Source: Candidatus Dormiibacterota bacterium
GTDB taxonomy: Bacteria; Chloroflexota; Dormibacteria; Aeolococcales; Aeolococcaceae
Assembly (NCBI GenBank): GCA_963833055.1
Contig: CAWHWM010000003.1
Coordinates: forward strand, 71,402-135,401
Direction of reading: 5' to 3'
Length of the DNA: 64,000 nucleotides
In this document: in pieces, positions 1 through 64,000 of the stretch
How the letters are laid out: each line of letters begins with the position of its first letter
Numbering within the stretch: position 1 is the stretch's first letter
Notes under the pieces: generated by a model
What the model was told of the DNA's origin: nothing
Databases searched by the model: none
Seen by the model: only the letters and a program-made list of their open reading frames with translations
Position numbers and translations under genes: made by a program

Positions 1-384
1 ACCACGGCAAGTAACTCGGTGGTGAGGCTCACCGATGGCGCCGAAGGTTGCTCGGTGTTCTGGCAGGTTGGCAGCTCGGCAACCCTGGGCACGTCCTCGC
101 AGCTGCAGGGCAACCTGATGGCGCTGACGAGCATCACCATGACGACCGGCGCGACGATCCGGAGCGGCCGGGCGTTGGCGCGCAACGGTGCGGTGACGCT
201 CGACGCCAACACCATCACCCCGCCATCGGGTACGTGCACGACCGCGCTGAGGACGTCGACCTCAGTACCTGGAACAGGCGCTGGTAACTCGGCGCTGCCC
301 GGCATTGGATTGGCGATGGTGCTCGGGGGAAGTGCTGCCACGGCAATCGGCATTCGACGCCGGCAGAGTGCGCGCCCGGACTGA
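1..384 (+). CDS. ice-binding-like (DUF3494) family secreted protein, C-terminal fragment (5' end outside window)
   Basis: The frame is open from base 1. GNLMALTSITMTTGATIRSGRALARNGAVTLDANTIT resembles the terminal beta-solenoid coils of DUF3494/ice-binding-like proteins. The protein ends with a hydrophobic stretch (GIGLAMVLGGSAATAIGI) plus a basic tail (RRRQSAR). Stop TGA at 382-384. Confidence 0.6.
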   Translation, partial: TTASNSVVRLTDGAEGCSVFWQVGSSATLGTSSQLQGNLMALTSITMTTGATIRSGRALARNGAVTLDANTITPPSGTCTTALRTSTSVPGTGAGNSALPGIGLAMVLGGSAATAIGIRRRQSARPD

Positions 385-467
385 CACGGACAACGTCCCC
401 GCGCGCTACGTTTGGCCGTGCGACGACCACTCGCCGCCAGTTCGGGTCGACACAGGGGACAACGCGC

Positions 468-959
468 ATGGCAACGAACGCACTGACGATTGATCAGATC
501 CTGATCCAGCTGCCGGAAACGCCTGAACGTCTTGCGGCGCTAACCGCCGGCGTGTCGCCCGCACAGCTCAGGACCAGGCCGATGGCCGGCGAGTGGTCCG
601 CCGTCGAGGTGCTCGCGCATCTCCGTGCGTGCGCGGACCTCTGGGGCAGCAACATCGTGACCATCCTCACCGAGAAGAGTCCGGCATGGCGAGCGCTTGA
701 CCCTCGGACGTGGATGGAGCAGACGAATTATGTGGACCTGCAATTCGCGCCTTCCCTGCGCGCTTTCACCAAGCAGCGTGCGGGAGTCATGGCGGTGCTC
801 GGGCCCGCGCCACGGAAGGACTGGTCTCGCACGGCGGAAGTCAGCGGGGCAGGGCCGATATACCAGCGCACAGTGTTCTATTACGCCGAACGTATGGCAC
901 GCCACGAGCGTGCGCACGTCAAACACATTGGACGTCTCGTCCGGACAGTGCAGACGTAG
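468..959 (+). CDS. DinB family protein
   Basis: ORF 468-959 with ATG at 468. DinB-like helical-bundle features are present, including EWSAVEVLAHLRACADLW and the C-terminal ERMARHERAHVKH histidines. Confidence 0.7.
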   Translation: MATNALTIDQILIQLPETPERLAALTAGVSPAQLRTRPMAGEWSAVEVLAHLRACADLWGSNIVTILTEKSPAWRALDPRTWMEQTNYVDLQFAPSLRAFTKQRAGVMAVLGPAPRKDWSRTAEVSGAGPIYQRTVFYYAERMARHERAHVKHIGRLVRTVQT

Positions 960-1111
960 CGCCGCACGGCGCCCCGGGCCAGGGACCCAACTTGGCCCTC
1001 GTGGCCGAATTCAGGTGACATCCGGGGTATGCTCGCAGCGGACGCGCCTTGCAATCCGGTCGCCAGCCCCCGTTGGCACCAGGCAGGACACGCGCAGAAG
1101 GGAGAACGAGG

Positions 1112-2092
1112 ATGCGGATCACACTCAGCGCTAGCGTCTGCGCGGGCCTGGCTCTGGCGATGGCGGCGTGCGGCAGCCAGCCGGCTTCGGCATCAGCCAC
1201 CCCAGCCCAACTGCTGGCGGACGGCGCAAAGGCGCTCCAGTCGGTGCAGGTCGTCGGCACCTTCGACGTCGACGGGACGAGCGGATCCGTGACGACGTCG
1301 GTCAGCCATGACGGGAACAGCAGCGGATCGCTGAACCTCGGGGACACCGAGTCCGCATACACCTTCCTCGACGGCGTCACGTACTTCCAGATGCCGGTCG
1401 ACTTCGTCATGGCCGACGTCCCGAGCGAGGTCGCCACGCTCGCGCCATTGCTCAAGGACACGCCATGGTGGAAGGTCCCGGGCTCCAACGACGCCTCCGC
1501 CGTCATCCAACTGCTGACGCCGGACACGCTTCGATCCACGTTTCTCACGGGGCGCCCCGGTCTGACGGAGACCAACGCAAAGGATTCAGCCGGGACTGCG
1601 GCAATCAAGCTCACGGATGCCGCGGGGAGCGTCTTTCTCGCGACAGCGACCCCGCACAACGTCCTCGAGATCAAGACGGCGCCGCACTACCTCGCCGGCG
1701 ACTTCTCCTCGGTCGATATCACGCTGCGTCCCGTCGCGAAGCCGGCGGCGATCAGCGCTCCAACCGACGTTGTCAGCCCGACGTTGTCCGGCATGCCTGT
1801 GCACTTCTTTGTGCAGTCCGTTGTGCTGAGTGGCTGCAACAGTGCGGGCTGCACCGCCAAGGCAGTGATCGGCGCCGACGCCGGGAGCGGGACAGCAACC
1901 GTCACGATGACCATCACCGCCTCCGGAAAGACGCTCTCCGTCTGCACGGCCAATGTGGTCCTGGTGAGCTATACATCCCAGCCGACCGCCGCCTGCCATG
2001 CCCATAGCGCGGCATGGACGCACTGGTGGGACTACGTCTCGGGCTCGTATCAGCTCGAAGCAACGGTCGCGAACCCCGCATACACCTCCTGA
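1112..2092 (+). CDS. putative lipoprotein, family not recognised
   Basis: MRITLSASVCAGLALAMAAC is a signal peptide with a lipobox Cys. I moved the start from 1049 to ATG 1112, which has a purine-rich GGGAGAACGAGG upstream. The second half contains several Cys. Confidence 0.6.
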   Translation: MRITLSASVCAGLALAMAACGSQPASASATPAQLLADGAKALQSVQVVGTFDVDGTSGSVTTSVSHDGNSSGSLNLGDTESAYTFLDGVTYFQMPVDFVMADVPSEVATLAPLLKDTPWWKVPGSNDASAVIQLLTPDTLRSTFLTGRPGLTETNAKDSAGTAAIKLTDAAGSVFLATATPHNVLEIKTAPHYLAGDFSSVDITLRPVAKPAAISAPTDVVSPTLSGMPVHFFVQSVVLSGCNSAGCTAKAVIGADAGSGTATVTMTITASGKTLSVCTANVVLVSYTSQPTAACHAHSAAWTHWWDYVSGSYQLEATVANPAYTS

Positions 2093-2178
2093 CCGGTTCG
2101 ACCCGACTGTCGCGTTCGGGTCGATAGCCGGGTAAAAGCCGCCCGCGCACAGGCCCGCAACCGCAAACTCTTCGTCCG

Positions 2179-3361
2179 ATGGACATCCTGGACGTCGTCA
2201 TCATCGTGTTCCTGATCGCGTTCGCAATCTCAGGGCTCCGGCGGGGTCTGAGCGGGGTTGCCTTCGCCATCGCAGGACTCGTGGCGGGCCTCTTCCTTGG
2301 CGCGGTGATCGCCCCGCCGATCGCCAACTGGATCACCCAGAACCCGACGACCCGGCCGTACTTCGCGATCGGCATCTTCGTCGCGGTCGCCCTCCTCGTC
2401 GAAGGGGTGGGCGCGGCGATCGGGTATCGCATCCGCCAGCAGACACAGCGAACGATGCTGCTCGGCAAGGCCGACTCCGCGGTCGGGCGCCGTGCTCGGA
2501 CTCGTGGCGGCGCTCGCGGCCACCTGGTACCTCGGGCTCATGTTCTCGCAGAGCCCATGGGTCAGCCTGGACAACCAGATCAGCAACTCGAGGATCGAGC
2601 GGTCGCTCGACCGCTTCATGCCGCGGCCGCCCGGGTTCCTCGCCACCATCGGCAACCTCTTCCGGACAGGCGATTTCCCCAACCCCTTCTCCACCATCCT
2701 GGACATCCCGCAGGCACCGGTGGCGATCCCGCCACTGGTGGATACCGCGGGCATCCGCGAGGCCACCAGCGTCACCGTGAAGGTGATCGCGTCTGGATGC
2801 GGCGGTGGCGCTGAGGCGGGGTCGTCCTGGCCGCTCGCGCCCGGGTACTTCGTCACCAACGCGCACGTGGTCGCGGGCTCAGGCAGTGTGGAGATCGACA
2901 CCCCGAACGGCGGGCGCCACACCGCCCGTGTGGTGCTCTTCGATCCCAACACAGACCTCGCCGTGCTGTACTCCCCCGGCCTCGACCTGCACCCGCTGGT
3001 GCTGGTGAACAGCAACCCTGTCCGGGGCACCGGAGGAGCCGTCATCGGGTATCCCGGCGGCGGTGTGGAGCAGGTGGTCCCCGCAGCGGTGAGCGGCACC
3101 GAGTCAGCGCGCGGCTACAACATCTACGGGGACGTCCTCGTCACCCGAGAGATCGAGGTGCTCTCCGCGCAAGTCATCCCCGGGAATTCGGGCGGCCCGA
3201 TCGTCAACGACAGCGGGCAGATCATCGGCGTGGTCTTCGCTGCCAGCACCACCCAGCCGGGGGTCGTCGGCTACGCGCTGACCATCCCGCAGATCCTCTC
3301 GGACCTTCAGGCCGGCGAGCACCGCACCGCGGCGGTCTCCACGGAGGCGTGCGCCAGCTGA
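2179..3361 (+). pseudogene. CvpA-domain / trypsin-like serine protease fusion (MarP-like), one apparent frameshift near 2485
   Basis: ORF 2179-2814 begins with CvpA-like TM helices (MDILDVVIIVFLIAFAISGLRRG...). ORF 2492-3361, in another frame, carries the chymotrypsin triad contexts VTNAHVVAG, TDLAVL and PGNSGGP. The frames join at ..KADSAVG|AVLGLVAALAATWYLG... The architecture matches mycobacterial MarP (Rv3671c). Confidence 0.75.
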
Positions 3362-3371
3362 CCCGTGGAGC

Positions 3372-4746
3372 TCAGTAGTGGATGATGACGGTGGCGCCGA
3401 TCGGGGTCCACGAGTACAGCCAGGCCATGGTGGTCGACGGCATGTGCACGCAGCCGTGGCTGGCGTCGACGCCGTTCTGGCTGCCCGGGCCGAACGCGGT
3501 ATTCGGCTCCCATGGCGCGTCGTGGATGAAGAAGCCTCCGCCGAGGAACTCCATCGCGTACTCGGCATTCTCCGGCGTGTAGTAGTAGGGGGATGACTTC
3601 GGCCACGGCGAGATCAGCGTGATCGGCGAGACCTTCCGGTAGATGTGGAATGTTCCAGTCGGGGTCCGGAGCCCGGCCCGTCCCGTGGTGACCAGCGACT
3701 TGCCGGCGACGCAACCGTCGTCGAAGAACACCGCCCCCTGGGTCGAGAGATCGACATCGATCACCTTGCCGTTGGGCACGTCATGGCCGCATCCCACCGC
3801 GGTGAGCGCGGCGTTGACCGAGTCCTCGACGGTCACGATCTTCGCGGCGACGGCATTGAGGCCGGCAGCGGTGCCGGCATCGTGCAGCTGGGCAGACAGC
3901 GTGACGTACTGACCGGCGAATCCTGAGGCCCCAGCGGCGTTATGCGCCGTGGCGAGCACCACACGGGAGTCGAGCGACCGCAGCTCGCTCACCACCCGGC
4001 CATCGAGGCTGATCAGCGCATTGAGCGACGTCAGATCGGCCTCGAGCGACTTGATGGCCGTGAGCGTGGTCGCAGCGTCACTGCTGCTCGCGGTCAGCGT
4101 CGCGATGAGCGACGGCATAGCACCGAGGTCGAGGTTATCGCCACGCGCGACGGAAACTCGCTGCTCCGCCGCAGCGACGAGCGGCGCGACGCCGCCGTAC
4201 CCACCCGTCGCGACCGTGATCTGATCGAGGGTCGCAGCCTTGCTTGCCGCAGTCACCGCACCGGTCCAGCTCGTGGCGAGCGCGTCGAGTGCCGCGGGAG
4301 TCGTGGCAGCCTCGAGCTGGGCCTCCCATCCGGATGCGGCCTTCGCGGACAGCGGCAGGCACGTATGACCCGAATTCCATCTCCATATGGCTCCACGCCG
4401 TCATCTCGCCTTCCGCCCGCGAGCGTGCCGCGCCCATCGCCGCCGTCCACACGTGTGTGGTGTCGCGCCGCATGGTCGTGAGGAAGGTGCTGCCGTCATC
4501 GAGCCACCACAACGGCGACCAGGTGGACGCGTGCATGTACTTCGAACCGTCGAGCGTGGTCCGCAGCGTCGTCACGCCCGCCTCGGGCACGCCCTCGCGG
4601 ACGTCCCGCGTCCACGTCCGCTCGAGGGCCGACGCGGCGTCGTGGAACGACGACGCGCGGCCCATCGCGCGCGCCGTCACGGCGCCCCCCGCGCCGATCA
4701 GTGCGAGCGAAACGGCGGCTGTCAGGATCAGTGGCAGTCGTCGCAT
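3372..4746 (-). pseudogene. L,D-transpeptidase (YkuD domain) with signal peptide, one apparent frameshift near 4360
   Basis: ORF 4135-4746 supplies the signal peptide MRRLPLILTAAVSLALIGAGG. ORF 3372-4256 ends in a YkuD catalytic domain (FFIHDAPWEP...DASHGCVHM). My translation shows the lower frame stays open upstream of 4256 (..GWEAQLEAATTPAALDALATSWTGA..) and meets the upper ORF around 4340-4375. Confidence 0.75.
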
Positions 4747-4770
4747 CAGTGCGGCAAGGCTACCCGAGAA

Positions 4771-5742
4771 TCAGCTCGAGAGGAACCCGTTCTGCACCAG
4801 CCACGTGTGCGCCACGTTGGCGACCGTCTGGCCCTGGATCTCAACCATGGCATTGAGCTGCAGCATCACCGGCGTGGTGAGCTTGGTTGCGACCGGCGCC
4901 ATCCATGCCCCGATCGACGGGTACTTCTGGAGGACGCTCGAGCGGACTTCCAGGCCAGCGTTGTCCGGCGGGAACAGGTTCTTGTCGTCGGTGAGGGTCA
5001 CCTCGTTGTTCGCCTGGATGCCGGAGTCCGTCGTGTACACCTCGCCCGCGTCGCACTGACCGCTGGCAATCGCCTTCTCGGCAGTGGTGCCGATCTGGAT
5101 GTAGTGGAAGCTCGATGCGGCCGGCCAGCCGTAGGTGCTCACGAGTCCGGGAAGGCCGTCGGGCCGGGTCAGGAACTCTGACTGGATGCACACCTTGGTG
5201 TTCGGGTGCGACGTGAGATACGTGCCGAACGCCGCGAGCGACGTGCCGTACGTCGAGGTCTGGCTGGACTTGATCGCGATGCCGTTGGTGTCGTCGAACT
5301 GTGTCGGCGCGACCCAGCAGATCCCGTTTGCCTCGTCCTTCTGCTGCACAAACGTGAATGCGGCTGCCAGTTGCGTCGGGAATCCGGTGAGCCCGAGGTA
5401 GTCACCGAGCTCGGTGCCCGTGTACTGCCAGTACATGTCAATCGTGCCGCTGGTCAACGCTTCGCCGATTTCCTTGTCCGCGGCACTGAACGTGTCGGTG
5501 ATCTTGAAGCCGTGCGCGTCGAGGACGTCTGCAGTCATCTGCGCCATCAACTGCTCCTCGGCGAAATCCTTGCTCCCGATTGACAGTTGCGCGCCATTGC
5601 CGCTGGTCTGGCTCCCTGTTGGGCACGTCGCAGTCGTGCTGCCGCTGTTTGTTGCCGTGCCGCCGCCGGAGTTGCCGCCCCCGCATGCAGCAAGGGTCCC
5701 GGGTATCGCGAGTGCGATGACCACGAGTAGCTTGCGCTTCAT
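4771..5742 (-). CDS. glycine betaine/osmoprotectant-type ABC transporter substrate-binding lipoprotein (OpuC/OpuB-like)
   Basis: MKRKLLVVIALAIPGTLAAC has a lipobox, followed by an OpuAC/ProX-type binding domain. Start set at ATG 5742, which has GGAGGA upstream. It is the last gene of a four-gene ABC operon. Confidence 0.75.
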   Translation of the reverse strand: MKRKLLVVIALAIPGTLAACGGGNSGGGTATNSGSTTATCPTGSQTSGNGAQLSIGSKDFAEEQLMAQMTADVLDAHGFKITDTFSAADKEIGEALTSGTIDMYWQYTGTELGDYLGLTGFPTQLAAAFTFVQQKDEANGICWVAPTQFDDTNGIAIKSSQTSTYGTSLAAFGTYLTSHPNTKVCIQSEFLTRPDGLPGLVSTYGWPAASSFHYIQIGTTAEKAIASGQCDAGEVYTTDSGIQANNEVTLTDDKNLFPPDNAGLEVRSSVLQKYPSIGAWMAPVATKLTTPVMLQLNAMVEIQGQTVANVAHTWLVQNGFLSS

Positions 5743-5787
5743 GAATGTGTTCCTCCACATGTCCTAAATGGCTGGTTGATATGTACC

Positions 5788-6528
5788 TTATTGAGTGATC
5801 TGGCGTGGCACGGCAAGACGCTCAATCATTGAGAGTCCCCAGTCCGCAAGCAGTGCGAGCGATGCCACCATCACGGCCCCGACGAACACCATCCTGTCGC
5901 TGTTGTTGATGCCTGCCGCGATCACGTCGCCGAGGCCGCCACCTCCGATGAAGTTCCCGAGTGTAGCCGTTCCGATGATTAATACCAGAGATGTCCTCAG
6001 TCCAGCGAAAACCAGTGGCGACGCAAGGGGTAATTGGACTCGCATCAAAGCCTGCCAACGCGTCATTCCCATGCCACGTGCCGCGTCGACCGCAGAGGGA
6101 TCAACCCCCTGAATGCCCGCAACCGTATTGCGGAGGACCGGCAAGAGCCCGTAGATCACGAGCGCGATCACAGTCGGCGTGACCCCGAGGCCGAGGATGG
6201 CAAAGAGCAGCACCAGCAACCCGATCCCGGGGATCGCCTGCCCGAGGTTCGCGAGCAGGAACACCGGGATCCGCACCGCGCTGCCGGCCTGGGCGATGAC
6301 CACACCCAACGGGACGCCGACCGCGACGACCAGGACGAACGAGAGCCCGGAGATGAAGATGTGCTGGATCGTCTCGCTGTAGAGGTTCGGCGCGTTCAGG
6401 ATCTCGGAGTCGAAGGTCTTGCCGTCGAGCGTCTGGTAGACGCCGATCGACAGGACAATGCCGATCGCGACCCAGATCGGTACCGCGAATGGGCGCAGAT
6501 GTCGTGTCCACCTCGGCAGATGCGGCAT
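5788..6528 (-). CDS. osmoprotectant ABC transporter permease (BPD_transp_1 type)
   Basis: Multi-TM protein carrying the permease EAA-like loop (DPSAVDAARGMGMTRWQALMRVQLPLASP). It abuts the ATPase gene directly (6528/6529). Confidence 0.8.
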   Translation of the reverse strand: MPHLPRWTRHLRPFAVPIWVAIGIVLSIGVYQTLDGKTFDSEILNAPNLYSETIQHIFISGLSFVLVVAVGVPLGVVIAQAGSAVRIPVFLLANLGQAIPGIGLLVLLFAILGLGVTPTVIALVIYGLLPVLRNTVAGIQGVDPSAVDAARGMGMTRWQALMRVQLPLASPLVFAGLRTSLVLIIGTATLGNFIGGGGLGDVIAAGINNSDRMVFVGAVMVASLALLADWGLSMIERLAVPRQITQ

Positions 6529-7473
6529 CTAGCGCGACCTCATGGACGCGGCGCGAATCACATCTGCGTCCACCACGCCAAGCGTCTGACCGCCGCTGAC
6601 CACCGCAACCCGCCCATCAGCGGAACGGAGCACCGCGTCGAGCGCATCGCGGAGGGTTCCGGAGCCATCCACTGAGCCGCCGGGTGTCGCGCCGTTCAAC
6701 GCCGTGAGCTGCACCTCGCTGATCGGGATCAGCGCAAGACGGCGCACCAGCGGCCCCTCGCCGAGGAAGCCGGTGACAAACGCGGACTGCGGATGCGCCA
6801 GGAGTTCCTCCGGCGACGTGAACTGCTCGAGCACGCCGCCTCGTGAGAGCAGCGCAACGCGGTCGCCGAGCTTCACTGCCTCGTCGATATCGTGCGTGAC
6901 GAAGACGATCGTCTTGCGTACAACGCTCTGGAGGCGCAGCAACTCGTTCTGCAGGCGGTCACGGGCGATGGGATCGATGGCGCCGAAGGGCTCGTCCATC
7001 AACAGGATGTTCGGGTCCGCGCCGAGGGCTCGGGCGACGCCGACGCGCTGGCGCTCTCCTCCACTCAGCTCTGACGGCAACCGCCGCGCGTAGTCAGCCG
7101 CAGGCAGAGCGATGAGGTCGAGGAGTTCCTCGACACGCGCCTGCGTGCGCTGCTTGCTCCATCCGAGCAGGCGGGGCACGGTGGCGATGTTCTCCGCGAC
7201 GGTCTGGTGAGGGAACAGGCCGACCTGCTGGATCACGTAGCCGATGGACCGGCGCAGGTCGTTGACGTCGTAGGTGCGCGTGTCGCGGTCGTCGATGCTG
7301 ATGGTGCCGCCCGTGGGCTCGATGAGGCGGTTGATCATCTTCAGCGACGTTGTCTTGCCGCAGCCCGACGGGCCGACCAGGATCACGATCTCGCCGGACT
7401 TGATCTCCAGGGAGAGGTGATCGACGGCCACCGACGTGCCGTATCGCTTGACGACGCTGTCGAACTTGATCAT
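6529..7473 (-). CDS. osmoprotectant ABC transporter ATP-binding protein with C-terminal CBS-like extension (OpuCA/ProV-like)
   Basis: Walker A GPSGCGKTT, ABC signature LSGGERQRV and Walker B LLMDEPF are present, followed by a C-terminal extension of about 90 aa. It overlaps the upstream permease by 4 nt (7470-7473). Confidence 0.85.
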   Translation of the reverse strand: MIKFDSVVKRYGTSVAVDHLSLEIKSGEIVILVGPSGCGKTTSLKMINRLIEPTGGTISIDDRDTRTYDVNDLRRSIGYVIQQVGLFPHQTVAENIATVPRLLGWSKQRTQARVEELLDLIALPAADYARRLPSELSGGERQRVGVARALGADPNILLMDEPFGAIDPIARDRLQNELLRLQSVVRKTIVFVTHDIDEAVKLGDRVALLSRGGVLEQFTSPEELLAHPQSAFVTGFLGEGPLVRRLALIPISEVQLTALNGATPGGSVDGSGTLRDALDAVLRSADGRVAVVSGGQTLGVVDADVIRAASMRSR

Positions 7474-8120
7474 GTCGCCGCCACCGAGACGCGGCCGCGG
7501 GAGAGCGCTCGCTGGATGCCCGCGAGGATGAGGTCCGCGAAGATGCCGATGGCGGCGACGGGGATGATCCCCGCAAGCACGGCGTCGATGGTGCCGGTGC
7601 TCCGGCCGATGGCGAAGAGGATCGTCTGACCCAGGTCGTCGACGCCGACTGTCGCACCGACCGTGGCGATCGCGACGATCATCACGGTCGCCTGCCGGAT
7701 GCCCCCGAGGATGACCGGCACCGCCAGCGGCAGCTCAACCTTGAGCAGAATCTGCCGCGGGTTCATCCCCATGCCACGCGCCGCTTCCACCACAGCCACA
7801 TCGACCGTCCTGATGCCGGCGCGGGTGTTCCGCGTCACCGGGAGCAGTCCGTAGAGGACGAGCCCGATGATCACTGGGGGATTCGCCAGCCCGAACCAGA
7901 TCGACAGCAGCCCGAAGAGCGCGAAGCTCGGCACCGTCAGGATCGTGCTGGTGACCGCCATGATCAGCGTGGACAGCCGTTCGGAGCGCGCGGCAGCGAT
8001 GCCCAGGCCCAGCCCGATCAAGCTCGTGATGGCGATGCACTCGCCGACGATCTCGAGGTGGGTGACGATCTGTGGCCCGATCTGGTCCCAGTTCTGGGCC
8101 ATGTATTGGAAGACGTTCAC
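7470..8120 (-). CDS. osmoprotectant ABC transporter permease
   Basis: A second permease paralogue with the same EAA-like loop (DVAVVEAARGMGMNPRQILLKVELPLAVP). It is the first permease of the operon. Confidence 0.8.
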   Translation of the reverse strand: MNVFQYMAQNWDQIGPQIVTHLEIVGECIAITSLIGLGLGIAAARSERLSTLIMAVTSTILTVPSFALFGLLSIWFGLANPPVIIGLVLYGLLPVTRNTRAGIRTVDVAVVEAARGMGMNPRQILLKVELPLAVPVILGGIRQATVMIVAIATVGATVGVDDLGQTILFAIGRSTGTIDAVLAGIIPVAAIGIFADLILAGIQRALSRGRVSVAAT

Positions 8121-8132
8121 ATTTTGTGAGCG

Positions 8133-8681
8133 TCAGTATCCATAACCTCCTGGGGTGCTCGCAGTCGGCGTTGCGGGTGGAGCGGTCGGCGTCGATGTCG
8201 TCGAACTCGTGCCGGTGGCCGTTGCCGTTGTGGCGGGCGTGATGGCAAACCACTTGCCGGCGATGCCCTGACCGTTGGTCTGACCCGGCGCGGTGTCACT
8301 CGCGTAGGTGTGCAGCGGCCAGCCGTTGTACGTGACCTCGTTCTCCGTGGAGCCGTTGACCATGACCGACACCGTGCCAAGGGTCCCCGTCAGCGCGGGT
8401 GGACCGCTCGGCGTCCCCGTGGCCACGAGCGGTGGCCAGGCCGTCAGGCAGCCTCCCGTGCATGCACCGATCGTCGAGTTCTTCTCCGGCAGGAAGTAGT
8501 ACAGGGTGAACCCCTGCGGGTTGGTCAAGACGACGCCGAGCGAAGTGGTCATCGTCGACAGCGTTGCTCCGGCGGCGGCCGGCGCATCGCTGCTCGTGGG
8601 TGATGTCGTACCGGTCGCCCCGGCGGCGCCGCACCCGGCAAGAACGGCAGCGCCTGCAAGCGAGAAGATGATGCGTCGCAT
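8133..8681 (-). CDS. lipoprotein with two COG4315/PF03640-type repeats
   Basis: MRRIIFSLAGAAVLAGC has a lipobox. The two repeat cores are GFTLYYFLPEKNS and GWPLHTYASDTAPGQTNGQG. Start set at ATG 8681 with GGAGG upstream. It lies 13 nt upstream of the opu operon on the same strand. Confidence 0.7.
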   Translation of the reverse strand: MRRIIFSLAGAAVLAGCGAAGATGTTSPTSSDAPAAAGATLSTMTTSLGVVLTNPQGFTLYYFLPEKNSTIGACTGGCLTAWPPLVATGTPSGPPALTGTLGTVSVMVNGSTENEVTYNGWPLHTYASDTAPGQTNGQGIAGKWFAITPATTATATGTSSTTSTPTAPPATPTASTPGGYGY

Positions 8682-8762
8682 GGTGTGAACCTCCACTGTT
8701 GTCATGCAGTGAAGTACGGCATCGCGTTACGTCACACCGTCTGCTCCGGGTATTCTCAAGGC

Positions 8763-8966
8763 ATGTGCAGAAGTATCAAGACGCTCCGTGGAGCCGATCC
8801 TCCCGCGGACGACGACGATGCTCACGCGGCTGCCCTGCAGTTCGTGCGCAAGATCAGCGGCTACCGGGCGCCGTCGAAGGCGAATCAGGCGGCCTTTGAC
8901 GCCGCCGTCCAGGACGTCACCGCGGCGACCACGCGCCTGCTCGAGGGTCTCCAGCAGCGCGTCTGA
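8763..8966 (+). CDS. DUF2277 domain-containing protein
   Basis: MCRSIKTLRGADPPADDDDAHAAALQFVRKISGY matches my recollection of the DUF2277 N-terminus. Start moved to ATG 8763 within ORF 8685-8966. Confidence 0.6.
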   Translation: MCRSIKTLRGADPPADDDDAHAAALQFVRKISGYRAPSKANQAAFDAAVQDVTAATTRLLEGLQQRV

Positions 8967-9005
8967 AGGACGGCCCTCCGCATAGCGGATAATCCACCAA
9001 TGCGA

Positions 9006-9416
9006 TCAGGCCGGGTTTGCTACTCCGACTCGCTCGCACCCATGGTGATGGTGCCGTTCACGGTGCCGCCGTCGTCGAACTCGGAGCCGCGCCGCGCGGA
9101 CGTCGCCCAGCACCACGCCACTGCCGGCCACGGTCAGCCGGGCATGCGCCACCACGTTGCCGGTCACGTTCCCGCGGACAGTCACGTTGCGTCCGTCCAC
9201 GCGCGCCTTGACGGTGGCGGAGGCCTCGACGTCGACATCACCGGAGGCGCTGATCTCACCTTCGGCCGTTCCTTCGATGTGGAGATCGCCGTCGATCGTG
9301 AGCGATCCGTTCAGGACGTCGCGCGGCCCGAGGGTCACACCCTTGGCGCCTGTCGCGCCGTTGCGGTGACCTCCACGTGGAATGGCAAGCGCCTCGATTT
9401 CAGTGATGTTCTCCAT
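9006..9416 (-). CDS. bactofilin (polymer-forming cytoskeletal protein), probable 1-nt indel near 9088 affecting the C-terminus
   Basis: Start ATG 9416 with GGAGAGG upstream. The bactofilin beta-helix repeats are present (GSLTIDGDLHIEGTAEGEISASGDVDVEASATVKARVDGRNVTVRGNVTGNV..). The in-frame tail RLRVRRRRHRERHHHH looks non-native. Shifting one base gives ..EFDDGGTVNGTITMGASESE with stop at 9021-9023, which parallels the paralogue at 10347-10946. Confidence 0.75.
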   Translation of the reverse strand: MENITEIEALAIPRGGHRNGATGAKGVTLGPRDVLNGSLTIDGDLHIEGTAEGEISASGDVDVEASATVKARVDGRNVTVRGNVTGNVVAHARLTVAGSGVVLGDVRAARLRVRRRRHRERHHHHGCERVGVANPA

Positions 9417-9504
9417 GGATGTGTCCTCTCCTTCTCGTCCGCTGCTCGGCACATATCCTACTGATCCCACGCCACCTCCGCGAGACGAATTCGCGGACAA
9501 CTCG

Positions 9505-10449
9505 GTGACGATCAGCAGCACAGCAGACACGTTTCGGCGTCTGCAACTCGAGTTCTATCGCGACGCCGCGCATCGCTACAACTCATGGGCGGGAGGCGCA
9601 AACATCCGCGCCGCGGAACGGCTCGCCGCATTCGCCGATGTGCAGCCGCACGAACGCGTGATCGACATCGGCTGTGGCACAGGCCTTGTCAGCCGTGCGC
9701 TCGGCATCGGCACCTCGACGCTCGAGCACATGGGGATCGATCTGTCCCCGGACATGATCACCGCTGCGCGCCGCCAGAGTGATGGCTCGCGCGGCATCCA
9801 GTTCACCGTCATGGATGCGCACCACCTCGTCTTCAACGACGACATGTTCGATGTCGCGATCCTCGGCCAGTCGCTCGCATATCTCGAGGATCCATGGCAG
9901 GCGTTCGCGGAGATCCGGCGTGTGCTCCGTCCCGGCGGCAGGATCGCCGTGTCCTGCCGGTGCAGGAGCCTGTCCACCCCGGCCCAGGGCGTGTTCTTCG
10001 AGCGACTCGAGCGGCTCGCCATCCGCCGCGCGCGCACGCCCGCGCATCACGCGCTGTTCGGTGAGCCGTGGGTGCTCAGCGACATGCTCGAGATGGCGGG
10101 CTTCACCGACATCCAGGGCACACAGCTGCTGGTCGGCGTGCGTGCGGCCGATGTGCACGAATGGACCGAGATGATGGAGTGGTCCGGCCCGTGGCCTCAC
10201 GCCATGATCGGGCTGCTCAGCCCCGCGGCGCGCGCCACCTTCGAGGAGGAGCTGGATCGCACGATGCACCGCCTGGGCGAAGGTGACTACGCGTTTCACG
10301 GCGCATTCACCCTCGCCACCGGGCGGCTCGGCGACCGGTCCCCTGCTCAGCCCTCTTCTGAGTCCACACCCGAGGAGACGCTCGAGGTCTCCGCGGTGCG
10401 CTCGTCGCTGTACGCATCGGATTCGGAGCCTGCGTTCTCGGCGCCATAG
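9505..10449 (+). CDS. class I SAM-dependent methyltransferase
   Basis: Motif I is ERVIDIGCGTGLVS, followed by DVAILGQSLAYLEDP and LRPGGRIAV. The start is uncertain. GTG 9505 was chosen because the ORF's 5' end (9382-) overlaps the divergent bactofilin. The 3' 103 nt overlap the convergent bactofilin gene. Confidence 0.7.
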   Translation: MTISSTADTFRRLQLEFYRDAAHRYNSWAGGANIRAAERLAAFADVQPHERVIDIGCGTGLVSRALGIGTSTLEHMGIDLSPDMITAARRQSDGSRGIQFTVMDAHHLVFNDDMFDVAILGQSLAYLEDPWQAFAEIRRVLRPGGRIAVSCRCRSLSTPAQGVFFERLERLAIRRARTPAHHALFGEPWVLSDMLEMAGFTDIQGTQLLVGVRAADVHEWTEMMEWSGPWPHAMIGLLSPAARATFEEELDRTMHRLGEGDYAFHGAFTLATGRLGDRSPAQPSSESTPEETLEVSAVRSSLYASDSEPAFSAP

Positions 10450-10946
10450 GCTCCGTGGTCGCCCTCGCCGTTGACCGCTGACCCGGTCACGTCGATGGAG
10501 CGCTCGTCGTCGTGCTCCTCCATGCGGCGTGCCGGTGGCGCGTCACCGGACGGGGTCATCGCAATCGAGGCGTTGAGGACTGCGCCTTCGTCCACGCGGA
10601 GACGACCCGCGCGGATCTCGCCGGCAAACGACGCTGTCTCGCCGAGCGACACCAGCTCGCCGGCGATCGCAGTGCCCTCGACAGCGCCCATCACGGTGAT
10701 GTCGCGAGCCGAGATCTGAGCACGCGCCGTCGCGCCTGCGTGGACGCTCACCTCGCCCGTCGCTGAGATCTCGCCGTCGACCGTGCCCTCGACGCGGACG
10801 TCACCGTCGACGGTCAGCGTGCCGACCAGCGAATCGCGTGGCCCGAGATGGACGGCGCTGGTCTGTTCAGGCGCTTCGGACGTCGCTGCACCACGACGTC
10901 CACGCGCTCTGCTCGATGTCGACGGTCCGGTTTCGCTCGTGTCCAT
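10347..10946 (-). CDS. bactofilin (polymer-forming cytoskeletal protein) with acidic C-terminal tail
   Basis: MDTSETG start at 10946. Bactofilin core: LVGTLTVDGDVRVEGTVDGEISATGEVSVHAGATARAQISARDITVMGAVEGTAIAGELVSLGETASFAGEIRAGRLRVDEGAVLNASIAM. Confidence 0.8.
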   Translation of the reverse strand: MDTSETGPSTSSRARGRRGAATSEAPEQTSAVHLGPRDSLVGTLTVDGDVRVEGTVDGEISATGEVSVHAGATARAQISARDITVMGAVEGTAIAGELVSLGETASFAGEIRAGRLRVDEGAVLNASIAMTPSGDAPPARRMEEHDDERSIDVTGSAVNGEGDHGAYGAENAGSESDAYSDERTAETSSVSSGVDSEEG

Positions 10947-11059
10947 GGCGGCTCCTTCGCTACGGCTCGGCGGCTGCGGTCGCACCTATCGTACGGGTCC
11001 GTCCGCGCAGCCGAGTCAGGCGTCCGGGTTACGAACTGCGGAAGGTTTTCGGGCTCGAC

Positions 11060-12115
11060 TCAGACCACAAGATCGCGGCTGAAGTCGGCCGTTGACGCGA
11101 CTCCGGCAAGGCCCATCGCGTGTTCGAGCTCGTCGCGGTACCCGTCGATCACTCGCTGCACGCCCGTCGCACCCTCGGCCGCCAGACCCCACAGAATCGG
11201 GCGTCCAACCATCGTCGCGGTGGCCCCGAGGGCAAGCGCCACGAAGACGTCCGTGCCGCTGACGATGCCGCCGTCCACCAGCACCGGTGCGCGGCCCTCG
11301 ACAGCGGCAACGATCTCCGGGAGCGCGACCGCTGACGCGATTGCGCGGTCGAGCTGCCGTCCACCGTGGTTGGAAACGGCCACACATGCTGCCCCGGCGT
11401 CGAGGCACGCCACCGCGTCGTCAGCGCGAAGCACCCCCTTGACGATCACGGGCAGCCCGCTGATATCGCGCAGCCAGGCGATCGTGTCGAGATTGATCGC
11501 CGCGTCCTGCTCCATCCCGGCAGTGATCTCGTCCACCGACGCTCCAGGTGGAAGGTGCGTGCCGGCGTTGACGAGATGCTGCTCCCTGCTGACGGGGGCG
11601 AAGTGTCCGCGCCGCTTGAAGCCGATGTATGGCAGATCCACGGTGAGGACGAGCGCTGTGGCGCCAAGGCCGGCGGCGCGGCGGACCAGCCCATCGGTGA
11701 TCCGGTGCTCGCGGACGACATACACCTGGTACCACCAGGGGCCTGTGAGCTCTGCGGCGATCTCCTCGAGGAGCCGGGTTGCCCGAGTGGTGACCACCAT
11801 GAGACCGCCGGCGGCGCTCACGCCACGTGCGGTCTCGACCTCGCCGTCCGGGTGCGCGACCTGGTGATACGCGGTGGGCGCGACGATGACGGGCTGGGTG
11901 AGGTGCACCCCCAGAACGTCAGTGGTCAGATCGGGGCTGGTCACACCGCGAAGCGCGCGCGGGCGCAGGCGATAGCGGCGCCACGCGGCCCGGGATTCCT
12001 CCAGGCTGAGCTCGTCGCCCGCTCCGGCCGCGATGTAGTCGAAGGCGGCCGGCGGCAGCATGGTGCGAGCGGCCATCTCGTAGTCCACGAGGATGTCGGT
12101 CAAGGACTGATCCAT
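11060..12115 (-). CDS. FMN-dependent alpha-hydroxy acid oxidase/dehydrogenase (lactate/glycolate oxidase family)
   Basis: The FMN_dh family N-terminus is AFDYIAGGAGDE-like (AAFDYIAAGAGDELSLEE). Also present: ..LPVIVKGVLRADDA.. and ..AVSNHGGRQLD... Start set at MDQSL (12115). Confidence 0.8.
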   Translation of the reverse strand: MDQSLTDILVDYEMAARTMLPPAAFDYIAAGAGDELSLEESRAAWRRYRLRPRALRGVTSPDLTTDVLGVHLTQPVIVAPTAYHQVAHPDGEVETARGVSAAGGLMVVTTRATRLLEEIAAELTGPWWYQVYVVREHRITDGLVRRAAGLGATALVLTVDLPYIGFKRRGHFAPVSREQHLVNAGTHLPPGASVDEITAGMEQDAAINLDTIAWLRDISGLPVIVKGVLRADDAVACLDAGAACVAVSNHGGRQLDRAIASAVALPEIVAAVEGRAPVLVDGGIVSGTDVFVALALGATATMVGRPILWGLAAEGATGVQRVIDGYRDELEHAMGLAGVASTADFSRDLVV

Positions 12116-12140
12116 CCGGGGATTGTCCGCCAGCCCGGCC

Positions 12141-12941
12141 TCAGCCGGACGGCAGGGGCACGTACGCGTTGAGCGGGATGATCGGCTCGGCCACACCCGC
12201 TGCGACGGCGCCGGTGCACTGTGTGAGCTCGATCTCCTGCTGCCCGGGCGCGCCGACCAGATCCGTCAGTGCAGGACAGTTGTACGAGGCCGCGAACCGG
12301 CTCGGCGTTGACGCCGGCCCGTACGTGACCGAGTTGGTGAAGTAGCACTGCGAATCGCTGGATGCGTGGACCCGATAGCGGTGCGTCGCGATCTCGTCCT
12401 CACCGCTGTCGTGGACGGTGAGCGTGCTCGGCATGCAGGTCTCGGCGTCGGTGACGAAGCATTGCGCCGCCAGAGCCGATCCCTCGGACGTGGCGCCGCC
12501 CGCTCCGACGCTCGCAGATCCGCATGACGGCACCGGCGCGATCGCCGCGGTGACTGCGGATGCACCGGTCGCAAGCCCGAGCGTGGCGAGGATGACCAGC
12601 AGGTTGCGCGTCACGTTGCGGACGGCGCCCCGCCCGCGTGCGAGCACCAGGGCGCTGAAGATCAGCGTGTCGGCGCCCACCAGGATCCCGAAGGTGAGCC
12701 CCGCTGCGACGAAACCCGTCAGCACTGAGACAACCACCGCGACCACGAGCGCCACAAGCTCGGCGATCACGTACCAGCGATTGACGAAGCGATGGCCGGC
12801 GGCGAGCGCCACGATCGCGAGCAACGCGAGCAGCAGGAGCCCTGCCACCAGCGCGAAGCCGAGCCCTGCCCAGAAACAGAGCGCCGCCCAGGCGACGAGG
12901 AGCACGCCGAAGAAGATCAGGGGCTGAACGCGACCACCCAC
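12141..12941 (-). CDS. hypothetical membrane protein with Cys-containing extracytoplasmic C-terminal domain
   Basis: About four TM helices (LIFFGVLLVAWAALCFWAGLGFALVAGLLLLALLAIVALAA ...) are followed by a soluble domain with 6 Cys. Start set at GTG 12941 to avoid overlap with the upstream gene's stop at 12953. Confidence 0.5.
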   Translation of the reverse strand: MGGRVQPLIFFGVLLVAWAALCFWAGLGFALVAGLLLLALLAIVALAAGHRFVNRWYVIAELVALVVAVVVSVLTGFVAAGLTFGILVGADTLIFSALVLARGRGAVRNVTRNLLVILATLGLATGASAVTAAIAPVPSCGSASVGAGGATSEGSALAAQCFVTDAETCMPSTLTVHDSGEDEIATHRYRVHASSDSQCYFTNSVTYGPASTPSRFAASYNCPALTDLVGAPGQQEIELTQCTGAVAAGVAEPIIPLNAYVPLPSG

Positions 12942-12952
12942 GGGGCGCGAGT

Positions 12953-14149
12953 TTATTGCTGTGCGGCGGCGGCGAGTGTGACCGTGGTCTGGTGGAGGTC
13001 CCCGGTGGGATCGATCCACGTCATCGTGACCCGCTGCCCCGCGTGGTCGCCCTGGAGCAGGAGCGCAAGCGATGCCTCCGAGGTGACCGCATTGCCGCCG
13101 AGCTCGGTGATCACGTCACCCGCAGTGAGCCCAGCCTCAGCCGCGGGGCTCCCGCTGACCACTCCCGTGGCGGTCCCGCAGCCGACGACCACAAGCACGC
13201 CGGTCCGCGCGGTGTCGTCCTGCGGGCATATCCCAAGGAACGCGGCGTTGGGCCGTGCCGCCGGCTGCGCCAGCAGCTGGTGTGCGTAGTTGAGCGCGGT
13301 GTTGATGGGGATGGCGAAGGATTCGACGGCACTCGGCTCCGGTCCCCTGCGCCCATCGCTCGCTGCGGTGTCCATGCCGATCACCTGGCCGTTGCTGTTG
13401 ACGAGCGGACCGCCCGAGTCGCCAGGCTGGATCGGGGCGTTGGTCTGAATCATCCCGTTCAGGGTCTCGGTGCTGTTCCCGGTCTCATCGGAGGCGGTGA
13501 TCGTCTGCCCGAGTGCGGTCACCTCACCTGTGGCCACCGCCGGCGCGCCCCCACGCCCTTCGGCGTTCCCAAGGGCGGTGATGTTGTCGCCGATGTGCAC
13601 TGCCGAAGAGTTGCCGATCGGTGCTGTGGCGAAGCCGCTTGCACCCTGAATCTGCAGGACGGCGACGTCGTGGGACGTGTCGCCGCCGATCTCGGTCGCC
13701 GGGTAGGTCAGGCCCGTCGAGGTGAGCCGGACGCTGATCGTCTGCTCGCCCTGGACCACGTGGTAGTTGGTCAGGACCACCCCCGCGGACGTCAGCACGA
13801 TGCCCGTTCCCGCCGCTGCGGCACCGTCGCCGAGCGAGGTGTCGATATCAACCACCGCTGCCTGGACACCGGCCGTGCTTCCCGAGCCACCGAAGCCGCG
13901 GGTGGCGATCACGGCGGTCGCCGCGGCGCTCGCGGCAAAGACGAAGATCACCGCGGCAACGCCGAACATCAGCAGGCGGGACGTGCGTCGCGGCGGTGGC
14001 GCAGGGTCGTAGGTGTAGAAGGTCTGCGGCCACCAGCCGGGCGGTGCCGCCGGAGGCGCGGACGTCCAGCCCGTGCCGCCCCAAGGGTCGTTCGAACGCT
14101 CTCCCCCTGGCCACGCCGGCGGTCCGGCGGGGACCTCCTCCTCGCTCAT
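12953..14149 (-). CDS. trypsin-like serine protease with PDZ domain (S1C/HtrA-like), membrane anchored
   Basis: A Pro-rich N-terminus and one TM are followed by triad contexts LTNYHVV, HDVAVLQ and PGDSGGPL. The C-terminal PDZ is GVVSGSPAAEAGLTAGDVITELGG. Confidence 0.85.
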   Translation of the reverse strand: MSEEEVPAGPPAWPGGERSNDPWGGTGWTSAPPAAPPGWWPQTFYTYDPAPPPRRTSRLLMFGVAAVIFVFAASAAATAVIATRGFGGSGSTAGVQAAVVDIDTSLGDGAAAAGTGIVLTSAGVVLTNYHVVQGEQTISVRLTSTGLTYPATEIGGDTSHDVAVLQIQGASGFATAPIGNSSAVHIGDNITALGNAEGRGGAPAVATGEVTALGQTITASDETGNSTETLNGMIQTNAPIQPGDSGGPLVNSNGQVIGMDTAASDGRRGPEPSAVESFAIPINTALNYAHQLLAQPAARPNAAFLGICPQDDTARTGVLVVVGCGTATGVVSGSPAAEAGLTAGDVITELGGNAVTSEASLALLLQGDHAGQRVTMTWIDPTGDLHQTTVTLAAAAQQ

Positions 14150-14285
14150 GCTCTCCCTATTGTCGCGAGTTCGCCCCTCCAGTGCATGAACCGGGAGCGC
14201 CCCGCGTGCCGCGCATCGAGCGCGCGGACGCGGGCGTCCCGTGCATCCAGCCGGTGGTCGGACCGGTAAACCCGGTCCGACGCGA

Positions 14286-14604
14286 CTACATGACGTCGAA
14301 GGTTTCCGCGACCTCGACGGCAGGAACCGCCGCCGAGCACCGGGCAGCCCTTGGCCAGCTCGACAGCCGCATCGAGACTGTCTGCGGTGATCAGGCTGTA
14401 TCCGGTGGCTGCGTTTGTGCCACCACCGTCAGAAACCGAGCCATCGCTGGCGATGGTCTTCGCCTGTCCGACCGGATTGCCGCCGTCGGCGAGCGCCGGT
14501 CCGAGGTTCTGGAACCATGTTCCCCACGCTGCCATCGCTTCCGCCTGTGCAGCCTCGCTCTCGGGCATGCCGCCGCCGTGGTAGACGAGCAGATATTTCG
14601 CCAT
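14286..14604 (-). CDS. YCII/DGPF-related protein, probable 1-nt indel near 14325
   Basis: MAKYLLVYHGGGMPESEAAQAEAMAAWGTWF... The in-frame tail after AKGCPVLGGGS is Arg-rich nonsense running to 14146. A one-base shift gives ..VEVAETFDVM with stop at 14286-14288, a typical YCII C-terminus. GGAGGAGG lies upstream of ATG 14604. Confidence 0.65.
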
Positions 14605-14622
14605 GTCGTGCCTCCTCCGTGG

Positions 14623-15837
14623 TCAGTTGTTGTTCGCGCCGATGGCGCGGATGGCATGGGGTTCGAGGCGCGTCTCGAGGAGCGCGCGCTCTGACGGGTT
14701 GTCGGTGAGCTCGATGGCGCGACGATCCGCATCGGCCGCCTCGTCGAGCCTGCCGAAACGGCGGAGCAACTCCGCACGGGTCGCCCAGTAGAGGTGATAG
14801 CCGTCGAGCTCCTGTCGGAGCGCGTCGAGCTCCTCCATCGCAGGGACAGGCCCCGCCACATGCTCGAGGGCGATCGCGCGGTTGAGGCGGACCACTGGGC
14901 CGGGATTGAGCCGGGCGAGCGCCCCGTACAGCGCGAGGATCTGCGGCCAGTCGGTCTCGTCGAAGGTCGGAGCCTCCGCGTGGCATGCGGCGATCGCAGC
15001 CTGCAGCCAGTACGAGCCCGGCGTGCCCAGGCGGCGTGCCTGCTCCAGCAGCGCGCCCGACGCAGCGATCGCCGCATGGTCCCAGCGAGAGCGATCCTGG
15101 TCGCGGAGCAGCACCAGCGTGCCGTCCGCGTCGAAACGGCTCCCCCGCCGCGATTCGTGGAGGCGCATCAACGCCAGGAGCGCGAGCACCTCGGACTCCT
15201 CGGGCAGCATGCGCGCGAGCAGGCCGCAGAGCCAGATGGCGTCGGCGCACAGATCGCGGCTGGTTGCGACATCGGGGCCGCTGCCGAGATAGCCCTCGTT
15301 GAAGACGATGTACAGCGAGGCGAGCACCTCGGCGAGCCGATCGGGCAGCTCGTCGGGTTCCGGCATCCGGTAGGGAATCCGCGCCCCGACGATCTTGCGT
15401 TTCGCCCGGACAATCCGCTGCGCCATGGTCGCCTCAGACACGAGAAAGGCGTGCGCGATCTGGCTCGTCGTCATGCCCATCACCGCACGGAGGGTCAGCG
15501 CAACCTGGGCATCTCGCGCCAGCGCCGGGTGGCAGCAGATGAAGATGAGGCGGAGGCGATCGTCCGGGTCGGAACGCACGTCCGGCGCCCAGCCATCGGT
15601 CAGCAACTGCAGCTTGCTGCGATAGGTCGAATCGCGACGCAGGCGATCGATCGCGCGGCGCCGTGCCGTCTGGAGCAGCCACGCGGCAGGGCGCTCCGGA
15701 ACACCGTCGACCGGCCAGCGTTGGAGCGCCGCGACGATGGCGTCCTGCACCAGGTCCTCGGCGAGGTCGAAGTCACCGGTGATGCGAACCAGCGAACCGC
15801 AGATCAGGCCGGCCTCAGCGCGGAAGACCGCGTTCAT
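14623..15837 (-). CDS. ECF sigma factor with long C-terminal TPR-like extension (ECF42-type)
   Basis: Region 2 is DLAEDLVQDAIVAALQRWP..PAAWLLQTARRRAIDRLRR. Region 4 is MTTSQIAHAFLVSEATMAQRIVRAKRKI. An extension of about 200 aa follows. It is flanked by YCII/DGPF genes. Start candidates are 15837, 15864 and 15873. Confidence 0.8.
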   Translation of the reverse strand: MNAVFRAEAGLICGSLVRITGDFDLAEDLVQDAIVAALQRWPVDGVPERPAAWLLQTARRRAIDRLRRDSTYRSKLQLLTDGWAPDVRSDPDDRLRLIFICCHPALARDAQVALTLRAVMGMTTSQIAHAFLVSEATMAQRIVRAKRKIVGARIPYRMPEPDELPDRLAEVLASLYIVFNEGYLGSGPDVATSRDLCADAIWLCGLLARMLPEESEVLALLALMRLHESRRGSRFDADGTLVLLRDQDRSRWDHAAIAASGALLEQARRLGTPGSYWLQAAIAACHAEAPTFDETDWPQILALYGALARLNPGPVVRLNRAIALEHVAGPVPAMEELDALRQELDGYHLYWATRAELLRRFGRLDEAADADRRAIELTDNPSERALLETRLEPHAIRAIGANNN

Positions 15838-16252
15838 CGCCTCTGCGGTCGGGCCGTGCTCCATCACTCGCACTTCCTGGACCGATCAGCCGACCGGGTG
15901 GTGCGGCATGTTCGTCGTGAATCACGACGGGGCGGATCTCGACGAGCTGATCCTTCGGCGGCCACTTCTTGGCGATGGCGATCGCCTCATCGAGGTCCTC
16001 CACATCGATCACCACGAAGCCCGCGACGTTCTCCTTGCTCTCCATGAAGGGGCCGTCGGTGACGAGCGGCTTGCCTTCCTGAAAACGGATCGTGGTCGCG
16101 GTGTTCGAGGCCTGCAACTCCTCGCCACCGCGGAGCTTGCCATCGCGGCCGATCTCCGAGAACCACTCGTCGATGGCGGCGTAATGCGCGCGCTCCGCGT
16201 CATCGTCGAGGGTGTTCTCCTCGTTCTTGATGAACAGCAGCATGTATTTCAC
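15815..16252 (-). CDS. YCII-related (DGPF motif) protein
   Basis: MKYMLLFIKNEE... contains VTDGPFMESKENVAGFVVIDVEDLDEAIAIAKKWP. AAGGAG lies upstream of ATG 16252. The 3' end overlaps the sigma factor start region. Confidence 0.75.
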   Translation of the reverse strand: MKYMLLFIKNEENTLDDDAERAHYAAIDEWFSEIGRDGKLRGGEELQASNTATTIRFQEGKPLVTDGPFMESKENVAGFVVIDVEDLDEAIAIAKKWPPKDQLVEIRPVVIHDEHAAPPGRLIGPGSASDGARPDRRGDERGLPR

Positions 16253-16296
16253 GGATTCGGCTCCTTGGCGTCTGGATACGTCGTCCCAATGATGAC

Positions 16297-16323
16297 GACG
16301 AACGGAGAAGGCCCAAATCGACA
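16297..16323 (-). promoter_or_regulatory. candidate ECF-type promoter (TGTCGA-N17-CGTC) upstream of the YCII-sigma-YCII operon
   Basis: The minus strand reads ggcTGTCGAtttgggccttctccgttCGTCgtc, about 40 nt upstream of ATG 16252. A GTC-containing -35 and a CGTC -10 are what I recall for ECF41/42-type promoters. The exact consensus was not verified. Confidence 0.4.
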
Positions 16324-16368
16324 GCCGGACTCGCGGCGAACGATCCCGCCCTGTCAGGCTCTCGGCGC

Positions 16369-17257
16369 ATGACTGGCTGGAACGTGCTCGGACGGGCTCG
16401 CCTCGATGGCGGCGATCGTTCTGCCGTCGACGCCCTGCGGCGGGCCTGTGAAGCCGCCGAGCCGCTGGACCTGAAGCTCGAGCTCGACGAGAGCGAGCCG
16501 CTCGAGCACCCGATCCACTTTCTCGCAGTCGCCGGCGACGAGGTGATCGGGTATGCCGGGGTCACCCCCTACGAGGAAGCCGAGGTGTGCGGGATGGTCC
16601 ATCCGTCCTGGCGACGCCAGGGTGTTGGGACGGCGCTGCTCAACGCCATCCGCAGCGCTGCAGCGAACCTCGACCGCGACGCCGATCCTGGTCATCTGCG
16701 AGGACGCCGGGCCGGTCGCCGTGGCCTGGATGGAGCGCCTCGGGGCGGTGCTCGAGTCGGCGGAGAGCCGCATGATCCTTCCCCTGACCGGCTCGCGTGC
16801 GGCGCCGCCGTCCGAGACGGCGCTCGAGATCCGCTCGGCGACCGACGCAGACCACGACGTCGTGGCGGCGATCCTCGACGAGGAATTCACCGACTTTCCC
16901 GAAGAGCGCAGATTGGTTGGTATCGACGCCGGCGTGGTGGTCGGCACGTTGCGTCTCACCGGGACGACCGCGCGGACGATGATCTACGGCTTCGTCATCG
17001 ATGCGCGGCGCAGAGGCGAGCGTCTCGGGACTCGCATGCTCGCGCCGGTGCTCGCGCAGCTCCGCGAGGAAGGCGTCACCGAGGTGGGGCTCGAGGTCCT
17101 CCCGGACAACACCCCGGCGACGCGTCTCTACGAACGCTACGGGTTCAGGACCGTCACCACGTACCGGTACCTGCGGCTTCCAGTCACGCGACAAGCACTC
17201 CCGGATCCATCTCCGGCTCCGGAGCACCGTGCAGGAGCTCCGTCACCCGAGGCTTGA
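16369..17257 (+). pseudogene. two-domain GNAT N-acetyltransferase (MshD-like architecture), one apparent frameshift near 16680
   Basis: ORF 16369- gives the first GNAT domain (..VHPSWRRQGVGTALLNAIRSAA..). ORF 16553-17257, in another frame, gives the second (..FVIDARRRGERLGTRMLAPVLAQLREEGVTEVGLEVLPDNTPATRLYERYGF). The junction is ..ANLDRD|PILVICEDAG... Confidence 0.7.
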
Positions 17258-18395
17258 AGACCAGCTGCGCGACCAGTGTTGGGACGAGCGCGGTCAGCAC
17301 CACCACGGTGACGAGGATCGAATACTGCGAGCGGTTGATATATCCGTTGGTGTAACCGAACAGCGCAGCGATGGTGCCGAACGTGAGCCCGGTGGACATC
17401 ATCATCGTCGTGTACCAGGCCTCTCGTATCCGGATGCGGAACGGCCGCGTCGCCGGGAACACACCGATCACTTTCGCGAGCACCTTCACGCTGAACAGCA
17501 CGACAATCGTGAGGCTCCCGGCGATGACGGCAGGCAACGCGATCAAGGTGCCGGCCCGCAGGAAGAAGAACGGCGTGAGGAAGGTGAACGCGACGCCCCG
17601 GACGCGCCCCACCATCTTCGGGTCCTTGTGGAATATCCCCGCGGCGCCAAGGCCCAGCAGATACGCGGGGAGCACCGCCTCGGATTTCGCTGCTGTCGCA
17701 AGCGCGCCGAGCCCGAAGAGCAGCAGGAACACGTACTTCACCTCGGGCTCGCTGATCGGATGGCCGATGTGCTTGATCACGAACCGGAGTGACCGCGGCA
17801 GGAACACCATGACGATCGCGGTCGCGATCCCAAATGCGATGAGCATGCTGTTGTAATTCGCAAAGACGGCACCGAGCGCCAGCACCGTGCCGAGGTCGCA
17901 GACAAAACACGCGCAGAGGATCAGCTTGCCGAGATCGGTCTTGTTCAGCCCCGTCTCGAGCATCACCGCATAGACCACGGCGACGGACGTCGTGGACAGC
18001 GCGATCCCGGCGATCTCGCTGCCGTGCATCGGCCAGTGCAACACTCCCAGTGCGAATCCCCAGGCCGCAAGGCACGGTGCGATGAAGCCGATGCCACCGA
18101 TGACGAGGCTGGGCGTGAGGAAGCGGCGGAATGACTTCGGATCGATCTCCGCTCCCGCGAGAAACGTGAGCAGCACCGAGCCGAATCCCGCAAGGAAATC
18201 GATCCACTGGTTGGATGACATCCCGAAGAGATTGCCGCCCAGAACGCCGAGCAGAATCTCGACGAGGGCAACCGAGAGGCCGATGCGCACCGAGATGACG
18301 CTGGCCACGAATGCAAGCGCGATCCACAGGGTCGCAATGCCATAGCTGTTGTTGAGCGCGTCGAGAACGCCGATATGCAAGGGACAACAACTCAC
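17184..18395 (-). CDS. cation:proton antiporter (CPA family Na+/H+ or K+/H+ exchanger)
   Basis: A 403-aa polytopic protein with Na_H_Exchanger-type helices, e.g. LVEILLGVLGGNLFG and FGSVLLTFLAGAEIDP. Confidence 0.8.
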   Translation of the reverse strand: MSCCPLHIGVLDALNNSYGIATLWIALAFVASVISVRIGLSVALVEILLGVLGGNLFGMSSNQWIDFLAGFGSVLLTFLAGAEIDPKSFRRFLTPSLVIGGIGFIAPCLAAWGFALGVLHWPMHGSEIAGIALSTTSVAVVYAVMLETGLNKTDLGKLILCACFVCDLGTVLALGAVFANYNSMLIAFGIATAIVMVFLPRSLRFVIKHIGHPISEPEVKYVFLLLFGLGALATAAKSEAVLPAYLLGLGAAGIFHKDPKMVGRVRGVAFTFLTPFFFLRAGTLIALPAVIAGSLTIVVLFSVKVLAKVIGVFPATRPFRIRIREAWYTTMMMSTGLTFGTIAALFGYTNGYINRSQYSILVTVVVLTALVPTLVAQLVFKPRVTELLHGAPEPEMDPGVLVA

Positions 18396-18501
18396 AGGAG
18401 AACCTCCTACCAGAAGTGCTGGTAGGGCCCATCAAGCCGAGTGGCTGAGGACGGTGAGACCCATCACCGGTGACGCCCTTCGTGGCGACCGGCCAAGAAT
18501 A

Positions 18502-19425
18502 TCACGCAGCGATGTGCAGGACGACCTTCCCGGTGACGTTTCGTGACAAGAGGTCGCGCGCGAGCTCCCCGCCGCGTGTCCAGTCCGCCTCGATATCGAT
18601 ATGCGGCACCAGCACACCCGCCGCGATCAACGCGCACAACCTGCTGAGGTCCGATGCTGCGCTCTGCGTATAGCGCAGCTCATCGAAGATGAGCATGGAG
18701 CGCAATGTCGCACCGAGATGCGCACCAAACCAGCGGGGGCCAAGCGTGGCCGGCTCCATCAGCGTGGATGCGTAGGACACGACGGTTCCATGCGGCGCGA
18801 CAACATCGAGACACCGCGACAGCACCTCACCGCCGACACCGTCGAGCACGTGGTCGTACGGACCCTTCGCGTCGTTGATATCGCGGATGACCTCGTGACA
18901 TGCGCCGGCGGTCGCACGATTCGCCTCGGGGTGACGGATGAGTGCCGTGACGTGCATCTGCGCGGCGCGCGCAAGCTGAATTGCCAGGTGTCCGACCCCG
19001 CCGGATCCCCCGGTGATGAAGACGTTCTTTCCAACCGGGAAGCCACCCAGCGCCAGCGCCCGATATGCCGTTATCCCGGCGACCGGCATGCATGCTGCCT
19101 GAGCCGAGGTCACCCCCTCCGGAACCGGCGCCAGGTAATCCGCAGGTACCGCCACGAGCTCCGCCCACGCTCCGTTGCTGACGAGCCCCACGACGGTGGT
19201 TCCTGCGTCCGGACCACCCCCGCGTTCCGCGGGCTGTTCGACCACGCCGACGACGTCCCAGCCAACCTGGTCGCCCGCCTGCGAATTCTTCGCACGCGAG
19301 ACCTCGCCACGATTGAGGCTCGTGGCGTGCACGCGCACGAGCACTTCATTGGGAGCCGGTTTGGGTGCCGGCACCTCAGTGATCTGGAGAAGGTCGTCGT
19401 TGCCCGTGGTGGTGAGCGCGCGCAC
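18502..19425 (-). CDS. NADPH:quinone oxidoreductase / zinc-type alcohol dehydrogenase family (MDR)
   Basis: The GroES-like N-terminus is EVLVRVHATSLNRGE. The Rossmann motif is ITGGSGGVGHLAIQLAR. Confidence 0.8.
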   Translation of the reverse strand: MRALTTTGNDDLLQITEVPAPKPAPNEVLVRVHATSLNRGEVSRAKNSQAGDQVGWDVVGVVEQPAERGGGPDAGTTVVGLVSNGAWAELVAVPADYLAPVPEGVTSAQAACMPVAGITAYRALALGGFPVGKNVFITGGSGGVGHLAIQLARAAQMHVTALIRHPEANRATAGACHEVIRDINDAKGPYDHVLDGVGGEVLSRCLDVVAPHGTVVSYASTLMEPATLGPRWFGAHLGATLRSMLIFDELRYTQSAASDLSRLCALIAAGVLVPHIDIEADWTRGGELARDLLSRNVTGKVVLHIAA

Positions 19426-19430
19426 CGTCG

Positions 19431-20132
19431 CTAGACCGCGCAGCTGTCGTCGGTGCAGGTCGCGTCAGCGTCGCCGGCCGTGACCATCTGGAGCGGATGG
19501 GACGCCGTCCACGCCTCCTGCATCGCGCCGCGCAATGTCTCGGCCGGTTGAGCGCCGGAGACGCCGTACGCGCGATCGAGCACGAAGAACGGGACACCGT
19601 TGATGCCCAACTGGCGGGCCTCGAGCTCATCGTGGCGAACGTCCTCGGCGTAGGCATCGCCTTCGAGCACGGCGCGGGCGCCGGCCTCCTCGAGACCGAC
19701 TTCCACAGCGAGGCGGAGCAGCACGTCGCGGTCGCCGATGGCCGCACCCTCGACGAAGTAGGCGGCCATCAGCCGTTCCTTCATCGCGCCCTGCTTGCCC
19801 GCGGCGTTCGCGTAGTGGATGAGACGGTGCGCGTCGAACGTGTTGCCCGTCTGCGCCTTGTCGAGGTGGAAGTCGAGCCCCTCACCTGCGGCGTTCTGGG
19901 TGACCCGCGCCTGTGCGGCCTCAGCCTGGGCGCGGCTCATGCCGTACTTCGCGGCCAGCCGCTCCACCGGGTCGCCTTCCGACGTCGCGGGCGCACTCGG
20001 ATCGAGCTGGAAGCTCCGCCAGATGACGTTGACGTCATCGCGATGATCGAAGCCGGCGAGCGCCTCCTCGAAGCGACGCTTACCGATATAGCACCAGGGA
20101 CAGACGACGTCGGACCAGATCTCAACATCCAT
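19431..20132 (-). CDS. DsbA family oxidoreductase (FrnE/2-hydroxychromene-2-carboxylate isomerase-like)
   Basis: MDVEIWSDVVCPWCYIGKRRFE contains the CPWC active site. Only the last 233 codons of the 504-aa ORF look coding. The upstream part of that ORF is antisense to lon. Confidence 0.8.
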   Translation of the reverse strand: MDVEIWSDVVCPWCYIGKRRFEEALAGFDHRDDVNVIWRSFQLDPSAPATSEGDPVERLAAKYGMSRAQAEAAQARVTQNAAGEGLDFHLDKAQTGNTFDAHRLIHYANAAGKQGAMKERLMAAYFVEGAAIGDRDVLLRLAVEVGLEEAGARAVLEGDAYAEDVRHDELEARQLGINGVPFFVLDRAYGVSGAQPAETLRGAMQEAWTASHPLQMVTAGDADATCTDDSCAV

Positions 20133-20268
20133 GTCTCGTTTGTACCCCATCACGCGCCGATTACGCCTCCCCGAAGGGAGCGGTTCAGAAATCCAGACCC
20201 CGGGTATAGGGATTCGCAGAACCAACGAGCCGCCCGCCACTTCCGGCGCCGGCACATCGAGATTGAAC

Positions 20269-22599
<2,331 letters not shown>

Positions 22600-22601
22600 G
22601 G

Positions 22602-25088
22602 CTAGGGCCGGGACTCGGCCGAAACGATGTCGACGCCCGCAGGCGTCCGCCCCTCTCGGGCGGGCGCCTGCCGCTGCGCCAGCCATCGCTGAAAGTCCGC
22701 AAACGGCTGGGGTCGGGCGTAGAGGTACCCCTGGGCACCATCGATGCCAAGGCTCGCGACGGCGGCCTCGTCGGCTTCTGTTTCCACTCCCTCCGCGATG
22801 GTGACCAGCGAGAGAGCTCGCGCCATGGCGGCGATTGCCGCGACGACCTGCCCCGCACGTGTGTCGGTGCTCATCGCGATGACAAACGAGCGGTCGATCT
22901 TCAACACATCGACCGAGAGCCGCTGGAGGTAGCTCAGAGACGAGTACCCCGTGCCGAAGTCATCGAGGTAGATGCGGATGCCCGCATGCCTGAGCGCGGC
23001 AATGTTCGCCTGCACGGACTCGGCATCGGCAATCGCGAGTGATTCGGTCAGCTCGACGGACAGCCGCGCCGGCTGCACCCCATGCCGGGAAAGCGCCGCA
23101 AGCACGCGATCCGCGTAGGTCGGATCGAGGATTTCCCGCGCTGCGGCATTGATCGATATCGACATTCGGACGTCTGGACCGAGGGCTTGGAGGTGCGAAC
23201 ACGCCTCCTCGAGCATCGCTGCGCCGATGTCGATGATGAGGTCGGACTGCTCTGCCCACGGGATGAAGTGCACCGGCATGAGGATGCCCCTGCTCGGGTG
23301 CCGCCAGCGAACGAGAACCTCTGCTGCGACAACCTGTCCCGTTTTCAGATCGACGATCGGTTGCAGGTATCCCGCCAGCTCGTGTCGAGGCACGCCCGCC
23401 CGGAGCTCCTGCTCGAGCACCAGCCTCTCCTCTATCACACCGCGGTTCTCGACATCGAAAACCTCCATCCGGTTGCGACCGTTGCGCTTGGCCGCGTCAA
23501 GCGCCGTGTCGGCGTCCGCCATCAGCTGTGTCGACGTCGCCGCGACGTGCGTCCGCTCGGCGATGCCGACACTCACCGAGAGCCGCAGGTTGTGATCGTC
23601 GACGATGAAGGGCTCTTGCGCGGCTTCAAGCAGGCGTTCAGCGAGCCGCAGTGTTTTCAAATCGGTGGCCGGTCTGTCGACGAGGATGGCGAACTCGTCT
23701 CCGCCGACCCGCGCCAAGGTACATCCGGGGTCGACCACCGCGGTGAGCCGATCCGCGAGGCAGCGCAGGACGCGATCACCCACCTCGTGACCGAGGCCGT
23801 CGTTGACGAGCTTGAAGTGGTCGACACCGACCAGCAGCAGCGTCACCGGCGCATCGATCCGCGAAAACGATCGGGCGATGCGATCCCCGAGCAGTGCGCG
23901 GTTCGCAAGCCCGGTCAGGGGGTCGTGGAGCGCCTGGCGACTGAGCCTCGACTTCGCGATCTCGCGCTGGGCAACCAGGGCCGCGAGGTGAGCGGCTCGG
24001 GGGACGTGGAGGTCGTCGAACTCGTTCAGAGACGGGCGGGGACATGCGGCCGTCCTCAAAACGCCGACGGTCGTCCCCTCGACAACGATCGGTGTCTCGG
24101 TCGAGAGGTCACCACTCCGCCCCGCGCCGATGGTGACTTGGAAGTCCGGGTCGTGGAAGCTGAATCCAGCGCTGACTCCAGGCATCGCCCCGGCAGCCAG
24201 CGAAGCGATAGCGGTCAGCAGTTCGATGACCGGTGCGTCCGCAGCGATGCGTCCGCTGATCTCCGCCTCGAGGGCTAACAGGGCGGCGCTTTCCACACGT
24301 TCAGTGACGTCTCGAGCGTTGACCACCATGCCGCCAATGCTCGGATGATCAAGACGGTTGTTCGCGATTGCCTCGAGCCAGCGCCAGGCGCCGGACGCAG
24401 TTCGAACGCGCACCGTTACTGGCACCGCAACCCCGTCGTGCGCCGCGGCGTCTGCGAAGGAACTTGCGGCCTGCTCCATGTCGTCGGGGTGGACATACTC
24501 GAAGATGCTGTCGCCGACGACGCTCTCCACCGTGAAGCCAAGGATTCGTGCCAGAGCCTCATTGGCGTGCACGACCCTTCCCTCGAGGTCGATGATCGCG
24601 AGGACGTCAGTGGAGTGGCTGACGAGATTCTCCCAACGGCTGGCAAGCAATGCTGCCGCTTCCTCCGCGCGCACACGAGCATCGATGGTCTCGCGTTCTT
24701 CGATAGCCTTGATGACCGCGGCACCGAGCCGTCCAAGGCGATCCTTCAGCAGGTAGTCGGTGGCCCCCGCGGCCGTGACCGCAGAGGCGGTCGCATCATC
24801 GACGGCTCCGGAGACGAGGATGAACGGAATTTCCGGCGCGAGCTCGCGGCGCACTTCGAGGGCCAGGAGACCATCAAACGCGGGCAGCCGCAGGTCACTG
24901 ATCACCACCCCGGCCCCGGCGGCGAGTGCCGAACGGAATGCCGCCTCCGTCTGGACGCGTGTCACCTCCGGACGAAGGCCGGCCCGGCGCAGAGCCGCAA
25001 TCACGAGCTCAGCGTCGTCGGGCGAATCCTCCACGAGAATCACTCGCACCAGGCGTTCGCTCGCTGCCAAGGTCACGACCCCGCTCAT
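22602..25088 (-). CDS. response-regulator receiver / PAS / GGDEF / EAL multidomain c-di-GMP turnover protein
   Basis: REC (VILVEDSPDD..VISDLRLP), a PAS segment, GGDEF (ARVGGDEFAIL) and an EAL domain (EVLVRW.., DDFGTGYSSLSYL, LKIDRSFV, IAEGVETE). The ATG overlaps the upstream RR stop (ATGA at 25085-25088). Confidence 0.9.
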   Translation of the reverse strand: MSGVVTLAASERLVRVILVEDSPDDAELVIAALRRAGLRPEVTRVQTEAAFRSALAAGAGVVISDLRLPAFDGLLALEVRRELAPEIPFILVSGAVDDATASAVTAAGATDYLLKDRLGRLGAAVIKAIEERETIDARVRAEEAAALLASRWENLVSHSTDVLAIIDLEGRVVHANEALARILGFTVESVVGDSIFEYVHPDDMEQAASSFADAAAHDGVAVPVTVRVRTASGAWRWLEAIANNRLDHPSIGGMVVNARDVTERVESAALLALEAEISGRIAADAPVIELLTAIASLAAGAMPGVSAGFSFHDPDFQVTIGAGRSGDLSTETPIVVEGTTVGVLRTAACPRPSLNEFDDLHVPRAAHLAALVAQREIAKSRLSRQALHDPLTGLANRALLGDRIARSFSRIDAPVTLLLVGVDHFKLVNDGLGHEVGDRVLRCLADRLTAVVDPGCTLARVGGDEFAILVDRPATDLKTLRLAERLLEAAQEPFIVDDHNLRLSVSVGIAERTHVAATSTQLMADADTALDAAKRNGRNRMEVFDVENRGVIEERLVLEQELRAGVPRHELAGYLQPIVDLKTGQVVAAEVLVRWRHPSRGILMPVHFIPWAEQSDLIIDIGAAMLEEACSHLQALGPDVRMSISINAAAREILDPTYADRVLAALSRHGVQPARLSVELTESLAIADAESVQANIAALRHAGIRIYLDDFGTGYSSLSYLQRLSVDVLKIDRSFVIAMSTDTRAGQVVAAIAAMARALSLVTIAEGVETEADEAAVASLGIDGAQGYLYARPQPFADFQRWLAQRQAPAREGRTPAGVDIVSAESRP

Positions 25089-25546
25089 TGACCATCGCCT
25101 CGAGGTGCTTCATTGAGCAGCAACCAGTACATGCCCAAGGAGCGAATTGCTTCGGTGAATTGCTCGAAGTCGACCGGCTTGACGATGTAGCTGTTTGCCC
25201 CGAGCGCGTAACAGTCGTGGAGGTCCTTTTCCTCATTCGACGAAGTCAGGATCACCACAGGGACTTTGCGGAAGCTGGGCTCGGATCTGATCCTCCGCAG
25301 GACGTCCACGCCCGAGACCAACGGGAGCTTCAGATCGAGCAGGATCACGCGCGGCTGCTGGTCTGTATCACGATCTGCGTAGGCGCCTTCACCGAAGAGG
25401 AAGTCGAGAGCGTCCGCCCCAGTCGTGGCGATCTCGATACGGTTTGCGATCCCGTTCGCGCGTAGCGTTCGAACCGTGAGCTCACGATCGTCGGGATTGT
25501 CCTCGACAAGAAGAATCTCGACCTCGCTGTTGATGCGTTCAGGCAT
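25085..25546 (-). CDS. stand-alone response regulator (receiver domain only)
   Basis: VEILLVEDNPDD...ILLDLKLP...ILTSS...GANSYIVKP. The start ATG 25546 overlaps the kinase stop by 8 nt (ATGCCTGA). Confidence 0.85.
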   Translation of the reverse strand: MPERINSEVEILLVEDNPDDRELTVRTLRANGIANRIEIATTGADALDFLFGEGAYADRDTDQQPRVILLDLKLPLVSGVDVLRRIRSEPSFRKVPVVILTSSNEEKDLHDCYALGANSYIVKPVDFEQFTEAIRSLGMYWLLLNEAPRGDGQ

Positions 25547-27477
25547 TGGGCCGCACCGGCAATGTGAATGTGAACGTCGCGCCTTCTCCTGGCCGGCTTT
25601 CGGCTGAGACAGTGCCGCCATGTCGCTCCACGGCGCGCTTGACGATTGCCAGGCCGACCCCAGTGCCTTCAAAACGATCGGCCGCGTGCAGTCGCTGAAA
25701 CACCTCAAAGAGCTTGTCGGCATATCGCGGATCGAAGCCGACGCCGTTGTCGGCCACGTGATAGGTGACGACACCCGATCCGTTGGACCCCGTGATGGTG
25801 ATGCGTGCCGTCTCTCGTTCGCCGGTGAACTTCACCGCGTTGGCGATCAGGTTCTGAAAGATGAGCCCGACGAGCTCTGGATCACCACTGCAGTCGGGCA
25901 GGTCATCCCAGACAAGTCGCACGTCGCGCGCAGCGAGCTCTGCTGCCAGGTCCTGGAAGATGGTTTCCACCAGCAGTCGCGGTGACACGTCCGTAACCCG
26001 TAGCGCCTGGCGACCCAACCGGGAGTATCGGAGCAGATCGTCGATCAGCAACCCCATTCGCTCGGCGTTGCTGATGATCCTGTCCAGATAGTGGTGCTGC
26101 TCGTCGGAAAGCGTTGTCGCGACCTCGGCGATCAGCAGGTTCGCGAACCCTGTCATCGCGCGCAGCGGCGCGCGCAGGTCATGGCTGACGGAATACGTGA
26201 ACGCTTCCAGTTCCGCGGTGCGCTCGGCGATGCGATGTTCGAGCAGGATGTTGAGCTCCCGCTGGTCGGCTTCGGCTCGTTTGCGGTCCGTCAGATCGAG
26301 GACGAAGCACGCACACCGGCGGCTCGCTGCGTCAACCATCGAACCGCCGATGAGCACGGGAATGCGGTGTCCATCCTTGTGGACGTATTCCTTCTCAATT
26401 CTCGTCGCCGCTCCGGTGGCGACAACCTCTGCGATGGCACCCGCCGTTGCACGCGTCCCACTCAGACGGACGCGTTGTCGCCGGACCGACCAGTCCCGCG
26501 CGGACTTCGTCCTGCGTCCATCCCACCATGGCGCAGAAGGCGTCGTTGGCGCTCAGCACGTGACCGTCGAGGTCAACGGTGATCACGCCGATGACGTTCG
26601 CGTCCACCAGACCGCGCAAGGTGTCCTCGTTGACGCGCAGTTGTTCCGCCGCTTCGCGGCTCCGGGTGACGTCTTTTCCGACGTAGTAGATGACGGATTC
26701 CTCAACATCGTGGCTGGCGCTCCAGAGCAACCAGTGATAGCTGCCGTCCCTTGCGCGGCACCGGTTCTCGAAGGTCACGGTGACGACGCCGTTGGTCAGC
26801 TCAGCAACCGCGGCCTGGGTCGGGACACGGTCGTCGTCATGCACGAGGTCCATCAGTGGCAGGGTCGTCAGCTCGTCACGCGCCCAGCCGAGCGTCCGTT
26901 GCCACGCTGGATTCACGTCGATGAGATATCCACCCAGGGTGCCGGTGGCGATCATGTCCATCGAGAGCTCGAAGAACCGATTCGCACGATGCTCCTGCCG
27001 TTCCTGCTCCGTCTGGTCCACGAAGTAGCAGATCGACCGGAACGGATCAGCGCTCGGCCCACCGACGATGCCAATGACGATGAGCATGCGAACTCGCCGG
27101 CCATCGCCCCGAAGCACATGTGCCACGACGCGCGCGTGTGGGATTGCGCCGGCTGCGGCCGCTGCCAACGCCTTTGCGGCGTCCGGTTCCGCGTCCCGAT
27201 CGATCAAGTCAAAGATCGTCACCGCGGAGAGGTCGCTGCGCACGAGGATGTCGTGCAAACGGTGGTTCCCGTTGTTCAGCCGTGCCTCTGGACCCTCGAT
27301 GAGGGCCACTCCAAGCGGAAGATCCCCGAAGAAATCCCGGAATCTGGCCGCGCGGTCGAAGTCAACCTCTGATTCGGCATCGAGGCGTTCGGATTCGATT
27401 GCCCCGACGGGAGTGGAAACCGCCCCTTCCTCGACCTGCATGGTTGTCGCCTCTACGGCAGTCGGCCGTGCCTCCAC
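25539..27477 (-). pseudogene. multi-PAS sensor histidine kinase, one apparent frameshift near 26450
   Basis: ORF 26395-27477 encodes PAS modules. ORF 25539-26357 encodes the H-box FTYSVSHDLRAPL plus HATPase motifs (NAVKF, DNGVGFD, GTGVGLAIV). My translation upstream of 26357 reads ..ATAGAIAEVVATGAATRIEKEYVHKDGHRIPVLIGGS, which is the end of a PAS domain that begins in the other frame (..GWTQDEVRAGLV..PSEWDA). Confidence 0.8.
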
Positions 27478-27636
27478 AGCCGAGGACTCTCAGCCGGAGG
27501 ATCGTGCTCACGGTACCCCCACACTACCCGCCACGAACGACACGGACTGTCCTACAAACCTGTGACGCGGGACGCCATGCCATGTGCTGGATATCGAAAG
27601 GACCTCGGCGAAACGCCGAGATCAGCACCGCGGAGG

Positions 27637-27673
27637 CGAAGAAAAGGGCCACCCCGCCGCTGCGAGGTGGCCC
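27637..27673 (-). terminator. rho-independent terminator-like hairpin
   Basis: GGGCCACC-N12-GGTGGCCC (27646-27673) is followed on the minus strand by UUUUCUU. It lies 25 nt beyond the restored stop (27698-27700) of the G1 peptidase gene. Confidence 0.6.
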
Positions 27674-27697
27674 TTCGGAGTCGTGGGTCAGACGGTG

Positions 27698-28551
27698 TTA
27701 GCCCTTCGGTCCGAGCGTGATCGGAGTCGGGTGACCCGACCGGTCAAAGTACGCCGTGAAGCTGCCATCAGATGCAACCGGCGCCGACCGTGTCGAGCGT
27801 GATGAACCCTCCGCTCTTCAGCGGTGCGACCATGAAGATCGGGTAGTTGTTCGTGAAGCTCGAGATGCCCTTGTTCTTTCCGCCGACTGCGGCCCAGTTG
27901 TCACTCATCGTGGTGGTGCCGAAGTTCGCGAGGGCAAACAGGAAGCAATGGGTGTACGACGCATTGCAGCCCGCGGGGCGCTCGATGATCCACTCGGCAG
28001 ACGCACGCTGCGCACGACGAGCACGCCGCGCTGTCCGTGGCGGACTTGCCACTGGTGAGGTCCGCGATGGTCAGGACGAACTTGCCGCCGGTGAAGATCA
28101 CCTTGGCAGAGATCGTGTCGCCAGGCTTCACCTTGAAGACACCAACCGATCCTGCCGGGTACATCTCATACCAGGCCTCGTACTTCGGTGTGGTCCAGTT
28201 CGGTCCACCGCAGTACGCGAAGGTGCCGTCCTGCTCGACGGTCTCGTCGTTGAAGCCGTCGAGGCCCACCCAGTTCGACGTGTATTGCTTCTTGACTCCG
28301 GGGCATGTCACCGCCGGCTGCACGAACTCGGCGCTGACGTAGTTGAACTTCTTGGTCGAGGTGACGGCGTATCCCGACCAGTTTTCGCTGATGGTGGGAA
28401 CACCAGCGTTGCTGACGCCGTGCTGCACGGCGCGAATCATCGGGCCGCCAACGTTCGGCAGTGCCGAGCTGCCGGCGACCGCAGTGGCCGTGCCGGCGAC
28501 TGAGAGCAAGCTCCCACCGGCGACGGAGAGAAGTGCAAGCCAACGCTTCAT
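27698..28551 (-). pseudogene. peptidase G1 (eqolisin / Peptidase_A4-like) secreted protease, two apparent frameshifts (about 28020 and 27770)
   Basis: Signal peptide MKRWLALLSVAGGSLLSVAG, then SENWSGYAV, NWVGLDGF and EAWYEMYP in ORF 27901-28551. ..ASAEWIIERP..LANFGTTTMSD.. lies in ORF 27768-28052. A further shift restores ..ASDGSFTAYFDRSGHPTPITLGPKG before the stop at 27698. Confidence 0.7.
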
Positions 28552-28754
28552 GGCTACCCCCCTGGAATGGATTGGACGATGGGATGGTAGAAGATCGTCC
28601 CGCCTCGTCGCTAGTGGCCCGAAGCACGAGCTTTTTCACTGCTTGCGAGCGCCAAAAGTCTTCGTTTGTCAGCGCCAAAAGTCGCGGCCTTGAGATCGGA
28701 TGACCCCCCTTCGTAACCTGTTCGAAAGGCTCCGGAGATCATCCTGAGCAAGCC

Positions 28755-29424
28755 GTGGCATTGAATCCTTACGAGTCGCCGCGGGGGAGGATGCGGGGTC
28801 GCGCTGAAGCGACCCGACGCCAGTTCCTTCTGATCATGGGTGGGCTCGCCACTGCCGGTGCATCGTTGTTCGGTGGCATCGAAGTGCTTCGCTTCATGTT
28901 TCCGGTGGCGTCGAGCAATGCACCAGCACTGTTCAAGACGTCATTCAGCTTTCTGCAGCTCACCGGCGGCGTTGTCGGCGGCAAACCGGTGACGCCGGTG
29001 AACGTCATCACCGATACGGCAAACCGTGTCAGCGTCATCCTCGACGACGCCGGAATCTACGCGGTGCTGCTCATCTGCACGCATCTCGGATGCACGCCGA
29101 ACTATGTGTCCGACGTCGTCACGGGATCCGGCGTTGCGCCATCGGTCGCTGATGGCCGCGGTGTGCGAACCAAGGCCCAGCAGATCCCCAACGGCTGGGC
29201 GTGCCCCTGCCACGGAAGCCGTTACTTCATCGAACTCGACAAACTTCTACGGTCCTGCCCCGCGCCCGATGGACTGGGTCAACATCGAGGTCACGCCGGA
29301 TGGATTCTTTGCGGTTGACCGCGCGACCCTCGTCGCGACCCGCGGCCCCGGTGACGACACGGCGCCGCAGTGGCGGTTGCTGGTGAGCACCAAGAAGAGC
29401 AACAACAAGACCTACGGCGTCTAA
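28755..29424 (+). pseudogene. Tat-exported Rieske [2Fe-2S] protein, one apparent frameshift near 29230
   Basis: The twin-arginine motif is ATRRQFLLIMGG. Rieske box 1 is CTHLGC and box 2 is CPCHGSRYF. The conserved continuation ..NFYGPAPRPMDWVNIEVTPDGFFAV.. is in ORF 29026-29424, a different frame. Confidence 0.75.
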
Positions 29425-29555
29425 GGACCGGACGCTGCACCGTCGGCACGCATTGATGCGATGCCCGGAATGGTGAGTCACTCGAGGTCGCGCTAGTGGC
29501 TCTTGACAGCGGGTGTCGATAACACCGCTACTGTCGCCCCGATGGAGCAGGAACG

Positions 29556-32310
29556 GTGATACGGCTGCTGCTGAGCGAGGTCCGATTCGCGCGCGGCCGC
29601 GCCGTGGCGCTCGGAGCGGGGATGCTCGTTGCGGCAGTGGCGTTCTGCCTCCTCACCGCGTCTGTGGATGTCGGCCTTGCACGGATCAACGGTGTTGTCG
29701 GCAGCAACTGGCGCGGCTCGTACGACCTGCTCGTGCTTCCCGCCGGTTCGACGCAGACGGCCGGCGGCAGTCAGCATCTCGTGCAGCTCAACTACCTGTC
29801 TGGGGCGACCGGCGGGATCAGCATCAGTCAGGACGAGCGCATCGCGCATCTGGCCGGTGTTGGCGTGGCGGCCCCACTTGCGGTCGTCGGCTATGTATTG
29901 GAGACGGCGACCCTGCCCGTCGACATCACATCCGTTGCGGGCGCATCCGGATCCGCTGTCTTCACCGTGACGTCGAACTTCACAGCCGACCAGGGTCTCT
30001 CGCGGTACCCCACCCAGGACGACGGATACGTGTACGTCACCCCGGATCCGCTCACTCCCTTCCAACTCGGTGCCGGGCAGCTCGGCCCGAAAGAGCAGCT
30101 CCCTGACGGACGCAGCGTGACCGTCTGCCCGGCGGTGTATCCGAATACCTTCGTCACGTCACCCTTTCAGCGCGATGCCCAGGCGCCGCTTGGAGCGAGC
30201 TGCGTCTCGCGTGCCGGGCAGCCCTCGGGCCCCATCCAGGGCACCGTTGAATGGTCCTTCCCGGTACTCGTCGCCGGCATCGACCCGGCCGCCGAGAACG
30301 AGCTCAACGGCCTTGAGAAGGCGGTGACGTCCGGCCGCTACCTGACTGACGCGGAGCGCCCAACAGCTGCTGGAGGATCCTCAGTGGTGGTGCCCGTGCT
30401 CGGCAGCACCGTATCGTTTGACGGCGACGTCGACCACGTCACCGTCAGCCGGCTCCCCGGCTCGGCCGCGACCATCGCCCGATCCGGCAAGGGACCGGAC
30501 GTGATCCTGCGCGCGCTGGAGGCCGAACCGGCCACGCCGGTGCTGCGCGACACGATCACGAGCGGTCAGGCGTGGCAGTCACTGCTGACGCAACTCGGCG
30601 GGGCGGTCAACCCCGACGTGACGTCGTTCGCCCAGATCGTCAGCCAGTACTGGTCGGCGGGTTCCGTAACGTACCGGGAAAACACAGCCAACCAGCTCGA
30701 TCCGACCCCTGTGACGAACCCGGTGTCGGTGTGGACGTCCGGGATCAACGTCAACGGCTCCGGCTACGTCGCGGCGCCCCCGGCAGCTCAGGACACCGCC
30801 TTCCGCCTGCTGACCGAACACCTCGCGTATAGGGGCTCCGGGGGCACGAGCACGCTCATCCACGCGGTCGGGGAATTCGACCCGTACAAGCTCGCCGGTT
30901 TCTCCGGCGCCGGCCCAGGATCCTCGCTCGCCAGCTATCGCGCTCCGCTGCTGACCGGCGCGCGATGCCGCAAGCCGGGCGGCGCTCAACGATCAACCAC
31001 TCCAGCCCGACGGCAACATGGCGGGCTACGCGCAGCAGCCGCCGTTGCTCCTGACCAACCTGGCTGGAGTGGCGGCGCTCGAGGATCCCAATCGTTTCGG
31101 CGGCAACGCCGGTTCCGCTGCACCCATCGGGTCCATCCGCGTCCGCGTCGCGGATCTTCGTGGCTCCGTCCAGCAGCAGTTGCAGAAGATCGCGGCCGTG
31201 GGGCAGGAGATCCGCACAGCGACGGGTCTGCACGTGATCGTGACCGCGGGAGCTTCGCCTGAGCCGGTGACCATCGCCCTGCCAGCAACGTCGTTCGGAC
31301 GCCCGGACCTGCAGCTCTCCGAGCAGTGGACGGCCGTGATGGTGGCGCTCGTCGTCCTGCAGCAGGCGGATCGTGAGAGCCTCGCCCTCTTTGCCCTGAT
31401 CCTTGTGGTGTGCGGCCTCTTTCTCGGTGAGGCGGCCCTTGCCGGGGTGCGATCGCGGCGAAGAGAGATCGGGGTCTTACGTGCCCTCGGTTGGGGCAGG
31501 CGGCAAGTGTTCGTCCTGGTGCTCGGCGAGGTGACCGTCCTGGGATTTCTCGCGGGAGTCGCCGGCGCGGCGGTCTCAGTGGCGGTGATCGACGGGCTCA
31601 AGCTCTCCTTACCGCTGTGGCGTGCGGCACTGGTCCTCCCTGTGGCGCTGGCGCTGGCCGTCCTCTCGGGCCTGCTGCCGGCGTGGCTGGCGGCCAGAGC
31701 GGAGCCCATCGACGCGCTCGCCTCAGCAGCCCGGCCCCCGCGACGCGCCGGATTCCCGGTGCGATCCATCTCGACCCTCGCCATCACCGGCCTCGCGCGA
31801 GTGCCGGGTCGCTCCGCACTGGCTGCGACCGGTCTGGGCGTCGGAGTTGCCGCGCTCACCGTGCTGCTTGCCGCCCAGGCGTCGTTCGGTTCCTCCATCG
31901 GTGACAGCGCGCTCGCCGGGTTGGTCACCGCCACCACCCGCGGCACCGACATCGTCTCCGCGCTGCTCGCAGTGGGTCTGGGCGCCGCAACCGTCGCTGA
32001 TGTCACCTACCTGAATCTGCGCGAGCGAGCCGGCGAACTGGCGGCGCTCGCGGCGTCGGGGTGGGGGCGCCGGCAGATCTCGACCCTGCTTGCTATCGAA
32101 GGCGTCGTCACCGCCGCGGCCGGCTCGACCGTGGGCGCCGCGTTTGGGTTGCTCGCGGCCGGTGTGGCGTTCGGGCTCACGCTCCCAGTGATCGCCGCTG
32201 CGGTGGCCGCCGCTCTTGGCGGCACCATCGTCGCCCTGGCGGGGACGGCGGCCATCCTCGCCCTTTCGTCCGACCGGCCGCTGGCCGCGGTGCTTGCCGC
32301 CGACGAATAG
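29556..32310 (+). pseudogene. large FtsX/MacB-type ABC transporter permease (two FtsX domains), one apparent frameshift near 30960
   Basis: An N-terminal TM is followed by an extracytoplasmic region of about 450 aa (ORF 29556-). The two FtsX-type TM bundles (REIGVLRALGWGRRQVFVLVLGE.. and ERAGELAALAASGWGRRQISTLLAIEG..) are in ORF 31018-32310. The junction is ..APLLTGA|DAASRAALNDQPLQPDGNMAGY... There is no adjacent ATPase gene. Confidence 0.75.
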
Positions 32311-32436
32311 CGAGATCGAGAAGTCAGGGTTCGTGGACGGTTTGCCAGACTGGGATGGGAGGGTCGCGTCCAGGACCCCGGAGGCACGAGAACCCGCTCG
32401 TTCGCTCCATTCAGATACCAAGGAGACACCGACGAC

Positions 32437-32844
32437 ATGAACCACCATCTGCGGACCCTTGCTCTCGGCGCCGGGACGTGCTCTGTGATCGCGCTGGTCA
32501 GCTGCGGCGGCAATGGGCCACCGACCCCAACCCCCGGCGCGTGTCCCGGCTCGGCGGCTGTGACCGGACTCGGGACCGTCGCAGAAACCGTCGATGCCAC
32601 CGACAACCTGGTCTTCGTCCCAGCATCAACCACGACGAGCGTCGGTGACGTGGTCGAGTTCAAGAACACGGGAACCGTCACGCATACGGTGACCTTTCAG
32701 GACGCGAACGATTCCTGCCTCTCGGATGCCTCACTCGACCCCGGCGCCACCTGGGAGGTGAAGTTCAACACGGCAGGCACGTACAACTACCTCTGCACGA
32801 TCCATGCCCCGAACATGAAGGGTTCGATCACCGTCTCGGGGTAG
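32437..32844 (+). CDS. cupredoxin (plastocyanin/azurin-like blue copper) lipoprotein
   Basis: The lipobox is IALVSCGG. Type-1 Cu ligand contexts are TVTHTVTF (His) and YNYLCTIHAPNMKG (Cys-X2-His-X3-Met). Confidence 0.8.
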   Translation: MNHHLRTLALGAGTCSVIALVSCGGNGPPTPTPGACPGSAAVTGLGTVAETVDATDNLVFVPASTTTSVGDVVEFKNTGTVTHTVTFQDANDSCLSDASLDPGATWEVKFNTAGTYNYLCTIHAPNMKGSITVSG

Positions 32845-32872
32845 TGGAGCGTCGTGGTCCGGGCGGGCCGCA

Positions 32873-33238
32873 TCAGCCCAGGCAGTGTCCTCGCTGGTTG
32901 ATCTCCACCGCCCGGCCGTCGGGATCCTCGGCGACGCTCGACATCCCAGGGACGCTGTTCGTGCTCGACGAGGATGCTCGTGTTGATGGCGCGCAACGCG
33001 TCACACGCTGTCCAGAGAGACGACGTAGAACCCCGGAACGTGCTTCCGGCCTCGCGCACCAGGTGCTCGAAGACCGCGTGAGGAGCCTGAAAAACGGCCA
33101 CATGGACGCCGTTCAGTCGCGGCGAGATGTGCGGGGCCGTCGCCGTGTCTCACTCAGTGGTATACCGAGGGCGCTGTAGAAGGCGGCGCTTCGCTCAGCG
33201 TCGTTTGCGAGCAGCACGATCGAGGACACCTCAATCAC
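32873..33238 (-). pseudogene. VOC/glyoxalase family gene remnant with at least three frame disruptions
   Basis: Fragments lie in three frames. They are (V)IEVSSIVLLANDAERSAAFYSALGIPLSE (33113-33340 ORF), ..NGVHVAVFQAPHAVFEHL..DALRAINTSILVEHEQRPW (32787-33101 ORF) and ..MSSVAEDPDGRAVEINQ (32873-33103 ORF). Joined together they make a typical ~120-aa VOC protein. Confidence 0.6.
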
Positions 33239-33390
33239 ACCGTGAGTTTGACAGGACGCCTTGTTCGGTTGGCCTGTCGCCGGTCGCATCAACGTAAACT
33301 GCACCACGACGGCGATGGAGCTCGCCGAAACCGCCCTCATGACTGATGGCTCCTGTTCAACAGCCCTAGCAGGGAGAACAGGACCGCGCC

Positions 33391-35019
33391 ATGACAGAGC
33401 GAATCAATCCCCTTCCCGAGCGCCAATCAGCTGTGCAGCAAGACATCGAAGCATCCACGGCATCACAAGCGCCTGCTGCGCCTCGCTCGATCAGCCTGCT
33501 GTCCGCTGAGCCTTCAGTCCGCGAGGGATCACACCGGCGGGATGATCGTTCCTTTGCATCCGACCTGAACCTCGACAAGATCATCGCGACCATCGCGGGC
33601 TCGCGCGAAGAGACCGAATTCATCGCGACGCTGTTCTACCGGCCGGTCGACGACGTCGACACGGTGGGCTATCGCCACGAGGTCTTTCGTGACCTGGAGG
33701 ATCCGGCGCTTCTCGAGCACATCCAGCAGTTTGCGGACGCGATGCGATTGGTTCGCACACACATGCGCCAATCCGCCGGAATGCAGTACCAATATCAGCG
33801 CGAGGGGTGGTTCCTCGACGCGGCTTCCAGCTACTGCGACGCGGTCCAGGCTCTTGCGGAGAGCCTCGATGCGGCGGTCCTCGAATCCCGTGCCCTTCGA
33901 GCCTTCCACGCCTTTCTGGTCGACTACGTCGCTTCGGCCGATTTCGTCGCGCTGGTCGCGGAGACAAAGGAGCGGAAACGGCAGTTGGAGCAGATTCGCT
34001 ATTGCACGCGAATTCGCGGAGGCCGCGTCGACGTCAGCCGCTACGAGGGACAGGCGGACTACAGCGCTGACGTCATGGAGCTCTTCGATCGTTTCAAGCA
34101 GGGCGCCGTCAAGGATTACCGCATCAACTATCGCCTGGCGCCCGGGATGAATCCCGTCGCCGCACAGGTCCTGGAACTGGTTGCACGCCTGTTTCCTGAC
34201 GAGTTCCTGGCGCTTGATGAGTACTGTCATGCGCACGCGGATTTCTTCGATCCGACGGTGCGCCGCTTCGAGCGCGAGATCCACTTCTACCTCGCATATC
34301 TCGACTACATCCGGCCGCTGCGCGCGGCGGGACTCGACTTCTGCTATCCGCACGTCGCACAGAGCTCGAAGGCGATCTCCGCCACCGAGACGTTCGACCT
34401 CGCGCTCGCTCGGAAACTCGTGTCGGAACGCAGGCCCATCGTGCGCAACGATTTCCGCATGGATGGGCCGGAGCGCATCTTCGTGATCTCCGGACCCAAC
34501 CAGGGTGGAAAGACAACGTTTGCCCGCACCTTCGGTCAGGTCCACCACCTGGCAAGCATCGGTTGTCTCGTGCCTGGGACCGCGGCGCGCCTGTTCTTCT
34601 ACGACCGGCTGTTCGCGCACTTCGAGCGAAACGAGAACCTCACCAACCTCCGTGGCAAGCTCGAGGACGACCTGATCCGGATCCGTGAGGTGCTGCAATC
34701 GGCAACCGCCAACAGCATCGTGATCATGAACGAGATCTTCACCTCGACCACGCTGAGCGATGCGCGGTTTCTCGGCGAGAAGATCCTGCGACAGATCATG
34801 CAACTCGACGTTTTGTGCGTCTATGTCACCTTTGTCGACGAGCTTGCCTCACTCGGTGAGTCAATCGTCAGCCTGGTCAGCACGATCGTCCCCGAGAACC
34901 CTGTCGAGCGCACCTACAAGGTCACTCGAGGGCCGGCAGACGGGCTCGCCTATGCGCTCGCCATCGCGGAGAAGCACAACCTCACCTACGATCGTCTCCG
35001 GCGAAGGGTCGGTACGTGA
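33391..35019 (+). CDS. MutS-related ATPase (MutS domain V-like only; no mismatch-binding or Smr domain seen)
   Basis: Walker A is VISGPNQGGKTTFARTFGQV. A Walker B-like IVIMNEIFTSTT has Asn where canonical MutS has Asp. ..YVTFVDELA.. is also present. The N-terminal ~330 aa is helical and unassigned. The stop overlaps the next gene's GTG (GTGA at 35016-35019). Confidence 0.75.
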   Translation: MTERINPLPERQSAVQQDIEASTASQAPAAPRSISLLSAEPSVREGSHRRDDRSFASDLNLDKIIATIAGSREETEFIATLFYRPVDDVDTVGYRHEVFRDLEDPALLEHIQQFADAMRLVRTHMRQSAGMQYQYQREGWFLDAASSYCDAVQALAESLDAAVLESRALRAFHAFLVDYVASADFVALVAETKERKRQLEQIRYCTRIRGGRVDVSRYEGQADYSADVMELFDRFKQGAVKDYRINYRLAPGMNPVAAQVLELVARLFPDEFLALDEYCHAHADFFDPTVRRFEREIHFYLAYLDYIRPLRAAGLDFCYPHVAQSSKAISATETFDLALARKLVSERRPIVRNDFRMDGPERIFVISGPNQGGKTTFARTFGQVHHLASIGCLVPGTAARLFFYDRLFAHFERNENLTNLRGKLEDDLIRIREVLQSATANSIVIMNEIFTSTTLSDARFLGEKILRQIMQLDVLCVYVTFVDELASLGESIVSLVSTIVPENPVERTYKVTRGPADGLAYALAIAEKHNLTYDRLRRRVGT

Positions 35020-36574
35020 AGACCCATCTGCTGTACGAAGACCAGGACTTCGACTTCGGGGCCGAGTTGCCGCCGAATCACGCGGACCTGGTGCAGGATC
35101 TCGAGCTCACGACGTTGCTCGAGGCAATGGCGAACGGCGACCGGTTTCTGCTCGATGTGTCCAGGCGTGTCGTCCTTGCGAGTCTCGACGACCCCCAGGC
35201 CATCGTGTACCGCCAGCAGGTCCTCGTGGACTGCATCGCCTACCCGGAGGTGATCCGGGAGATGTACGAGATTGCTGTCGGGGCGCTGGAGGACAAGCGC
35301 GGAATCTGGGGATACAACATTCACTATCCGTCGTCCATCCTCTCGGGAGCCGTCAACCAGCTCGAGACAGCGTTCGTCCGCCTCAAGCAGCTGCGCAATG
35401 TCGCCGATGACCATGTCCAGCAGTTCCGCTCGGCCGGCATGACGACGCTGTTGCACACGCTGCAGCGCGACCTTGACGACGAGTATTTCCGATCTGTGGC
35501 GCTCCACCTGAAACAGCTGCGATTTCGCGACGGGCATCTGGTCAGCGCGGAGTTGGATCGTGACAACACCGGACGTGTCTTCGTGCTCCGTTCCCCGGGG
35601 GCCGGCCGGCGGAGCTTGAAAGAGCGGCTTGGCATCGGTCCTCGAACGGTCCACACCTTCACCATCGCGCCTCGTGATGACGCCGGCTCCGCAGCGCTCG
35701 GAGAGATCATCAGTCACGGCATCGACCTCGTGGCCAATGCCGCGGCGCAATCCGCCGACCACATCTGGAGCTACATAACGACGCTCCGTGCGGAGCTGGG
35801 CTTCTATGTGAGCTGTCTCAACCTCTGGGATCGGCTCCTGCAACGAGGGCTGCCGACATCGTTCCCGGAGCCGGTCTCATGGAATGGGCGTGTGTCACCA
35901 CGTCCGGCCTGCGCGAGATCTGCCTGGCGCTCCGTTCGCAGGACGAGGTCGTCGGCAACGATGTCGATGCCGACGACAGGCCACTGACCATCATCACCGG
36001 AGCGAACTCCGCAGGAAAGACGACGTTCCTCCGCAGCGTCGGTCTCGCGCAGCTCATGATGCAGTGCGGCATGTACGTGGGCGCCGGCTCGTATCGCGCG
36101 AGCGTCTGCGCCGGGTTGTTCACGCACTTCAGCCGGGAGGAGGACGCCACCATGGTCAGCGGGCGCCTCGATGAGGAGTTGCGCCGGATGAGTGTCATCG
36201 CCGATCACATCGGTCCGCACTGCCTGATCCTCTTCAACGAATCGTTCGCGGCAACCAACGAGCGTGAAGGCTCTGAAATCGGGCGTCAGGTCGTGACCGC
36301 GCTGCTCGAGGCCGATATCACCGTGTTCTTCGTCACCCATCAGTTCGATTTCGCCGACGGATTCCGCGCGCAACGCGGAGCCTCCACCCTTTTCCTCAGA
36401 GCTGAACGTCAGACGGAGGGTCGGCGCAACTACAAGCTCGCCGCGGCGGCTCCGCTTCCGACGAGCTTTGGCGAGGACGTCTACCACCGGCTCGGCGGAT
36501 GGCTGGACGTCGACGATCAGAACGCGCCGTCGGCGCCGTCCACGGAAGATCGCGCGGGTGCGGCCGCGCGGTGA
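35016..36574 (+). pseudogene. second MutS-related ATPase (paralogue of 33391-35019), one apparent frameshift near 35880
   Basis: ORF 35016-35987 encodes the helical N-terminal region. ORF 35879-36574, in another frame, encodes Walker A IITGANSAGKTTFLRSVGLAQLMMQ, LILFNESFAATN and FFVTHQFD. Confidence 0.7.
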
Positions 36575-36611
36575 CCGCGGTCAGTCCTGCGCCGGCAATG
36601 ACAGGGCGCAC

Positions 36612-37603
36612 GTGACGGACGGGACCCGGGCTCGCTCGTATACCACTGGATCGGTCGTTTCCCGCGACGGAACGACGATCAGCTATCGCCAATTCGGCAG
36701 AGGACCCGGCATCGTGGCGGTGCACGGCGGAGCGCAGGCGGCGCAGAACTTGACCAGGCTCGCCGAGTCGTTGTCCGACTTCACGGTGTACGTACCCGAT
36801 CGCCGCGGACGCGGACGCAGCGGCCCCCCCGGGGAGCACTACAGCCTGCAGTCCGAGTGCGAGGACCTGGACGCGATTCTCTCCGCCACTGGATCGCACA
36901 ACGTTTTCGGCCTGAGCTCGGGAGCGATCATCTCGCTGCAAGCAGCGCTGACCCTTCCTGCGATACGCAAGGTCGCGCTCTACGAACCGCCGCTGTCGAT
37001 CAACCACTCGACACCGATCAACTGGGTGCATCGGTATGACCGTGAGGTTGCGGCGGGCAAGCTCGGATCTGCGATCGTGACTGCCCTACGAGGAACGCAG
37101 TCGGCGCCCCCGTTCTTCCAATTGGCTCCGCGCATCGTGATCGACCCGATCCTGAATGCGGCGACGCGCATCGACACAGGCAACCGTCGGATCGGCGATG
37201 CGACCGGGCCAGCACCTCCACGCGGCCGCGTGATGCGGATCGTGTTGTGGCCCATGCGGCGTGCAAACCGAAGGAACACAGCCGCGGCAGATCGGATGCG
37301 AATCACGACGATGTGCCGCTCAAGGCGCTCGTTCCCACCATGCACTACGACGCGCAACTCGTCATCGAAAGTGAGGGATCGCTGGCGTCGTTCCGCGGCG
37401 TCTCCGCCGAGGTGCTCCTGCTGGGTGGCGCAAGGAGCGCGAGCTATCTCAAGAAATCCCTGTACGGGCTCGAACATGTCCTCCCGCACGTCCAGCGTAC
37501 GGAGTTTCCGGGAGTCGGTCACCTTGCCGCCGACAACAGCGGAAAGCCGGAGATGGTGGCCGGGGAGCTGCGCCGCTTCTTCACCGATCGCGCAGCCGGC
37601 TGA
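36612..37603 (+). pseudogene. alpha/beta hydrolase, at least one apparent frameshift between about 37150 and 37300
   Basis: ORF 36468- contains IVAVHGGAQAAQN and the nucleophile elbow FGLSSGA. The C-terminal part ..LLLGGARSASYL...FPGVGHLAADNSG (catalytic His context) is in ORF 37247-37603. Start guessed at GTG 36612. Confidence 0.65.
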
Positions 37604-37653
37604 GGAGCGCGAAGCAATCGGCGGGACCGTGCGCCGGGCGCATCCCCGGCCCG

Positions 37654-37881
37654 TTACGCGGGCCGGCGCTCGAGGCCGGCGACCAAGCGGATTCCCGTCT
37701 TTGTGCCCTCGGCGTACAACTCCCCGCCACACGAGCACATGACCTGCCAGAGCGAGCCTGCCTTGCCGTCCACCCGTGTCCTGAGCTCATCCGTCCAGTC
37801 GCGCCCGCACCGGACGCATGTGATCTTTGCCAACCGTTCCGCCACTCCCATATAGGCCAACATATCGCAAGTGGATTTCAT
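37654..37881 (-). CDS. small hypothetical protein with CxxC...CxC zinc-ribbon-like pattern
   Basis: A 75-aa ORF with good third-position G/C bias, containing ITCVRCGRDW...VMCSCGGELY. No family recognised. The start may be an internal Met. Confidence 0.4.
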   Translation of the reverse strand: MKSTCDMLAYMGVAERLAKITCVRCGRDWTDELRTRVDGKAGSLWQVMCSCGGELYAEGTKTGIRLVAGLERRPA

Positions 37882-38109
37882 TATAGCCTGGCTATCAGTT
37901 TAGCAGGCAGCGCGGTTGACGTGGGCGGTCCCCTTCACGCGATCGTCACGGGACTATGCGAAGCGCCGTGAGAACACGGCCAACAGCCTGATTGCGAGTT
38001 GTAGGGCCGTTCACGAATTACGGGAGTCACTGGTGCGATTGCGGTCACCCCGTCCTACAACGCAGCCTCGGTCGGATGAGTCGATCCGTAGACGGGGCTC
38101 AGCCGTGCG

Positions 38110-39083
38110 TTGCGCGCGGCGATCTTTCTCGGACCGATCCTTGCGTCGCTGGTGATCGCGATACTGATCAGCCACCTCCTGCCACAAGCAACGGGCCCCT
38201 TCACCGCCGTCTTCTGGATCATCGTCGTCGCCGTCGGATCGCTCCTGACGCTGGTCGTCTTCGAGCGCGCCGCGCGCCGCCTGCTCCCGCTTGCGGCTCT
38301 GTTGAACGTCTCACTCCTGTTTCCAGACAAGGCGCAGGCTCGCTTCGCGGTCGCCCGCAGGACCGGCAGTCCGCGGCAACTCCAGGAGCAGCTTGTCGAT
38401 GCCCGTGCGAGCGGTCGCACGGACGACGCTCAAGGCATGCAATCGGTCATCGAGCTTGTGCTCGCGCTGAGCGTCCACGACAAGGCGACCCGCGGCCATT
38501 CCGAGCGCGTGCGGGTCTTCGCCGACCTCATCGCTGACGAGCTGAAGATCGATGCTGCTGGGCAGGCTCGGTTGCGCTGGGCGGCGCTGCTGCACGACGT
38601 GGGCAAGCTCGAGGTGCCGGTCACCCTGCTCAACAAGCCGAGCGCGCCGGATGCAGGGGAATGGAAGGTGCTGCATCGCCATCCCGAGGAAGGGGCACGG
38701 CTCGTGGCGCCGTTGCTGCCATGGCTCGGTGAGTGGGGCAGAGCGGTTGTGGAGCACCACGAGCGCTACGACGGCACCGGATATCCCCATCAGCTCAAGG
38801 GTCACCAGATATCCCTTGCGGCACGGATCGTGGCCGTCGCCGACGTCTACGAGGTGATGACCGCTCCGCGTCCATACAAGCGCGCGATGAGCATCGCGGC
38901 TGCGCGCCGGAGCTCTTTCGGGTTGCGGGCACGCAGTTCGATCCGATGGTGGTTCGAGCGTTCCTGAACATCTTCGTCGGACGCCTGTGGCGGACCATCG
39001 GCTTTGGCGCGTGGGTCGGACAGATCCCGGCGATCAGCCGGCTGTGGGCCAAGCCGGACGCAGTAGGGGCACAGGCGCGTTGA
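38110..39083 (+). pseudogene. membrane-associated HD-GYP domain phosphodiesterase, one apparent frameshift near 38908
   Basis: N-terminal TM helices are followed by HSERVRVFA, AALLHDVGK and HHERYDGTGYP. The conserved end ..ELFRVAGTQFDPMVVRAFLNIF.. is in ORF 38733-39083. TTG start at 38110 is tentative. Confidence 0.75.
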
Positions 39084-39610
39084 GCGCCACCACCGCGACC
39101 GTTCTGACGATCGGTGCGTTGGGAACTCCGGTGCCGGCACCCACGGCGACAGGGCTCCTGACAGTCCAGCGTGCCGCATCGCACGCGACTGCTCCTCCGA
39201 GGTCACTGCCAAGGCGACCTGTTGTCCCGACCAGTCCTGCATCCGCCAAGGTGCGGCTCGACGACAGCCGGTGGCTGCCCGCCACACCCGAAGCCCGCCC
39301 CACCTCCAAAGCCGCCGAAACCGGGACCACCGCCACCCCCCAAGCCAGGACCGCCGCCGCCACCGAAACCCACGCCGCCGCCTCCTCCACCCGCTCCGTG
39401 GAGTTGCGCGACCTGTACGAACACGTCGCCGACATGCACCAATCACTGCACCAATAACAACCTCTTTTGGTGCACCACCTACTGCCTGGGCAACAACAAC
39501 TGGGCTTGCACGTCGCACTGCTTCGGCAACAACAACCACGCATGCCTCACGTACTGCCTCGGCCAGAACAACTCGCGCTGCCAGAGCAACTGCCGTGCTG
39601 CCGGACCTCT
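39080..39610 (+). CDS. hypothetical low-complexity (Ala/Thr/Pro-rich) protein ending in a Cys/Asn-rich 12-residue tandem repeat; frame changes needed, boundaries uncertain
   Basis: A possible TTG start overlaps the HD-GYP stop (TTGA at 39080-39083). Frame 2 has the best codon bias from 39080 to about 39400 (SATTATVLTIGALGTPVPAPTATG...TPEARPTSKAAETGTTATPQARTAAATETHAAASS). Frame 0 has nearly 100% G/C at third positions from 39405 to 39593 (the Cys/Asn repeats). It could instead be a C-terminal extension of the HD-GYP protein. Confidence 0.35.
39405..39593 (+). repeat. coding tandem repeat, 36-nt / 12-aa period: C-x3-C-x-G-N-N-N-x-x (five units plus a degenerate first unit)
   Basis: TGC codons occur at exactly 39435, 39471, 39507, 39543 and 39579. 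The units are CTNHCTNNNLFW / CTTYCLGNNNWA / CTSHCFGNNNHA / CLTYCLGQNNSR / CQSNC, preceded by CATCTNTSPT. Confidence 0.8.
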
Positions 39611-39748
39611 CATCGATGCCGTGCCCGCGAACGGCCAACGAACTGCGGCCTCTGTTGCCCCGCGGATGGCGTCACTCAGCGATTGGCCTCGAACTTCCGG
39701 CGCAGTTTCCGACGAACGGCCGGGCCTGCGCCACGCGACTGCACGATC

Positions 39749-40138
39749 GTGATCAACGCCCTCGGCTTGCGCGATCGGCTCCGCAAAAAGGTCGCGCCGC
39801 CACTTCCCAGCGGCATCGCCTGCGTGACCCGCGGATGCTCGAGCACGGACGCGACCCAATGCGAATACCGCGACCGTTATGGGACCCGCTGTGACCTCGC
39901 GGGCTGCTCGATTCACACCGTGACCCGCGGCGACAACTCCTACTGCCGTCGTCACGCGAGCATCGTCGACGCGACCGCTGCACCGGACGGGTATCCGCGG
40001 GTTGCCCCCCGTCTGCATGAGCGCGGCCCCTCCCTGGTGAATTGGGTGGCGAGCGACCTTGATGCCGAGGTTCGCGCCCTGCTCAACGGTCGCCTTCACC
40101 GCGCGGAGAGCGTGGTCGCTGCGGAGAGGTGCATCTGA
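39749..40138 (+). CDS. hypothetical Cys-rich (zinc-ribbon-like) protein
   Basis: The GTG 39749 start is tentative. IACVTRGCSSTDATQCEYRDRYGTRCDLAGCSIHTVTRGDNSYCRRH has 7 Cys plus His. Codon bias is good. No family recognised. Confidence 0.4.
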   Translation: MINALGLRDRLRKKVAPPLPSGIACVTRGCSSTDATQCEYRDRYGTRCDLAGCSIHTVTRGDNSYCRRHASIVDATAAPDGYPRVAPRLHERGPSLVNWVASDLDAEVRALLNGRLHRAESVVAAERCI

Positions 40139-40794
40139 TCCGATATCACAACCGCCACGAACGATGGGAGCGGGGCTGGCGCATCGTCGATCACACCGGC
40201 CTCGTGCTCAAGGTGACCATCTACGTCGACAACAGTGGTGACGACGCAGTGATTCACGTTTCAGTCGGCGACGCCCTGGTCGCCGCCGTTCCTCCCTGGA
40301 TCGCCGACCGGCGAGCAGGCGAGGCTGTCGGGGGAACCATCGACATCGCCCGGCGCCAACCGTTCAACGAGTCGCTCGTCGCCGCCATCGCATCGGGGAT
40401 CGCCCAGAGGCGCTTGTCCGGCCCTTTTGACGCGCCCACGCAGGGCACGACTGCTAACTCGTCGAGCCCGCAGGTGATCGCGGCTATCAAGCGATCCGTG
40501 CGCTTCTGTTACCGGAGAACAACCGACTGTTGGTACGAGTCGGGAGGTGCCGGGCCTAGTCTGCTCGGGTGGCTATCGCGCACCCCCAGATCCGTGCCGC
40601 GAGCACTCGAGTCCATGGCACCCCAGCTCCTCGTTGGGTCCGCGCCGTCTACGTGGGCTTGGCAGTGCTCCTCGCTGCATCTCTTGTCTCCCTGCTCGTG
40701 CGCAGCCCGACCCAGTCGATCCCGCTCCTCGATGGATGGGGGGTCGCAGCGTTCGAGCTCGTGGCCAGTTCGCTGTGCATCTGGCGCGCGCTGA
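40129..40794 (+). CDS. hypothetical protein (may be the continuation of 39749-40138); true 3' end probably near 40560
   Basis: It overlaps the previous ORF by 10 nt in another frame. Codon bias is good to about 40540 and then decays. Beyond 40569 it overlaps the GGDEF-EAL gene, so the annotated end is not trusted. Confidence 0.3.
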   Translation: MHLIRYHNRHERWERGWRIVDHTGLVLKVTIYVDNSGDDAVIHVSVGDALVAAVPPWIADRRAGEAVGGTIDIARRQPFNESLVAAIASGIAQRRLSGPFDAPTQGTTANSSSPQVIAAIKRSVRFCYRRTTDCWYESGGAGPSLLGWLSRTPRSVPRALESMAPQLLVGSAPSTWAWQCSSLHLLSPCSCAARPSRSRSSMDGGSQRSSSWPVRCASGAR

Positions 40795-42892
40795 CGTCGC
40801 GCCGGCGAACGGTGCCGTTGCTGCTCGGTTTCGGCATCCTCGCCTGGACGATCGGCGACGCCGTCCTCGCCGCGGAATCGGCCGGCGGCGCGACACCTCC
40901 CGTTCCCTCATTCGCTGATCTCTTCTATCTCTGCTTCTACCCGCTCGTGTATGTCGCGCTGGTGCTTCAGACTCGGAGAAACCTCAACGGGCTGGGTGCT
41001 GCCACCTGGCTGGATGGTGCTGTCGCCGGCCTCGGCGCAGCTGCGCTTTGCGCCTGCTTCGCGTTCACCACAGTGCTGCATTCCGTGGGCGGGAGCACGC
41101 TATCAGTCGCGACCAATCTCGCCTATCCGGTCGGCGATGGCCTGTTGCTCATCCTCGCCGTCGGCGGCACGGCCATCATCACCGGCCGGAACAAAACCCA
41201 GTGGTTGCTGATCGCGGGCGCGATTGGCGTCACCGCAGTTGGCGACACCTTCAACCTGTTCTCGGGTTCAGGAGCGCCCTCCCAGATCGGGATCATCTTC
41301 AACGGCATCGCGTGGCCGTGCGCCGTCCTGCTCATCTCGATTGCCGTATGGGTCCGCCCACTCCAGCGAAGCCCGCTTGCCAGCCGCGAAACCCCCGGAT
41401 TTCTGCTTCCGGGCCTCGGCGCCAGCGCCTCGCTCTCGATCCTCGTCGCCGACACGCTGCATCAGGTGAGCCCGGTGGCCGTGGGCCTTGCCACGGCGAC
41501 GCTGATCACCGTCGGGGTCCGTCTTGCCCTGTCAGTCCGCGACCTGCGCATCCTCACGGAAAAGCGGCACCGTCAGTCCATCACGGACGACCTGACGGGG
41601 CTGGGCAACCGCCGGCAGCTCTTCGATCTGCTCGACGCCTACTTCGCCGATTACGCTGACCCGGAGACGCCGGATGGCCAGCTATCGCTCCTGTATGTCG
41701 ACCTGGATCATTTCAAGGAGATCAACAACTCGTTCGGCCACTCCGCCGGCGATGAGTTGCTCCGGCAGTTGGGGCCGCGCCTCATCGCTCGTCTTCGGGA
41801 CACCGACGTCCTCGTGAGGGTCGGCGGCGATGAGCTTGCGGTCCTGATACCGGACACCAACCCCGAGTACGCGGCCGGTGTCGCGCAGCGGCTGATCGCC
41901 GACCTTGACCAGCCGTTCAAGCTCGACAAGATCAGCGTCCGAGTTGGCGCCAGCATCGGCATCGCGAACGCGCCGACCGATGCCACCGACAGCGCGGGAC
42001 TGCTGCGCTGCGCCGACCTGGCCATGTATCGCGCCAAGCTCGGACCGGATCCGTACGAGATCTATCGCCGCGACCTCGACGATGACGGCAACCGCCTGCG
42101 TTTGGTCGACGAGTTGCGTGACGCGATCGTCGGCGGCCACCTCGAGGTGTACTACCAACCGCAGATCGACCTCGTCACGGGCGAGCAGACCGCCATGGAG
42201 GCCTTGGTGCGGTGGCCCCATGAGCGACTTGGACTCATCCCTCCGCTCGACTTCATCCCGCTTGCGGAAGAAGCGGGGCTCATGCAATCTCTGACTGCGC
42301 TCGTGCTCGAGCGCGCGGTTGCCCAATGCGCCGCCTGGCGAGCTGCCGGACGCGTGTTGTCGGTGTCCGTCAATGTCTCGGCGACCAACCTCCTCGATTC
42401 CGGTTTCAGCCAATCGGTGATGGATCTGCTTGCCCGCTACGACATCGAACCAACCTCGCTCATCCTTGAGATCACCGAGACGACGATCATCAGCGACTTC
42501 GAGCTCTGCAAGGACGTCATCACCCAGCTTCGAGCCCTTGGACTCGGTGTCTCGATCGATGACTTCGGCGCAGGCGTCACCTCGCTTGCGTACCTCGGAA
42601 GCCTCGCCGCCAGCGAACTGAAGCTCGACCGGAGCTTCCTGTCCAATTCGCAACCGGGGACACCGAACGAAACCTCGCTCTCGTTCGCGCGACGATTGCG
42701 CTGGGACACAAGTTGAACATGCGAGTGGTGGCGGAGGGAATCGAGGATATCGGGGCCCTCAACCTGATCGCGGCGATCGGGTGCGATCTCGCGCAGGGCT
42801 ACTTCATCAGCGAACCGATGCGCGCGCGCGACCTCGCCGTCCCAGCGGCGCGATTCGAAGACCTCCCACCGTCGGAAAACGAGGTCGCGTAA
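40569..42892 (+). pseudogene. integral-membrane sensor / GGDEF / EAL protein, one apparent frameshift near 42640
   Basis: About 8 TM helices. The GGDEF domain carries a GGDEL variant (VRVGGDELAVL). EAL motifs are EALVRW, DDFGAGVTSLAYL and LKLDRSF. The conserved end ..ALVRATIALGHKLNMRVVAEGIEDIGALNLIAAIGCDLAQGYFISEPM.. lies in another frame and runs to the TAA stop at 42890-42892. Confidence 0.8.
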
Positions 42893-42981
42893 CACCCAGA
42901 CGGCCGTCGCGCATTCCTGATCCGCACCACCGTCGACGGGAACCTGTTCTCGGTAGCGAACCTGCAGACATCGATCAGAGA

Positions 42982-45366
42982 TCAGGGGCCTTCGTACGTG
43001 CAGGTCTGGTTCGGCAGCGGGGTCACGCCGCGATACGTGCAATTCCGCGAGGCGCCGGGCTGCGTGCCGGGGAGATAGAAGTTGCTGTCGTCGAACCCCT
43101 GGCCGGTGCTGACCGCCACAAGATCCGGTGGTTCCTGATACCAGGTGTCCGGCACGCCCTTGAGCGCCGCTGACATGTACACGTTCCAGATAGGTGCCGC
43201 ACCGCTATACCCCGAGATGACGCCGTCGAGGTGTCCACAATCCGGGTAGTCCGGGTGCGCCGGCTTGAGGCCGTACTTGGCAAGATCACTGGGGCTGAAC
43301 GGATACGTATTGTCCACCTCACCCGGTTCCACGATGTGTCCCTTGCGAATCTGCGCAGCCATGTACGCGTAGTCCTTCGGCTGCAGACAGCTCCGCTGCG
43401 CGTTGCCGACCCAGACGGCCGTGAGAAAGTCCGGCGTCCAGCCGACGGTCAGGTTGTCCATGTAGTAGTCGGCTGTGCCGGTCTTGGCACTGACCCGGCG
43501 CGGGTTCAGCGTCAGCAGTCCGTTCTTGCCGAACTCCTCACGGCGGTTGTTGTCGTTGCTCGTGATCGCATCCATGATGTACGCCACGTTGGCCGGGATC
43601 ACCTGATGGCCGGCCGCCGCGGGGTTGTAGGTCCAGACCGTCTTCCCGGTGACCTGCGCTGTGATCCGTGAGACCGGCATGGGGTTGTGCTGCACCCCCA
43701 GATCGCCGAGCGTGGCGGCACCGTCGGCAAGATCGAGCAGCGTGATGCCGCAGGTGAGCGATCCGAGCGTTGCAGCCCACTGGTACTGGGTCGGCCAGTT
43801 CACATCCTGGTCGTCGGGACCGCAGTTCTGATCGAGCGAGCTCGCGCCCATCGCCAGCTCGGTGTTGGCGATGTATTGCGTGCCCGTTGCGTACTCCGTC
43901 TTGACTGCGGGGATGTTGAACGAGTTGCCGAGACAGTCCTTGAGCTCGCACACACCATGCGTCCGGCGGTCGTCGTCGTACGGACGATACGGGGGGCTCC
44001 CGGGGATGGGAAACGGGTGAGATGGCGTCCAGGAGCGGCGTCGTCATCGTGAATTTCGTCGATGCTATCGCGGCCGTATACGTGAACAGCTTCGTGGTCG
44101 ACCCCATGTTCAGCTGGACAGCCGCCGCTTCGTTCACCTGACCGAAATATGGATCGCTGTAGTTCCACGTGCCGACCATTGCAAGGACCTCACCGTTCTG
44201 CGGATCCATGCTCACCAACGCACCGTCGCCCATGTTCTCCTTGAGGCGCTCCTGGGACACCACCTTGGTGACCGTGCTCTGTGCAAGGTCCTGGTCGGCC
44301 TGATTGATCGTGGTGTAGATCTGGTACCCGCCGGGATGGGCGTACTGCGGGAAGTTCGCGTTCAAGTAGGTCTCGAGGTAGGAGATGAAGTCGGGGTCGT
44401 CGTTGGGCTCGGACTGGGTCCACGGATGCACCACCAGCGCTTCCTTGTATGCGGCGGCCGCCTGTGCTTGCGTGATGTCACCGCTCGCGACCATCGCCTG
44501 AAGGACTGCTTTCTGCCGTGACTTCGCAAGTGGATTGATGGCGTCGTGCGCGTTGTGGATCAGTGGGTTGTAGGAGGTGGGCGATTTTGGAAGACCCGCG
44601 AGCAACGCTGCCTGCGCCAGATCCAGCTGGCTCGCAGGGATCTGGAAATACAGCTCCGCCGCAATGCCCACGCCGACCGCGTAATTGCCATAGAAGATGC
44701 GATTGACATACATGTCGAGGATCTGGTCTTTGGTGAAGTTGAGGGAGATCTCGTTGCCGAGCACGATCTCCTTGATCTTGTAATCGATGCTCTGCGGCGG
44801 ATCGGCGCCACCATAAAGGCTGATCTTCGCCAGCTGCTCGGTGATCGTCGACCCACCTTGCAGGGTGCCGTCCTGGTTCGTGACATCAGCAACGCCAACT
44901 CCACGAGACGGGCGAGATCCCAGGAACCCTCGCTGTAGAAGTCGTGGTCCTCAATCGCGACGATCGCCTCCTTGAAAAGCGGCGAGATCTGGTCGAGATC
45001 CACATGGATATGCCGGTATCCCTCGTTGTGGAAGACGTGGATCGGGCCACCCGTGAAGTCGTACACGTCCGTGTCGATCTGGGGCTCCATGTTGGTGATG
45101 GTCGCCGCATCGGGCAGCTGGCTCGAGTACGCGTTGTATCCCGCGAACGCTGCGCCGACCGTGCCCGCGCCAACGGTCGCGCACACGGTGATCGCGATGA
45201 GCACGATGCGAAGGACCCGGCTGGGTGTTCGAGGGTTTCGCAGGTGCAGATAGGCGCTCGCGCGCCGGCGGCGCAATGCTGCTCGAGCCGCGGCCCGCGC
45301 GCGGCTGTCCGGGAGAGCTCCTTCGGGGCGCCGCGCTCTGGCCTCACTCCCAGCTCTCACTGCCAC
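42982..45366 (-). pseudogene. class A penicillin-binding protein (GT51 transglycosylase + transpeptidase), two apparent frameshifts (about 44900 and 44015)
   Basis: ORF 44560-45366 gives the TM anchor and AIVAIEDHDFYSEGS. The next frame gives ..QGGSTITEQLAK.. through MGSTTKLFTY (SxxK) in ORF 43538-44764. The third frame gives ..PYDDDRRTHGVCELKDCLGNSFNIPAVK..KTGTADY.. in ORF 42982-43953. Confidence 0.85.
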
Positions 45367-45429
45367 TGGTTAGTGTAAGTCTACCTGATACCCGCGCTAC
45401 CACCCTGTCCGCTGCGTAAAGATGCGGTT

Positions 45430-47108
45430 ATGGGCCTGTGGTGGATCCCGCCGACGTTGCGCGGATACCGCCCGTCATGGGTTGGCGCTGATGTCGTGGC
45501 CGCCCTCTCGCTGGTCGCTGTGGCGCTCCCGTCGCAGTTGGCCACTGCGCAGCTGGCCAAGGTCCCCGTGGTGGTCGGCCTCTACGCCTTCTTCGCGGGG
45601 TCATTGCTCTACGCCCTCCTCGGCACCGATCGGCACCTCTCGGTGGGAGCGGATTCCACCATCGCCCCGGTGCTGGCCGTCGGCGTGGCATCAGTCGCAG
45701 CGGCGGGGAGTACCAACTATGTGACTGCGATGGCGCTGACCGCGCTGCTCGTCGGCGTCCTTCTGGTCCTGGTCGGCGTGGCCCGTCTCGGATGGATTGC
45801 CGAGCTGCTGTCGACACCCGTCACCACGGGAGTGCTGGCGGGGATCGCCATGCCGATCGTCCTACGACAGATCCCCGTCCTTCTCGGCGTCGGCACCGGC
45901 GCAACGACAACTCTCGACGCGATCCGCACAACGTTCGACCACCTGGGCCAGGTCAACCCGTGGACGCTCGGCGTCGGGATCAGGGTGCTCGCGGTGATCG
46001 GTGTGGCGCAGGCCATCAGCCAGCGCCTGCCGGGGCCGTTGCTCGCGGTGGTGCTGTCCATCCTCGCCGTGGTCGCGCTCAACCTGGCCACGCATCACGG
46101 TGTCTCCGTCATCGGCACCGTCCACGGGGAATCGCTCCGCTTTCAGCTGCCGCTCTCCGCATGGTCCGACGTGACGCAGCTGCTCCCCACGGTGCTCACC
46201 GTGGCCTTCCTGTGCATCGCTCAGACAGCGGCGACCATCCGTGTATCCAAGGACACCACCGCACCAAGCCCCAGCGACTTCAACCGCGACTTGATCGGCG
46301 TCGGCGCGGGCAGTATCGCGGCCGGATTGGCCGGCGCCTTCGCGGTGGATGCGAGCCCGCCCAACACTGCGGTCACGACTGCTGCCGGGAGTCGCTCACA
46401 GCTCACCAATGCGATGGCAGCTGTCGTGGTGCTCGGTTGCGCGTTCGCGCTGACCGGCCCGCTCGCGAACCTGCCCCAGGTGACGCTTGCAGCGACGCTC
46501 ATGTTTCTCGCCACCAAGCTCCTGCGTTTCGGCGAGCTGCGCGCCATCCTCCACTTCGCCCGCATCGAGTTTCTTCTAGCCGGAGTCACGCTGCTTGTCG
46601 TCGCGTTTGTGGGGATCGAGCAGGGTGTGCTGGTCGCAATGGCGCTCTCACTGGCCAAAGCCAACCAGGCGATCGTTTCGGCCACGCGACACTGAGCTCG
46701 GCCGTGAGCCTGGCACCGATCACTGGATCCCACGCGACATCGGCCGCAAGACAGAGGAGGTGCCTGGCGTTGTCGTGTATCTCGCGTATGCGGCGCTCTG
46801 GTACGGCAACGCCGATTACGTGCGCTCGCGGATCGAGGAGCTTGTCAACCGGGCGCCGGCTCCGGTGCATGCAGTGATCATCGACGCGAACGCAATTGCC
46901 GACATCGACTACACCGCGCTGCAGACACTGCGCGGCTTGATCGCTGAACTCGCGCAGCGGAAGATCGTGGTGGGGATTGCCCGCGCATCGCACCTAGTGC
47001 ACCACGACCTCAAGCACGGCTCGGTCCTCAACCTGCTCGGTGTCGATCGTCTATGCGTCCGTCGCGGAGGCCGTCGCCGCGCTGAGCCCGCCGCACGCAA
47101 AGCCGTAG
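45430..47108 (+). pseudogene. SulP family anion transporter with C-terminal STAS domain, two apparent frameshifts (about 46675 and 47048)
   Basis: The Sulfate_transp TM core is in ORF 45430-46695. The STAS domain (..ELGREPGTDHW..PGVVVYLAYAALWYGNADY..IIDANAIADIDYTALQTL..) is in ORF 46595-. A further shift restores ..VYASVAEAVAALSPPHAKP before the TAG stop at 47106-47108. Confidence 0.8.
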
Positions 47109-47115
47109 TCGGCGC

Positions 47116-47750
47116 TCAGCCGCGCGCGCCTCGTGCCATCTGATCCACGACGCTCGCGGGCAGCGCTGGGTCCGCAACCAGCGCATCGGCGCGCGGCGTG
47201 CCAAACGCAAGGCTCACTGGTATCTCGCCGCCCCACACCGGCAGACTTCGGTCCGCGGCGCTGTCGCTCGGAGCTCCTGTGCGCATCTTGGTGGAGAGAT
47301 GGTCGAGCGGCAACGCGAGCACAAGCGTGGTGGCGATCTCCTTGCGGCTGGGCTGGCGTGCCTCGTCCCAGCGGCCCGGCAGCACGTGCTCCACCAGGCA
47401 GCGCATGGCTTCCAGCTTCGCCACGGAACCGACGACCTCGGTTGCCGAGCCCGCGATCACCACGGATCGATAGTTCATGGAGTGCGAGAAGACGGAGCGC
47501 GCGAGCACCAGACCGTCGAGCAGGGTCACCGTGACCGACACGTCGATGCCGCAGGCCAGACCGCGGATCATGCGGCTCGCCGGCAGCCGTGCAGGTAGAA
47601 CGTCTCGCCATCGCGGGCATACATGGTTGGGATGACCCATGGACGGCCATCCGCGACAAACCCGACGTGGCAGATCAGCCCTTCGTCGAGGATGGCGAGC
47701 GCAGCGGCGCGGTCAGCAACCGCGCGCTCAGGGTGCCGTTGGACCTTCAT
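47116..47750 (-). pseudogene. pyridoxamine 5'-phosphate oxidase-fold flavin-binding family protein, one apparent frameshift near 47580
   Basis: The N-terminal part is MKVQRHPERAVADRAAALAILDEGLICHVGFVADGRPWVIPTMYARDGETFYLHG (ORF 47568-47816). The continuation is ..SRMIRGLACGIDVSVTVTLLDGLVLARSVFSHSMNYRSVVIAGSA.. (ORF 47116-47640). Confidence 0.65.
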
Positions 47751-47849
47751 CGCCCGAGCGAGATCGTCGCCTATGTCCAATTTTGTACCACTACGAACTA
47801 ACCAACGTTGCAGCACAACCCTATCAAAACGAGACGGGAAAATCCTCCC

Positions 47850-48323
47850 TCATTTCGTCGCGGTGACCACCGCGTGGATCAGCTTGGAGAGCTCGTGGAC
47901 CTCTCGCGTGAGGTTGGTGTTCAGCTCGAGCGTCTGGCCGAGCTTGAGCTCGACGTCCCGGATCTGCCGCCCCTGTGCTCCGATGCTCGCAAGTGTGGCT
48001 TCCAGGTTGCGCTCGGAGCGATTGGATGATGCTCCCACCAGGAAACCGATGTAGAGCTCCGCAACGGTAGTCACGAGGTTGAGCGGAAAGTTGAAACCGG
48101 TGGACGTGAACCAGACGGGCAGCCACGTGCCGCTGGCAATCCTTGTTCCACCGAAGGCGAAGAGCAGCGTCCAGCCGACGACGAGCACGATCCAGACCGC
48201 GATATTTGTGGGCGTGCCCATCCCGTAGCTGACCCTGTCCGCGATTCGCTGAAACAGGGAGAGTTTCTCGGACGCCGGCGGCGGCGCCTGCTTTCCTGGC
48301 TGGGGGACGGTGGTGTCAGACAT
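47850..48323 (-). CDS. low-affinity iron permease-like family membrane protein (tentative)
   Basis: ..LFQRIADRVSYGMGTPTNIAVWIVLVVGWTLLF.. is followed by a second TM and a C-terminal coiled segment. The family assignment is from memory of PF04120-like proteins. The ATG overlaps the upstream gene's stop by 8 nt. Confidence 0.45.
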   Translation of the reverse strand: MSDTTVPQPGKQAPPPASEKLSLFQRIADRVSYGMGTPTNIAVWIVLVVGWTLLFAFGGTRIASGTWLPVWFTSTGFNFPLNLVTTVAELYIGFLVGASSNRSERNLEATLASIGAQGRQIRDVELKLGQTLELNTNLTREVHELSKLIHAVVTATK

Positions 48324-48831
48324 GTCGTCTCCTTGTGCCCATTAATCCCTGGTGGATTCTGCGGGGACCGTCGCGCATGGTCGTTAGCCTTCGGGAGCGT
48401 CTGACGTGGAATCGGATGACTTCGCGGACATGCTCCGCTGACACGTACTTCATGAGCACAGTTGCTTCGCGTCGAAGGCGGGCGCCGGCATCCGAGTGCC
48501 CATGCTGCTCATAACGATCAGCCTCGCAGAGTCGCTCGTCGATCTCAGCTTGCAGGATGGTGCGGACGTCACTTGCGGAGAGGTCGCGGCGCGCCGCCTC
48601 CGTCGAGCCAGGCCCGGAGGTCGCGCCGGCGATCCGCCCGCCCACTGATGCCCCGGCGTTCTCGACCGGGGCGACAACTGACTCGGCATTTTCAATGGCG
48701 GCCAAAGCCGTGCGGAGAGCAGTGATCGCACCTGACCGACGAGCCTTTATCGCAGCGATAAGGTCGTTGCGAAGCGCTGCTCGCACTGCATCGTCGGTCC
48801 CTGCGGACTGACGGTCAATGGCGCGACTCAT
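48316..48831 (-). CDS. GatB/YqeY domain-containing protein
   Basis: Start MSRAID at 48831. ..ALRNDLIAAIKARRSGAITALRTALAAIENAE.. is typical of the YqeY family. Confidence 0.55.
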   Translation of the reverse strand: MSRAIDRQSAGTDDAVRAALRNDLIAAIKARRSGAITALRTALAAIENAESVVAPVENAGASVGGRIAGATSGPGSTEAARRDLSASDVRTILQAEIDERLCEADRYEQHGHSDAGARLRREATVLMKYVSAEHVREVIRFHVRRSRRLTTMRDGPRRIHQGLMGTRRRHV

Positions 48832-48998
48832 TTCCGACCCTGGGACAAACGTCTCGTGGTCACCGCAGCGCAGGGTACGCGATCGAGCCGCGAGCGACAA
48901 CCAGGTGCAATCGGTGCGCGTGCGCCGGCGCAATCATCGCGCGTGACAGCTGACCCGTCATCGTTTGGTCAGGAGGGTGTGCGCGGTATCAAAACGTC

Positions 48999-49619
48999 GT
49001 GGAATCTCGCGAACAACTCTGGCAGCCATCGCTCTTCGCACAGGGCGAGGCACATCCCGACCCCGACTTCTCAGGGCTCGTCCGGCACGAACTCGATTCG
49101 ACGGCGTGGGTGGATCATGTCCCCGGCTGGCTCGACGGAGCAGATGCACTGTTCGAGGATTTGCTGCGCTCGACCCCGTGGCAGGCGACGACGCAGGAGC
49201 TCTACGGCAAGGTCATGGTCACACCGCGACTGGTCGCACGGTGGGCCACGCCCGATGACATCAGGGCGCTGCCCCCTGTCATCGAGCGCATGAGACAACT
49301 GCTCGTGGCGCGCTACCGGCGTCCATTCAACTCGGTGGCTGCGAACCTGTATCGCGATGGGCGCGACTCGGTCGCATGGCACGGCGATCACATCCCCGCC
49401 CGGATCGTCGATCCGGTTGTCGCGACGGTCTCGCTTGGGCACCCCCGCCGCTTTGCGATGAAGCCACGCGAGGGAAAGACCGGGCTGTCGCTTGCGCTTG
49501 GCATGGGCGACCTCGTTGTCATGGGAGGAAGCAGCCAGCGCACATGGCTCCATACAGTTCCCAAGGTCGCGGCAGCGGGGCCGCGAGTTAGCGTCGCCTT
49601 CCGGCATTCCACCGGCTGA
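48999..49619 (+). CDS. alkB: alpha-ketoglutarate/Fe(II)-dependent dioxygenase, AlkB-like
   Basis: NSVAANLYRDGRDSVAWHGDH carries the H-x-D iron ligands, followed by ..TWLHTVPK..RVSVAFR. The length of 206 aa is typical. Confidence 0.75.
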   Translation: MESREQLWQPSLFAQGEAHPDPDFSGLVRHELDSTAWVDHVPGWLDGADALFEDLLRSTPWQATTQELYGKVMVTPRLVARWATPDDIRALPPVIERMRQLLVARYRRPFNSVAANLYRDGRDSVAWHGDHIPARIVDPVVATVSLGHPRRFAMKPREGKTGLSLALGMGDLVVMGGSSQRTWLHTVPKVAAAGPRVSVAFRHSTG

Positions 49620-49821
49620 GTTGCCCGAGGCGAGCCGACCCAGGACGCCGTGCGCCTGCTCGCATGGCATGTGCTCGACCATCACGACCTGGACTGGCCG
49701 CGAGGACCCCAAACGCTTGACAATGCTCGCCAACTCTTCCGCCGTTCCCAGAGAAACACCTATCCCACACGGTGGTGCACTTCTTATTCCGACTATCAGG
49801 AGAGCAGGGTAGGCTTCGCTG

Positions 49822-50560
49822 ATGCCAAAGCTGTTCAAGCACCTCCGCGAGGAACATCCCTCGCCACCCGTGAGCCTCGCGAAACCGCCTCGCTTCTGGA
49901 TGGAGCAGCCCTTGCGGTCATCGCGGTGGTGTGCCTCGCGCTGACGTCCTTCTTCGGAGGTGTCGGCACCAGCAACGTTCGCGACCGCGTCATCGCCATC
50001 ACCGCGGCGGTGCTGTTCGTCATCCTCGCGCTGCTGGCCACTCGAAGCATTCGGGCGGCTGTACCGGGTCACCGCCGCCCGTGGCGGGGTGGCGGCCGGC
50101 AGCGTGGTACGCCTCGTGGTCAGCGTCGTCGGGTACACGTTGACCGCTGTCGTCGGGCTGGGAATGCTCGGTCTCCCCTTCGAACGGTGCTGCTCGGCGG
50201 AGCGGTGATGGGCGTCATCCTGGGGATTGCCGCCCAGCAGGCCCTCAGCAACACGTTCGCCGGTGTGGTGCTGCTCGTGGCACACCGTTCAACCCTGGCG
50301 ATCACATACGGATACGCTCCGGGGCGCTCGGCGGTGAATTTGACGGTGTCGTTCTCGCGATGGGTCTGACGTACGTGACCGTGAGCACGAACTCCGGTGT
50401 CCTGAGCATTCCCAACTTATCGATGCTTTCCAGCGCCGTCGGCCCATGGATCCCCCTCCACCACCGGCGCCTGCTGTCGCCGATCCCCCGCCGGTCACCG
50501 CAGCGAAGCGCAGCGTCACACCTTGATCGTCAGCTCAACCTCCTAGCGCAGGCGGATTGA
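49822..50560 (+). pseudogene. small-conductance mechanosensitive channel (MscS family) remnant, at least three frame disruptions
   Basis: Fragments lie in alternating frames: ..ALAVIAVVCLALTSFFGG..AITAAVLFVILALLATRSI / GRLYRVTAARGGVAAGSVVRLVVSVVGYTLTAVVGLGMLGLPFE / VLLGGAVMGVILGIAAQQALSNTFAGVVLLVAH / ..GLTYVTVSTNSGVLSIPNLSMLSSAV. Together they resemble an MscS TM3 and beta domain. Confidence 0.6.
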
Positions 50561-50899
50561 CAGGTAGGCGCTGCTCGTGCGAACTCGATTCGAGGTACGC
50601 CGGTTGCGACCACTGTCTGACGAACGCGCATCACCTGTGCGTGCACAAACTCCGTGCCAATCAGCGTTGTGCTCCTTGATGGCTGTAGCGAGAACGAGCG
50701 TCGACACGCGAAGCCATGTACCTGTCGGTCTGCTTTCAACAATTGGCACACCGTCGGCATTCGAACACAGTCGTGTTTACGAGCCATTATCCGAATCCCC
50801 TCACCCGTTGGTGTGAATTTTCGCCTGCGCTCTAGCGCTGCGTGAAACCGGTATGTATTTTCGAGTCAAGTGTCATTCGCACGTTCTCAGGAGGCGCAT

Positions 50900-52749
50900 A
50901 TGCTTTCGAAACGATTGTGGGTGAGGAGGAGCGTTGTCGGAGTCGCCGGTATGGCGGCAGTCGTTCTCGCAGCGTGCGGGAGCACCACCGGTAGCAGCGG
51001 GCCTGCTGTCACCAAGACGTCGGCGACGTTCGCTGAAGGCCCTGGTGCCCAGCCGAACTACATCTTCCCGCTCACGTCGCTGGGATATTTCAGTGTCGCC
51101 AACCTCAGCCAGTTCCAGTACCTCATGTACCGGCCGCTGTACTGGTTCGGCGACAACGGTCAGGTCCAGCTCAACAGCAGCCTGAGCCTCGCCGATCCGC
51201 CCGTGTACTCCGCGGACGGCAAGCAGGTGACCATCACCCTCAAGGGATGGAAGTGGTCGGACGGGACCCAGATCACCGCGCGCGACATCCAGTTCTGGCA
51301 GAACCTCGTGACAGCCAACAAGGAGAACTGGCCGGCTACTCGCCTGGCGAGTATCCCGACAACGTGCTCAGCACCACGATCAACCCCAACAACCCGCTGC
51401 AGATCACGTTCAATCTCAGCCAGGCGTACGGCTCGTACTTCTTCACGTACAACGAGCTGAGCCAGATCACCCCGCTCCCCCAGCACGTCTGGGACAAGGA
51501 GTCAGCCACCGGACCTGTCGGCAACTACGACGAGACCCCGGCCGGCGCGCAGGCGGTCTACAAGTTCCTCGACTCGCAGTCGAAGTCCATCTCGACCTAT
51601 GACACCAACCCGCTCTGGCAGGTCGTGTCGGGTCCGTGGAAGCTGAAGTCGATGGACACCGCGGGCGACGTCTCGATGGTCCCGAACCTCGGGTACGGTG
51701 GACCGATCAAGCCGACCCTCAAGCAGTTCAACGAGGTTCCGTTCACCAAGGACACCGCCGAGTTCGACGAGCTCAAGTCGGCCACGTCAGTGACGAATAC
51801 AACGATCGACTGGGGGTACATTCCGGACGCGGACGTGCTCCAGAAGGGCACGCTGAGCAATATCTACAACTTCTCAGTGTGGCCGGGCTGGCAGATCACG
51901 TACTTCCCGGAGAACTTCACCAACCCGACCAGCGGTCCGATCTTCAGGCAGCTGTACTTCAGACAGGCGATGCAGGATCTGGTCGATCAGAACACCTTCA
52001 TCCAGAAAGCCTTCTTCGGATACGGCTATCCGACGTATGGACCGGTGCCGACCAAGCCATCCTCGAACTTCGTCGACTCGTTCGAGAAGAGCAATCCGTA
52101 TCCGTACGACCCGAGCAAGGCCATTGCACTGCTGAAGGCCAACGGATGGACCGTCGATGTCGGCGGGGTCAGCACGTGCACCAACCCAGGCACCGGAACA
52201 GGCCAGTGCGGCGCCGGCGTCAAGCAGGGTGCGAAGGCTTCGTTCAGCCTCCAGTATCTGAGCGGGACACCCGCTCTCGACCAGGAGATGGCGCAGTTCA
52301 AGACCGAGTTCGCGCAGGCGGGCATTGCGATCAACCTCTCTACCGCACCGTTTGACACGGTCATCGGCAACGCAGCGCCGTGCAAGACCGGTCAGGCATG
52401 CAACTGGGACATGGAGTTCTGGGGTGGTGGGTGGATCTACGCACCAGACTACGAGCCGACAGGCGATGAGCTCTGGTCGTGCACCGGAACCGGCGCCAAC
52501 ATGCAGTACGCGGGCTCGAACTACGGTGGGTACTGCGACCCGCAGGCGCAGAGCGATATCGAAGCGACCGAGACGAGCAGCAACGTGCAGGCCATGTACA
52601 CGTACGAGGACTACCTCGCCAAGAACCTTCCAGTCATCTGGATGCCGGTCAACTACGCGCAGTTGAACATGATCAACAAGGATCTCAAGGGGACCCAGCC
52701 GCTGGATCCGCTCCTGCAGATCTACCCAGAGAACTGGCGCTGGTCCTGA
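50900..52749 (+). pseudogene. ABC transporter substrate-binding lipoprotein, family 5 (peptide/nickel type), one apparent frameshift near 51327; orphan
   Basis: AGGAGG lies 7 nt upstream of ATG 50900. The lipobox is AVVLAACGS. ..YRPLYWFG..WSDGTQITARDIQFW.. is in ORF 50870-, and the remainder (..GYSPGEYPDNV.. to the end) is in ORF 51247-52749. No permease or ATPase genes are nearby. Confidence 0.8.
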
Positions 52750-52781
52750 GCTGACCCGCTGGTTCTCACCACAGCAATTGA

Positions 52782-52815
52782 GGGGTGCCGGCTGGAGCCG
52801 GCATCCCTCTTCTGT
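52782..52815 (+). terminator. rho-independent terminator-like hairpin after the SBP gene
   Basis: GGGGTGCCGGC-TGGA-GCCGGCATCCC forms an 11-bp stem with one G-U pair, followed by the T-rich TCTTCTGT. It lies 33 nt after the stop at 52749. Confidence 0.6.
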
Positions 52816-52874
52816 ATTGATTGGATCGACGACGGCCCGCGCCCTTGCCGGCGCCGCACAGCAGGCCGCGAAAC

Positions 52875-53273
52875 CTACAGAGGGGACTTGAGCTTTCGCC
52901 AGCCACCGGCCCGGTTGTTGGCAACGATCGCGCGGAAGATACCGGCAAGCGCGTCGCGGTTCAGCCGTTCACCCTCACGAATCGCAACGGTCCGGCCTGT
53001 CTTGTTGTCATGGCCGCCCGTGATGATGCCGTGGGGATCCGCGACGATACCGCCGTCATACAGAAAGACGTTGACGTGGTCCTTCGCCGCGAGGAGTGCG
53101 CAGATGTTGCCGCTGAGCACGAAATACGGCTGGACAGTGCGCTTGATCGTCTCCGTCACCTCAGGATCGATGGAATGCACAAGATCGCGAACCTCGTGGC
53201 ACACGCGGCGCTGCCACAGGGGAAGCGGATCGATATAGGCGTCGACGCGCGGGTCAGTCCGGTAGGCCGTCAT
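52875..53273 (-). CDS. DUF1801 (YdhG-like) domain-containing protein
   Basis: A 132-aa ORF. ..RVDAYIDPLPLWQRRVCHEVRDLVHSIDPEVTETIKR.. fits my recollection of DUF1801 proteins. Confidence 0.5.
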   Translation of the reverse strand: MTAYRTDPRVDAYIDPLPLWQRRVCHEVRDLVHSIDPEVTETIKRTVQPYFVLSGNICALLAAKDHVNVFLYDGGIVADPHGIITGGHDNKTGRTVAIREGERLNRDALAGIFRAIVANNRAGGWRKLKSPL

Positions 53274-53460
53274 CAGTGTCCAGCCTCGGTATGGAGTCGC
53301 AGCAGCGCAGCCACCGACGCAGTATATTCATCATATTCAGCACGCGCTGAAGATACCGAAGGCAGGAGCCCTCCATGGAGGCGGTTGCAGTGGTGCAGGC
53401 GGTGGGCCATCCGACGCCGGTGCACGCGGTGGCACGGCGCAACCGGCGAGGAGCACACGG

Positions 53461-54008
53461 GTGAAAGCCGCCGAAGAGCAGTGCATCGAAGACATGGCCC
53501 AGCTCATGGTGTCGTGGGGCCTGCCGCGCACCACCGGACGCGTCTACGGGCTGCTGTTGTTGCAGTCGGCGCCAACCGATCTTGACGAGATGGTGGCTCT
53601 GATCGATGTCTCAAAGAGTGGTGCGTCCATTGCGGCACGCCAGCTCGTTGCGCTCGGGCTTGCGCGCGCTTCAGGGGACGAGGGTCACGTCGCGTGCGCT
53701 ACCAAGCGCTCTACACGCTTGATGCCATCTTCGCTGCGCGAGCTGCCCAGATGCACGAGCTCCTCAAACAGCTTCGGCAGGGCGCCGAGGCTGCTTCGAT
53801 CGCCCCGGCTCGCAGTCACTTGACGGAGATGGCAAACGGCCTGGAACTGTGGATCGTGACGGCCTCTCAGTTGATGAACTCGGCGAATTGCCGGGAAGGA
53901 GTGAGCGATGACATCGGCGACTGCCGCGCTGCATACGGAGAACTTGACCAAGCACTACGGATCGGTCGTCGGGCTGGATTCGCTCAACCTCGACGTTCAG
54001 CAGGGTGA
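53461..54008 (+). pseudogene. GbsR/MarR-like winged-helix transcriptional regulator, one apparent frameshift near 53680
   Basis: ..MAQLMVSWGLPRTTGRVYGLLLLQSAPTDLDEMVALIDVSKSGASIAARQLVALGLARASGDEG| is followed in another frame by |SRRVRYQALYTLDAIFAARAAQMHELLKQL... The 3' end is uncertain. The frame-0 stop is at 54008. An alternative frame stops at 53909-53911, overlapping the ATG at 53908. Confidence 0.6.
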
Positions 54009-54825
54009 GGTGCTCGGGTACCTCGGTCCCAACGGTGCCGGCAAGACGACGACCATCAGGTCAATCCTCGGCTTGATCAGGCCGACGTCCGGGAGCGCCG
54101 AGATCTTCGGTATCGACACACAGGAACAGACGGTCGAGTCGCACAAGCGGGTGGCGTATGTTCCCGGTGAGGCGAGCTTCTGGCCGAGCCTCACCGGGAT
54201 CAAGACTCTGCATCTGCTCGGCAAGGTCCACGGCAGCGTCGACATCCCGTTTCGTGACGAGCTGATTCAACGTTTCGACTTCGATCCTTCTCGCAAGGTG
54301 CGCACCTACTCGAAGGGCAATCGCCAGAAGATCAACCTGATCGGAGCCCTGGCGACGCGCGCCGATCTTCTGATCATGGACGAGCCCACAAGCGGGCTGG
54401 ATCCGATCATGGAACAGGCTTTCCGGCACAGCGTCGTTGAGGCGAAGGGGCGCGGGCAGACGATCTTTCTGTCGTCGCACATCCTCGAGGAGCTCGAGGC
54501 GCTCTGCGACCGCATCGGCATCCTTCGGAGCGGCAAGCTCATCGAGCTGGGAACGCTTGCGGAGATGCGTCATCTCTCCGCCCTGACCGTCGAAGCGACA
54601 TTCGAAGGCGCCCCGCCCCCACTGGATCATGTCGAGGGTGTCAGCAACGTGCAGGTCGAGGGGAGCCACGTCACATTCAACGTCCGTGGTGCCGTTGATC
54701 CCGTCCTCCGGGTGATCGCCGACCATCATCCGATTACCCTGCTGAGCCGCCAGCCGTCACTGGAGGAACTCTTCCTTGCGCTCTATGGAGCGCCTGATGG
54801 CAGTCCGGCGCCGGATCACCAATGA
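53908..54825 (+). CDS. ABC transporter ATP-binding protein (ABC-2/DrrA-like exporter type)
   Basis: Walker A is GPNGAGKTT, the signature is YSKGNRQKINL and Walker B is LLIMDEPTSGLD. It overlaps the permease gene by 4 nt. Confidence 0.9.
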   Translation: MTSATAALHTENLTKHYGSVVGLDSLNLDVQQGEVLGYLGPNGAGKTTTIRSILGLIRPTSGSAEIFGIDTQEQTVESHKRVAYVPGEASFWPSLTGIKTLHLLGKVHGSVDIPFRDELIQRFDFDPSRKVRTYSKGNRQKINLIGALATRADLLIMDEPTSGLDPIMEQAFRHSVVEAKGRGQTIFLSSHILEELEALCDRIGILRSGKLIELGTLAEMRHLSALTVEATFEGAPPPLDHVEGVSNVQVEGSHVTFNVRGAVDPVLRVIADHHPITLLSRQPSLEELFLALYGAPDGSPAPDHQ

Positions 54826-56483
54826 CCACCGTGACTGCGACCAGCCGGTCCGGGCCGTCACGCACGGCATTTCGTTCGCCGGCCACCGTGATCGGCCGTC
54901 TGGTTGCCCGCCGGACGTGGCGTTCCGCGGCGATCTGGGCCGTCATCTTCGGCATCTACGCAGCGTCAAAGGCAATCGGTGCCGCCGACGTGTATCCAAC
55001 TCCTGCCGCGTTACGTGCAGCGGCGCAGCAGCTCTCGAGTGACGCGGGGATCAACGCGCTGATCGGCCGTCCCCTCTATCTCGGCACGCTGTCCGGTGAG
55101 ATCCAGTGGAACGTGCTGCAGATCATGGCCACCCTCGGAGCCATCTGGGCGCTCCTGGCTGCGACAAAGTATTTCCGTGGCGAGGAGGATGCGGGGCGCT
55201 GGGAGATCCTGGTCACGGGTCCCACCACTGCACGTTTGGCGGCGGCGAACGCCCTCGGCGGACTCTTCGTCAGCACGGCGTTGCTCTTCGCGATTTCAGC
55301 GATTCTCTTCATCGGTGCCGGCGCCGACAAAGTGGTGGACGTCCGTCCTGGGCCGATGGTTCTCCTGGCGCTTGCCGTGGCGCTCGGCTGCGCGATGTTC
55401 GCGGCTGTCGGGGCACTGACCAGCCAACTCCTCCCGGCACGTGGGCGTGCAGCCGGCTTGGCCGCCGGTGTCCTGGGTGTTTCCTTCCTCCTGCGCTCGA
55501 TGGGCGATATCACGTCGGCGCACTGGTTGCTGGACATCACCCCGTTGGGCTGGTTGGAACAGATCTCTCCGCTGACGCACACGTCGTCTTTCTGGATCCT
55601 TCCACCGCTGGCGTTCATCGTCGTCTGCGGAGGGCTGACGGTTTTCTTCGCCGGCCGGCGAGACCTGGGTTCTGGCGTCTTCACGGTGAGCGACTCCTCG
55701 CGGCCGCACACGCGGTTGCTGGGCGGTCCACTCGCAGCGGCGGTGCGGCTGACGCGTGTCTCGAGCGTGCTCTGGGTTGTGGTCCTCCTGCTGGTCGGAG
55801 CGCTGTACGCGTCCTTTACCAATGGCGCCGTCTCGTCGTTGGCCACATCGTCGAGTGCGCAGCAGATCTTTCAACACCTCGTGCATGTCAACAGCGCGGC
55901 GTTCGCACGGGCATACCTCGGTCTCGCCTTCTTCATCCTCCTGACGTTGATGTGCGTCTATGCGGCCACCGCAGTCGGAGCCATCCGGGACGAGGAGGCG
56001 TCAGGACGGCTGGACAATCTTCTCGTCCAGCCCGTGAGTCGCCTCCGGTGGCTCGGAGGGCGAACGGCTGTCGTCGCTGTCGTGATCGTCATCGCCGGGG
56101 TTGCCGGTGCGCTCGGAGCATGGCTCGGTCTCGGCAGTCAGAACAGCGGCGTCTCGTTCACGACCCTCCTCGAAGCCGGCGCGAATGCGATGGGGCCCGC
56201 GCTGTTCATTCTCGCCGCGGGCGTCTTTGCCTTCGGTATCTGGCCGCGCCGGACGATCATCGTCGCGTACGCCGTTCTCGGGTGGTCGTTCCTCATCGTG
56301 ATGCTGAGCAGCGGGATCAACATTCCAGATTGGATTCAGGACACGTCGTTGTTGCACCACATCGTCTTCGCTCCGGCAGCGTCACCCGATTGGGCGACAA
56401 ATCTCGTCGTGCTGGTCATCGCCGCCGGAATCAGTGCCGCTGGAGGCGTGCTCTTCATCCGGCGAGATCTGCAGGGAGAGTGA
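54822..56483 (+). CDS. ABC-2 type exporter permease (large, about 12 TM)
   Basis: A 553-aa polytopic protein translationally coupled to the ATPase (ATGA at 54822-54825). Confidence 0.75.
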   Translation: MTTVTATSRSGPSRTAFRSPATVIGRLVARRTWRSAAIWAVIFGIYAASKAIGAADVYPTPAALRAAAQQLSSDAGINALIGRPLYLGTLSGEIQWNVLQIMATLGAIWALLAATKYFRGEEDAGRWEILVTGPTTARLAAANALGGLFVSTALLFAISAILFIGAGADKVVDVRPGPMVLLALAVALGCAMFAAVGALTSQLLPARGRAAGLAAGVLGVSFLLRSMGDITSAHWLLDITPLGWLEQISPLTHTSSFWILPPLAFIVVCGGLTVFFAGRRDLGSGVFTVSDSSRPHTRLLGGPLAAAVRLTRVSSVLWVVVLLLVGALYASFTNGAVSSLATSSSAQQIFQHLVHVNSAAFARAYLGLAFFILLTLMCVYAATAVGAIRDEEASGRLDNLLVQPVSRLRWLGGRTAVVAVVIVIAGVAGALGAWLGLGSQNSGVSFTTLLEAGANAMGPALFILAAGVFAFGIWPRRTIIVAYAVLGWSFLIVMLSSGINIPDWIQDTSLLHHIVFAPAASPDWATNLVVLVIAAGISAAGGVLFIRRDLQGE

Positions 56484-56508
56484 TTCCCACCGCGGGAGCT
56501 ACCGGTGC

Positions 56509-57134
56509 TTATGAGGGACCCACCTCGGATTGGGTCCGCCGGTGAGGGACGACAACGTTCATCACCCGGACCCGGCGGCTTCCCCGGGGCCGCGTGCCGC
56601 GCAGCGTCCGCCCTCGATACGGGTCGAGCACCGCCCCCAACTCCTGCGACAACCCGCTGGACTTCTTCGACGCTCAGCCAGAGGTCCGCAGTGTTCATCG
56701 CAGCGGCATTCCGCCATTCCTCGGGCTCGGTGTGCGCGGCTTCGATGAATTCCATGCCCACCGTTCGTGTCGAGTTGAAGTAGACGCCCGTCACCGCGGA
56801 CGTCGCTGATGCTGCGGCCGGCGTCGAGGCGTCCAGGTCGACCGTGATCGGCCGTGCGGCCGTCCGCCAGGGGCGCTCCCGACCGTCCGGCCGCGGTGGT
56901 GCTGGTTCGATGATCCCGTAGCGCTCCAGGAACTTCAGGTGGTACGCGGTCGCGCTGGCACTGAGACCGGTCACGGCAGCGCACTCGGTGGCGGTCAGCT
57001 CATCGCCCGCCGACAAGCGCGTCGAGGATTGCCAGCCGGGCTGGATGAGCCCAGGCGCGGATGCCCCGAGGGTCGTCAACCCGAAGCGGGGCACCGTCCC
57101 CGCGTGAGATCACCCGGTCATCCTCCTCTGGCAT
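56509..57134 (-). pseudogene. ArsR-family winged-helix regulator with C-terminal extension, two apparent frameshifts (about 56985 and 56655)
   Basis: My translation from ATG 57134 gives MPEEDDRVISRGDGAPLRVDDPRGIRAWAHPARLAILDALVGG|. It continues in ORF 56336-57094 as |DELTATECAAVTGLSASATAYHLKFLERYGIIE... A further shift restores ..ELGAVLDPYRGRTLRGTRPRGSRRVRVMNVVVPHRR.. with stop at 56509. Confidence 0.65.
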
Positions 57135-57152
57135 CGAGCTCAAGCCTACTCC

Positions 57153-57197
57153 TTGACATCCGAGTTGTTCAGCAAATACTGTTCAACACATGCTGAA
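57153..57197 (+). promoter_or_regulatory. candidate sigma-70-type promoter giving a leaderless MFS mRNA, with inverted repeat TTCAGCA-N16-TGCTGAA
   Basis: TTGACA (57153-57158), an 18-nt spacer, then TACTGT (57177-57182). ATG 57190 lies 7-8 nt downstream and there is no Shine-Dalgarno sequence. The inverted-repeat arms are at 57168-57174 and 57191-57197, in the ArsR/MFS divergent intergenic region. Confidence 0.4.
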
Positions 57198-58419
57198 TAT
57201 TACGGCAGGACGCCGGGACCTGATCGTGGCGCTCGGCGGACGAATGATCTCGACCTTCGGCGACGAGGTTGCCCTGGTCGCCCTGACCCTCCGTCTTCAA
57301 GCTGACGGTGCCCATCCGTACGAGGTCGGCGTGCTGCTCGCCGCCGGCGTGATCCCACTCCTCTTCCTCTCCCGCCCGGTGGGTCGCCTTGTGGATACCC
57401 ACGACTCACGACGTCTGCTCGTTGGTGCCGGTCTGATCGAGGTGGGATGCACGGTGCCGCTGATCCTCGTGCACTCCGTCGTGGTCATCGTGCTGCTGGT
57501 CGCATTGCTTGGCGCGGCTGCGTCGGTGACCGCCGCCACGTGGACCGCGCTCGTCCCGCGGATCGTTGGCGAGGACCATGTCGGCAAGGCGGTCGCGGCT
57601 CAGCAGTCACTGAATGCCCTTGTCCTCGTCGGCGCCCCTGCTGTCGGCGGCCTGCTCGCCGGTGCGTTCGGAACCGGGCTGCCCCTGGCCGTCGATGCGG
57701 TCACGTTCGCTGTCTTGACGCTGGCGGCGGCGCTGGTTCGCACACGGCGGCGACCGGCTGGACTGGTGGCCGACGCTCCCTCGGGACGCGCTCGGGGTGG
57801 CTTCGAAATCCTGCGCAGCGACCCGGTACTGGCGCCGCTCACTGTCGGCCTGGGACTGGTGGTCCTCCTGGTCGGAATGGTCGACGTGGTGCTCGTCTTC
57901 CTGATTCGCGAGACGCTCCACGCCGGCGGCGTCTGGTACGGAACCGCGATGGCCGCATGGATGGCGGGGATGGTCGCCGGGTCGCTCGGCGCCGGTCGGC
58001 TCGTAACTGAGCGCGCTCAGGCGTGGGCAACGATCGCCGGCGCCGGCGTCGCCTGCGCCGCCCTTGCCCCATTCGCGGTGGTCTCCGCGGTATGGATGCT
58101 CGTGCCGTTGTCGATCATCGGTGGTCTGGGGAACGGCTATGCGGCCGCCTGCTACTCAACGCTGCTCGTCCGCCGCACGCCTGACTCGGCGCGGGGACGA
58201 GTGGCCGCAGCCGCAAATGCCGCCATCGGGGGCGCTCAAGGCGCCTCACTGCTGATCGGTGGCGCAGTCGCGATCGCGCTGAGCCCGCGGGCCATCTACG
58301 CCATTGCCGGGATCCTCGGCGTAGCCGCCGCGATAGCGATCGGCCTGGTCCACGCCACGCACACGACACGAGGCGAACTGAAGGATCTGGTTAGAGGTGC
58401 GGGCTCGGTCGGTAGATGA
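57190..58419 (+). CDS. MFS transporter
   Basis: A 409-aa protein with about 12 TM helices and MFS-type loops (..FLSRPVGRLVDTHDSRR..). It is divergent from the ArsR-type regulator. Confidence 0.8.
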   Translation: MLNITAGRRDLIVALGGRMISTFGDEVALVALTLRLQADGAHPYEVGVLLAAGVIPLLFLSRPVGRLVDTHDSRRLLVGAGLIEVGCTVPLILVHSVVVIVLLVALLGAAASVTAATWTALVPRIVGEDHVGKAVAAQQSLNALVLVGAPAVGGLLAGAFGTGLPLAVDAVTFAVLTLAAALVRTRRRPAGLVADAPSGRARGGFEILRSDPVLAPLTVGLGLVVLLVGMVDVVLVFLIRETLHAGGVWYGTAMAAWMAGMVAGSLGAGRLVTERAQAWATIAGAGVACAALAPFAVVSAVWMLVPLSIIGGLGNGYAAACYSTLLVRRTPDSARGRVAAAANAAIGGAQGASLLIGGAVAIALSPRAIYAIAGILGVAAAIAIGLVHATHTTRGELKDLVRGAGSVGR

Positions 58420-58970
58420 GCTCTTGGATGCTCCCGTCGAGCGTCCTGCTCTCGAGCAGCTCAAGGTCGAAGTCGTCCGCACCGCGAAAGATGGGGTCCG
58501 ATCCGGTCTTCCCCGTGATCACCGGGAAGAGCGTCACCTGGACGCGATCGACCAGGCCGGCGGCCATGAGCGATCGATTCATCGACAGGCTGCCGTGCGA
58601 GCGCAGCGGCACGTCGGACTCTTCCTTGAGCCGGGCGACGACGTCGACTGCATCACCACTCACCAGCGTCGCGTCCGGCCAGTCCAGCGGTCCCTGTCAG
58701 GCTCGTCGACACCACCGTTGCAGGCATGTTCCTCATCCGAGTGACCCAGGGGTCACGAACGTCCGAATCCTCGGTGCTCGCGGCCAGCATCTGCGCAAAC
58801 GCGCGATATGTGTTCGCTCCGAAGACCATCCGCTGCTCGCCGCCATACAACGCGAAGCGACGGTCGAGCAACTCAGGGCCCTGCTTGCCCCAGTACCCGC
58901 CCCAATTGCCGCCGGCGGCTCCGAATCCATCGAGGCTGGAAAAGACGTCGAAGGTATAGGTGGCAGTCAC
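58391..58970 (-). pseudogene. dihydrofolate reductase-like (RibD C-terminal domain) family protein, one apparent frameshift near 58690
   Basis: (V)TATYTFDVFSSLDGFG..MVFGANTYRAF..ATVVSTSL| lies in ORF 58653-59069. |GPLDWPDATLVSGDAVDVVARLKEESDVPLRSHGSLSMNRSLMAAGLVDRVQVTLFPVITG.. lies in ORF 58391-58663. GTG start at 58970 with GGAGAGAGG upstream. Confidence 0.7.
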
Positions 58971-59204
58971 GATCCTCTCTCCTCGAGCGCGGTTGATCGG
59001 TGCGTGAGGATACAGACGTGGGCTGGAATGGGGTTGCACAAACAGGGAGTCGGGGATGTCAGGTGTCACCTGACCACGTATTCCGTGTCCGTGCGTTTCG
59101 GTGTTCTGTCGTGCGCCGCACCTGGGTCCTCACGTTCTGCTCGCCAGCGACGACGAGCAACAGCGGATCATGGGGTCCCCCGGTTCAAGAAAAGGTAATC
59201 CAAC

Positions 59205-59927
59205 GTGACCACCACCGCTGAGGACGAACCCGACCCAAAGGCGGGGGTAACGGTCGCTGTGGGACGACGGGTCTTTCTTGGTATGGCGGCACTCGGGGTG
59301 GCGGGAATCGCCTTCGGTGCTCGGCTCGAGACTGTCCTCAACTCTGCGCTGCAAACATTCCTTCCGTTCTGGCCTGGTTTTCGCATCTACTCGATCTCCG
59401 GTTCATACCCGGAGATCTCCGAATCGGCATACCGCCTGGAGATCACCGGGCTGGTCGACAAACCGCAGACCCTCACGCTGGCCGATCTCAAGGCGATGCC
59501 GAGCACGGCGTTCACCCAGGAGTTCCAGTGTGTCACCGGCTGGAGCGTCCCCAATGTCGAGTGGGAAGGTGTGAAGCTGTCCGATCTGCTCGATCAGGTC
59601 GGCGTGCAGGCAGGCGCCGTGGCGCTGAGCTTCGAGTCCTATGACGGTGCTGACTCTGAGAGCCTCACCCTCGATCAGGCGCACCTGCCTGACGTCATCG
59701 TGGCCTATCGAATGCTCGGCGCCCCGGTCACCGTCGCACACGGTGGGCCGGTTCGCCTGTACGTGGGACCGATGTTTGGCTACAAGTCGCTCAAATGGCT
59801 GTCAGCGATCCGCGTCGTCGACCAGGTCATCCCGGGGTACTGGGAACAGAACGGCTACCCGCTCAACGGTTGGAGGGACGGCTCGACGGGACCAACCGAT
59901 GCGGCGTTGACGGGTGGAGCGCAGTGA
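59205..59927 (+). CDS. molybdopterin-dependent oxidoreductase (sulfite-oxidase fold, YedY/MsrP-like)
   Basis: A Tat-like GRRVFLGMAALG is followed by ..FQCVTGWSVPNVEWEGVKLSDLL.. and ..HGGPVRLYVGPMFGYKSLKWL... The stop overlaps the next gene's GTG (GTGA). Confidence 0.75.
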   Translation: MTTTAEDEPDPKAGVTVAVGRRVFLGMAALGVAGIAFGARLETVLNSALQTFLPFWPGFRIYSISGSYPEISESAYRLEITGLVDKPQTLTLADLKAMPSTAFTQEFQCVTGWSVPNVEWEGVKLSDLLDQVGVQAGAVALSFESYDGADSESLTLDQAHLPDVIVAYRMLGAPVTVAHGGPVRLYVGPMFGYKSLKWLSAIRVVDQVIPGYWEQNGYPLNGWRDGSTGPTDAALTGGAQ

Positions 59928-60595
59928 GCGTCCGGATTGACGCATACCAGCAAACCGTTTCCCGCATCTTGCGATTCGACCGCGTGCAGCGAGCCGCCCA
60001 TTGGGCGAACGCCCTGCTCTTCGGCATCCTGATGGTCACGGCGCTGCTCCTGTACTTCCCTGGACTGTCGGGCATCGTCGGGCGGCGCGCGCTGGTGGTG
60101 AATATCCATGTGTGGACGGGGATTGCCCTTCCACTCCCCATCCTCGTGTCATTGCTCGGCCCATGGGGCGCTCGCATGCGCCGCGACCTGCGGCGCGTCA
60201 ACCGCTGGACGAGAGATGAGATTGCCTGGCTGTGGGCCCTGGGGCGAAGGGCCCCTCGCGTCGTCGATAAATTCAATCCGGGGCAGAAGCTCAACTCCAT
60301 CTTCGTCGGCGGCGCCATCGTGGTCATGCTGATCACCGGCATCGTGTTGCGGTGGTTTCAGTTCTTCCCAGTCAGCTGGCGCATGGGTGCAACGTTTGTC
60401 CACGACCTCATGGCTGTGGCGATCTTCATTGCGGTCATCGGTCACATCGCCTTTGCCCTCGCGCATCCCGAGGCGATGCGATCGATATTCAGCGGCTGGG
60501 TGTCGAAAGGATGGGCTGCTCGCCACGCTCCTGCATGGCTCCGTGAAGAGACCGGTGAACCTGACCCCGAAGAAGCCGTGGTGAGTGCTGAATGA
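59924..60595 (+). CDS. cytochrome b-type membrane subunit (cytochrome b561/FdnI-like; MsrQ-like partner)
   Basis: RFDRVQRAAHWANALLFGILMV.. with four TM helices carrying conserved His (HW, HVW, HDL, GHIAFALAH). Start GTG 59924 is chosen within ORF 59795-60595. Confidence 0.65.
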   Translation: MSVRIDAYQQTVSRILRFDRVQRAAHWANALLFGILMVTALLLYFPGLSGIVGRRALVVNIHVWTGIALPLPILVSLLGPWGARMRRDLRRVNRWTRDEIAWLWALGRRAPRVVDKFNPGQKLNSIFVGGAIVVMLITGIVLRWFQFFPVSWRMGATFVHDLMAVAIFIAVIGHIAFALAHPEAMRSIFSGWVSKGWAARHAPAWLREETGEPDPEEAVVSAE

Positions 60596-60798
60596 CAGCG
60601 CGCCTCCCGGCTTCGACGTGGTCCTGCGCCATGAGCGCGCACACAACGAAACAACGTGAGCTGGCCGGTGAATGGCCACATCACTCAGAGAGACGGCACT
60701 GGAGGTCGGACGATGCTGGCAGACGCTCTCCCGCAGACGGGAACCCATGGAGTGGCGAAAGGTCCACTCAAGAACACACACGACAGGATGGTGCGGCC

Positions 60799-60999
60799 AT
60801 GAGACGTGGTCTGATCATCGTCGGGGTCCTCGCCATCCTTGTTGGCATCGTGTTCTTCTTTCAGGGGATCGGCGTGCTCAAGGGCAGTTCCATGACCGGG
60901 GAAACGTTCTGGTTGTGGGTCGGAGTGGTTCTCGTCATCGCTGGTGCGCTGGCTGTGTTCCAGGGCTCGAGGTCTGTACGACGCACACCGGCGGACTGA
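60799..60999 (+). CDS. small hypothetical membrane protein (two TM)
   Basis: MRRGLIIVGVLAILVGIVFFFQGIGVLKGSSMTGETFWLWVGVVLVIAGALAVFQG. ATG 60799 lies within ORF 60592-60999. Confidence 0.45.
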   Translation: MRRGLIIVGVLAILVGIVFFFQGIGVLKGSSMTGETFWLWVGVVLVIAGALAVFQGSRSVRRTPAD

Positions 61000-61074
61000 C
61001 CACGGCGCGCTCGTACAGGATTACTCCCGTTGCCGTGGCGTCGTCTTCTGCGTGTCCTGCTGTGCAGGAACGAC

Positions 61075-61869
61075 TCAATCCGTGGGTGCCGCCAGGTCGC
61101 CGCGCTGCTTCTGCGTCCGCGCGCTCAGGTACTGGTCCCAGGTCCTGGTTCCGACGGTGTGCCGCGGTGGTGGCAGCAGTGCACCGTTGCGAACAGCCTT
61201 GCTTCCGGGAATCCGCACAGGGAGCACCCATCGGTGGCGATCCGTGGCGGCGAGGTAACTGCGAAACAGCTCCAACCAGGTCGATACCTGCGGGCCGGCG
61301 ACGTCAGGCGCGCGACCAGCGGGTTTCCCAAGGGCGAACGCTACCAATTGCGCTGCGACGTCGTCGGCATCGACCGGCTGGACACGAAAACCCGCCGGCA
61401 CCGGTGCCACAAGTGGGATTCTCGCGAGCTTCCGGGAGTTGTCGAAGCAATAGTCGAAGAACTGCGTGGCTCGAAGGATTGTCCAGGGCAGGCCGCTGTT
61501 CTCCACGATCCGCTCAACCTCGAGCTTCGTCTTGACGTATCCCCATGACGACATCAGGTCGATGCCGACGATGGACGGCTGCACGAGGTGCGGGGTGCAG
61601 CTCCGGATCGCTGCCTTGACCAGATTCCTCGTCGCGTCCGCGTCCCCCTTTGTGCTGGTGGCGCAATGAATGATTGCGCTGACACCGCTCACCGCGGGAT
61701 CGATGCCCTCCCCTCGCAGCAGGTCTCCGGTGAAGAACGTCGCCGGCAACGGGGTGTCGCGCGGGCGGCGGGCGAGCACACGAACGTCGCAACCGGCATC
61801 GACCAGTCGGGACACGACGTGTCGCCCCAGGCGGCCGGTACCGCCGGTGACGAGGATTGGAGGCGTCAT
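61075..61869 (-). CDS. NAD(P)H-binding protein (NmrA-like / atypical SDR)
   Basis: MTPPILVTGGTGRLGRHVVSRLV carries the Rossmann GxxGxxG motif. Start set at ATG 61869 within the longer ORF. Confidence 0.75.
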   Translation of the reverse strand: MTPPILVTGGTGRLGRHVVSRLVDAGCDVRVLARRPRDTPLPATFFTGDLLRGEGIDPAVSGVSAIIHCATSTKGDADATRNLVKAAIRSCTPHLVQPSIVGIDLMSSWGYVKTKLEVERIVENSGLPWTILRATQFFDYCFDNSRKLARIPLVAPVPAGFRVQPVDADDVAAQLVAFALGKPAGRAPDVAGPQVSTWLELFRSYLAATDRHRWVLPVRIPGSKAVRNGALLPPPRHTVGTRTWDQYLSARTQKQRGDLAAPTD

Positions 61870-62023
61870 TGATCGATACGGGCGGGTTCTGCCACAGGCG
61901 TCATCCCACGCTCCTTTCACAGGTGGTCTGTTTCGTTCGTCACCTCTATGACCGGCGGCTACAGCGAAATGTGACCGCGAGCCGCCTCCGCCAGGAGCCA
62001 TGTTGTCGGCAGAGCCCTGAGGG

Positions 62024-62497
62024 TTATGACGCTTCGATAAGACCGCCGGCGTCGTCTGGGGAGAGCGCGGAGATACAGGCCGTGAGGTCTCGGCACAGCC
62101 GGCTCTGCTGAGCCGGGGAAAGGCCGGCGAGCATCTGCTTCTCGACTGAGCGGACCTTCGCGCTCGCGACCCGGAGCCGGCGACGACCAGCCGCTGTGAG
62201 TTGACCGGGCAGCGCTCGACCGCTCGGAGCGGTCACCGGCCGAGTCACGAGACCGCGCTCCTCCAAACCGCGCAGCACGCCGTTCATGGATTGACGTGTC
62301 ACGAAGGCTCCCCGGGCGAGGTCCGCGTTCGATAACCCCGATTGGCGACCGAGCAGCTCCAGGCAGGCGTATTGCGGCACGGAAAGGTCCATCGGACGCA
62401 GTGTCGCGTCCAGGGCATATCGCAGCGTGGTGGCCGCCCGCTTGAGCATGTACCCGACGGACTCGTCCAACGGACCAACGGTTTCGACTTGCATCAT
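62024..62497 (-). CDS. MarR family transcriptional regulator
   Basis: ..LSVPQYACLELLGRQSGLSNADLARGAFVTRQSMNGVLRGLEERGLVTR.. is the winged helix-turn-helix. It is divergent from a VOC gene. Confidence 0.85.
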   Translation of the reverse strand: MMQVETVGPLDESVGYMLKRAATTLRYALDATLRPMDLSVPQYACLELLGRQSGLSNADLARGAFVTRQSMNGVLRGLEERGLVTRPVTAPSGRALPGQLTAAGRRRLRVASAKVRSVEKQMLAGLSPAQQSRLCRDLTACISALSPDDAGGLIEAS

Positions 62498-62539
62498 GTC
62501 AGTATCCTGACATATAGTCAGATGTCAAGAACCTGACAT
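62496..62539. promoter_or_regulatory. candidate MarR operator array: two inverted repeats built from TGACAT/ATGTCA half-sites
   Basis: The first repeat is ATGTCAG-tatc-CTGACAT (62496-62513). The second is ATGTCA-agaacc-TGACAT (62522-62539). Both lie in the 58-bp MarR/VOC divergent intergenic region, and the first touches the MarR start codon. Confidence 0.55.
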
Positions 62540-62555
62540 CGACGAGGAGACACTC

Positions 62556-62927
62556 ATGGCAGTGACTGGACCGGACTTCATCGCCCTCCAGGTGCGTGAC
62601 CTGGATCGTGCCGCCACCTTCTACGAAAGCCACCTCGGACTGCGGCGCATCCCCGCAAGTCCTCCCGGTGCAGTGGTGTTCGACACCAAGCCAGTGCCGT
62701 TTGCGGTCCGAGAGCCGCTGCCAGGCACCGACCTCGAGGCGGCGAGGCCTCGGCCAGGCGTCGGCGTCTCGCTGTGGCTCCTCGTCGATGACGCGCAAGC
62801 CCTCCACGATCAGCTGGCGGCCGCGGATGTGCCGATTGCTTCACCGCCGGCAAATGGACCGTTCGGGCGGATGTTCACCTTCGTTGACCCGGACGGCTAC
62901 GCTCTCACCCTCCATGACGGAACCTGA
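62556..62927 (+). CDS. VOC family (glyoxalase/bleomycin-resistance fold) protein
   Basis: ..FIALQVRDLDRAATFYESHLGL.. and ..FTFVDPDGYALTLHD are present. GAGGAG lies upstream of ATG 62556. Confidence 0.8.
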   Translation: MAVTGPDFIALQVRDLDRAATFYESHLGLRRIPASPPGAVVFDTKPVPFAVREPLPGTDLEAARPRPGVGVSLWLLVDDAQALHDQLAAADVPIASPPANGPFGRMFTFVDPDGYALTLHDGT

Positions 62928-63057
62928 AGGCAATGCCGGGCTTCATCTCAGATAGTCCGCTGGCTCGCGACGCCAGGTCGGCACACGTTTTCGGTGATCC
63001 TTGGATGCTGCTGCAACGCTGATAGGACGTCGCCTGCAAGGTGAAGGGCGGAAAGTG

Positions 63058-63100
63058 TTTGCCCAGACAGGGATTCGAACCCCGATCTCTCATTGGCAGA
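63058..63100 (-). other. tRNA-like 3' fragment (T-arm plus acceptor 3' strand), not a foldable tRNA
   Basis: The minus strand reads ..GAGAT-CGGGG-TTCGAAT-CCCTG-TCTGGGC-A. This is a canonical T stem-loop followed by 7 nt and a discriminator A. No complementary 5' acceptor strand (GCCCAGA), D-arm or proper anticodon arm lies upstream. Confidence 0.4.
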
Positions 63101-63197
63101 CGGTTACGTTACGAAGCGGGCAGTACTCAGGAGAGTCGCGTCCCGCGTGCCCACACTCCGAAGGTCCCCGTCTCTCTCTCGCCACCCCGGAGCGTTC

Positions 63198-64000
63198 ATG
63201 CCGTATCTCTCTCAGCGTGCTTGTCGTCGCGCGATCACGATCGCCGTCGTGTCCGCAGTCGCCTCGCTTGGCACAGCCGCCCTCATGCCAGGCATCGCGC
63301 ACGCAGCCGGTACGACACACCCCGGCGGCCATGTCTCCCCGCCTACGACGACGATCACGCCGGACGTCGCTTTGCCGACGCAATTGACTGTGGACGCGAC
63401 ACCAGCAAGCGTCCCGTTCGGCAGCACATCGACGCTCTCGGAGATCCTCCTCCCGGCAAACAGGATCGGCAATGGAGCGGTGACCTTCTTCTCCGGTAGC
63501 GCGACGCTCTGCACGGTCCAGTTACCAGCGAGCTCGTGCACGACATCGCCGGCGTTGGCAGCCGGCGCTTATCCGATCGTCGCATACTTTTCCGGCGCCC
63601 TTTCCGGCGGGGTCGTATGGATGAGCTCCAGCGCCACCACCGCACTGACCGTGACGGCGCTGACGTCGTTCACTGCAAGCGCAGAGCCGCCGAGCGTCGC
63701 TGTCGGGAGCACGTCCAATCTCACCGAGACTGGACTCCCTGGCACTGCGACGGGCACAGTAGCCTTCACATCTGGAGGTGCAGTGCTCTGTATTGCGACG
63801 TTACCGGCCACAACATGTGCGTACGCGGCATCCCTGGCGGCTGGTGCATATGGCATCGTCGCGACCTATGGTGGAGACAGCACTTTCGCGGGTTCCACAG
63901 CGACAACGATGCTCACCGTCACCCTCGTTGAGACGTCGACAAGGGTGACGTCGTCACGAAACCCGGCCGAGCTCGGTCAGATCGTCGTTTACACCGCGGA
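63198..64000 (+). CDS. secreted Ig-like domain repeat protein (3' end outside window)
   Basis: By manual translation, the frame is open from ATG 63198 to the window end. The signal peptide is MPYLSQRACRRAITIAVVSAVASLGTAALMPGIAHA. Repeats of about 90 aa follow (..GAVTFFSGSATLCTVQLPASSCTT..AAGAYPIVAYFSG.. / ..GTVAFTSGGAVLCIATLPATTCAY..AAGAYGIVATYGGDSTFAGS..), typical of bacterial Ig-like (group 3) repeats. This ORF is not in the supplied track because it has no stop. Confidence 0.7.
   Translation, partial: MPYLSQRACRRAITIAVVSAVASLGTAALMPGIAHAAGTTHPGGHVSPPTTTITPDVALPTQLTVDATPASVPFGSTSTLSEILLPANRIGNGAVTFFSGSATLCTVQLPASSCTTSPALAAGAYPIVAYFSGALSGGVVWMSSSATTALTVTALTSFTASAEPPSVAVGSTSNLTETGLPGTATGTVAFTSGGAVLCIATLPATTCAYAASLAAGAYGIVATYGGDSTFAGSTATTMLTVTLVETSTRVTSSRNPAELGQIVVYTA

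Follow-up and report, generated by a model that had tools for sequence, protein, structure and literature searches.

Frame-broken genes in a Candidatus Dormibacterota contig most probably reflect indel errors of a long-read metagenome consensus

In the 64-kb stretch of DNA analysed here (the window), ~ 23–25 of ~ 62 genes are disrupted by insertions or deletions of one or two bases, which bears out the ~ 40% of frame-broken genes claimed in the initial annotation of this DNA. The breaks exist, they are private to the window sequence, and the genes are intact elsewhere at every covered junction. They are very probably indel errors in the consensus of a long-read metagenome assembly, which is an artefact of an already known kind.

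The window lies in a 147-kb contig that represents a population of Candidatus Dormibacterota, a soil bacterium. Fusing neighbouring frames restored full protein domains at a near-complete set of the junctions listed initially, and a six-frame Viterbi analysis of codon usage placed a same-strand frame switch at, or at most ~ 30 nt from, nearly all of them. At least ~ 50 indel events were found in the window (~ 0.8 per kb), and in a few short patches the indel rate climbed to raw-read level. None of the frame-joined translations contained an in-frame stop, as had been stated before, and a mixed lesion spectrum with nonsense codons, larger deletions or insertion sequences was not found in the window; every such difference to its relatives was an indel of 1–9 nt. 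The genes encoding Lon, a REC-GGDEF-EAL protein, an ABC-2 permease and the first of two MutS-related proteins (MutS-like 1) were confirmed to be intact. Same-strand frame changes at 7477, 12143, 12959, 15883, 19432, 25541, 35000, 36545 and 54825 are ordinary gene boundaries. Indels absent from the earlier listing were found at 39055 and 39255 (C-terminal half of the HD protein), at 40122 and 40404 (a 228-aa gene) and at several intergenic positions.

In a domain-spanning test, a single Pfam domain was matched across the frame join at 12 junctions, namely 2485 (Colicin_V), 9084 (Bactofilin), 16684 (GNAT), 26447 (PAS_4), 27998 (Peptidase_A4), 38908 (HD_5), 42647 (EAL), 44020 (Transpeptidase), 44884 (Transglycosylase), 47587 (Pyridox_ox_2), 51328 (SBP_bac_5) and 58697 (RibD_C). 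DNA alignment to close relatives pinned the indels at 26453, 27780, 35895, 37283, 38909, 42643, 44023, 44893, 46657, 47048, 47584, 51331 and 53678 and revealed 14 deletion events at 32930–33160 as well as dense indel differences at 49.6–50.7 kb. A family motif resumed in another frame at 14325 (YCII-like), 29240 (Rieske), 56655 and 56985 (ArsR) and 46687 (Sulfate_transp/STAS); at 4361 and 30959 the evidence consists of coding potential and ORF overlap. A close DNA reference was absent for the junctions 2485, 4361, 9084, 14325, 29240, 30959, 56650, 57005 and 58697.

Insertions prevail in the first 31 kb. The CvpA-trypsin gene (2176–3337, plus strand) has a net +1 break at 2449–2488, across which the Colicin_V HMM (1–142 of 144) runs unbroken, and the peptides on its two sides are in phases 0 and 1. 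A probable net +1 break of the YkuD L,D-transpeptidase gene (3378–4764, minus strand) lies at 4314–4404, where the frame switch in coding potential precedes the downstream ORF's first start codon by 105 nt; Pfam revealed no domain across this join. Further net +1 breaks on the minus strand lie at 9077–9098 in the bactofilin gene (9023–9428; Bactofilin HMM 3–97 of 98 across the join) and at 14319–14328, shortly before the end of a YCII-like gene (14289–14607), whose C-terminal 'VEVAETFDVM' and stop are found in the adjacent frame and whose repaired protein matched the YCII HMM (15–90 of 95). In the two-GNAT acetyltransferase gene (16330–17185, plus strand), the break at 16666–16690 is most simply read as one inserted G (GCC[G]ATC); Acetyltransf_7 spans the join and the ortholog in L001 is uninterrupted at the break ('ILVICEE'). 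The PAS histidine kinase gene (25542–27453, minus strand; PAS_4 across the join) contains one inserted base at 26453 that is missing from L087 (JGI, 97.3% nt) and L088 (Logan), both with an intact 633-aa kinase, and the repaired kinase is 99% identical to P0121 (633 aa). The Peptidase_A4 gene (~ 27771–28554, minus strand) has one inserted base at its 3' end (27780, a gap versus L087) and a net +1 break at 27998–28014 (Peptidase_A4 HMM 1–177 of 206 across the join). On the plus strand, a net +1 break at 29226–29250 in the Rieske gene (28821–29421) leaves CPCHGSRY and GPAPRPMDW in different phases, and the Pfam Rieske match is weak and stops at the join. In the large FtsX-type permease gene (29565–32304, plus strand), the two ORFs overlap by ~ 245 nt and the coding potential switches ahead of the second ORF's first ATG, which makes a net +1 break at 30909–31018 probable; a Pfam domain across this join was not found.

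At 31–43 kb deletions prevail. The glyoxalase/VOC gene (32876–33268, minus strand) contains a deletion-dense patch at 32930–33160 with at least 5 frame changes and 14 deletion events (18 nt). Compared to L105 and L106, these 230 nt have 18 deleted bases (7%), 9 mismatches (3.6%) and no insertions. The gene is intact (150 aa) in both references, which are 99.8% identical and gap-free over it, and the protein stitched from six pieces matched more than 100 VOC proteins. The two short genes with three or more lesions each had been taken to favour real decay; for the glyoxalase the opposite is indicated, since 14 deletion events with almost no substitutions and an intact gene in L105 and L106 look like an error patch of raw-read quality and not like decay. 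The following lesions are all on the plus strand. The second MutS-related gene (MutS-like 2, 35001–36544) has one deleted base at 35895–35896 that is private to the window: the gene is intact in L105 (520 aa) as well as in L082 (519 aa). One base is also missing at 37283–37284 from the alpha/beta hydrolase gene (36546–37600), whose Ser motif is in another phase than its C-terminal part; L105 encodes an intact protein of 349 aa, and L082 is broken too, by a different length. The HD-GYP-type gene (~ 38098–39745) carries deletions at 38909, 39055 and 39255 together with in-frame indels (38909–39277), with HD_5 spanning 38908; these deletions are private to the window versus L105 (550 aa, intact) and L082 (579 aa), as are two single-base deletions at 40122 and 40404 in the gene of unknown function (~ 39743–40430) that encodes 228 aa in each of these references. 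One base is deleted at 42643–42645 in the GGDEF-EAL gene (40638–42889; EAL HMM 2–236 of 236 across the join), which is intact in L105 (746 aa), L089 and L090; relative to the intact sequence, the change at this spot is −1 in the window and +2 in L082.

The PBP1A gene (43060–45216, minus strand) is broken twice, by one inserted base at 44023 (Transpeptidase across the join; base missing in L081 and L082) and by one deleted base at 44893–44894 (Transglycosylase across the join; gap versus L082). Dozens of intact orthologs exist, and the repaired protein reached 100% coverage of orthologs of 780–870 aa. In the SulP/STAS gene (45421–47053, plus strand), one inserted base at 46657 and a 2-nt deletion at 47048 (46657–47049) are gaps versus L082 and leave Sulfate_transp and STAS in different frames; L082 has an intact 559-aa protein with both domains. 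The Pyridox_ox_2 gene (47054–47714, minus strand) lacks one base at 47584–47585, with the domain across the join and an intact 219-aa counterpart in L082. On the plus strand, one G of GGG is deleted at 51331–51332 in the SBP_bac_5 gene (51008–52734; domain across the join, gap versus L082), and one A of AA at 53678–53679 in a small gene (53467–53921), where the Viterbi path switches frame and the gap versus L082 lies in an otherwise identical context. By eye, this small gene is a candidate GbsR/MarR-like regulator; Pfam gave no family match on its segment. On the minus strand, an ArsR-type regulator gene has two breaks at ~ 56650 and ~ 57005 (56641–57014), HTH_5 begins at HMM position 14, and the N-terminal 'HPARLAILDAL' and the C-terminal 'LGAVLDPYRGR' are in other phases. 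The RibD_C gene (58394–58973, minus strand) has a net +1 break at 58673–58709 (RibD_C HMM 4–193 of 197 across the join).

Comparison with other assemblies strongly supports the preference of the initial annotation for sequencing or assembly indels. The contigs compared are L081 and L087 (JGI), L106 and L088 (Logan), L105 (ENA) and L082, which is 682 kb long and named in the 'contig_N' pattern. The closest references are 97–99% identical to the window and none is of the same strain, so that at any single site a very recent strain-specific mutation is formally possible. In L081, L087, L105 and L106, independent contigs that stem from the same population or from sister ones, the genes are uninterrupted at each junction covered, and the window differs by single-base indels exactly there; with L088 included, intact frames were found at 26453, 27780, 32930–33160, 35895, 37283, 38909–39255, 40122, 40404, 42643 and 44023. 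L081 differs by 1 gap in 1234 nt, which is junction 44023, and L087 has coding gaps only at 26453 and 27780. At 37.6–42.9 kb, L105 is 98–99% identical to the window, and its HD, 228-aa and GGDEF-EAL genes are intact; in these three genes the window has 24 deleted and 4 inserted bases and 82 mismatches. Such a proportion of indels to substitutions is far from natural, as is that of the glyoxalase patch (14 indel events versus 9 mismatches). In a three-way comparison of the window, L082 and L105 over 9.7 kb, 13 of 13 window-private indels were deletions, and L082 and L105 bear private indels of their own at other sites. Indels private to L082 disrupt MutS-like 1, PBP1A and SBP. A frameshift common to the window and its relatives was not found in the three-way comparison, and the indels at the coincident sites 42643 and 37283 differ in length. 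Downstream of the junctions, in the restored frame, third-position substitutions prevail (PBP1A 47 of 52, kinase 11 of 13, MutS-like 2 30 of 42, SulP 15 of 22), so relaxed selection was not seen in the disrupted genes. With one uniform caller, frameshift candidates per 10 kb of coding sequence amounted to 3.64 in the window, 5.20 in L082, 1.95 in L032 and 0.25 in short-read-style contigs (pooled over 42 Dormibacterota loci, ~ 527 kb); L032 is a documented Nanopore MAG (Microflora Danica), and for L082 and L105 the technology is judged from contig names. The 20 heuristic candidates in the window compare with ~ 1.4 expected at the short-read-style Dormibacterota rate (Poisson P ~ 5e-17).

Indels concentrated in homopolymers are the classic signature of older Nanopore data (R9). 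Such a concentration was not found here: the pinned indels are at single bases or in runs of 2–4, mostly 1–3, and none involves a run of 5 or more. Since ~ 40% of the window bases are in runs of at least 2, this is about the expectation from base composition and no clear enrichment, and the earlier impression that junctions often sit in C/G runs did not hold. A uniform random indel process, also proposed initially, describes the data approximately, but the lesions are patchy, and the regional split into insertions and deletions is not predicted by a simple uniform error model.

Nanopore consensus indels that lead to frameshifted gene calls are well documented (PMC9262707), and for assemblies from long reads alone (Nanopore or PacBio CLR), the IDEEL test, proovframe and short-read polishing deal with this problem (PMC9262707; bioRxiv 10.1101/2021.08.23.457338; PMC12313526). 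The Microflora Danica MAGs were built from Nanopore reads only, with Flye --meta and one Medaka round; their authors checked the catalogue for Nanopore-associated errors, and lower-coverage MAGs had reduced coding density (PMC12313526). The window resembles such sequences in that indels of ±1–2 nt split genes into adjacent ORFs, that stops and large lesions are lacking, and that the lesions are private to one assembly and missing in accurate ones; they are also frequent in L032 and in L082 with its Flye-style name. Its rate of ~ 0.8 per kb corresponds to ~ Q31, like a long-read consensus. Unlike in the documented cases, the indels are not concentrated in long homopolymers, they cluster strongly in patches of raw-read quality, and insertions and deletions dominate separate regions.

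It is unlikely that a minority of the loci are real pseudogenes in an otherwise artefactual set. Foremost among such loci would be the MscS-like gene at 49.9–50.7 kb (plus strand), with at least 3 frame changes at 49884–50330; its peptide pieces are in phases 2, 0, 2 and 1 and the MscS beta-domain fragment sits in a separate frame. These changes fall within a stretch of 1.1 kb (49.6–50.7 kb) that is crowded with indel differences versus L082. The stretch is broken in L082 as well, where there is no Pfam-matched gene call, and an intact close ortholog was not recovered. However, the alignment to L082 (25 gap openings and 59 mismatches in 1146 columns) gives 59 mismatches in ~ 1076 aligned bases, and this divergence of 5.5% is no higher than the 5.2–5.8% of neighbouring blocks, whereas a decaying gene is expected to diverge faster. 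Moreover, the many indels in this stretch set the window and L082 apart and are not shared by them, and the analogous glyoxalase gene is an error patch. The decay proposed for this gene is therefore disfavoured, albeit to a lower standard than for the glyoxalase.

Much less probable is a real, very recent genome-wide pseudogenisation by a mutator burst or relaxed selection, with the indels as true mutations. Mass pseudogenisation by reductive evolution occurs in Mycobacterium leprae and in recently host-restricted symbionts, and the ~ 40% of genes that appear disrupted recall it. The absence of a same-strain reference leaves room for this reading, many stop-free lesions fit a very recent origin, and one of the two MutS-related genes in the window is broken. 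Unlike in reductive evolution, nonsense mutations, large deletions and IS insertions are lacking, substitution rates are not raised, and the lesions are not common to relatives that are 94–99% identical. The 64 kb would have had to gain 50 or more indels and hardly any substitutions, and 14 deletions would fall within one 230-nt stretch; lesions are found in intergenic DNA too, the twice-broken PBP1A gene keeps a strict third-position pattern, and frame breaks of this kind recur independently in L082 and L032, two Flye-style contigs of related Dormibacterota populations, and not in ~ 527 kb of short-read-style contigs.

Programmed frameshifting is known from prfB and dnaX, whose products are likewise encoded in two frames, but that such recoding reads through the junctions is extremely improbable. 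In its favour, purifying selection acts on the shifted frame past the junctions, and L082 shares with the window a break at the two sites 42643 and 37283. Against it, the orthologs in L105, L089, L090, L087, L081 and L106 are plain unbroken ORFs, no site, direction or slippery motif is conserved among orthologs, the shift at 42643 is −1 in one sequence and +2 in the other, shifts occur in both directions and in many unrelated genes, and intergenic DNA has indels too.

In sum, the frame breaks are best explained by consensus error. Most likely, the contig is a purely long-read product, assembled from error-prone reads at modest or uneven coverage by a pipeline of the Nanopore, Flye and Medaka type; we infer the platform because of the 147-kb contig and the error profile. 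The consensus would retain leftover insertions and deletions of 1–2 bases, and low local coverage or strain mixing may have produced the patches of raw-read quality. An indel inside a gene shifts the reading frame, so that one gene is seen as two or more adjacent ORF fragments, and the underlying genes are, with high probability, intact in the organism.

Frame breaks were located with a codon-usage log-odds model, trained on the longest high-GC3 ORFs of the window, and a seven-state Viterbi path over six frames and a non-coding state. A plain GC3 frame plot was too noisy, and tblastn of all ORFs of the relatives against the window was overwhelmed by spurious high-GC ORF matches. Neighbouring segments were then translated, joined and scanned against Pfam. 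Nearly all junctions listed in the initial annotation have a same-strand Viterbi frame switch at the site or within about 30 nt of it, roughly 23–25 of about 62 genes were found to be affected, in line with the earlier count, and the joined translations contained no stop codon at all, which bears out the reported lack of in-frame stops; the remaining scanned ORFs of the window are intact. In 12 cases one Pfam domain is continuous over the join: 2485 (Colicin_V), 9084 (Bactofilin), 16684 (GNAT), 26447 (PAS_4), 27998 (Peptidase_A4), 38908 (HD_5), 42647 (EAL), 44020 (Transpeptidase), 44884 (Transglycosylase), 47587 (Pyridox_ox_2), 51328 (SBP_bac_5) and 58697 (RibD_C). At five more sites the pieces of a single protein are split between frames: Sulfate_transp and STAS of SulP, the CPCHGSRY and GPAPRPM motifs of a Rieske protein, the Ser motif and the C-terminal part of an alpha/beta hydrolase, the C-terminal 'VEVAETFDVM' of a YCII-like protein, and the N- and C-terminal motifs of an ArsR regulator. 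Junctions 4361 and 30959 were placed solely from coding potential and ORF overlap.

Positions 7477, 12143, 12959, 15883, 19432, 25541, 35000, 36545 and 54825 were rejected as frame breaks, being ordinary gene boundaries. At 59205–60595 (+) an Oxidored_molyb ORF overlaps a cytochrome b561 ORF by about 130 nt in a different frame (junction about 59873). Possible readings are a further error, a fused gene with a frameshift of its own, or an MsrP/MsrQ-like pair whose overlap is unusual. Two bactofilin genes, 9023–9428 (−), frameshifted in the assembly, and 10347–10985 (−), intact, lie on either side of a class I methyltransferase gene at 9484–10350 (+).

The window has a G+C content of 65%, and its Lon (20269–22599) shares 94% identity with the Lon of a Candidatus Dormibacterota MAG, the closest relatives by Lon being Dormibacterota MAGs throughout. 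None of the GTDB relatives found via Lon belongs to the species of the window; the single syntenic one has 76–86% nucleotide identity and is, except at 16684, too divergent for base-by-base comparison. Four contigs with PBP1A orthologs of 83–84% identity (L083–L086) were not syntenic with the window. Closer contigs were found for several of the broken genes. The repaired PBP1A is matched over 100% of its length by dozens of intact orthologs of 780–870 aa, and the sole gap between the window and the JGI contig L081 (94% nucleotide identity over 1234 nt) is an extra window base at 44023, precisely at the junction. The repaired histidine kinase is 99% identical to a JGI protein of 633 aa (P0121), whose contig (L087) aligns to window 23068–27932 with 97.3% identity and shows two coding-sequence gaps and no more, each an extra window base at a junction (26453 and 27780); a Logan contig (L088) likewise lacks the base at 26453. 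The syntenic 682-kb ENA contig L082, which bears a Flye-style name (ERZ25039522 contig_21640), is 94% identical to window 33567–55409 with 97 small indels; it differs from the window by an indel of this sort right at the window junctions 35895, 38909, 40122, 44023, 44893, 46657, 47048, 47584, 51331 and 53678. At most of these ten junctions the gene calls of L082 are intact; L082 itself is broken elsewhere, in MutS-like 1, PBP1A and SBP. L081 sides with the window at the breaks of L082 and with L082 at the breaks of the window.

Base substitutions that separate the window from its relatives 3' of the junctions lie mainly at third codon positions once the frame is restored (47/52 in PBP1A, 11/13 in the kinase, 30/42 in MutS-like 2, 15/22 in SulP and 11/15 in the hydrolase). 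During essentially all of the divergence, these segments evolved within translated proteins of full length.

The glyoxalase gene (32876–33268, −) had been thought to favour real decay on account of its three or more lesions. Its six in-frame pieces, stitched together, form a protein with matches to more than 100 VOC-family proteins, and the closest of these (P0241) is encoded intact on both L106 (Logan) and L105 (ENA), which agree with each other to 99.8% without a gap. Compared with either contig, 18 bases are missing from window 32930–33160, in 14 deletion events, against only 9 mismatches and no insertion; this 7% deletion rate with hardly any substitutions is typical of raw long-read sequence and not of gene decay. 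L105 is syntenic with window 31120–43273, is 98–99% identical over 37.6–42.9 kb and encodes intact the alpha/beta hydrolase (349 aa), the HD protein (550 aa), a 228-aa gene and the GGDEF-EAL protein (746 aa). Over the 9.7 kb common to L105 and L082, the window-private indels are deletions in 13 of 13 cases.

Divergence from L105 is a mosaic, with mismatches of 8–10% over 31.1–37.6 kb and of 1–3% over 37.6–42.9 kb; it could stem from recombination between Dormibacterota populations or from one of the two assemblies having a chimeric (strain-mixed) consensus. The same region carries a fluoride riboswitch (RF01734, 33302–33362, +, 46.7 bits) upstream of tandem MutS_V-only genes (33391–34998 and 35001–36544) and the alpha/beta hydrolase gene, an arrangement kept in L105 (riboswitch at 9939–9999); L106 has the riboswitch too (23–83). 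MutS-related genes were reportedly among those with crcB-motif RNAs in the 2012 work of Baker et al., and a literature search for a link between fluoride riboswitches and MutS found nothing useful.

At the EAL site the frame changes in the window as well as in L082. That this frameshift is programmed or conserved was rejected, since L105 and two further contigs (L089 and L090) read an uninterrupted 'SFLSRLATGD' there, relative to which the window has lost one base and L082 has gained two; these are two distinct changes at one spot without a common lesion. Two sites, 42643 and 37283 (L082 about 12568 and 17960), are broken in the window and in L082 alike, with length changes that differ relative to the intact L105, and the junctions 38909, 44023, 44893 and 46657 lie in locally hypervariable sequence. 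Such sites suggest error-prone contexts or collapsed strain variation where real alleles differ.

The pinned indels are of one base, sometimes two, and fall on unique bases or in runs of 2–4, none in a run of 5 or more; since runs of two or more already hold about 40% of the window bases, the link of the junctions to C/G runs drawn in the initial annotation is unsupported. Lesions are over-dispersed, with a variance-to-mean ratio per kb of 3.7, or 1.4 with the glyoxalase patch counted once, figures inflated by the greater detection power where close references exist. Up to about 31 kb insertions prevail (demonstrated at 16684, 26453, 27780 and in the intergenic 27525–27587) and every net shift is +1, the pinned ones being single inserted bases; from 31 to 43 kb the window-private indels are nearly all deletions. 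Net +1 shifts were initially read as single insertions, a reading dropped because two deletions also give a net +1, as in the glyoxalase patch. The segregation of insertions and deletions by region may reflect differing reads, strands or polishing along the contig.

Rates were compared by counting same-strand switches with both segments of at least 35 codons and an upstream frame continuing more than 40 nt beyond the switch. Because this heuristic wrongly flags some boundaries of overlapping genes (15882, 34998, 36544, 53921, possibly 59873) and misses some breaks (40126, 46686), it was applied to relative rates only. The rate was 0.25 per 10 kb of coding sequence in 42 Dormibacterota loci classed as short-read by the style of their contig names (13 candidates in 527 kb), 3.64 in the window (Poisson against the short-read rate, 5e-17), 5.20 in L082 (9e-10) and 1.95 in L032 (0.002). 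L032 is MFD01213.bin.2.104, a Microflora Danica long-read MAG and GTDB species representative. These MAGs were built from Nanopore reads alone with Flye --meta --nano-hq and one Medaka round, and the authors, checking their catalogue for Nanopore errors, found reduced coding density in lower-coverage MAGs (PMC12313526). It is documented that indels in Nanopore consensus sequences cause frameshifted gene calls, with about 40-fold coverage required even with R10.4 (PMC9262707). We infer that the window derives from a Nanopore-only assembly of the Flye/Medaka type.

In sum, the frame breaks are almost certainly a known type of artefact, caused by consensus errors, and real pseudogenisation is demonstrated nowhere in the window. 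The main candidate for real decay, at low probability, is the MscS-like locus (49.9–50.7 kb), where L082, the sole relative covering it, is broken too; its substitution divergence from L082 is an ordinary 5.5%. It is very improbable that the indels are real; they would then be a recent burst of frameshifts, such as might follow the loss of DNA repair, that inactivated about 40% of the genes so lately that neither substitutions nor stop codons had time to build up. The same low probability covers a milder variant, in which the twice-broken 42643 and 37283 lie in a modified DNA motif where basecalling goes wrong.

The artefact has no biological significance; its importance is one of data quality. 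Fragments from this contig and related ones are already in protein databases, such as the 75-aa P0351 from the window itself, recorded on a 147,198-nt contig, a 559-aa PBP1A fragment (P0041) and a 57-aa EAL fragment from the gene calls of L082. Before the contig is polished or frame-corrected, its gene calls, protein lengths, counts of pseudogenes and reconstructed metabolism are unreliable, and like caution applies to related public long-read Dormibacterota contigs, including the GTDB species-representative MAG L032.

Follow-up and report, generated by a model that had tools for sequence, protein, structure and literature searches.

Disulfide-braced mini beta-solenoids built from 12-residue coils have, to our knowledge, been described only in insect antifreeze proteins. 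Recurrent C-x3-C pairs occur in a different set of proteins, the twin-CX3C small Tim proteins and the Sco and CuA proteins; these are helical hairpins or thioredoxin/cupredoxin folds with one or two CX3C motifs, and in the case of Sco and CuA copper is bound by CX3C together with His. Ordinary Flp pilins are small (~50–60 aa) and have no globular C-terminal domain. In the beetle antifreeze proteins (TmAFP, DcAFP, and DhbAFP; PDB 1EZG), tandem units of 12 residues, each with two Cys, form a narrow, exported beta-solenoid, with its core filled by one disulfide per coil and with a flat face of short parallel strands; midge antifreeze is a 10-residue disulfide-braced solenoid (PMC8038014, PMC13080227). 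TmAFP units follow the consensus TCTxSxNCxxAx, in which positions 2 and 8 are Cys (PMC8038014). HD-GYP enzymes of known architecture carry the sensor at the N-terminus and HD-GYP, as the output, at the C-terminus, and none of those with a domain outside the cytoplasm has been characterized experimentally (10.1101/2021.11.05.467447).

The window (the whole 64-kb stretch of DNA analyzed here) includes a gene at 38033–39752, with a GTG start and a TGA stop at 39750–39752, for a membrane-anchored HD-GYP protein ending in a Cys-repeat domain; this and all features below are on the forward strand. Its repeat has the 12-residue unit and the two Cys per unit of the beetle proteins, and is predicted or inferred to share their narrow solenoid braced by a disulfide in each coil, their flat face of short parallel strands, and their export. 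The Cys register differs, as was noted in the original prediction, with Cys at i and i+4 (positions 1 and 5) rather than i and i+6. The consensus, C-T-S-[YH]-C-x-G-N-N-N-x-x, contains no Thr (TxT) array, and the proteins are bacterial, with the repeat joined to pilin leaders or to a signaling enzyme; they are unlikely to bind ice. No profile similarity to TmAFP was found by hhalign (probability 0.2% against a TmAFP sequence). The dCache-, PBPb-, and CHASE2-HD-GYP enzymes are likewise membrane-bound, with intact motifs and a domain outside the cytoplasm, but here HD-GYP is central and the extra domain is C-terminal, past a putative third membrane segment and a Pro-rich linker. The module is not among the HD-GYP architectures in the survey of Galperin and Chou (10.1101/2021.11.05.467447), and a C-terminal module that is probably extracytoplasmic would run contrary to the N-terminal-sensor rule. 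Compared with the CX3C proteins, there are five tandem units, predicted beta strands, and no Pfam profile match. Two relatives, P0010 and P0015, begin like Flp/Fap (Tad) pilins with a G/xxxxEY Flp-type leader and a hydrophobic helix, whereas a pilin part is absent from the window protein.

The Cys-repeat domain (39396–39596) is composed of PWS and a CxxC cap (39405–39416), TNTSPT, and five C-x3-C-x-G-N-N-N-x-x units in frame 0: R1 (39435–39470), R2 (39471–39506), R3 (39507–39542), R4 (39543–39578), and R5 (39579–39596, CQSNCR). Translation of 39405–39593 gives exactly the peptide first reported, CATCTNTSPTCTNHCTNNNLFWCTTYCLGNNNWACTSHCFGNNNHACLTYCLGQNNSRCQSNC, and the exact 36-nt (12-aa) period and the TGC codons at 39435, 39471, 39507, 39543, and 39579 could likewise be read off the window sequence as described. 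Tandem Repeats Finder places 2.9 copies of a period-36 repeat, with 71% matches, at 39471–39573, and third-codon-position G+C in frame 0 is 0.88–0.90 over 39420–39540. In all six frames of the window, the protein pattern C-x3-C-x7-C-x3-C-x7-C-x3-C has this repeat as its single site; it did not occur in any of 100 shuffles of the window. The repeat goes beyond chance because its 12-Cys spacing, C-x2-C-x6-C-x3-C-(x7-C-x3-C)x4, is kept without change in the large majority of the homologous domains examined, a set that includes 72 distinct ones.

Whereas the original prediction had the repeat lying just after an HD-GYP gene, the repeat is in fact the C-terminal domain of that gene. Intact orthologues are one continuous ORF of 540–640 aa, with the HD-GYP part first and the repeat last, in the order two transmembrane (TM) segments, HD-GYP, third hydrophobic segment, Pro/Thr-rich linker, Cys repeat, and variable tail. 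In 11 of 14 Dormibacterota loci the repeat ends a single open frame of 545–640 codons, and it is present in 112 of the 119 best full-length homologues. The window gene looks split because five frame-breaking indels interrupt it. They are apparent from comparison with locus L018, which has an intact 577-aa gene (protein P0041) and 92.8% DNA identity to window positions 36091–39807: 1-nt deletions near 38093, 38906, 39055, and 39254, and a 2-nt insertion near 39277. In this form the gene is unable to make the full protein; once the frames are corrected, it gives a 573-aa product with 89% identity to P0041. The Ala/Thr/Pro-rich linker described earlier turns out to be a reading in the wrong frame. 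The last stretch of the true linker, at 39279–39395, is in frame with the repeat (frame 0) and reads PPHPKPAPPPKPPKPGPPPPPKPGPPPPPKPTPPPPPPA, Pro/Lys-rich with PPPPKP, as in P0041. The Ala/Thr-rich upstream frame was rejected because this intact homologue fixes the frame; its high third-position G+C results from CCN-rich Pro codons read out of frame. As a practical caution, indels that probably arose in assembly made a single gene resemble two or three ORFs.

The catalytic core (38467–38904) has intact HD, HHE, and DGTGYP motifs, and is followed by the HD-GYP C-terminal helices and an amphipathic segment (38910–39053, frame 0). The window ORF at 38110–38967 matches Pfam HD_5 (E=3.7e-32, 111.8 bits, gathering 27.2) and HD (E=1.4e-17, 64.5 bits, gathering 22). 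Its motifs HDVGK, HRHP, and HHERYDGTGYP fit the pattern H..HD..H..HHE..D-G-x-G-Y-P plus the Lys after HD, and the motif residues are invariant across 111 orthologues. A Foldseek search with an ortholog model retrieved the solved HD-GYP phosphodiesterases 4mcw, 9rbz, and 4r8z (E ~1e-7, 30–33% identity). On motifs and modeled structure, the gene as a whole is predicted to encode an HD-GYP c-di-GMP phosphodiesterase.

The five indels in the window copy are probably assembly errors in the main. They are denser, at five in 1.7 kb relative to L018, than in the neighboring genes checked, as might be expected if the gene were a decaying pseudogene in this genome and the repeat a relic no longer made, a reading that has some claim to be considered but is on the whole doubtful. 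The correct frames contain no in-frame stops, linker indels of 9, 3, 3, and 3 nt preserve the frame, and dN/dS relative to L018 is 0.08 in the repeat and in the catalytic core alike, rising to 0.91 in the variable tail (39597–39749). Genes nearby (class A PBP, GGDEF-EAL, hydrolase, and others) are also frame-broken; three other loci, each in a MAG with an MFD isolate name, likewise have a frameshifted HD-GYP gene, as against none of six non-MFD MAGs. The neighboring breaks and the restriction to MFD-named MAGs point toward assembly error. Either way, the conclusion at the level of the family is the same. Homologues keep the frame of the repeat, and the differences between them fall mostly in third codon positions, so that with its low dN/dS the repeat is under purifying selection and frame 0 is translated, as the original prediction had concluded from third-position G/C.

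All 14 loci from species-representative genomes are from Candidatus Dormibacterota. An exhaustive profile search of 1.84 billion representative proteins yielded no more than 27 clusters at 50% identity, so that the domain seems almost restricted to a single uncultured phylum of soil bacteria. When the domain was used as a query in word-indexed searches, which are insensitive to this low-complexity motif, a single sequence gave one match and a 29-sequence alignment gave five; homologues were recovered by the exhaustive profile search and with the full-length query. The domain occurs with varied partners: HD-GYP, Flp-type leaders, and single-pass N-in proteins, some of the last bearing two tandem copies. 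In the non-HD-GYP members, the Cys domain is the one part that matches the Dormibacterota loci. The unit consensus of the family is C-T-[ST]-[YH]-C-x-G-N-N-N-x-x, and the invariant columns include 11 of the 12 Cys and several Gly. Unit position 4 is His or Tyr in 88% of units, and within the HD-GYP subfamily is kept repeat by repeat as a ladder (Y/H, Y, H, Y, N); this ladder is not conserved in pilin-type members.

No family had been recognized for the repeat at the outset, and none was found among described repeat or domain families in profile, PDB, and structure searches. In the window ORF it matched no Pfam-A 2025 family at E<=1 and no NCBIfam r20 family at E<=0.1, and scans of eight or nine diverse family members at E<=0.1 found no curated family covering it. 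A PDB profile search with the Cys domain gave no matches at E<=10, and Foldseek searches of its model against PDB and BFVD gave none. It is thus an undescribed protein domain family, with no Pfam, NCBIfam, or PDB relative. A literature search for Dormibacterota with HD-GYP or c-di-GMP found nothing; the gene offers a concrete handle on c-di-GMP signaling in this phylum.

Modeled alone with AlphaFold2 from a 17-sequence alignment, the domain has a pLDDT of 84.7 and a pTM of 0.71. In a full-length ortholog model built from 111 sequences its pLDDT reaches 94–98, with five parallel 4-residue strands on unit positions 3–6, at 475–478, 487–490, 499–502, 511–514, and 523–526, an exact period of 12; over the two models together the strands are placed at pLDDT 91–98. 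The domain is thus predicted to fold as a minimal parallel beta-solenoid, and the analogy to such folds that was first drawn from repeat length agrees with the model. The tail, by comparison, has a pLDDT below 50 in the ortholog model and varies from 3 to 111 aa across orthologues; it is probably disordered. Cys counts in 111 proteins are even in 93 and exactly 12 in 74, and in 92 there is no Cys outside the domain. In variants with no cap or with altered ends, pairing within CX3C leaves only local pairs, whereas pairing between units, over the x7 spacing, would leave two far-apart Cys without a partner. The pattern suggests one disulfide per coil, within CX3C, or six local disulfides in total. 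If the fold holds, this would be a convergent bacterial example of the smallest known type of beta-solenoid, useful as a compact scaffold stapled by disulfides and for studying how folds evolve.

The Cys-repeat domain is most likely extracytoplasmic, because the same repeat trails Flp-pilin leaders and single-pass signal anchors. In P0010 and P0015 it comes after prepilin-like leaders of the Flp/Fap type (Pfam Flp_Fap E=3e-6, score 27.3, and E=5e-5, score 23.4, respectively, both below the gathering value of 32.2), and in P0014, P0016, P0009/L017, and L028/L029 after N-in single-pass signal anchors. Topology in the HD-GYP protein is inferred. An Arg-rich cytoplasmic N-terminus precedes TM1 (38110–38178), an outside loop (38179–38202), and TM2 (38203–38265); 19-residue Kyte-Doolittle means for TM1 and TM2 are 2.1–2.8 in orthologues, and flanking charges obey the positive-inside rule, with net charge +2.9 at the N-terminus and +2.8 after TM2. 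The third hydrophobic segment (39068–39136; window frame mod 2), GTGALSATTATVLTIGALGTPVP, is uncharged in all 111 orthologues and may span the membrane as TM3, leading outward. It is marginally hydrophobic (median best 19-residue Kyte-Doolittle mean 1.61; positive insertion free energy, estimated by hand), and AlphaFold2 gives it a pLDDT below 50 and no helix; for these reasons the argument that the domain lies outside draws mainly on the other architectures. The linker that follows (39137–39395) is Pro-rich and of low complexity, and crosses two of the frame breaks. Orthologue linkers are 70–121 aa long (median 86), with 28% P, 17% T, 14% A, and 12% S, and this Pro/Thr-rich makeup also counts in favor of an outside location.

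On the evidence as a whole, it is reasonably likely that the repeat is an extracytoplasmic beta-solenoid domain of a three-pass Dormibacterota HD-GYP phosphodiesterase, serving as a binding or sensing module. With the Arg-rich N-terminus inside, TM1, a short outer loop, and TM2 would return the chain to place the HD-GYP domain in the cytoplasm, and the third, weakly hydrophobic and uncharged segment would carry it out of the cell, where a Pro/Thr-rich stalk of ~86 residues would hold the Cys domain off the membrane. There the CxxC cap and five 12-residue coils would stack, each coil contributing one short strand (unit positions 3–6), with both Cys of each CX3C pointing inward and turns made by Gly and the Asn triplet. 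The repeat-specific Tyr/His ladder and the position-6 residues would face outward on a flat sheet, giving a rigid module displayed at the surface. The proposed binding or sensing role could take the form of tethering, localizing, or regulating the phosphodiesterase on a cue from the envelope or the cell exterior, possibly in cooperation with the neighboring GGDEF-EAL enzyme and a translationally coupled downstream gene. Direct regulation is doubtful because a low-complexity linker of ~86 residues conducts allosteric signals poorly; a tethering or localization role is equally possible.

The Cys residues could have another use, in a metal-binding or redox-sensing module that informs the phosphodiesterase of metal or redox status. 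The CX3C pairs and adjacent His/Tyr would then hold Cu, Zn, or Fe-S, or cycle between thiol and disulfide, and the domain would possibly be cytoplasmic if the third hydrophobic segment, which is weak and poorly modeled, does not span the membrane. The 12 invariant or near-invariant Cys and the frequency of His/Tyr at position 4 are in keeping with this, since a conserved His beside Cys would suit metal binding, and the CX3C plus His copper sites of Sco and CuA offer a precedent. Position-4 His/Tyr is not retained in the pilin-type members, however, and is therefore not needed for the fold. AlphaFold2 models the stack confidently with no metal, even Cys counts and the logic of local pairs fit disulfides, and where the same repeat comes after N-in signal anchors or Flp-type prepilin leaders, the context is one of export. 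Given those extracytoplasmic contexts and the local-pair pattern, the metal or redox idea is less likely, and overall it is judged improbable.

A bolder form of the extracytoplasmic reading is that bacteria independently evolved the disulfide-braced 12-residue mini beta-solenoid, and that the HD-GYP copy is a surface contact sensor linking attachment to c-di-GMP turnover. This is a long shot. If it were true, Dormibacterota would display the solenoid both on the polyproline stalk of a c-di-GMP phosphodiesterase and on Flp-type pilins, and the repetitive surface sensed could be ice, mineral, polysaccharide, or the cell's own pili. An ice-, mineral-, or lattice-binding module analogous to TmAFP, for adhesion or contact sensing, is very unlikely. 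TmAFP does share the 12-residue period and has a one-sided parallel sheet like the one predicted here (PMC8038014), the domain is present on pilin-like proteins, and isolate names of some source MAGs begin with “palsa”. There is no TxT/TCT array, though, and the outward strand positions hold bulky Tyr/His and variable residues; the hhalign and Foldseek results given above do not connect the two, and the other sources include a JX_forest-labeled sample and MAGs with names giving no sign of cold. That the repeat is a separate small ORF or a ribosomal peptide (RiPP) precursor 3' of the HD-GYP gene has next to no chance of being right: ORF 39171–39752 does look apart from the HD-GYP ORFs in the window alone, but its intact counterparts are fused in frame to a ~570-aa enzyme and it has no leader/core organization, and the related suggestion of a peptide substrate is rejected because the repeat is a fused domain and, as the original prediction itself had observed, modifying enzymes are absent nearby, the neighbors being a hydrolase, MutS-like genes, GGDEF-EAL, and PBP.

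A scan for promoters and terminators around the HD-GYP gene gave nothing informative. The gene is followed by a conserved partner (39749–40800), the GTG start of which overlaps the HD-GYP stop (GTGA). The ~220-aa partner protein carries a cluster of Cys at its N-terminus and had no match in a Pfam scan; in the window its gene is broken in frame near 40130, and an intact copy is present in L002, at 10360–11040. It lies directly 3' of the HD-GYP gene in L002, L004, L005, L006, L009, and L011. Another neighbor, with a predicted part in c-di-GMP metabolism, is a gene for a multi-TM GGDEF-EAL protein (40458–42892; Pfam GGDEF E=6e-38, EAL E=2e-49), with a frame break near 42670. In L009 and L010 the GGDEF-EAL gene adjoins the HD-GYP gene directly.

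Translation of positions 39405–39593 gives CATCTNTSPT / CTNHCTNNNLFW / CTTYCLGNNNWA / CTSHCFGNNNHA / CLTYCLGQNNSR / CQSNC, with TGC codons at 39435, 39471, 39507, 39543, and 39579, exactly as originally predicted. G+C at the third codon position is 0.88–0.90 in this frame, and the Cys pattern occurs just once in a six-frame translation of the window and in none of 100 shuffles. The DNA has a period of 36 and 2.9 copies, with only 71% matches (Tandem Repeats Finder), so the regularity is held at the protein level and does not reflect recent DNA duplication. The Cys repeat is a real, translated, and strongly conserved feature.

When 185,579 species, each represented by a single genome, were scanned for the pattern, 14 loci turned up, every one of them in a Candidatus Dormibacterota MAG. 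In 11 of these the repeat closes one open frame of 545–640 codons, running from an Arg-rich N-terminus through two strongly hydrophobic helices, a complete HD-GYP domain, another hydrophobic segment, and a long Pro/Thr/Ala/Ser linker; this rules out a stand-alone Cys-rich peptide gene. With the full-length query, 3,579 HD-GYP homologues were found at E ≤ 1e-40, and 112 of the best 119 have a CX3C repeat near the C-terminus. The nearest relative, the intact protein P0041, is encoded on contig L018 (Logan collection of assembled sequencing runs), which has 92.8% DNA identity to window positions 36091–39807. Compared with its gene, single nucleotides are missing from the window near 38093, 38906, 39055, and 39254, two are inserted near 39277, and the linker contains four further indels, all in-frame. 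The frame-corrected window protein has 573 aa, and its identity to P0041 is 89% overall and 96% in the catalytic part; this alignment places the HD-GYP gene, including the repeat, at 38033–39752 on the plus strand. The repeat thus belongs to the HD-GYP gene itself, not to a separate gene directly downstream of it as first proposed; the suggested search of other genomes bore out the motif, conserved in Dormibacterota, but not that layout. The Ala/Thr-rich linker described earlier consists of Pro codons read out of frame: the true one immediately before the repeat (39279–39395, plus strand) is PPPPKP-rich. Orthologous enzymes have linkers of 70–121 aa with 28% Pro.

The frame breaks could mean that the HD-GYP gene is a real pseudogene in this genome, but this seems rather unlikely. 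The catalytic core and the repeat both have a dN/dS of 0.08 relative to L018, the tail one of 0.91, and every linker indel is a multiple of three. Several neighboring genes are likewise broken in comparison with intact orthologues (near 2485, 37283, 40130, 42670, and 47585), including a class A PBP gene (42982–44764, minus strand). The HD-GYP gene is also broken at loci L011, L012, and L015, all three from MAGs with MFD isolate names, but in none of six non-MFD MAGs. Judged from sequence alone, error is the likelier source of the frameshifts, and the breaks across the window look more like indel errors from assembly than like a decaying genome; conclusions at the family level are independent of this. 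The many genes split in the window, relative to intact orthologues on other Dormibacterota contigs, include those for a hydrolase, the HD-GYP protein, its downstream partner, a GGDEF-EAL protein, and the class A PBP.

The Cys-repeat domain is a new domain family, as its unrecognized status in the original prediction had implied: Pfam and NCBIfam models gave no match to the repeat, and a PDB sequence search gave none at E ≤ 10. When 1.84 billion representatives were searched exhaustively by profile, only 27 proteins matched at E ≤ 1e-3, one of them probably spurious. The architecture combining it with HD-GYP is atypical and largely confined to Dormibacterota. In 72 distinct canonical domains the Cys spacing is C-x2-C-x6-C-x3-C-(x7-C-x3-C)x4 and the unit consensus C-T-[S/T]-[Y/H]-C-x-G-N-N-N-x-x, with position 4 kept repeat by repeat (Y/H, Y, H, Y, N) and position 6 also conserved in repeats 3–5. 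Most orthologues have exactly 12 Cys, none outside the domain.

The AlphaFold2 model of the window domain (17 homologues; pLDDT 84.7, pTM 0.71) has five 4-residue strands (16–19, 28–31, 40–43, 52–55, and 64–67). These period-12 strands reappear in a full-length orthologue model (111 sequences), where the Cys domain is the best-predicted part (pLDDT 94–98). The strands are predicted to span unit positions 3–6; with the second Cys facing inward, positions 4 (Tyr/His) and 6 would point outward. The geometry, confidently predicted, is that of a minimal beta-solenoid, in line with the resemblance first noted, then offered only as a formal analogy. The beetle antifreeze protein TmAFP, with a 12-residue unit (TCTxSxNCxxAx) and a within-coil Cys2-Cys8 disulfide, belongs to this class (PMC8038014), as does a 10-residue midge protein (PMC13080227). 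TmAFP shares the period and the predicted geometry, but its Cys register and consensus differ; these differences, an hhalign probability of 0.2% against a TmAFP sequence, and a Foldseek search of the domain model without matches in PDB or BFVD rule out membership in the TmAFP family.

Disulfides would form within each CX3C and within the CxxC cap, since every sequence variant then leaves local pairs only. Among these variants are P0025 and L031, which lack the cap and have 10 Cys, P0014 and P0016, whose ends are altered, P0015, which has additional units, and the double-domain L028 and L029. Cross-unit pairing over the x7 spacing would strand two distant Cys. The Cys count is even in 93 of 111 proteins.

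Hydropathy of the HD-GYP proteins indicates two strong TM helices and a weaker third segment (median Kyte-Doolittle mean 1.61), uncharged in 111 of 111 orthologues and poorly resolved by AlphaFold2. The charges of the N-terminus (+2.9) and the post-TM2 region (+2.8) accord with the positive-inside rule. The Cys-repeat domain would lie outside the cytoplasm, with independent support because the repeat also follows prepilin leaders and N-in anchors. Flp/Fap-type leaders (Pfam matches below gathering score) precede a full copy of 5–6 units in proteins P0010 (L016 410–886) and P0015 (L022 136–594), an unusually big C-terminal domain for a Flp pilin. Single-pass N-in anchors precede it in P0014 (L019 6001–6693), P0016 (L020 6001–6738), and L028/L029; in these and in L017, one or two Cys-repeat domains (7 + 5 units in L028/L029, with a Gly run between) come after a short motif in the cytoplasmic N-terminus (..RLRSxRPE..LELDQIK.R..). 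P0009 also belongs here, its apparent signal peptide being a signal anchor because the frame stays open further upstream. Some single-pass members end in a conserved basic tail, and a Wzy_C and ECF-sigma gene pair is convergent to two of the genes. In one HD-GYP subgroup (L025 277–2082; L001, P0001) a hydrophobic stretch, GLLAAIVAVGVGIFATPPP, follows the Cys domain and might serve either as a sorting signal or as a second membrane anchor at the C-terminus. Two genomes have two HD-GYP/Cys-repeat paralogues each (L002 and L003 in SMAG_U295; L007 and L011 in MFD09671.bin.2.25), and L015 carries two adjacent HD-GYP copies (8777–9562 and 10660–11480). Paralogue types differ in their linkers, Pro/Lys/Thr or Ser/Thr/Gly-rich.

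The catalytic part, a standard HD-GYP domain, keeps every motif residue and structurally resembles PmGH, DvhD, and PA4781, so the enzyme probably has c-di-GMP phosphodiesterase activity. In known HD-GYP proteins the sensors are N-terminal (Galperin and Chou, bioRxiv 10.1101/2021.11.05.467447), whereas the putative outside module here is C-terminal, which is unusual. A binding or tethering role is favored for it: a rigid solenoid might be displayed in or beyond the cell wall, its conserved Tyr/His face holding a ligand, a partner, or another copy of itself. The long low-complexity stalk parts the module from the membrane, which makes classical transmembrane allostery seem less likely. If confirmed, the fold and a surface-sensing role would raise interest above its present moderate level.

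The HD-GYP gene forms a small c-di-GMP gene cluster with a nearby multi-TM GGDEF-EAL gene (40458–42892, plus strand), which directly adjoins it in two palsa MAGs (L009, 6037–8436; L010, 5940–8339). A conserved gene of ~220 aa with an N-terminal Cys cluster and no Pfam match (39749–40800, plus strand) has a GTG start overlapping the HD-GYP stop (GTGA). Six other Dormibacterota loci also have this gene immediately downstream (in L002 at 10360–11040), and it is probably an operon partner; both genes are obvious candidate functional partners. Upstream are two genes for MutS domain V-like ATPases (33391–35019 and 35879–36574, plus strand). Between the hydrolase and HD-GYP genes is a small Cys-containing, zinc-ribbon-like ORF (37654–37881, minus strand), and at the matching place L018 has a small gene call, also on the minus strand (1560–1757).
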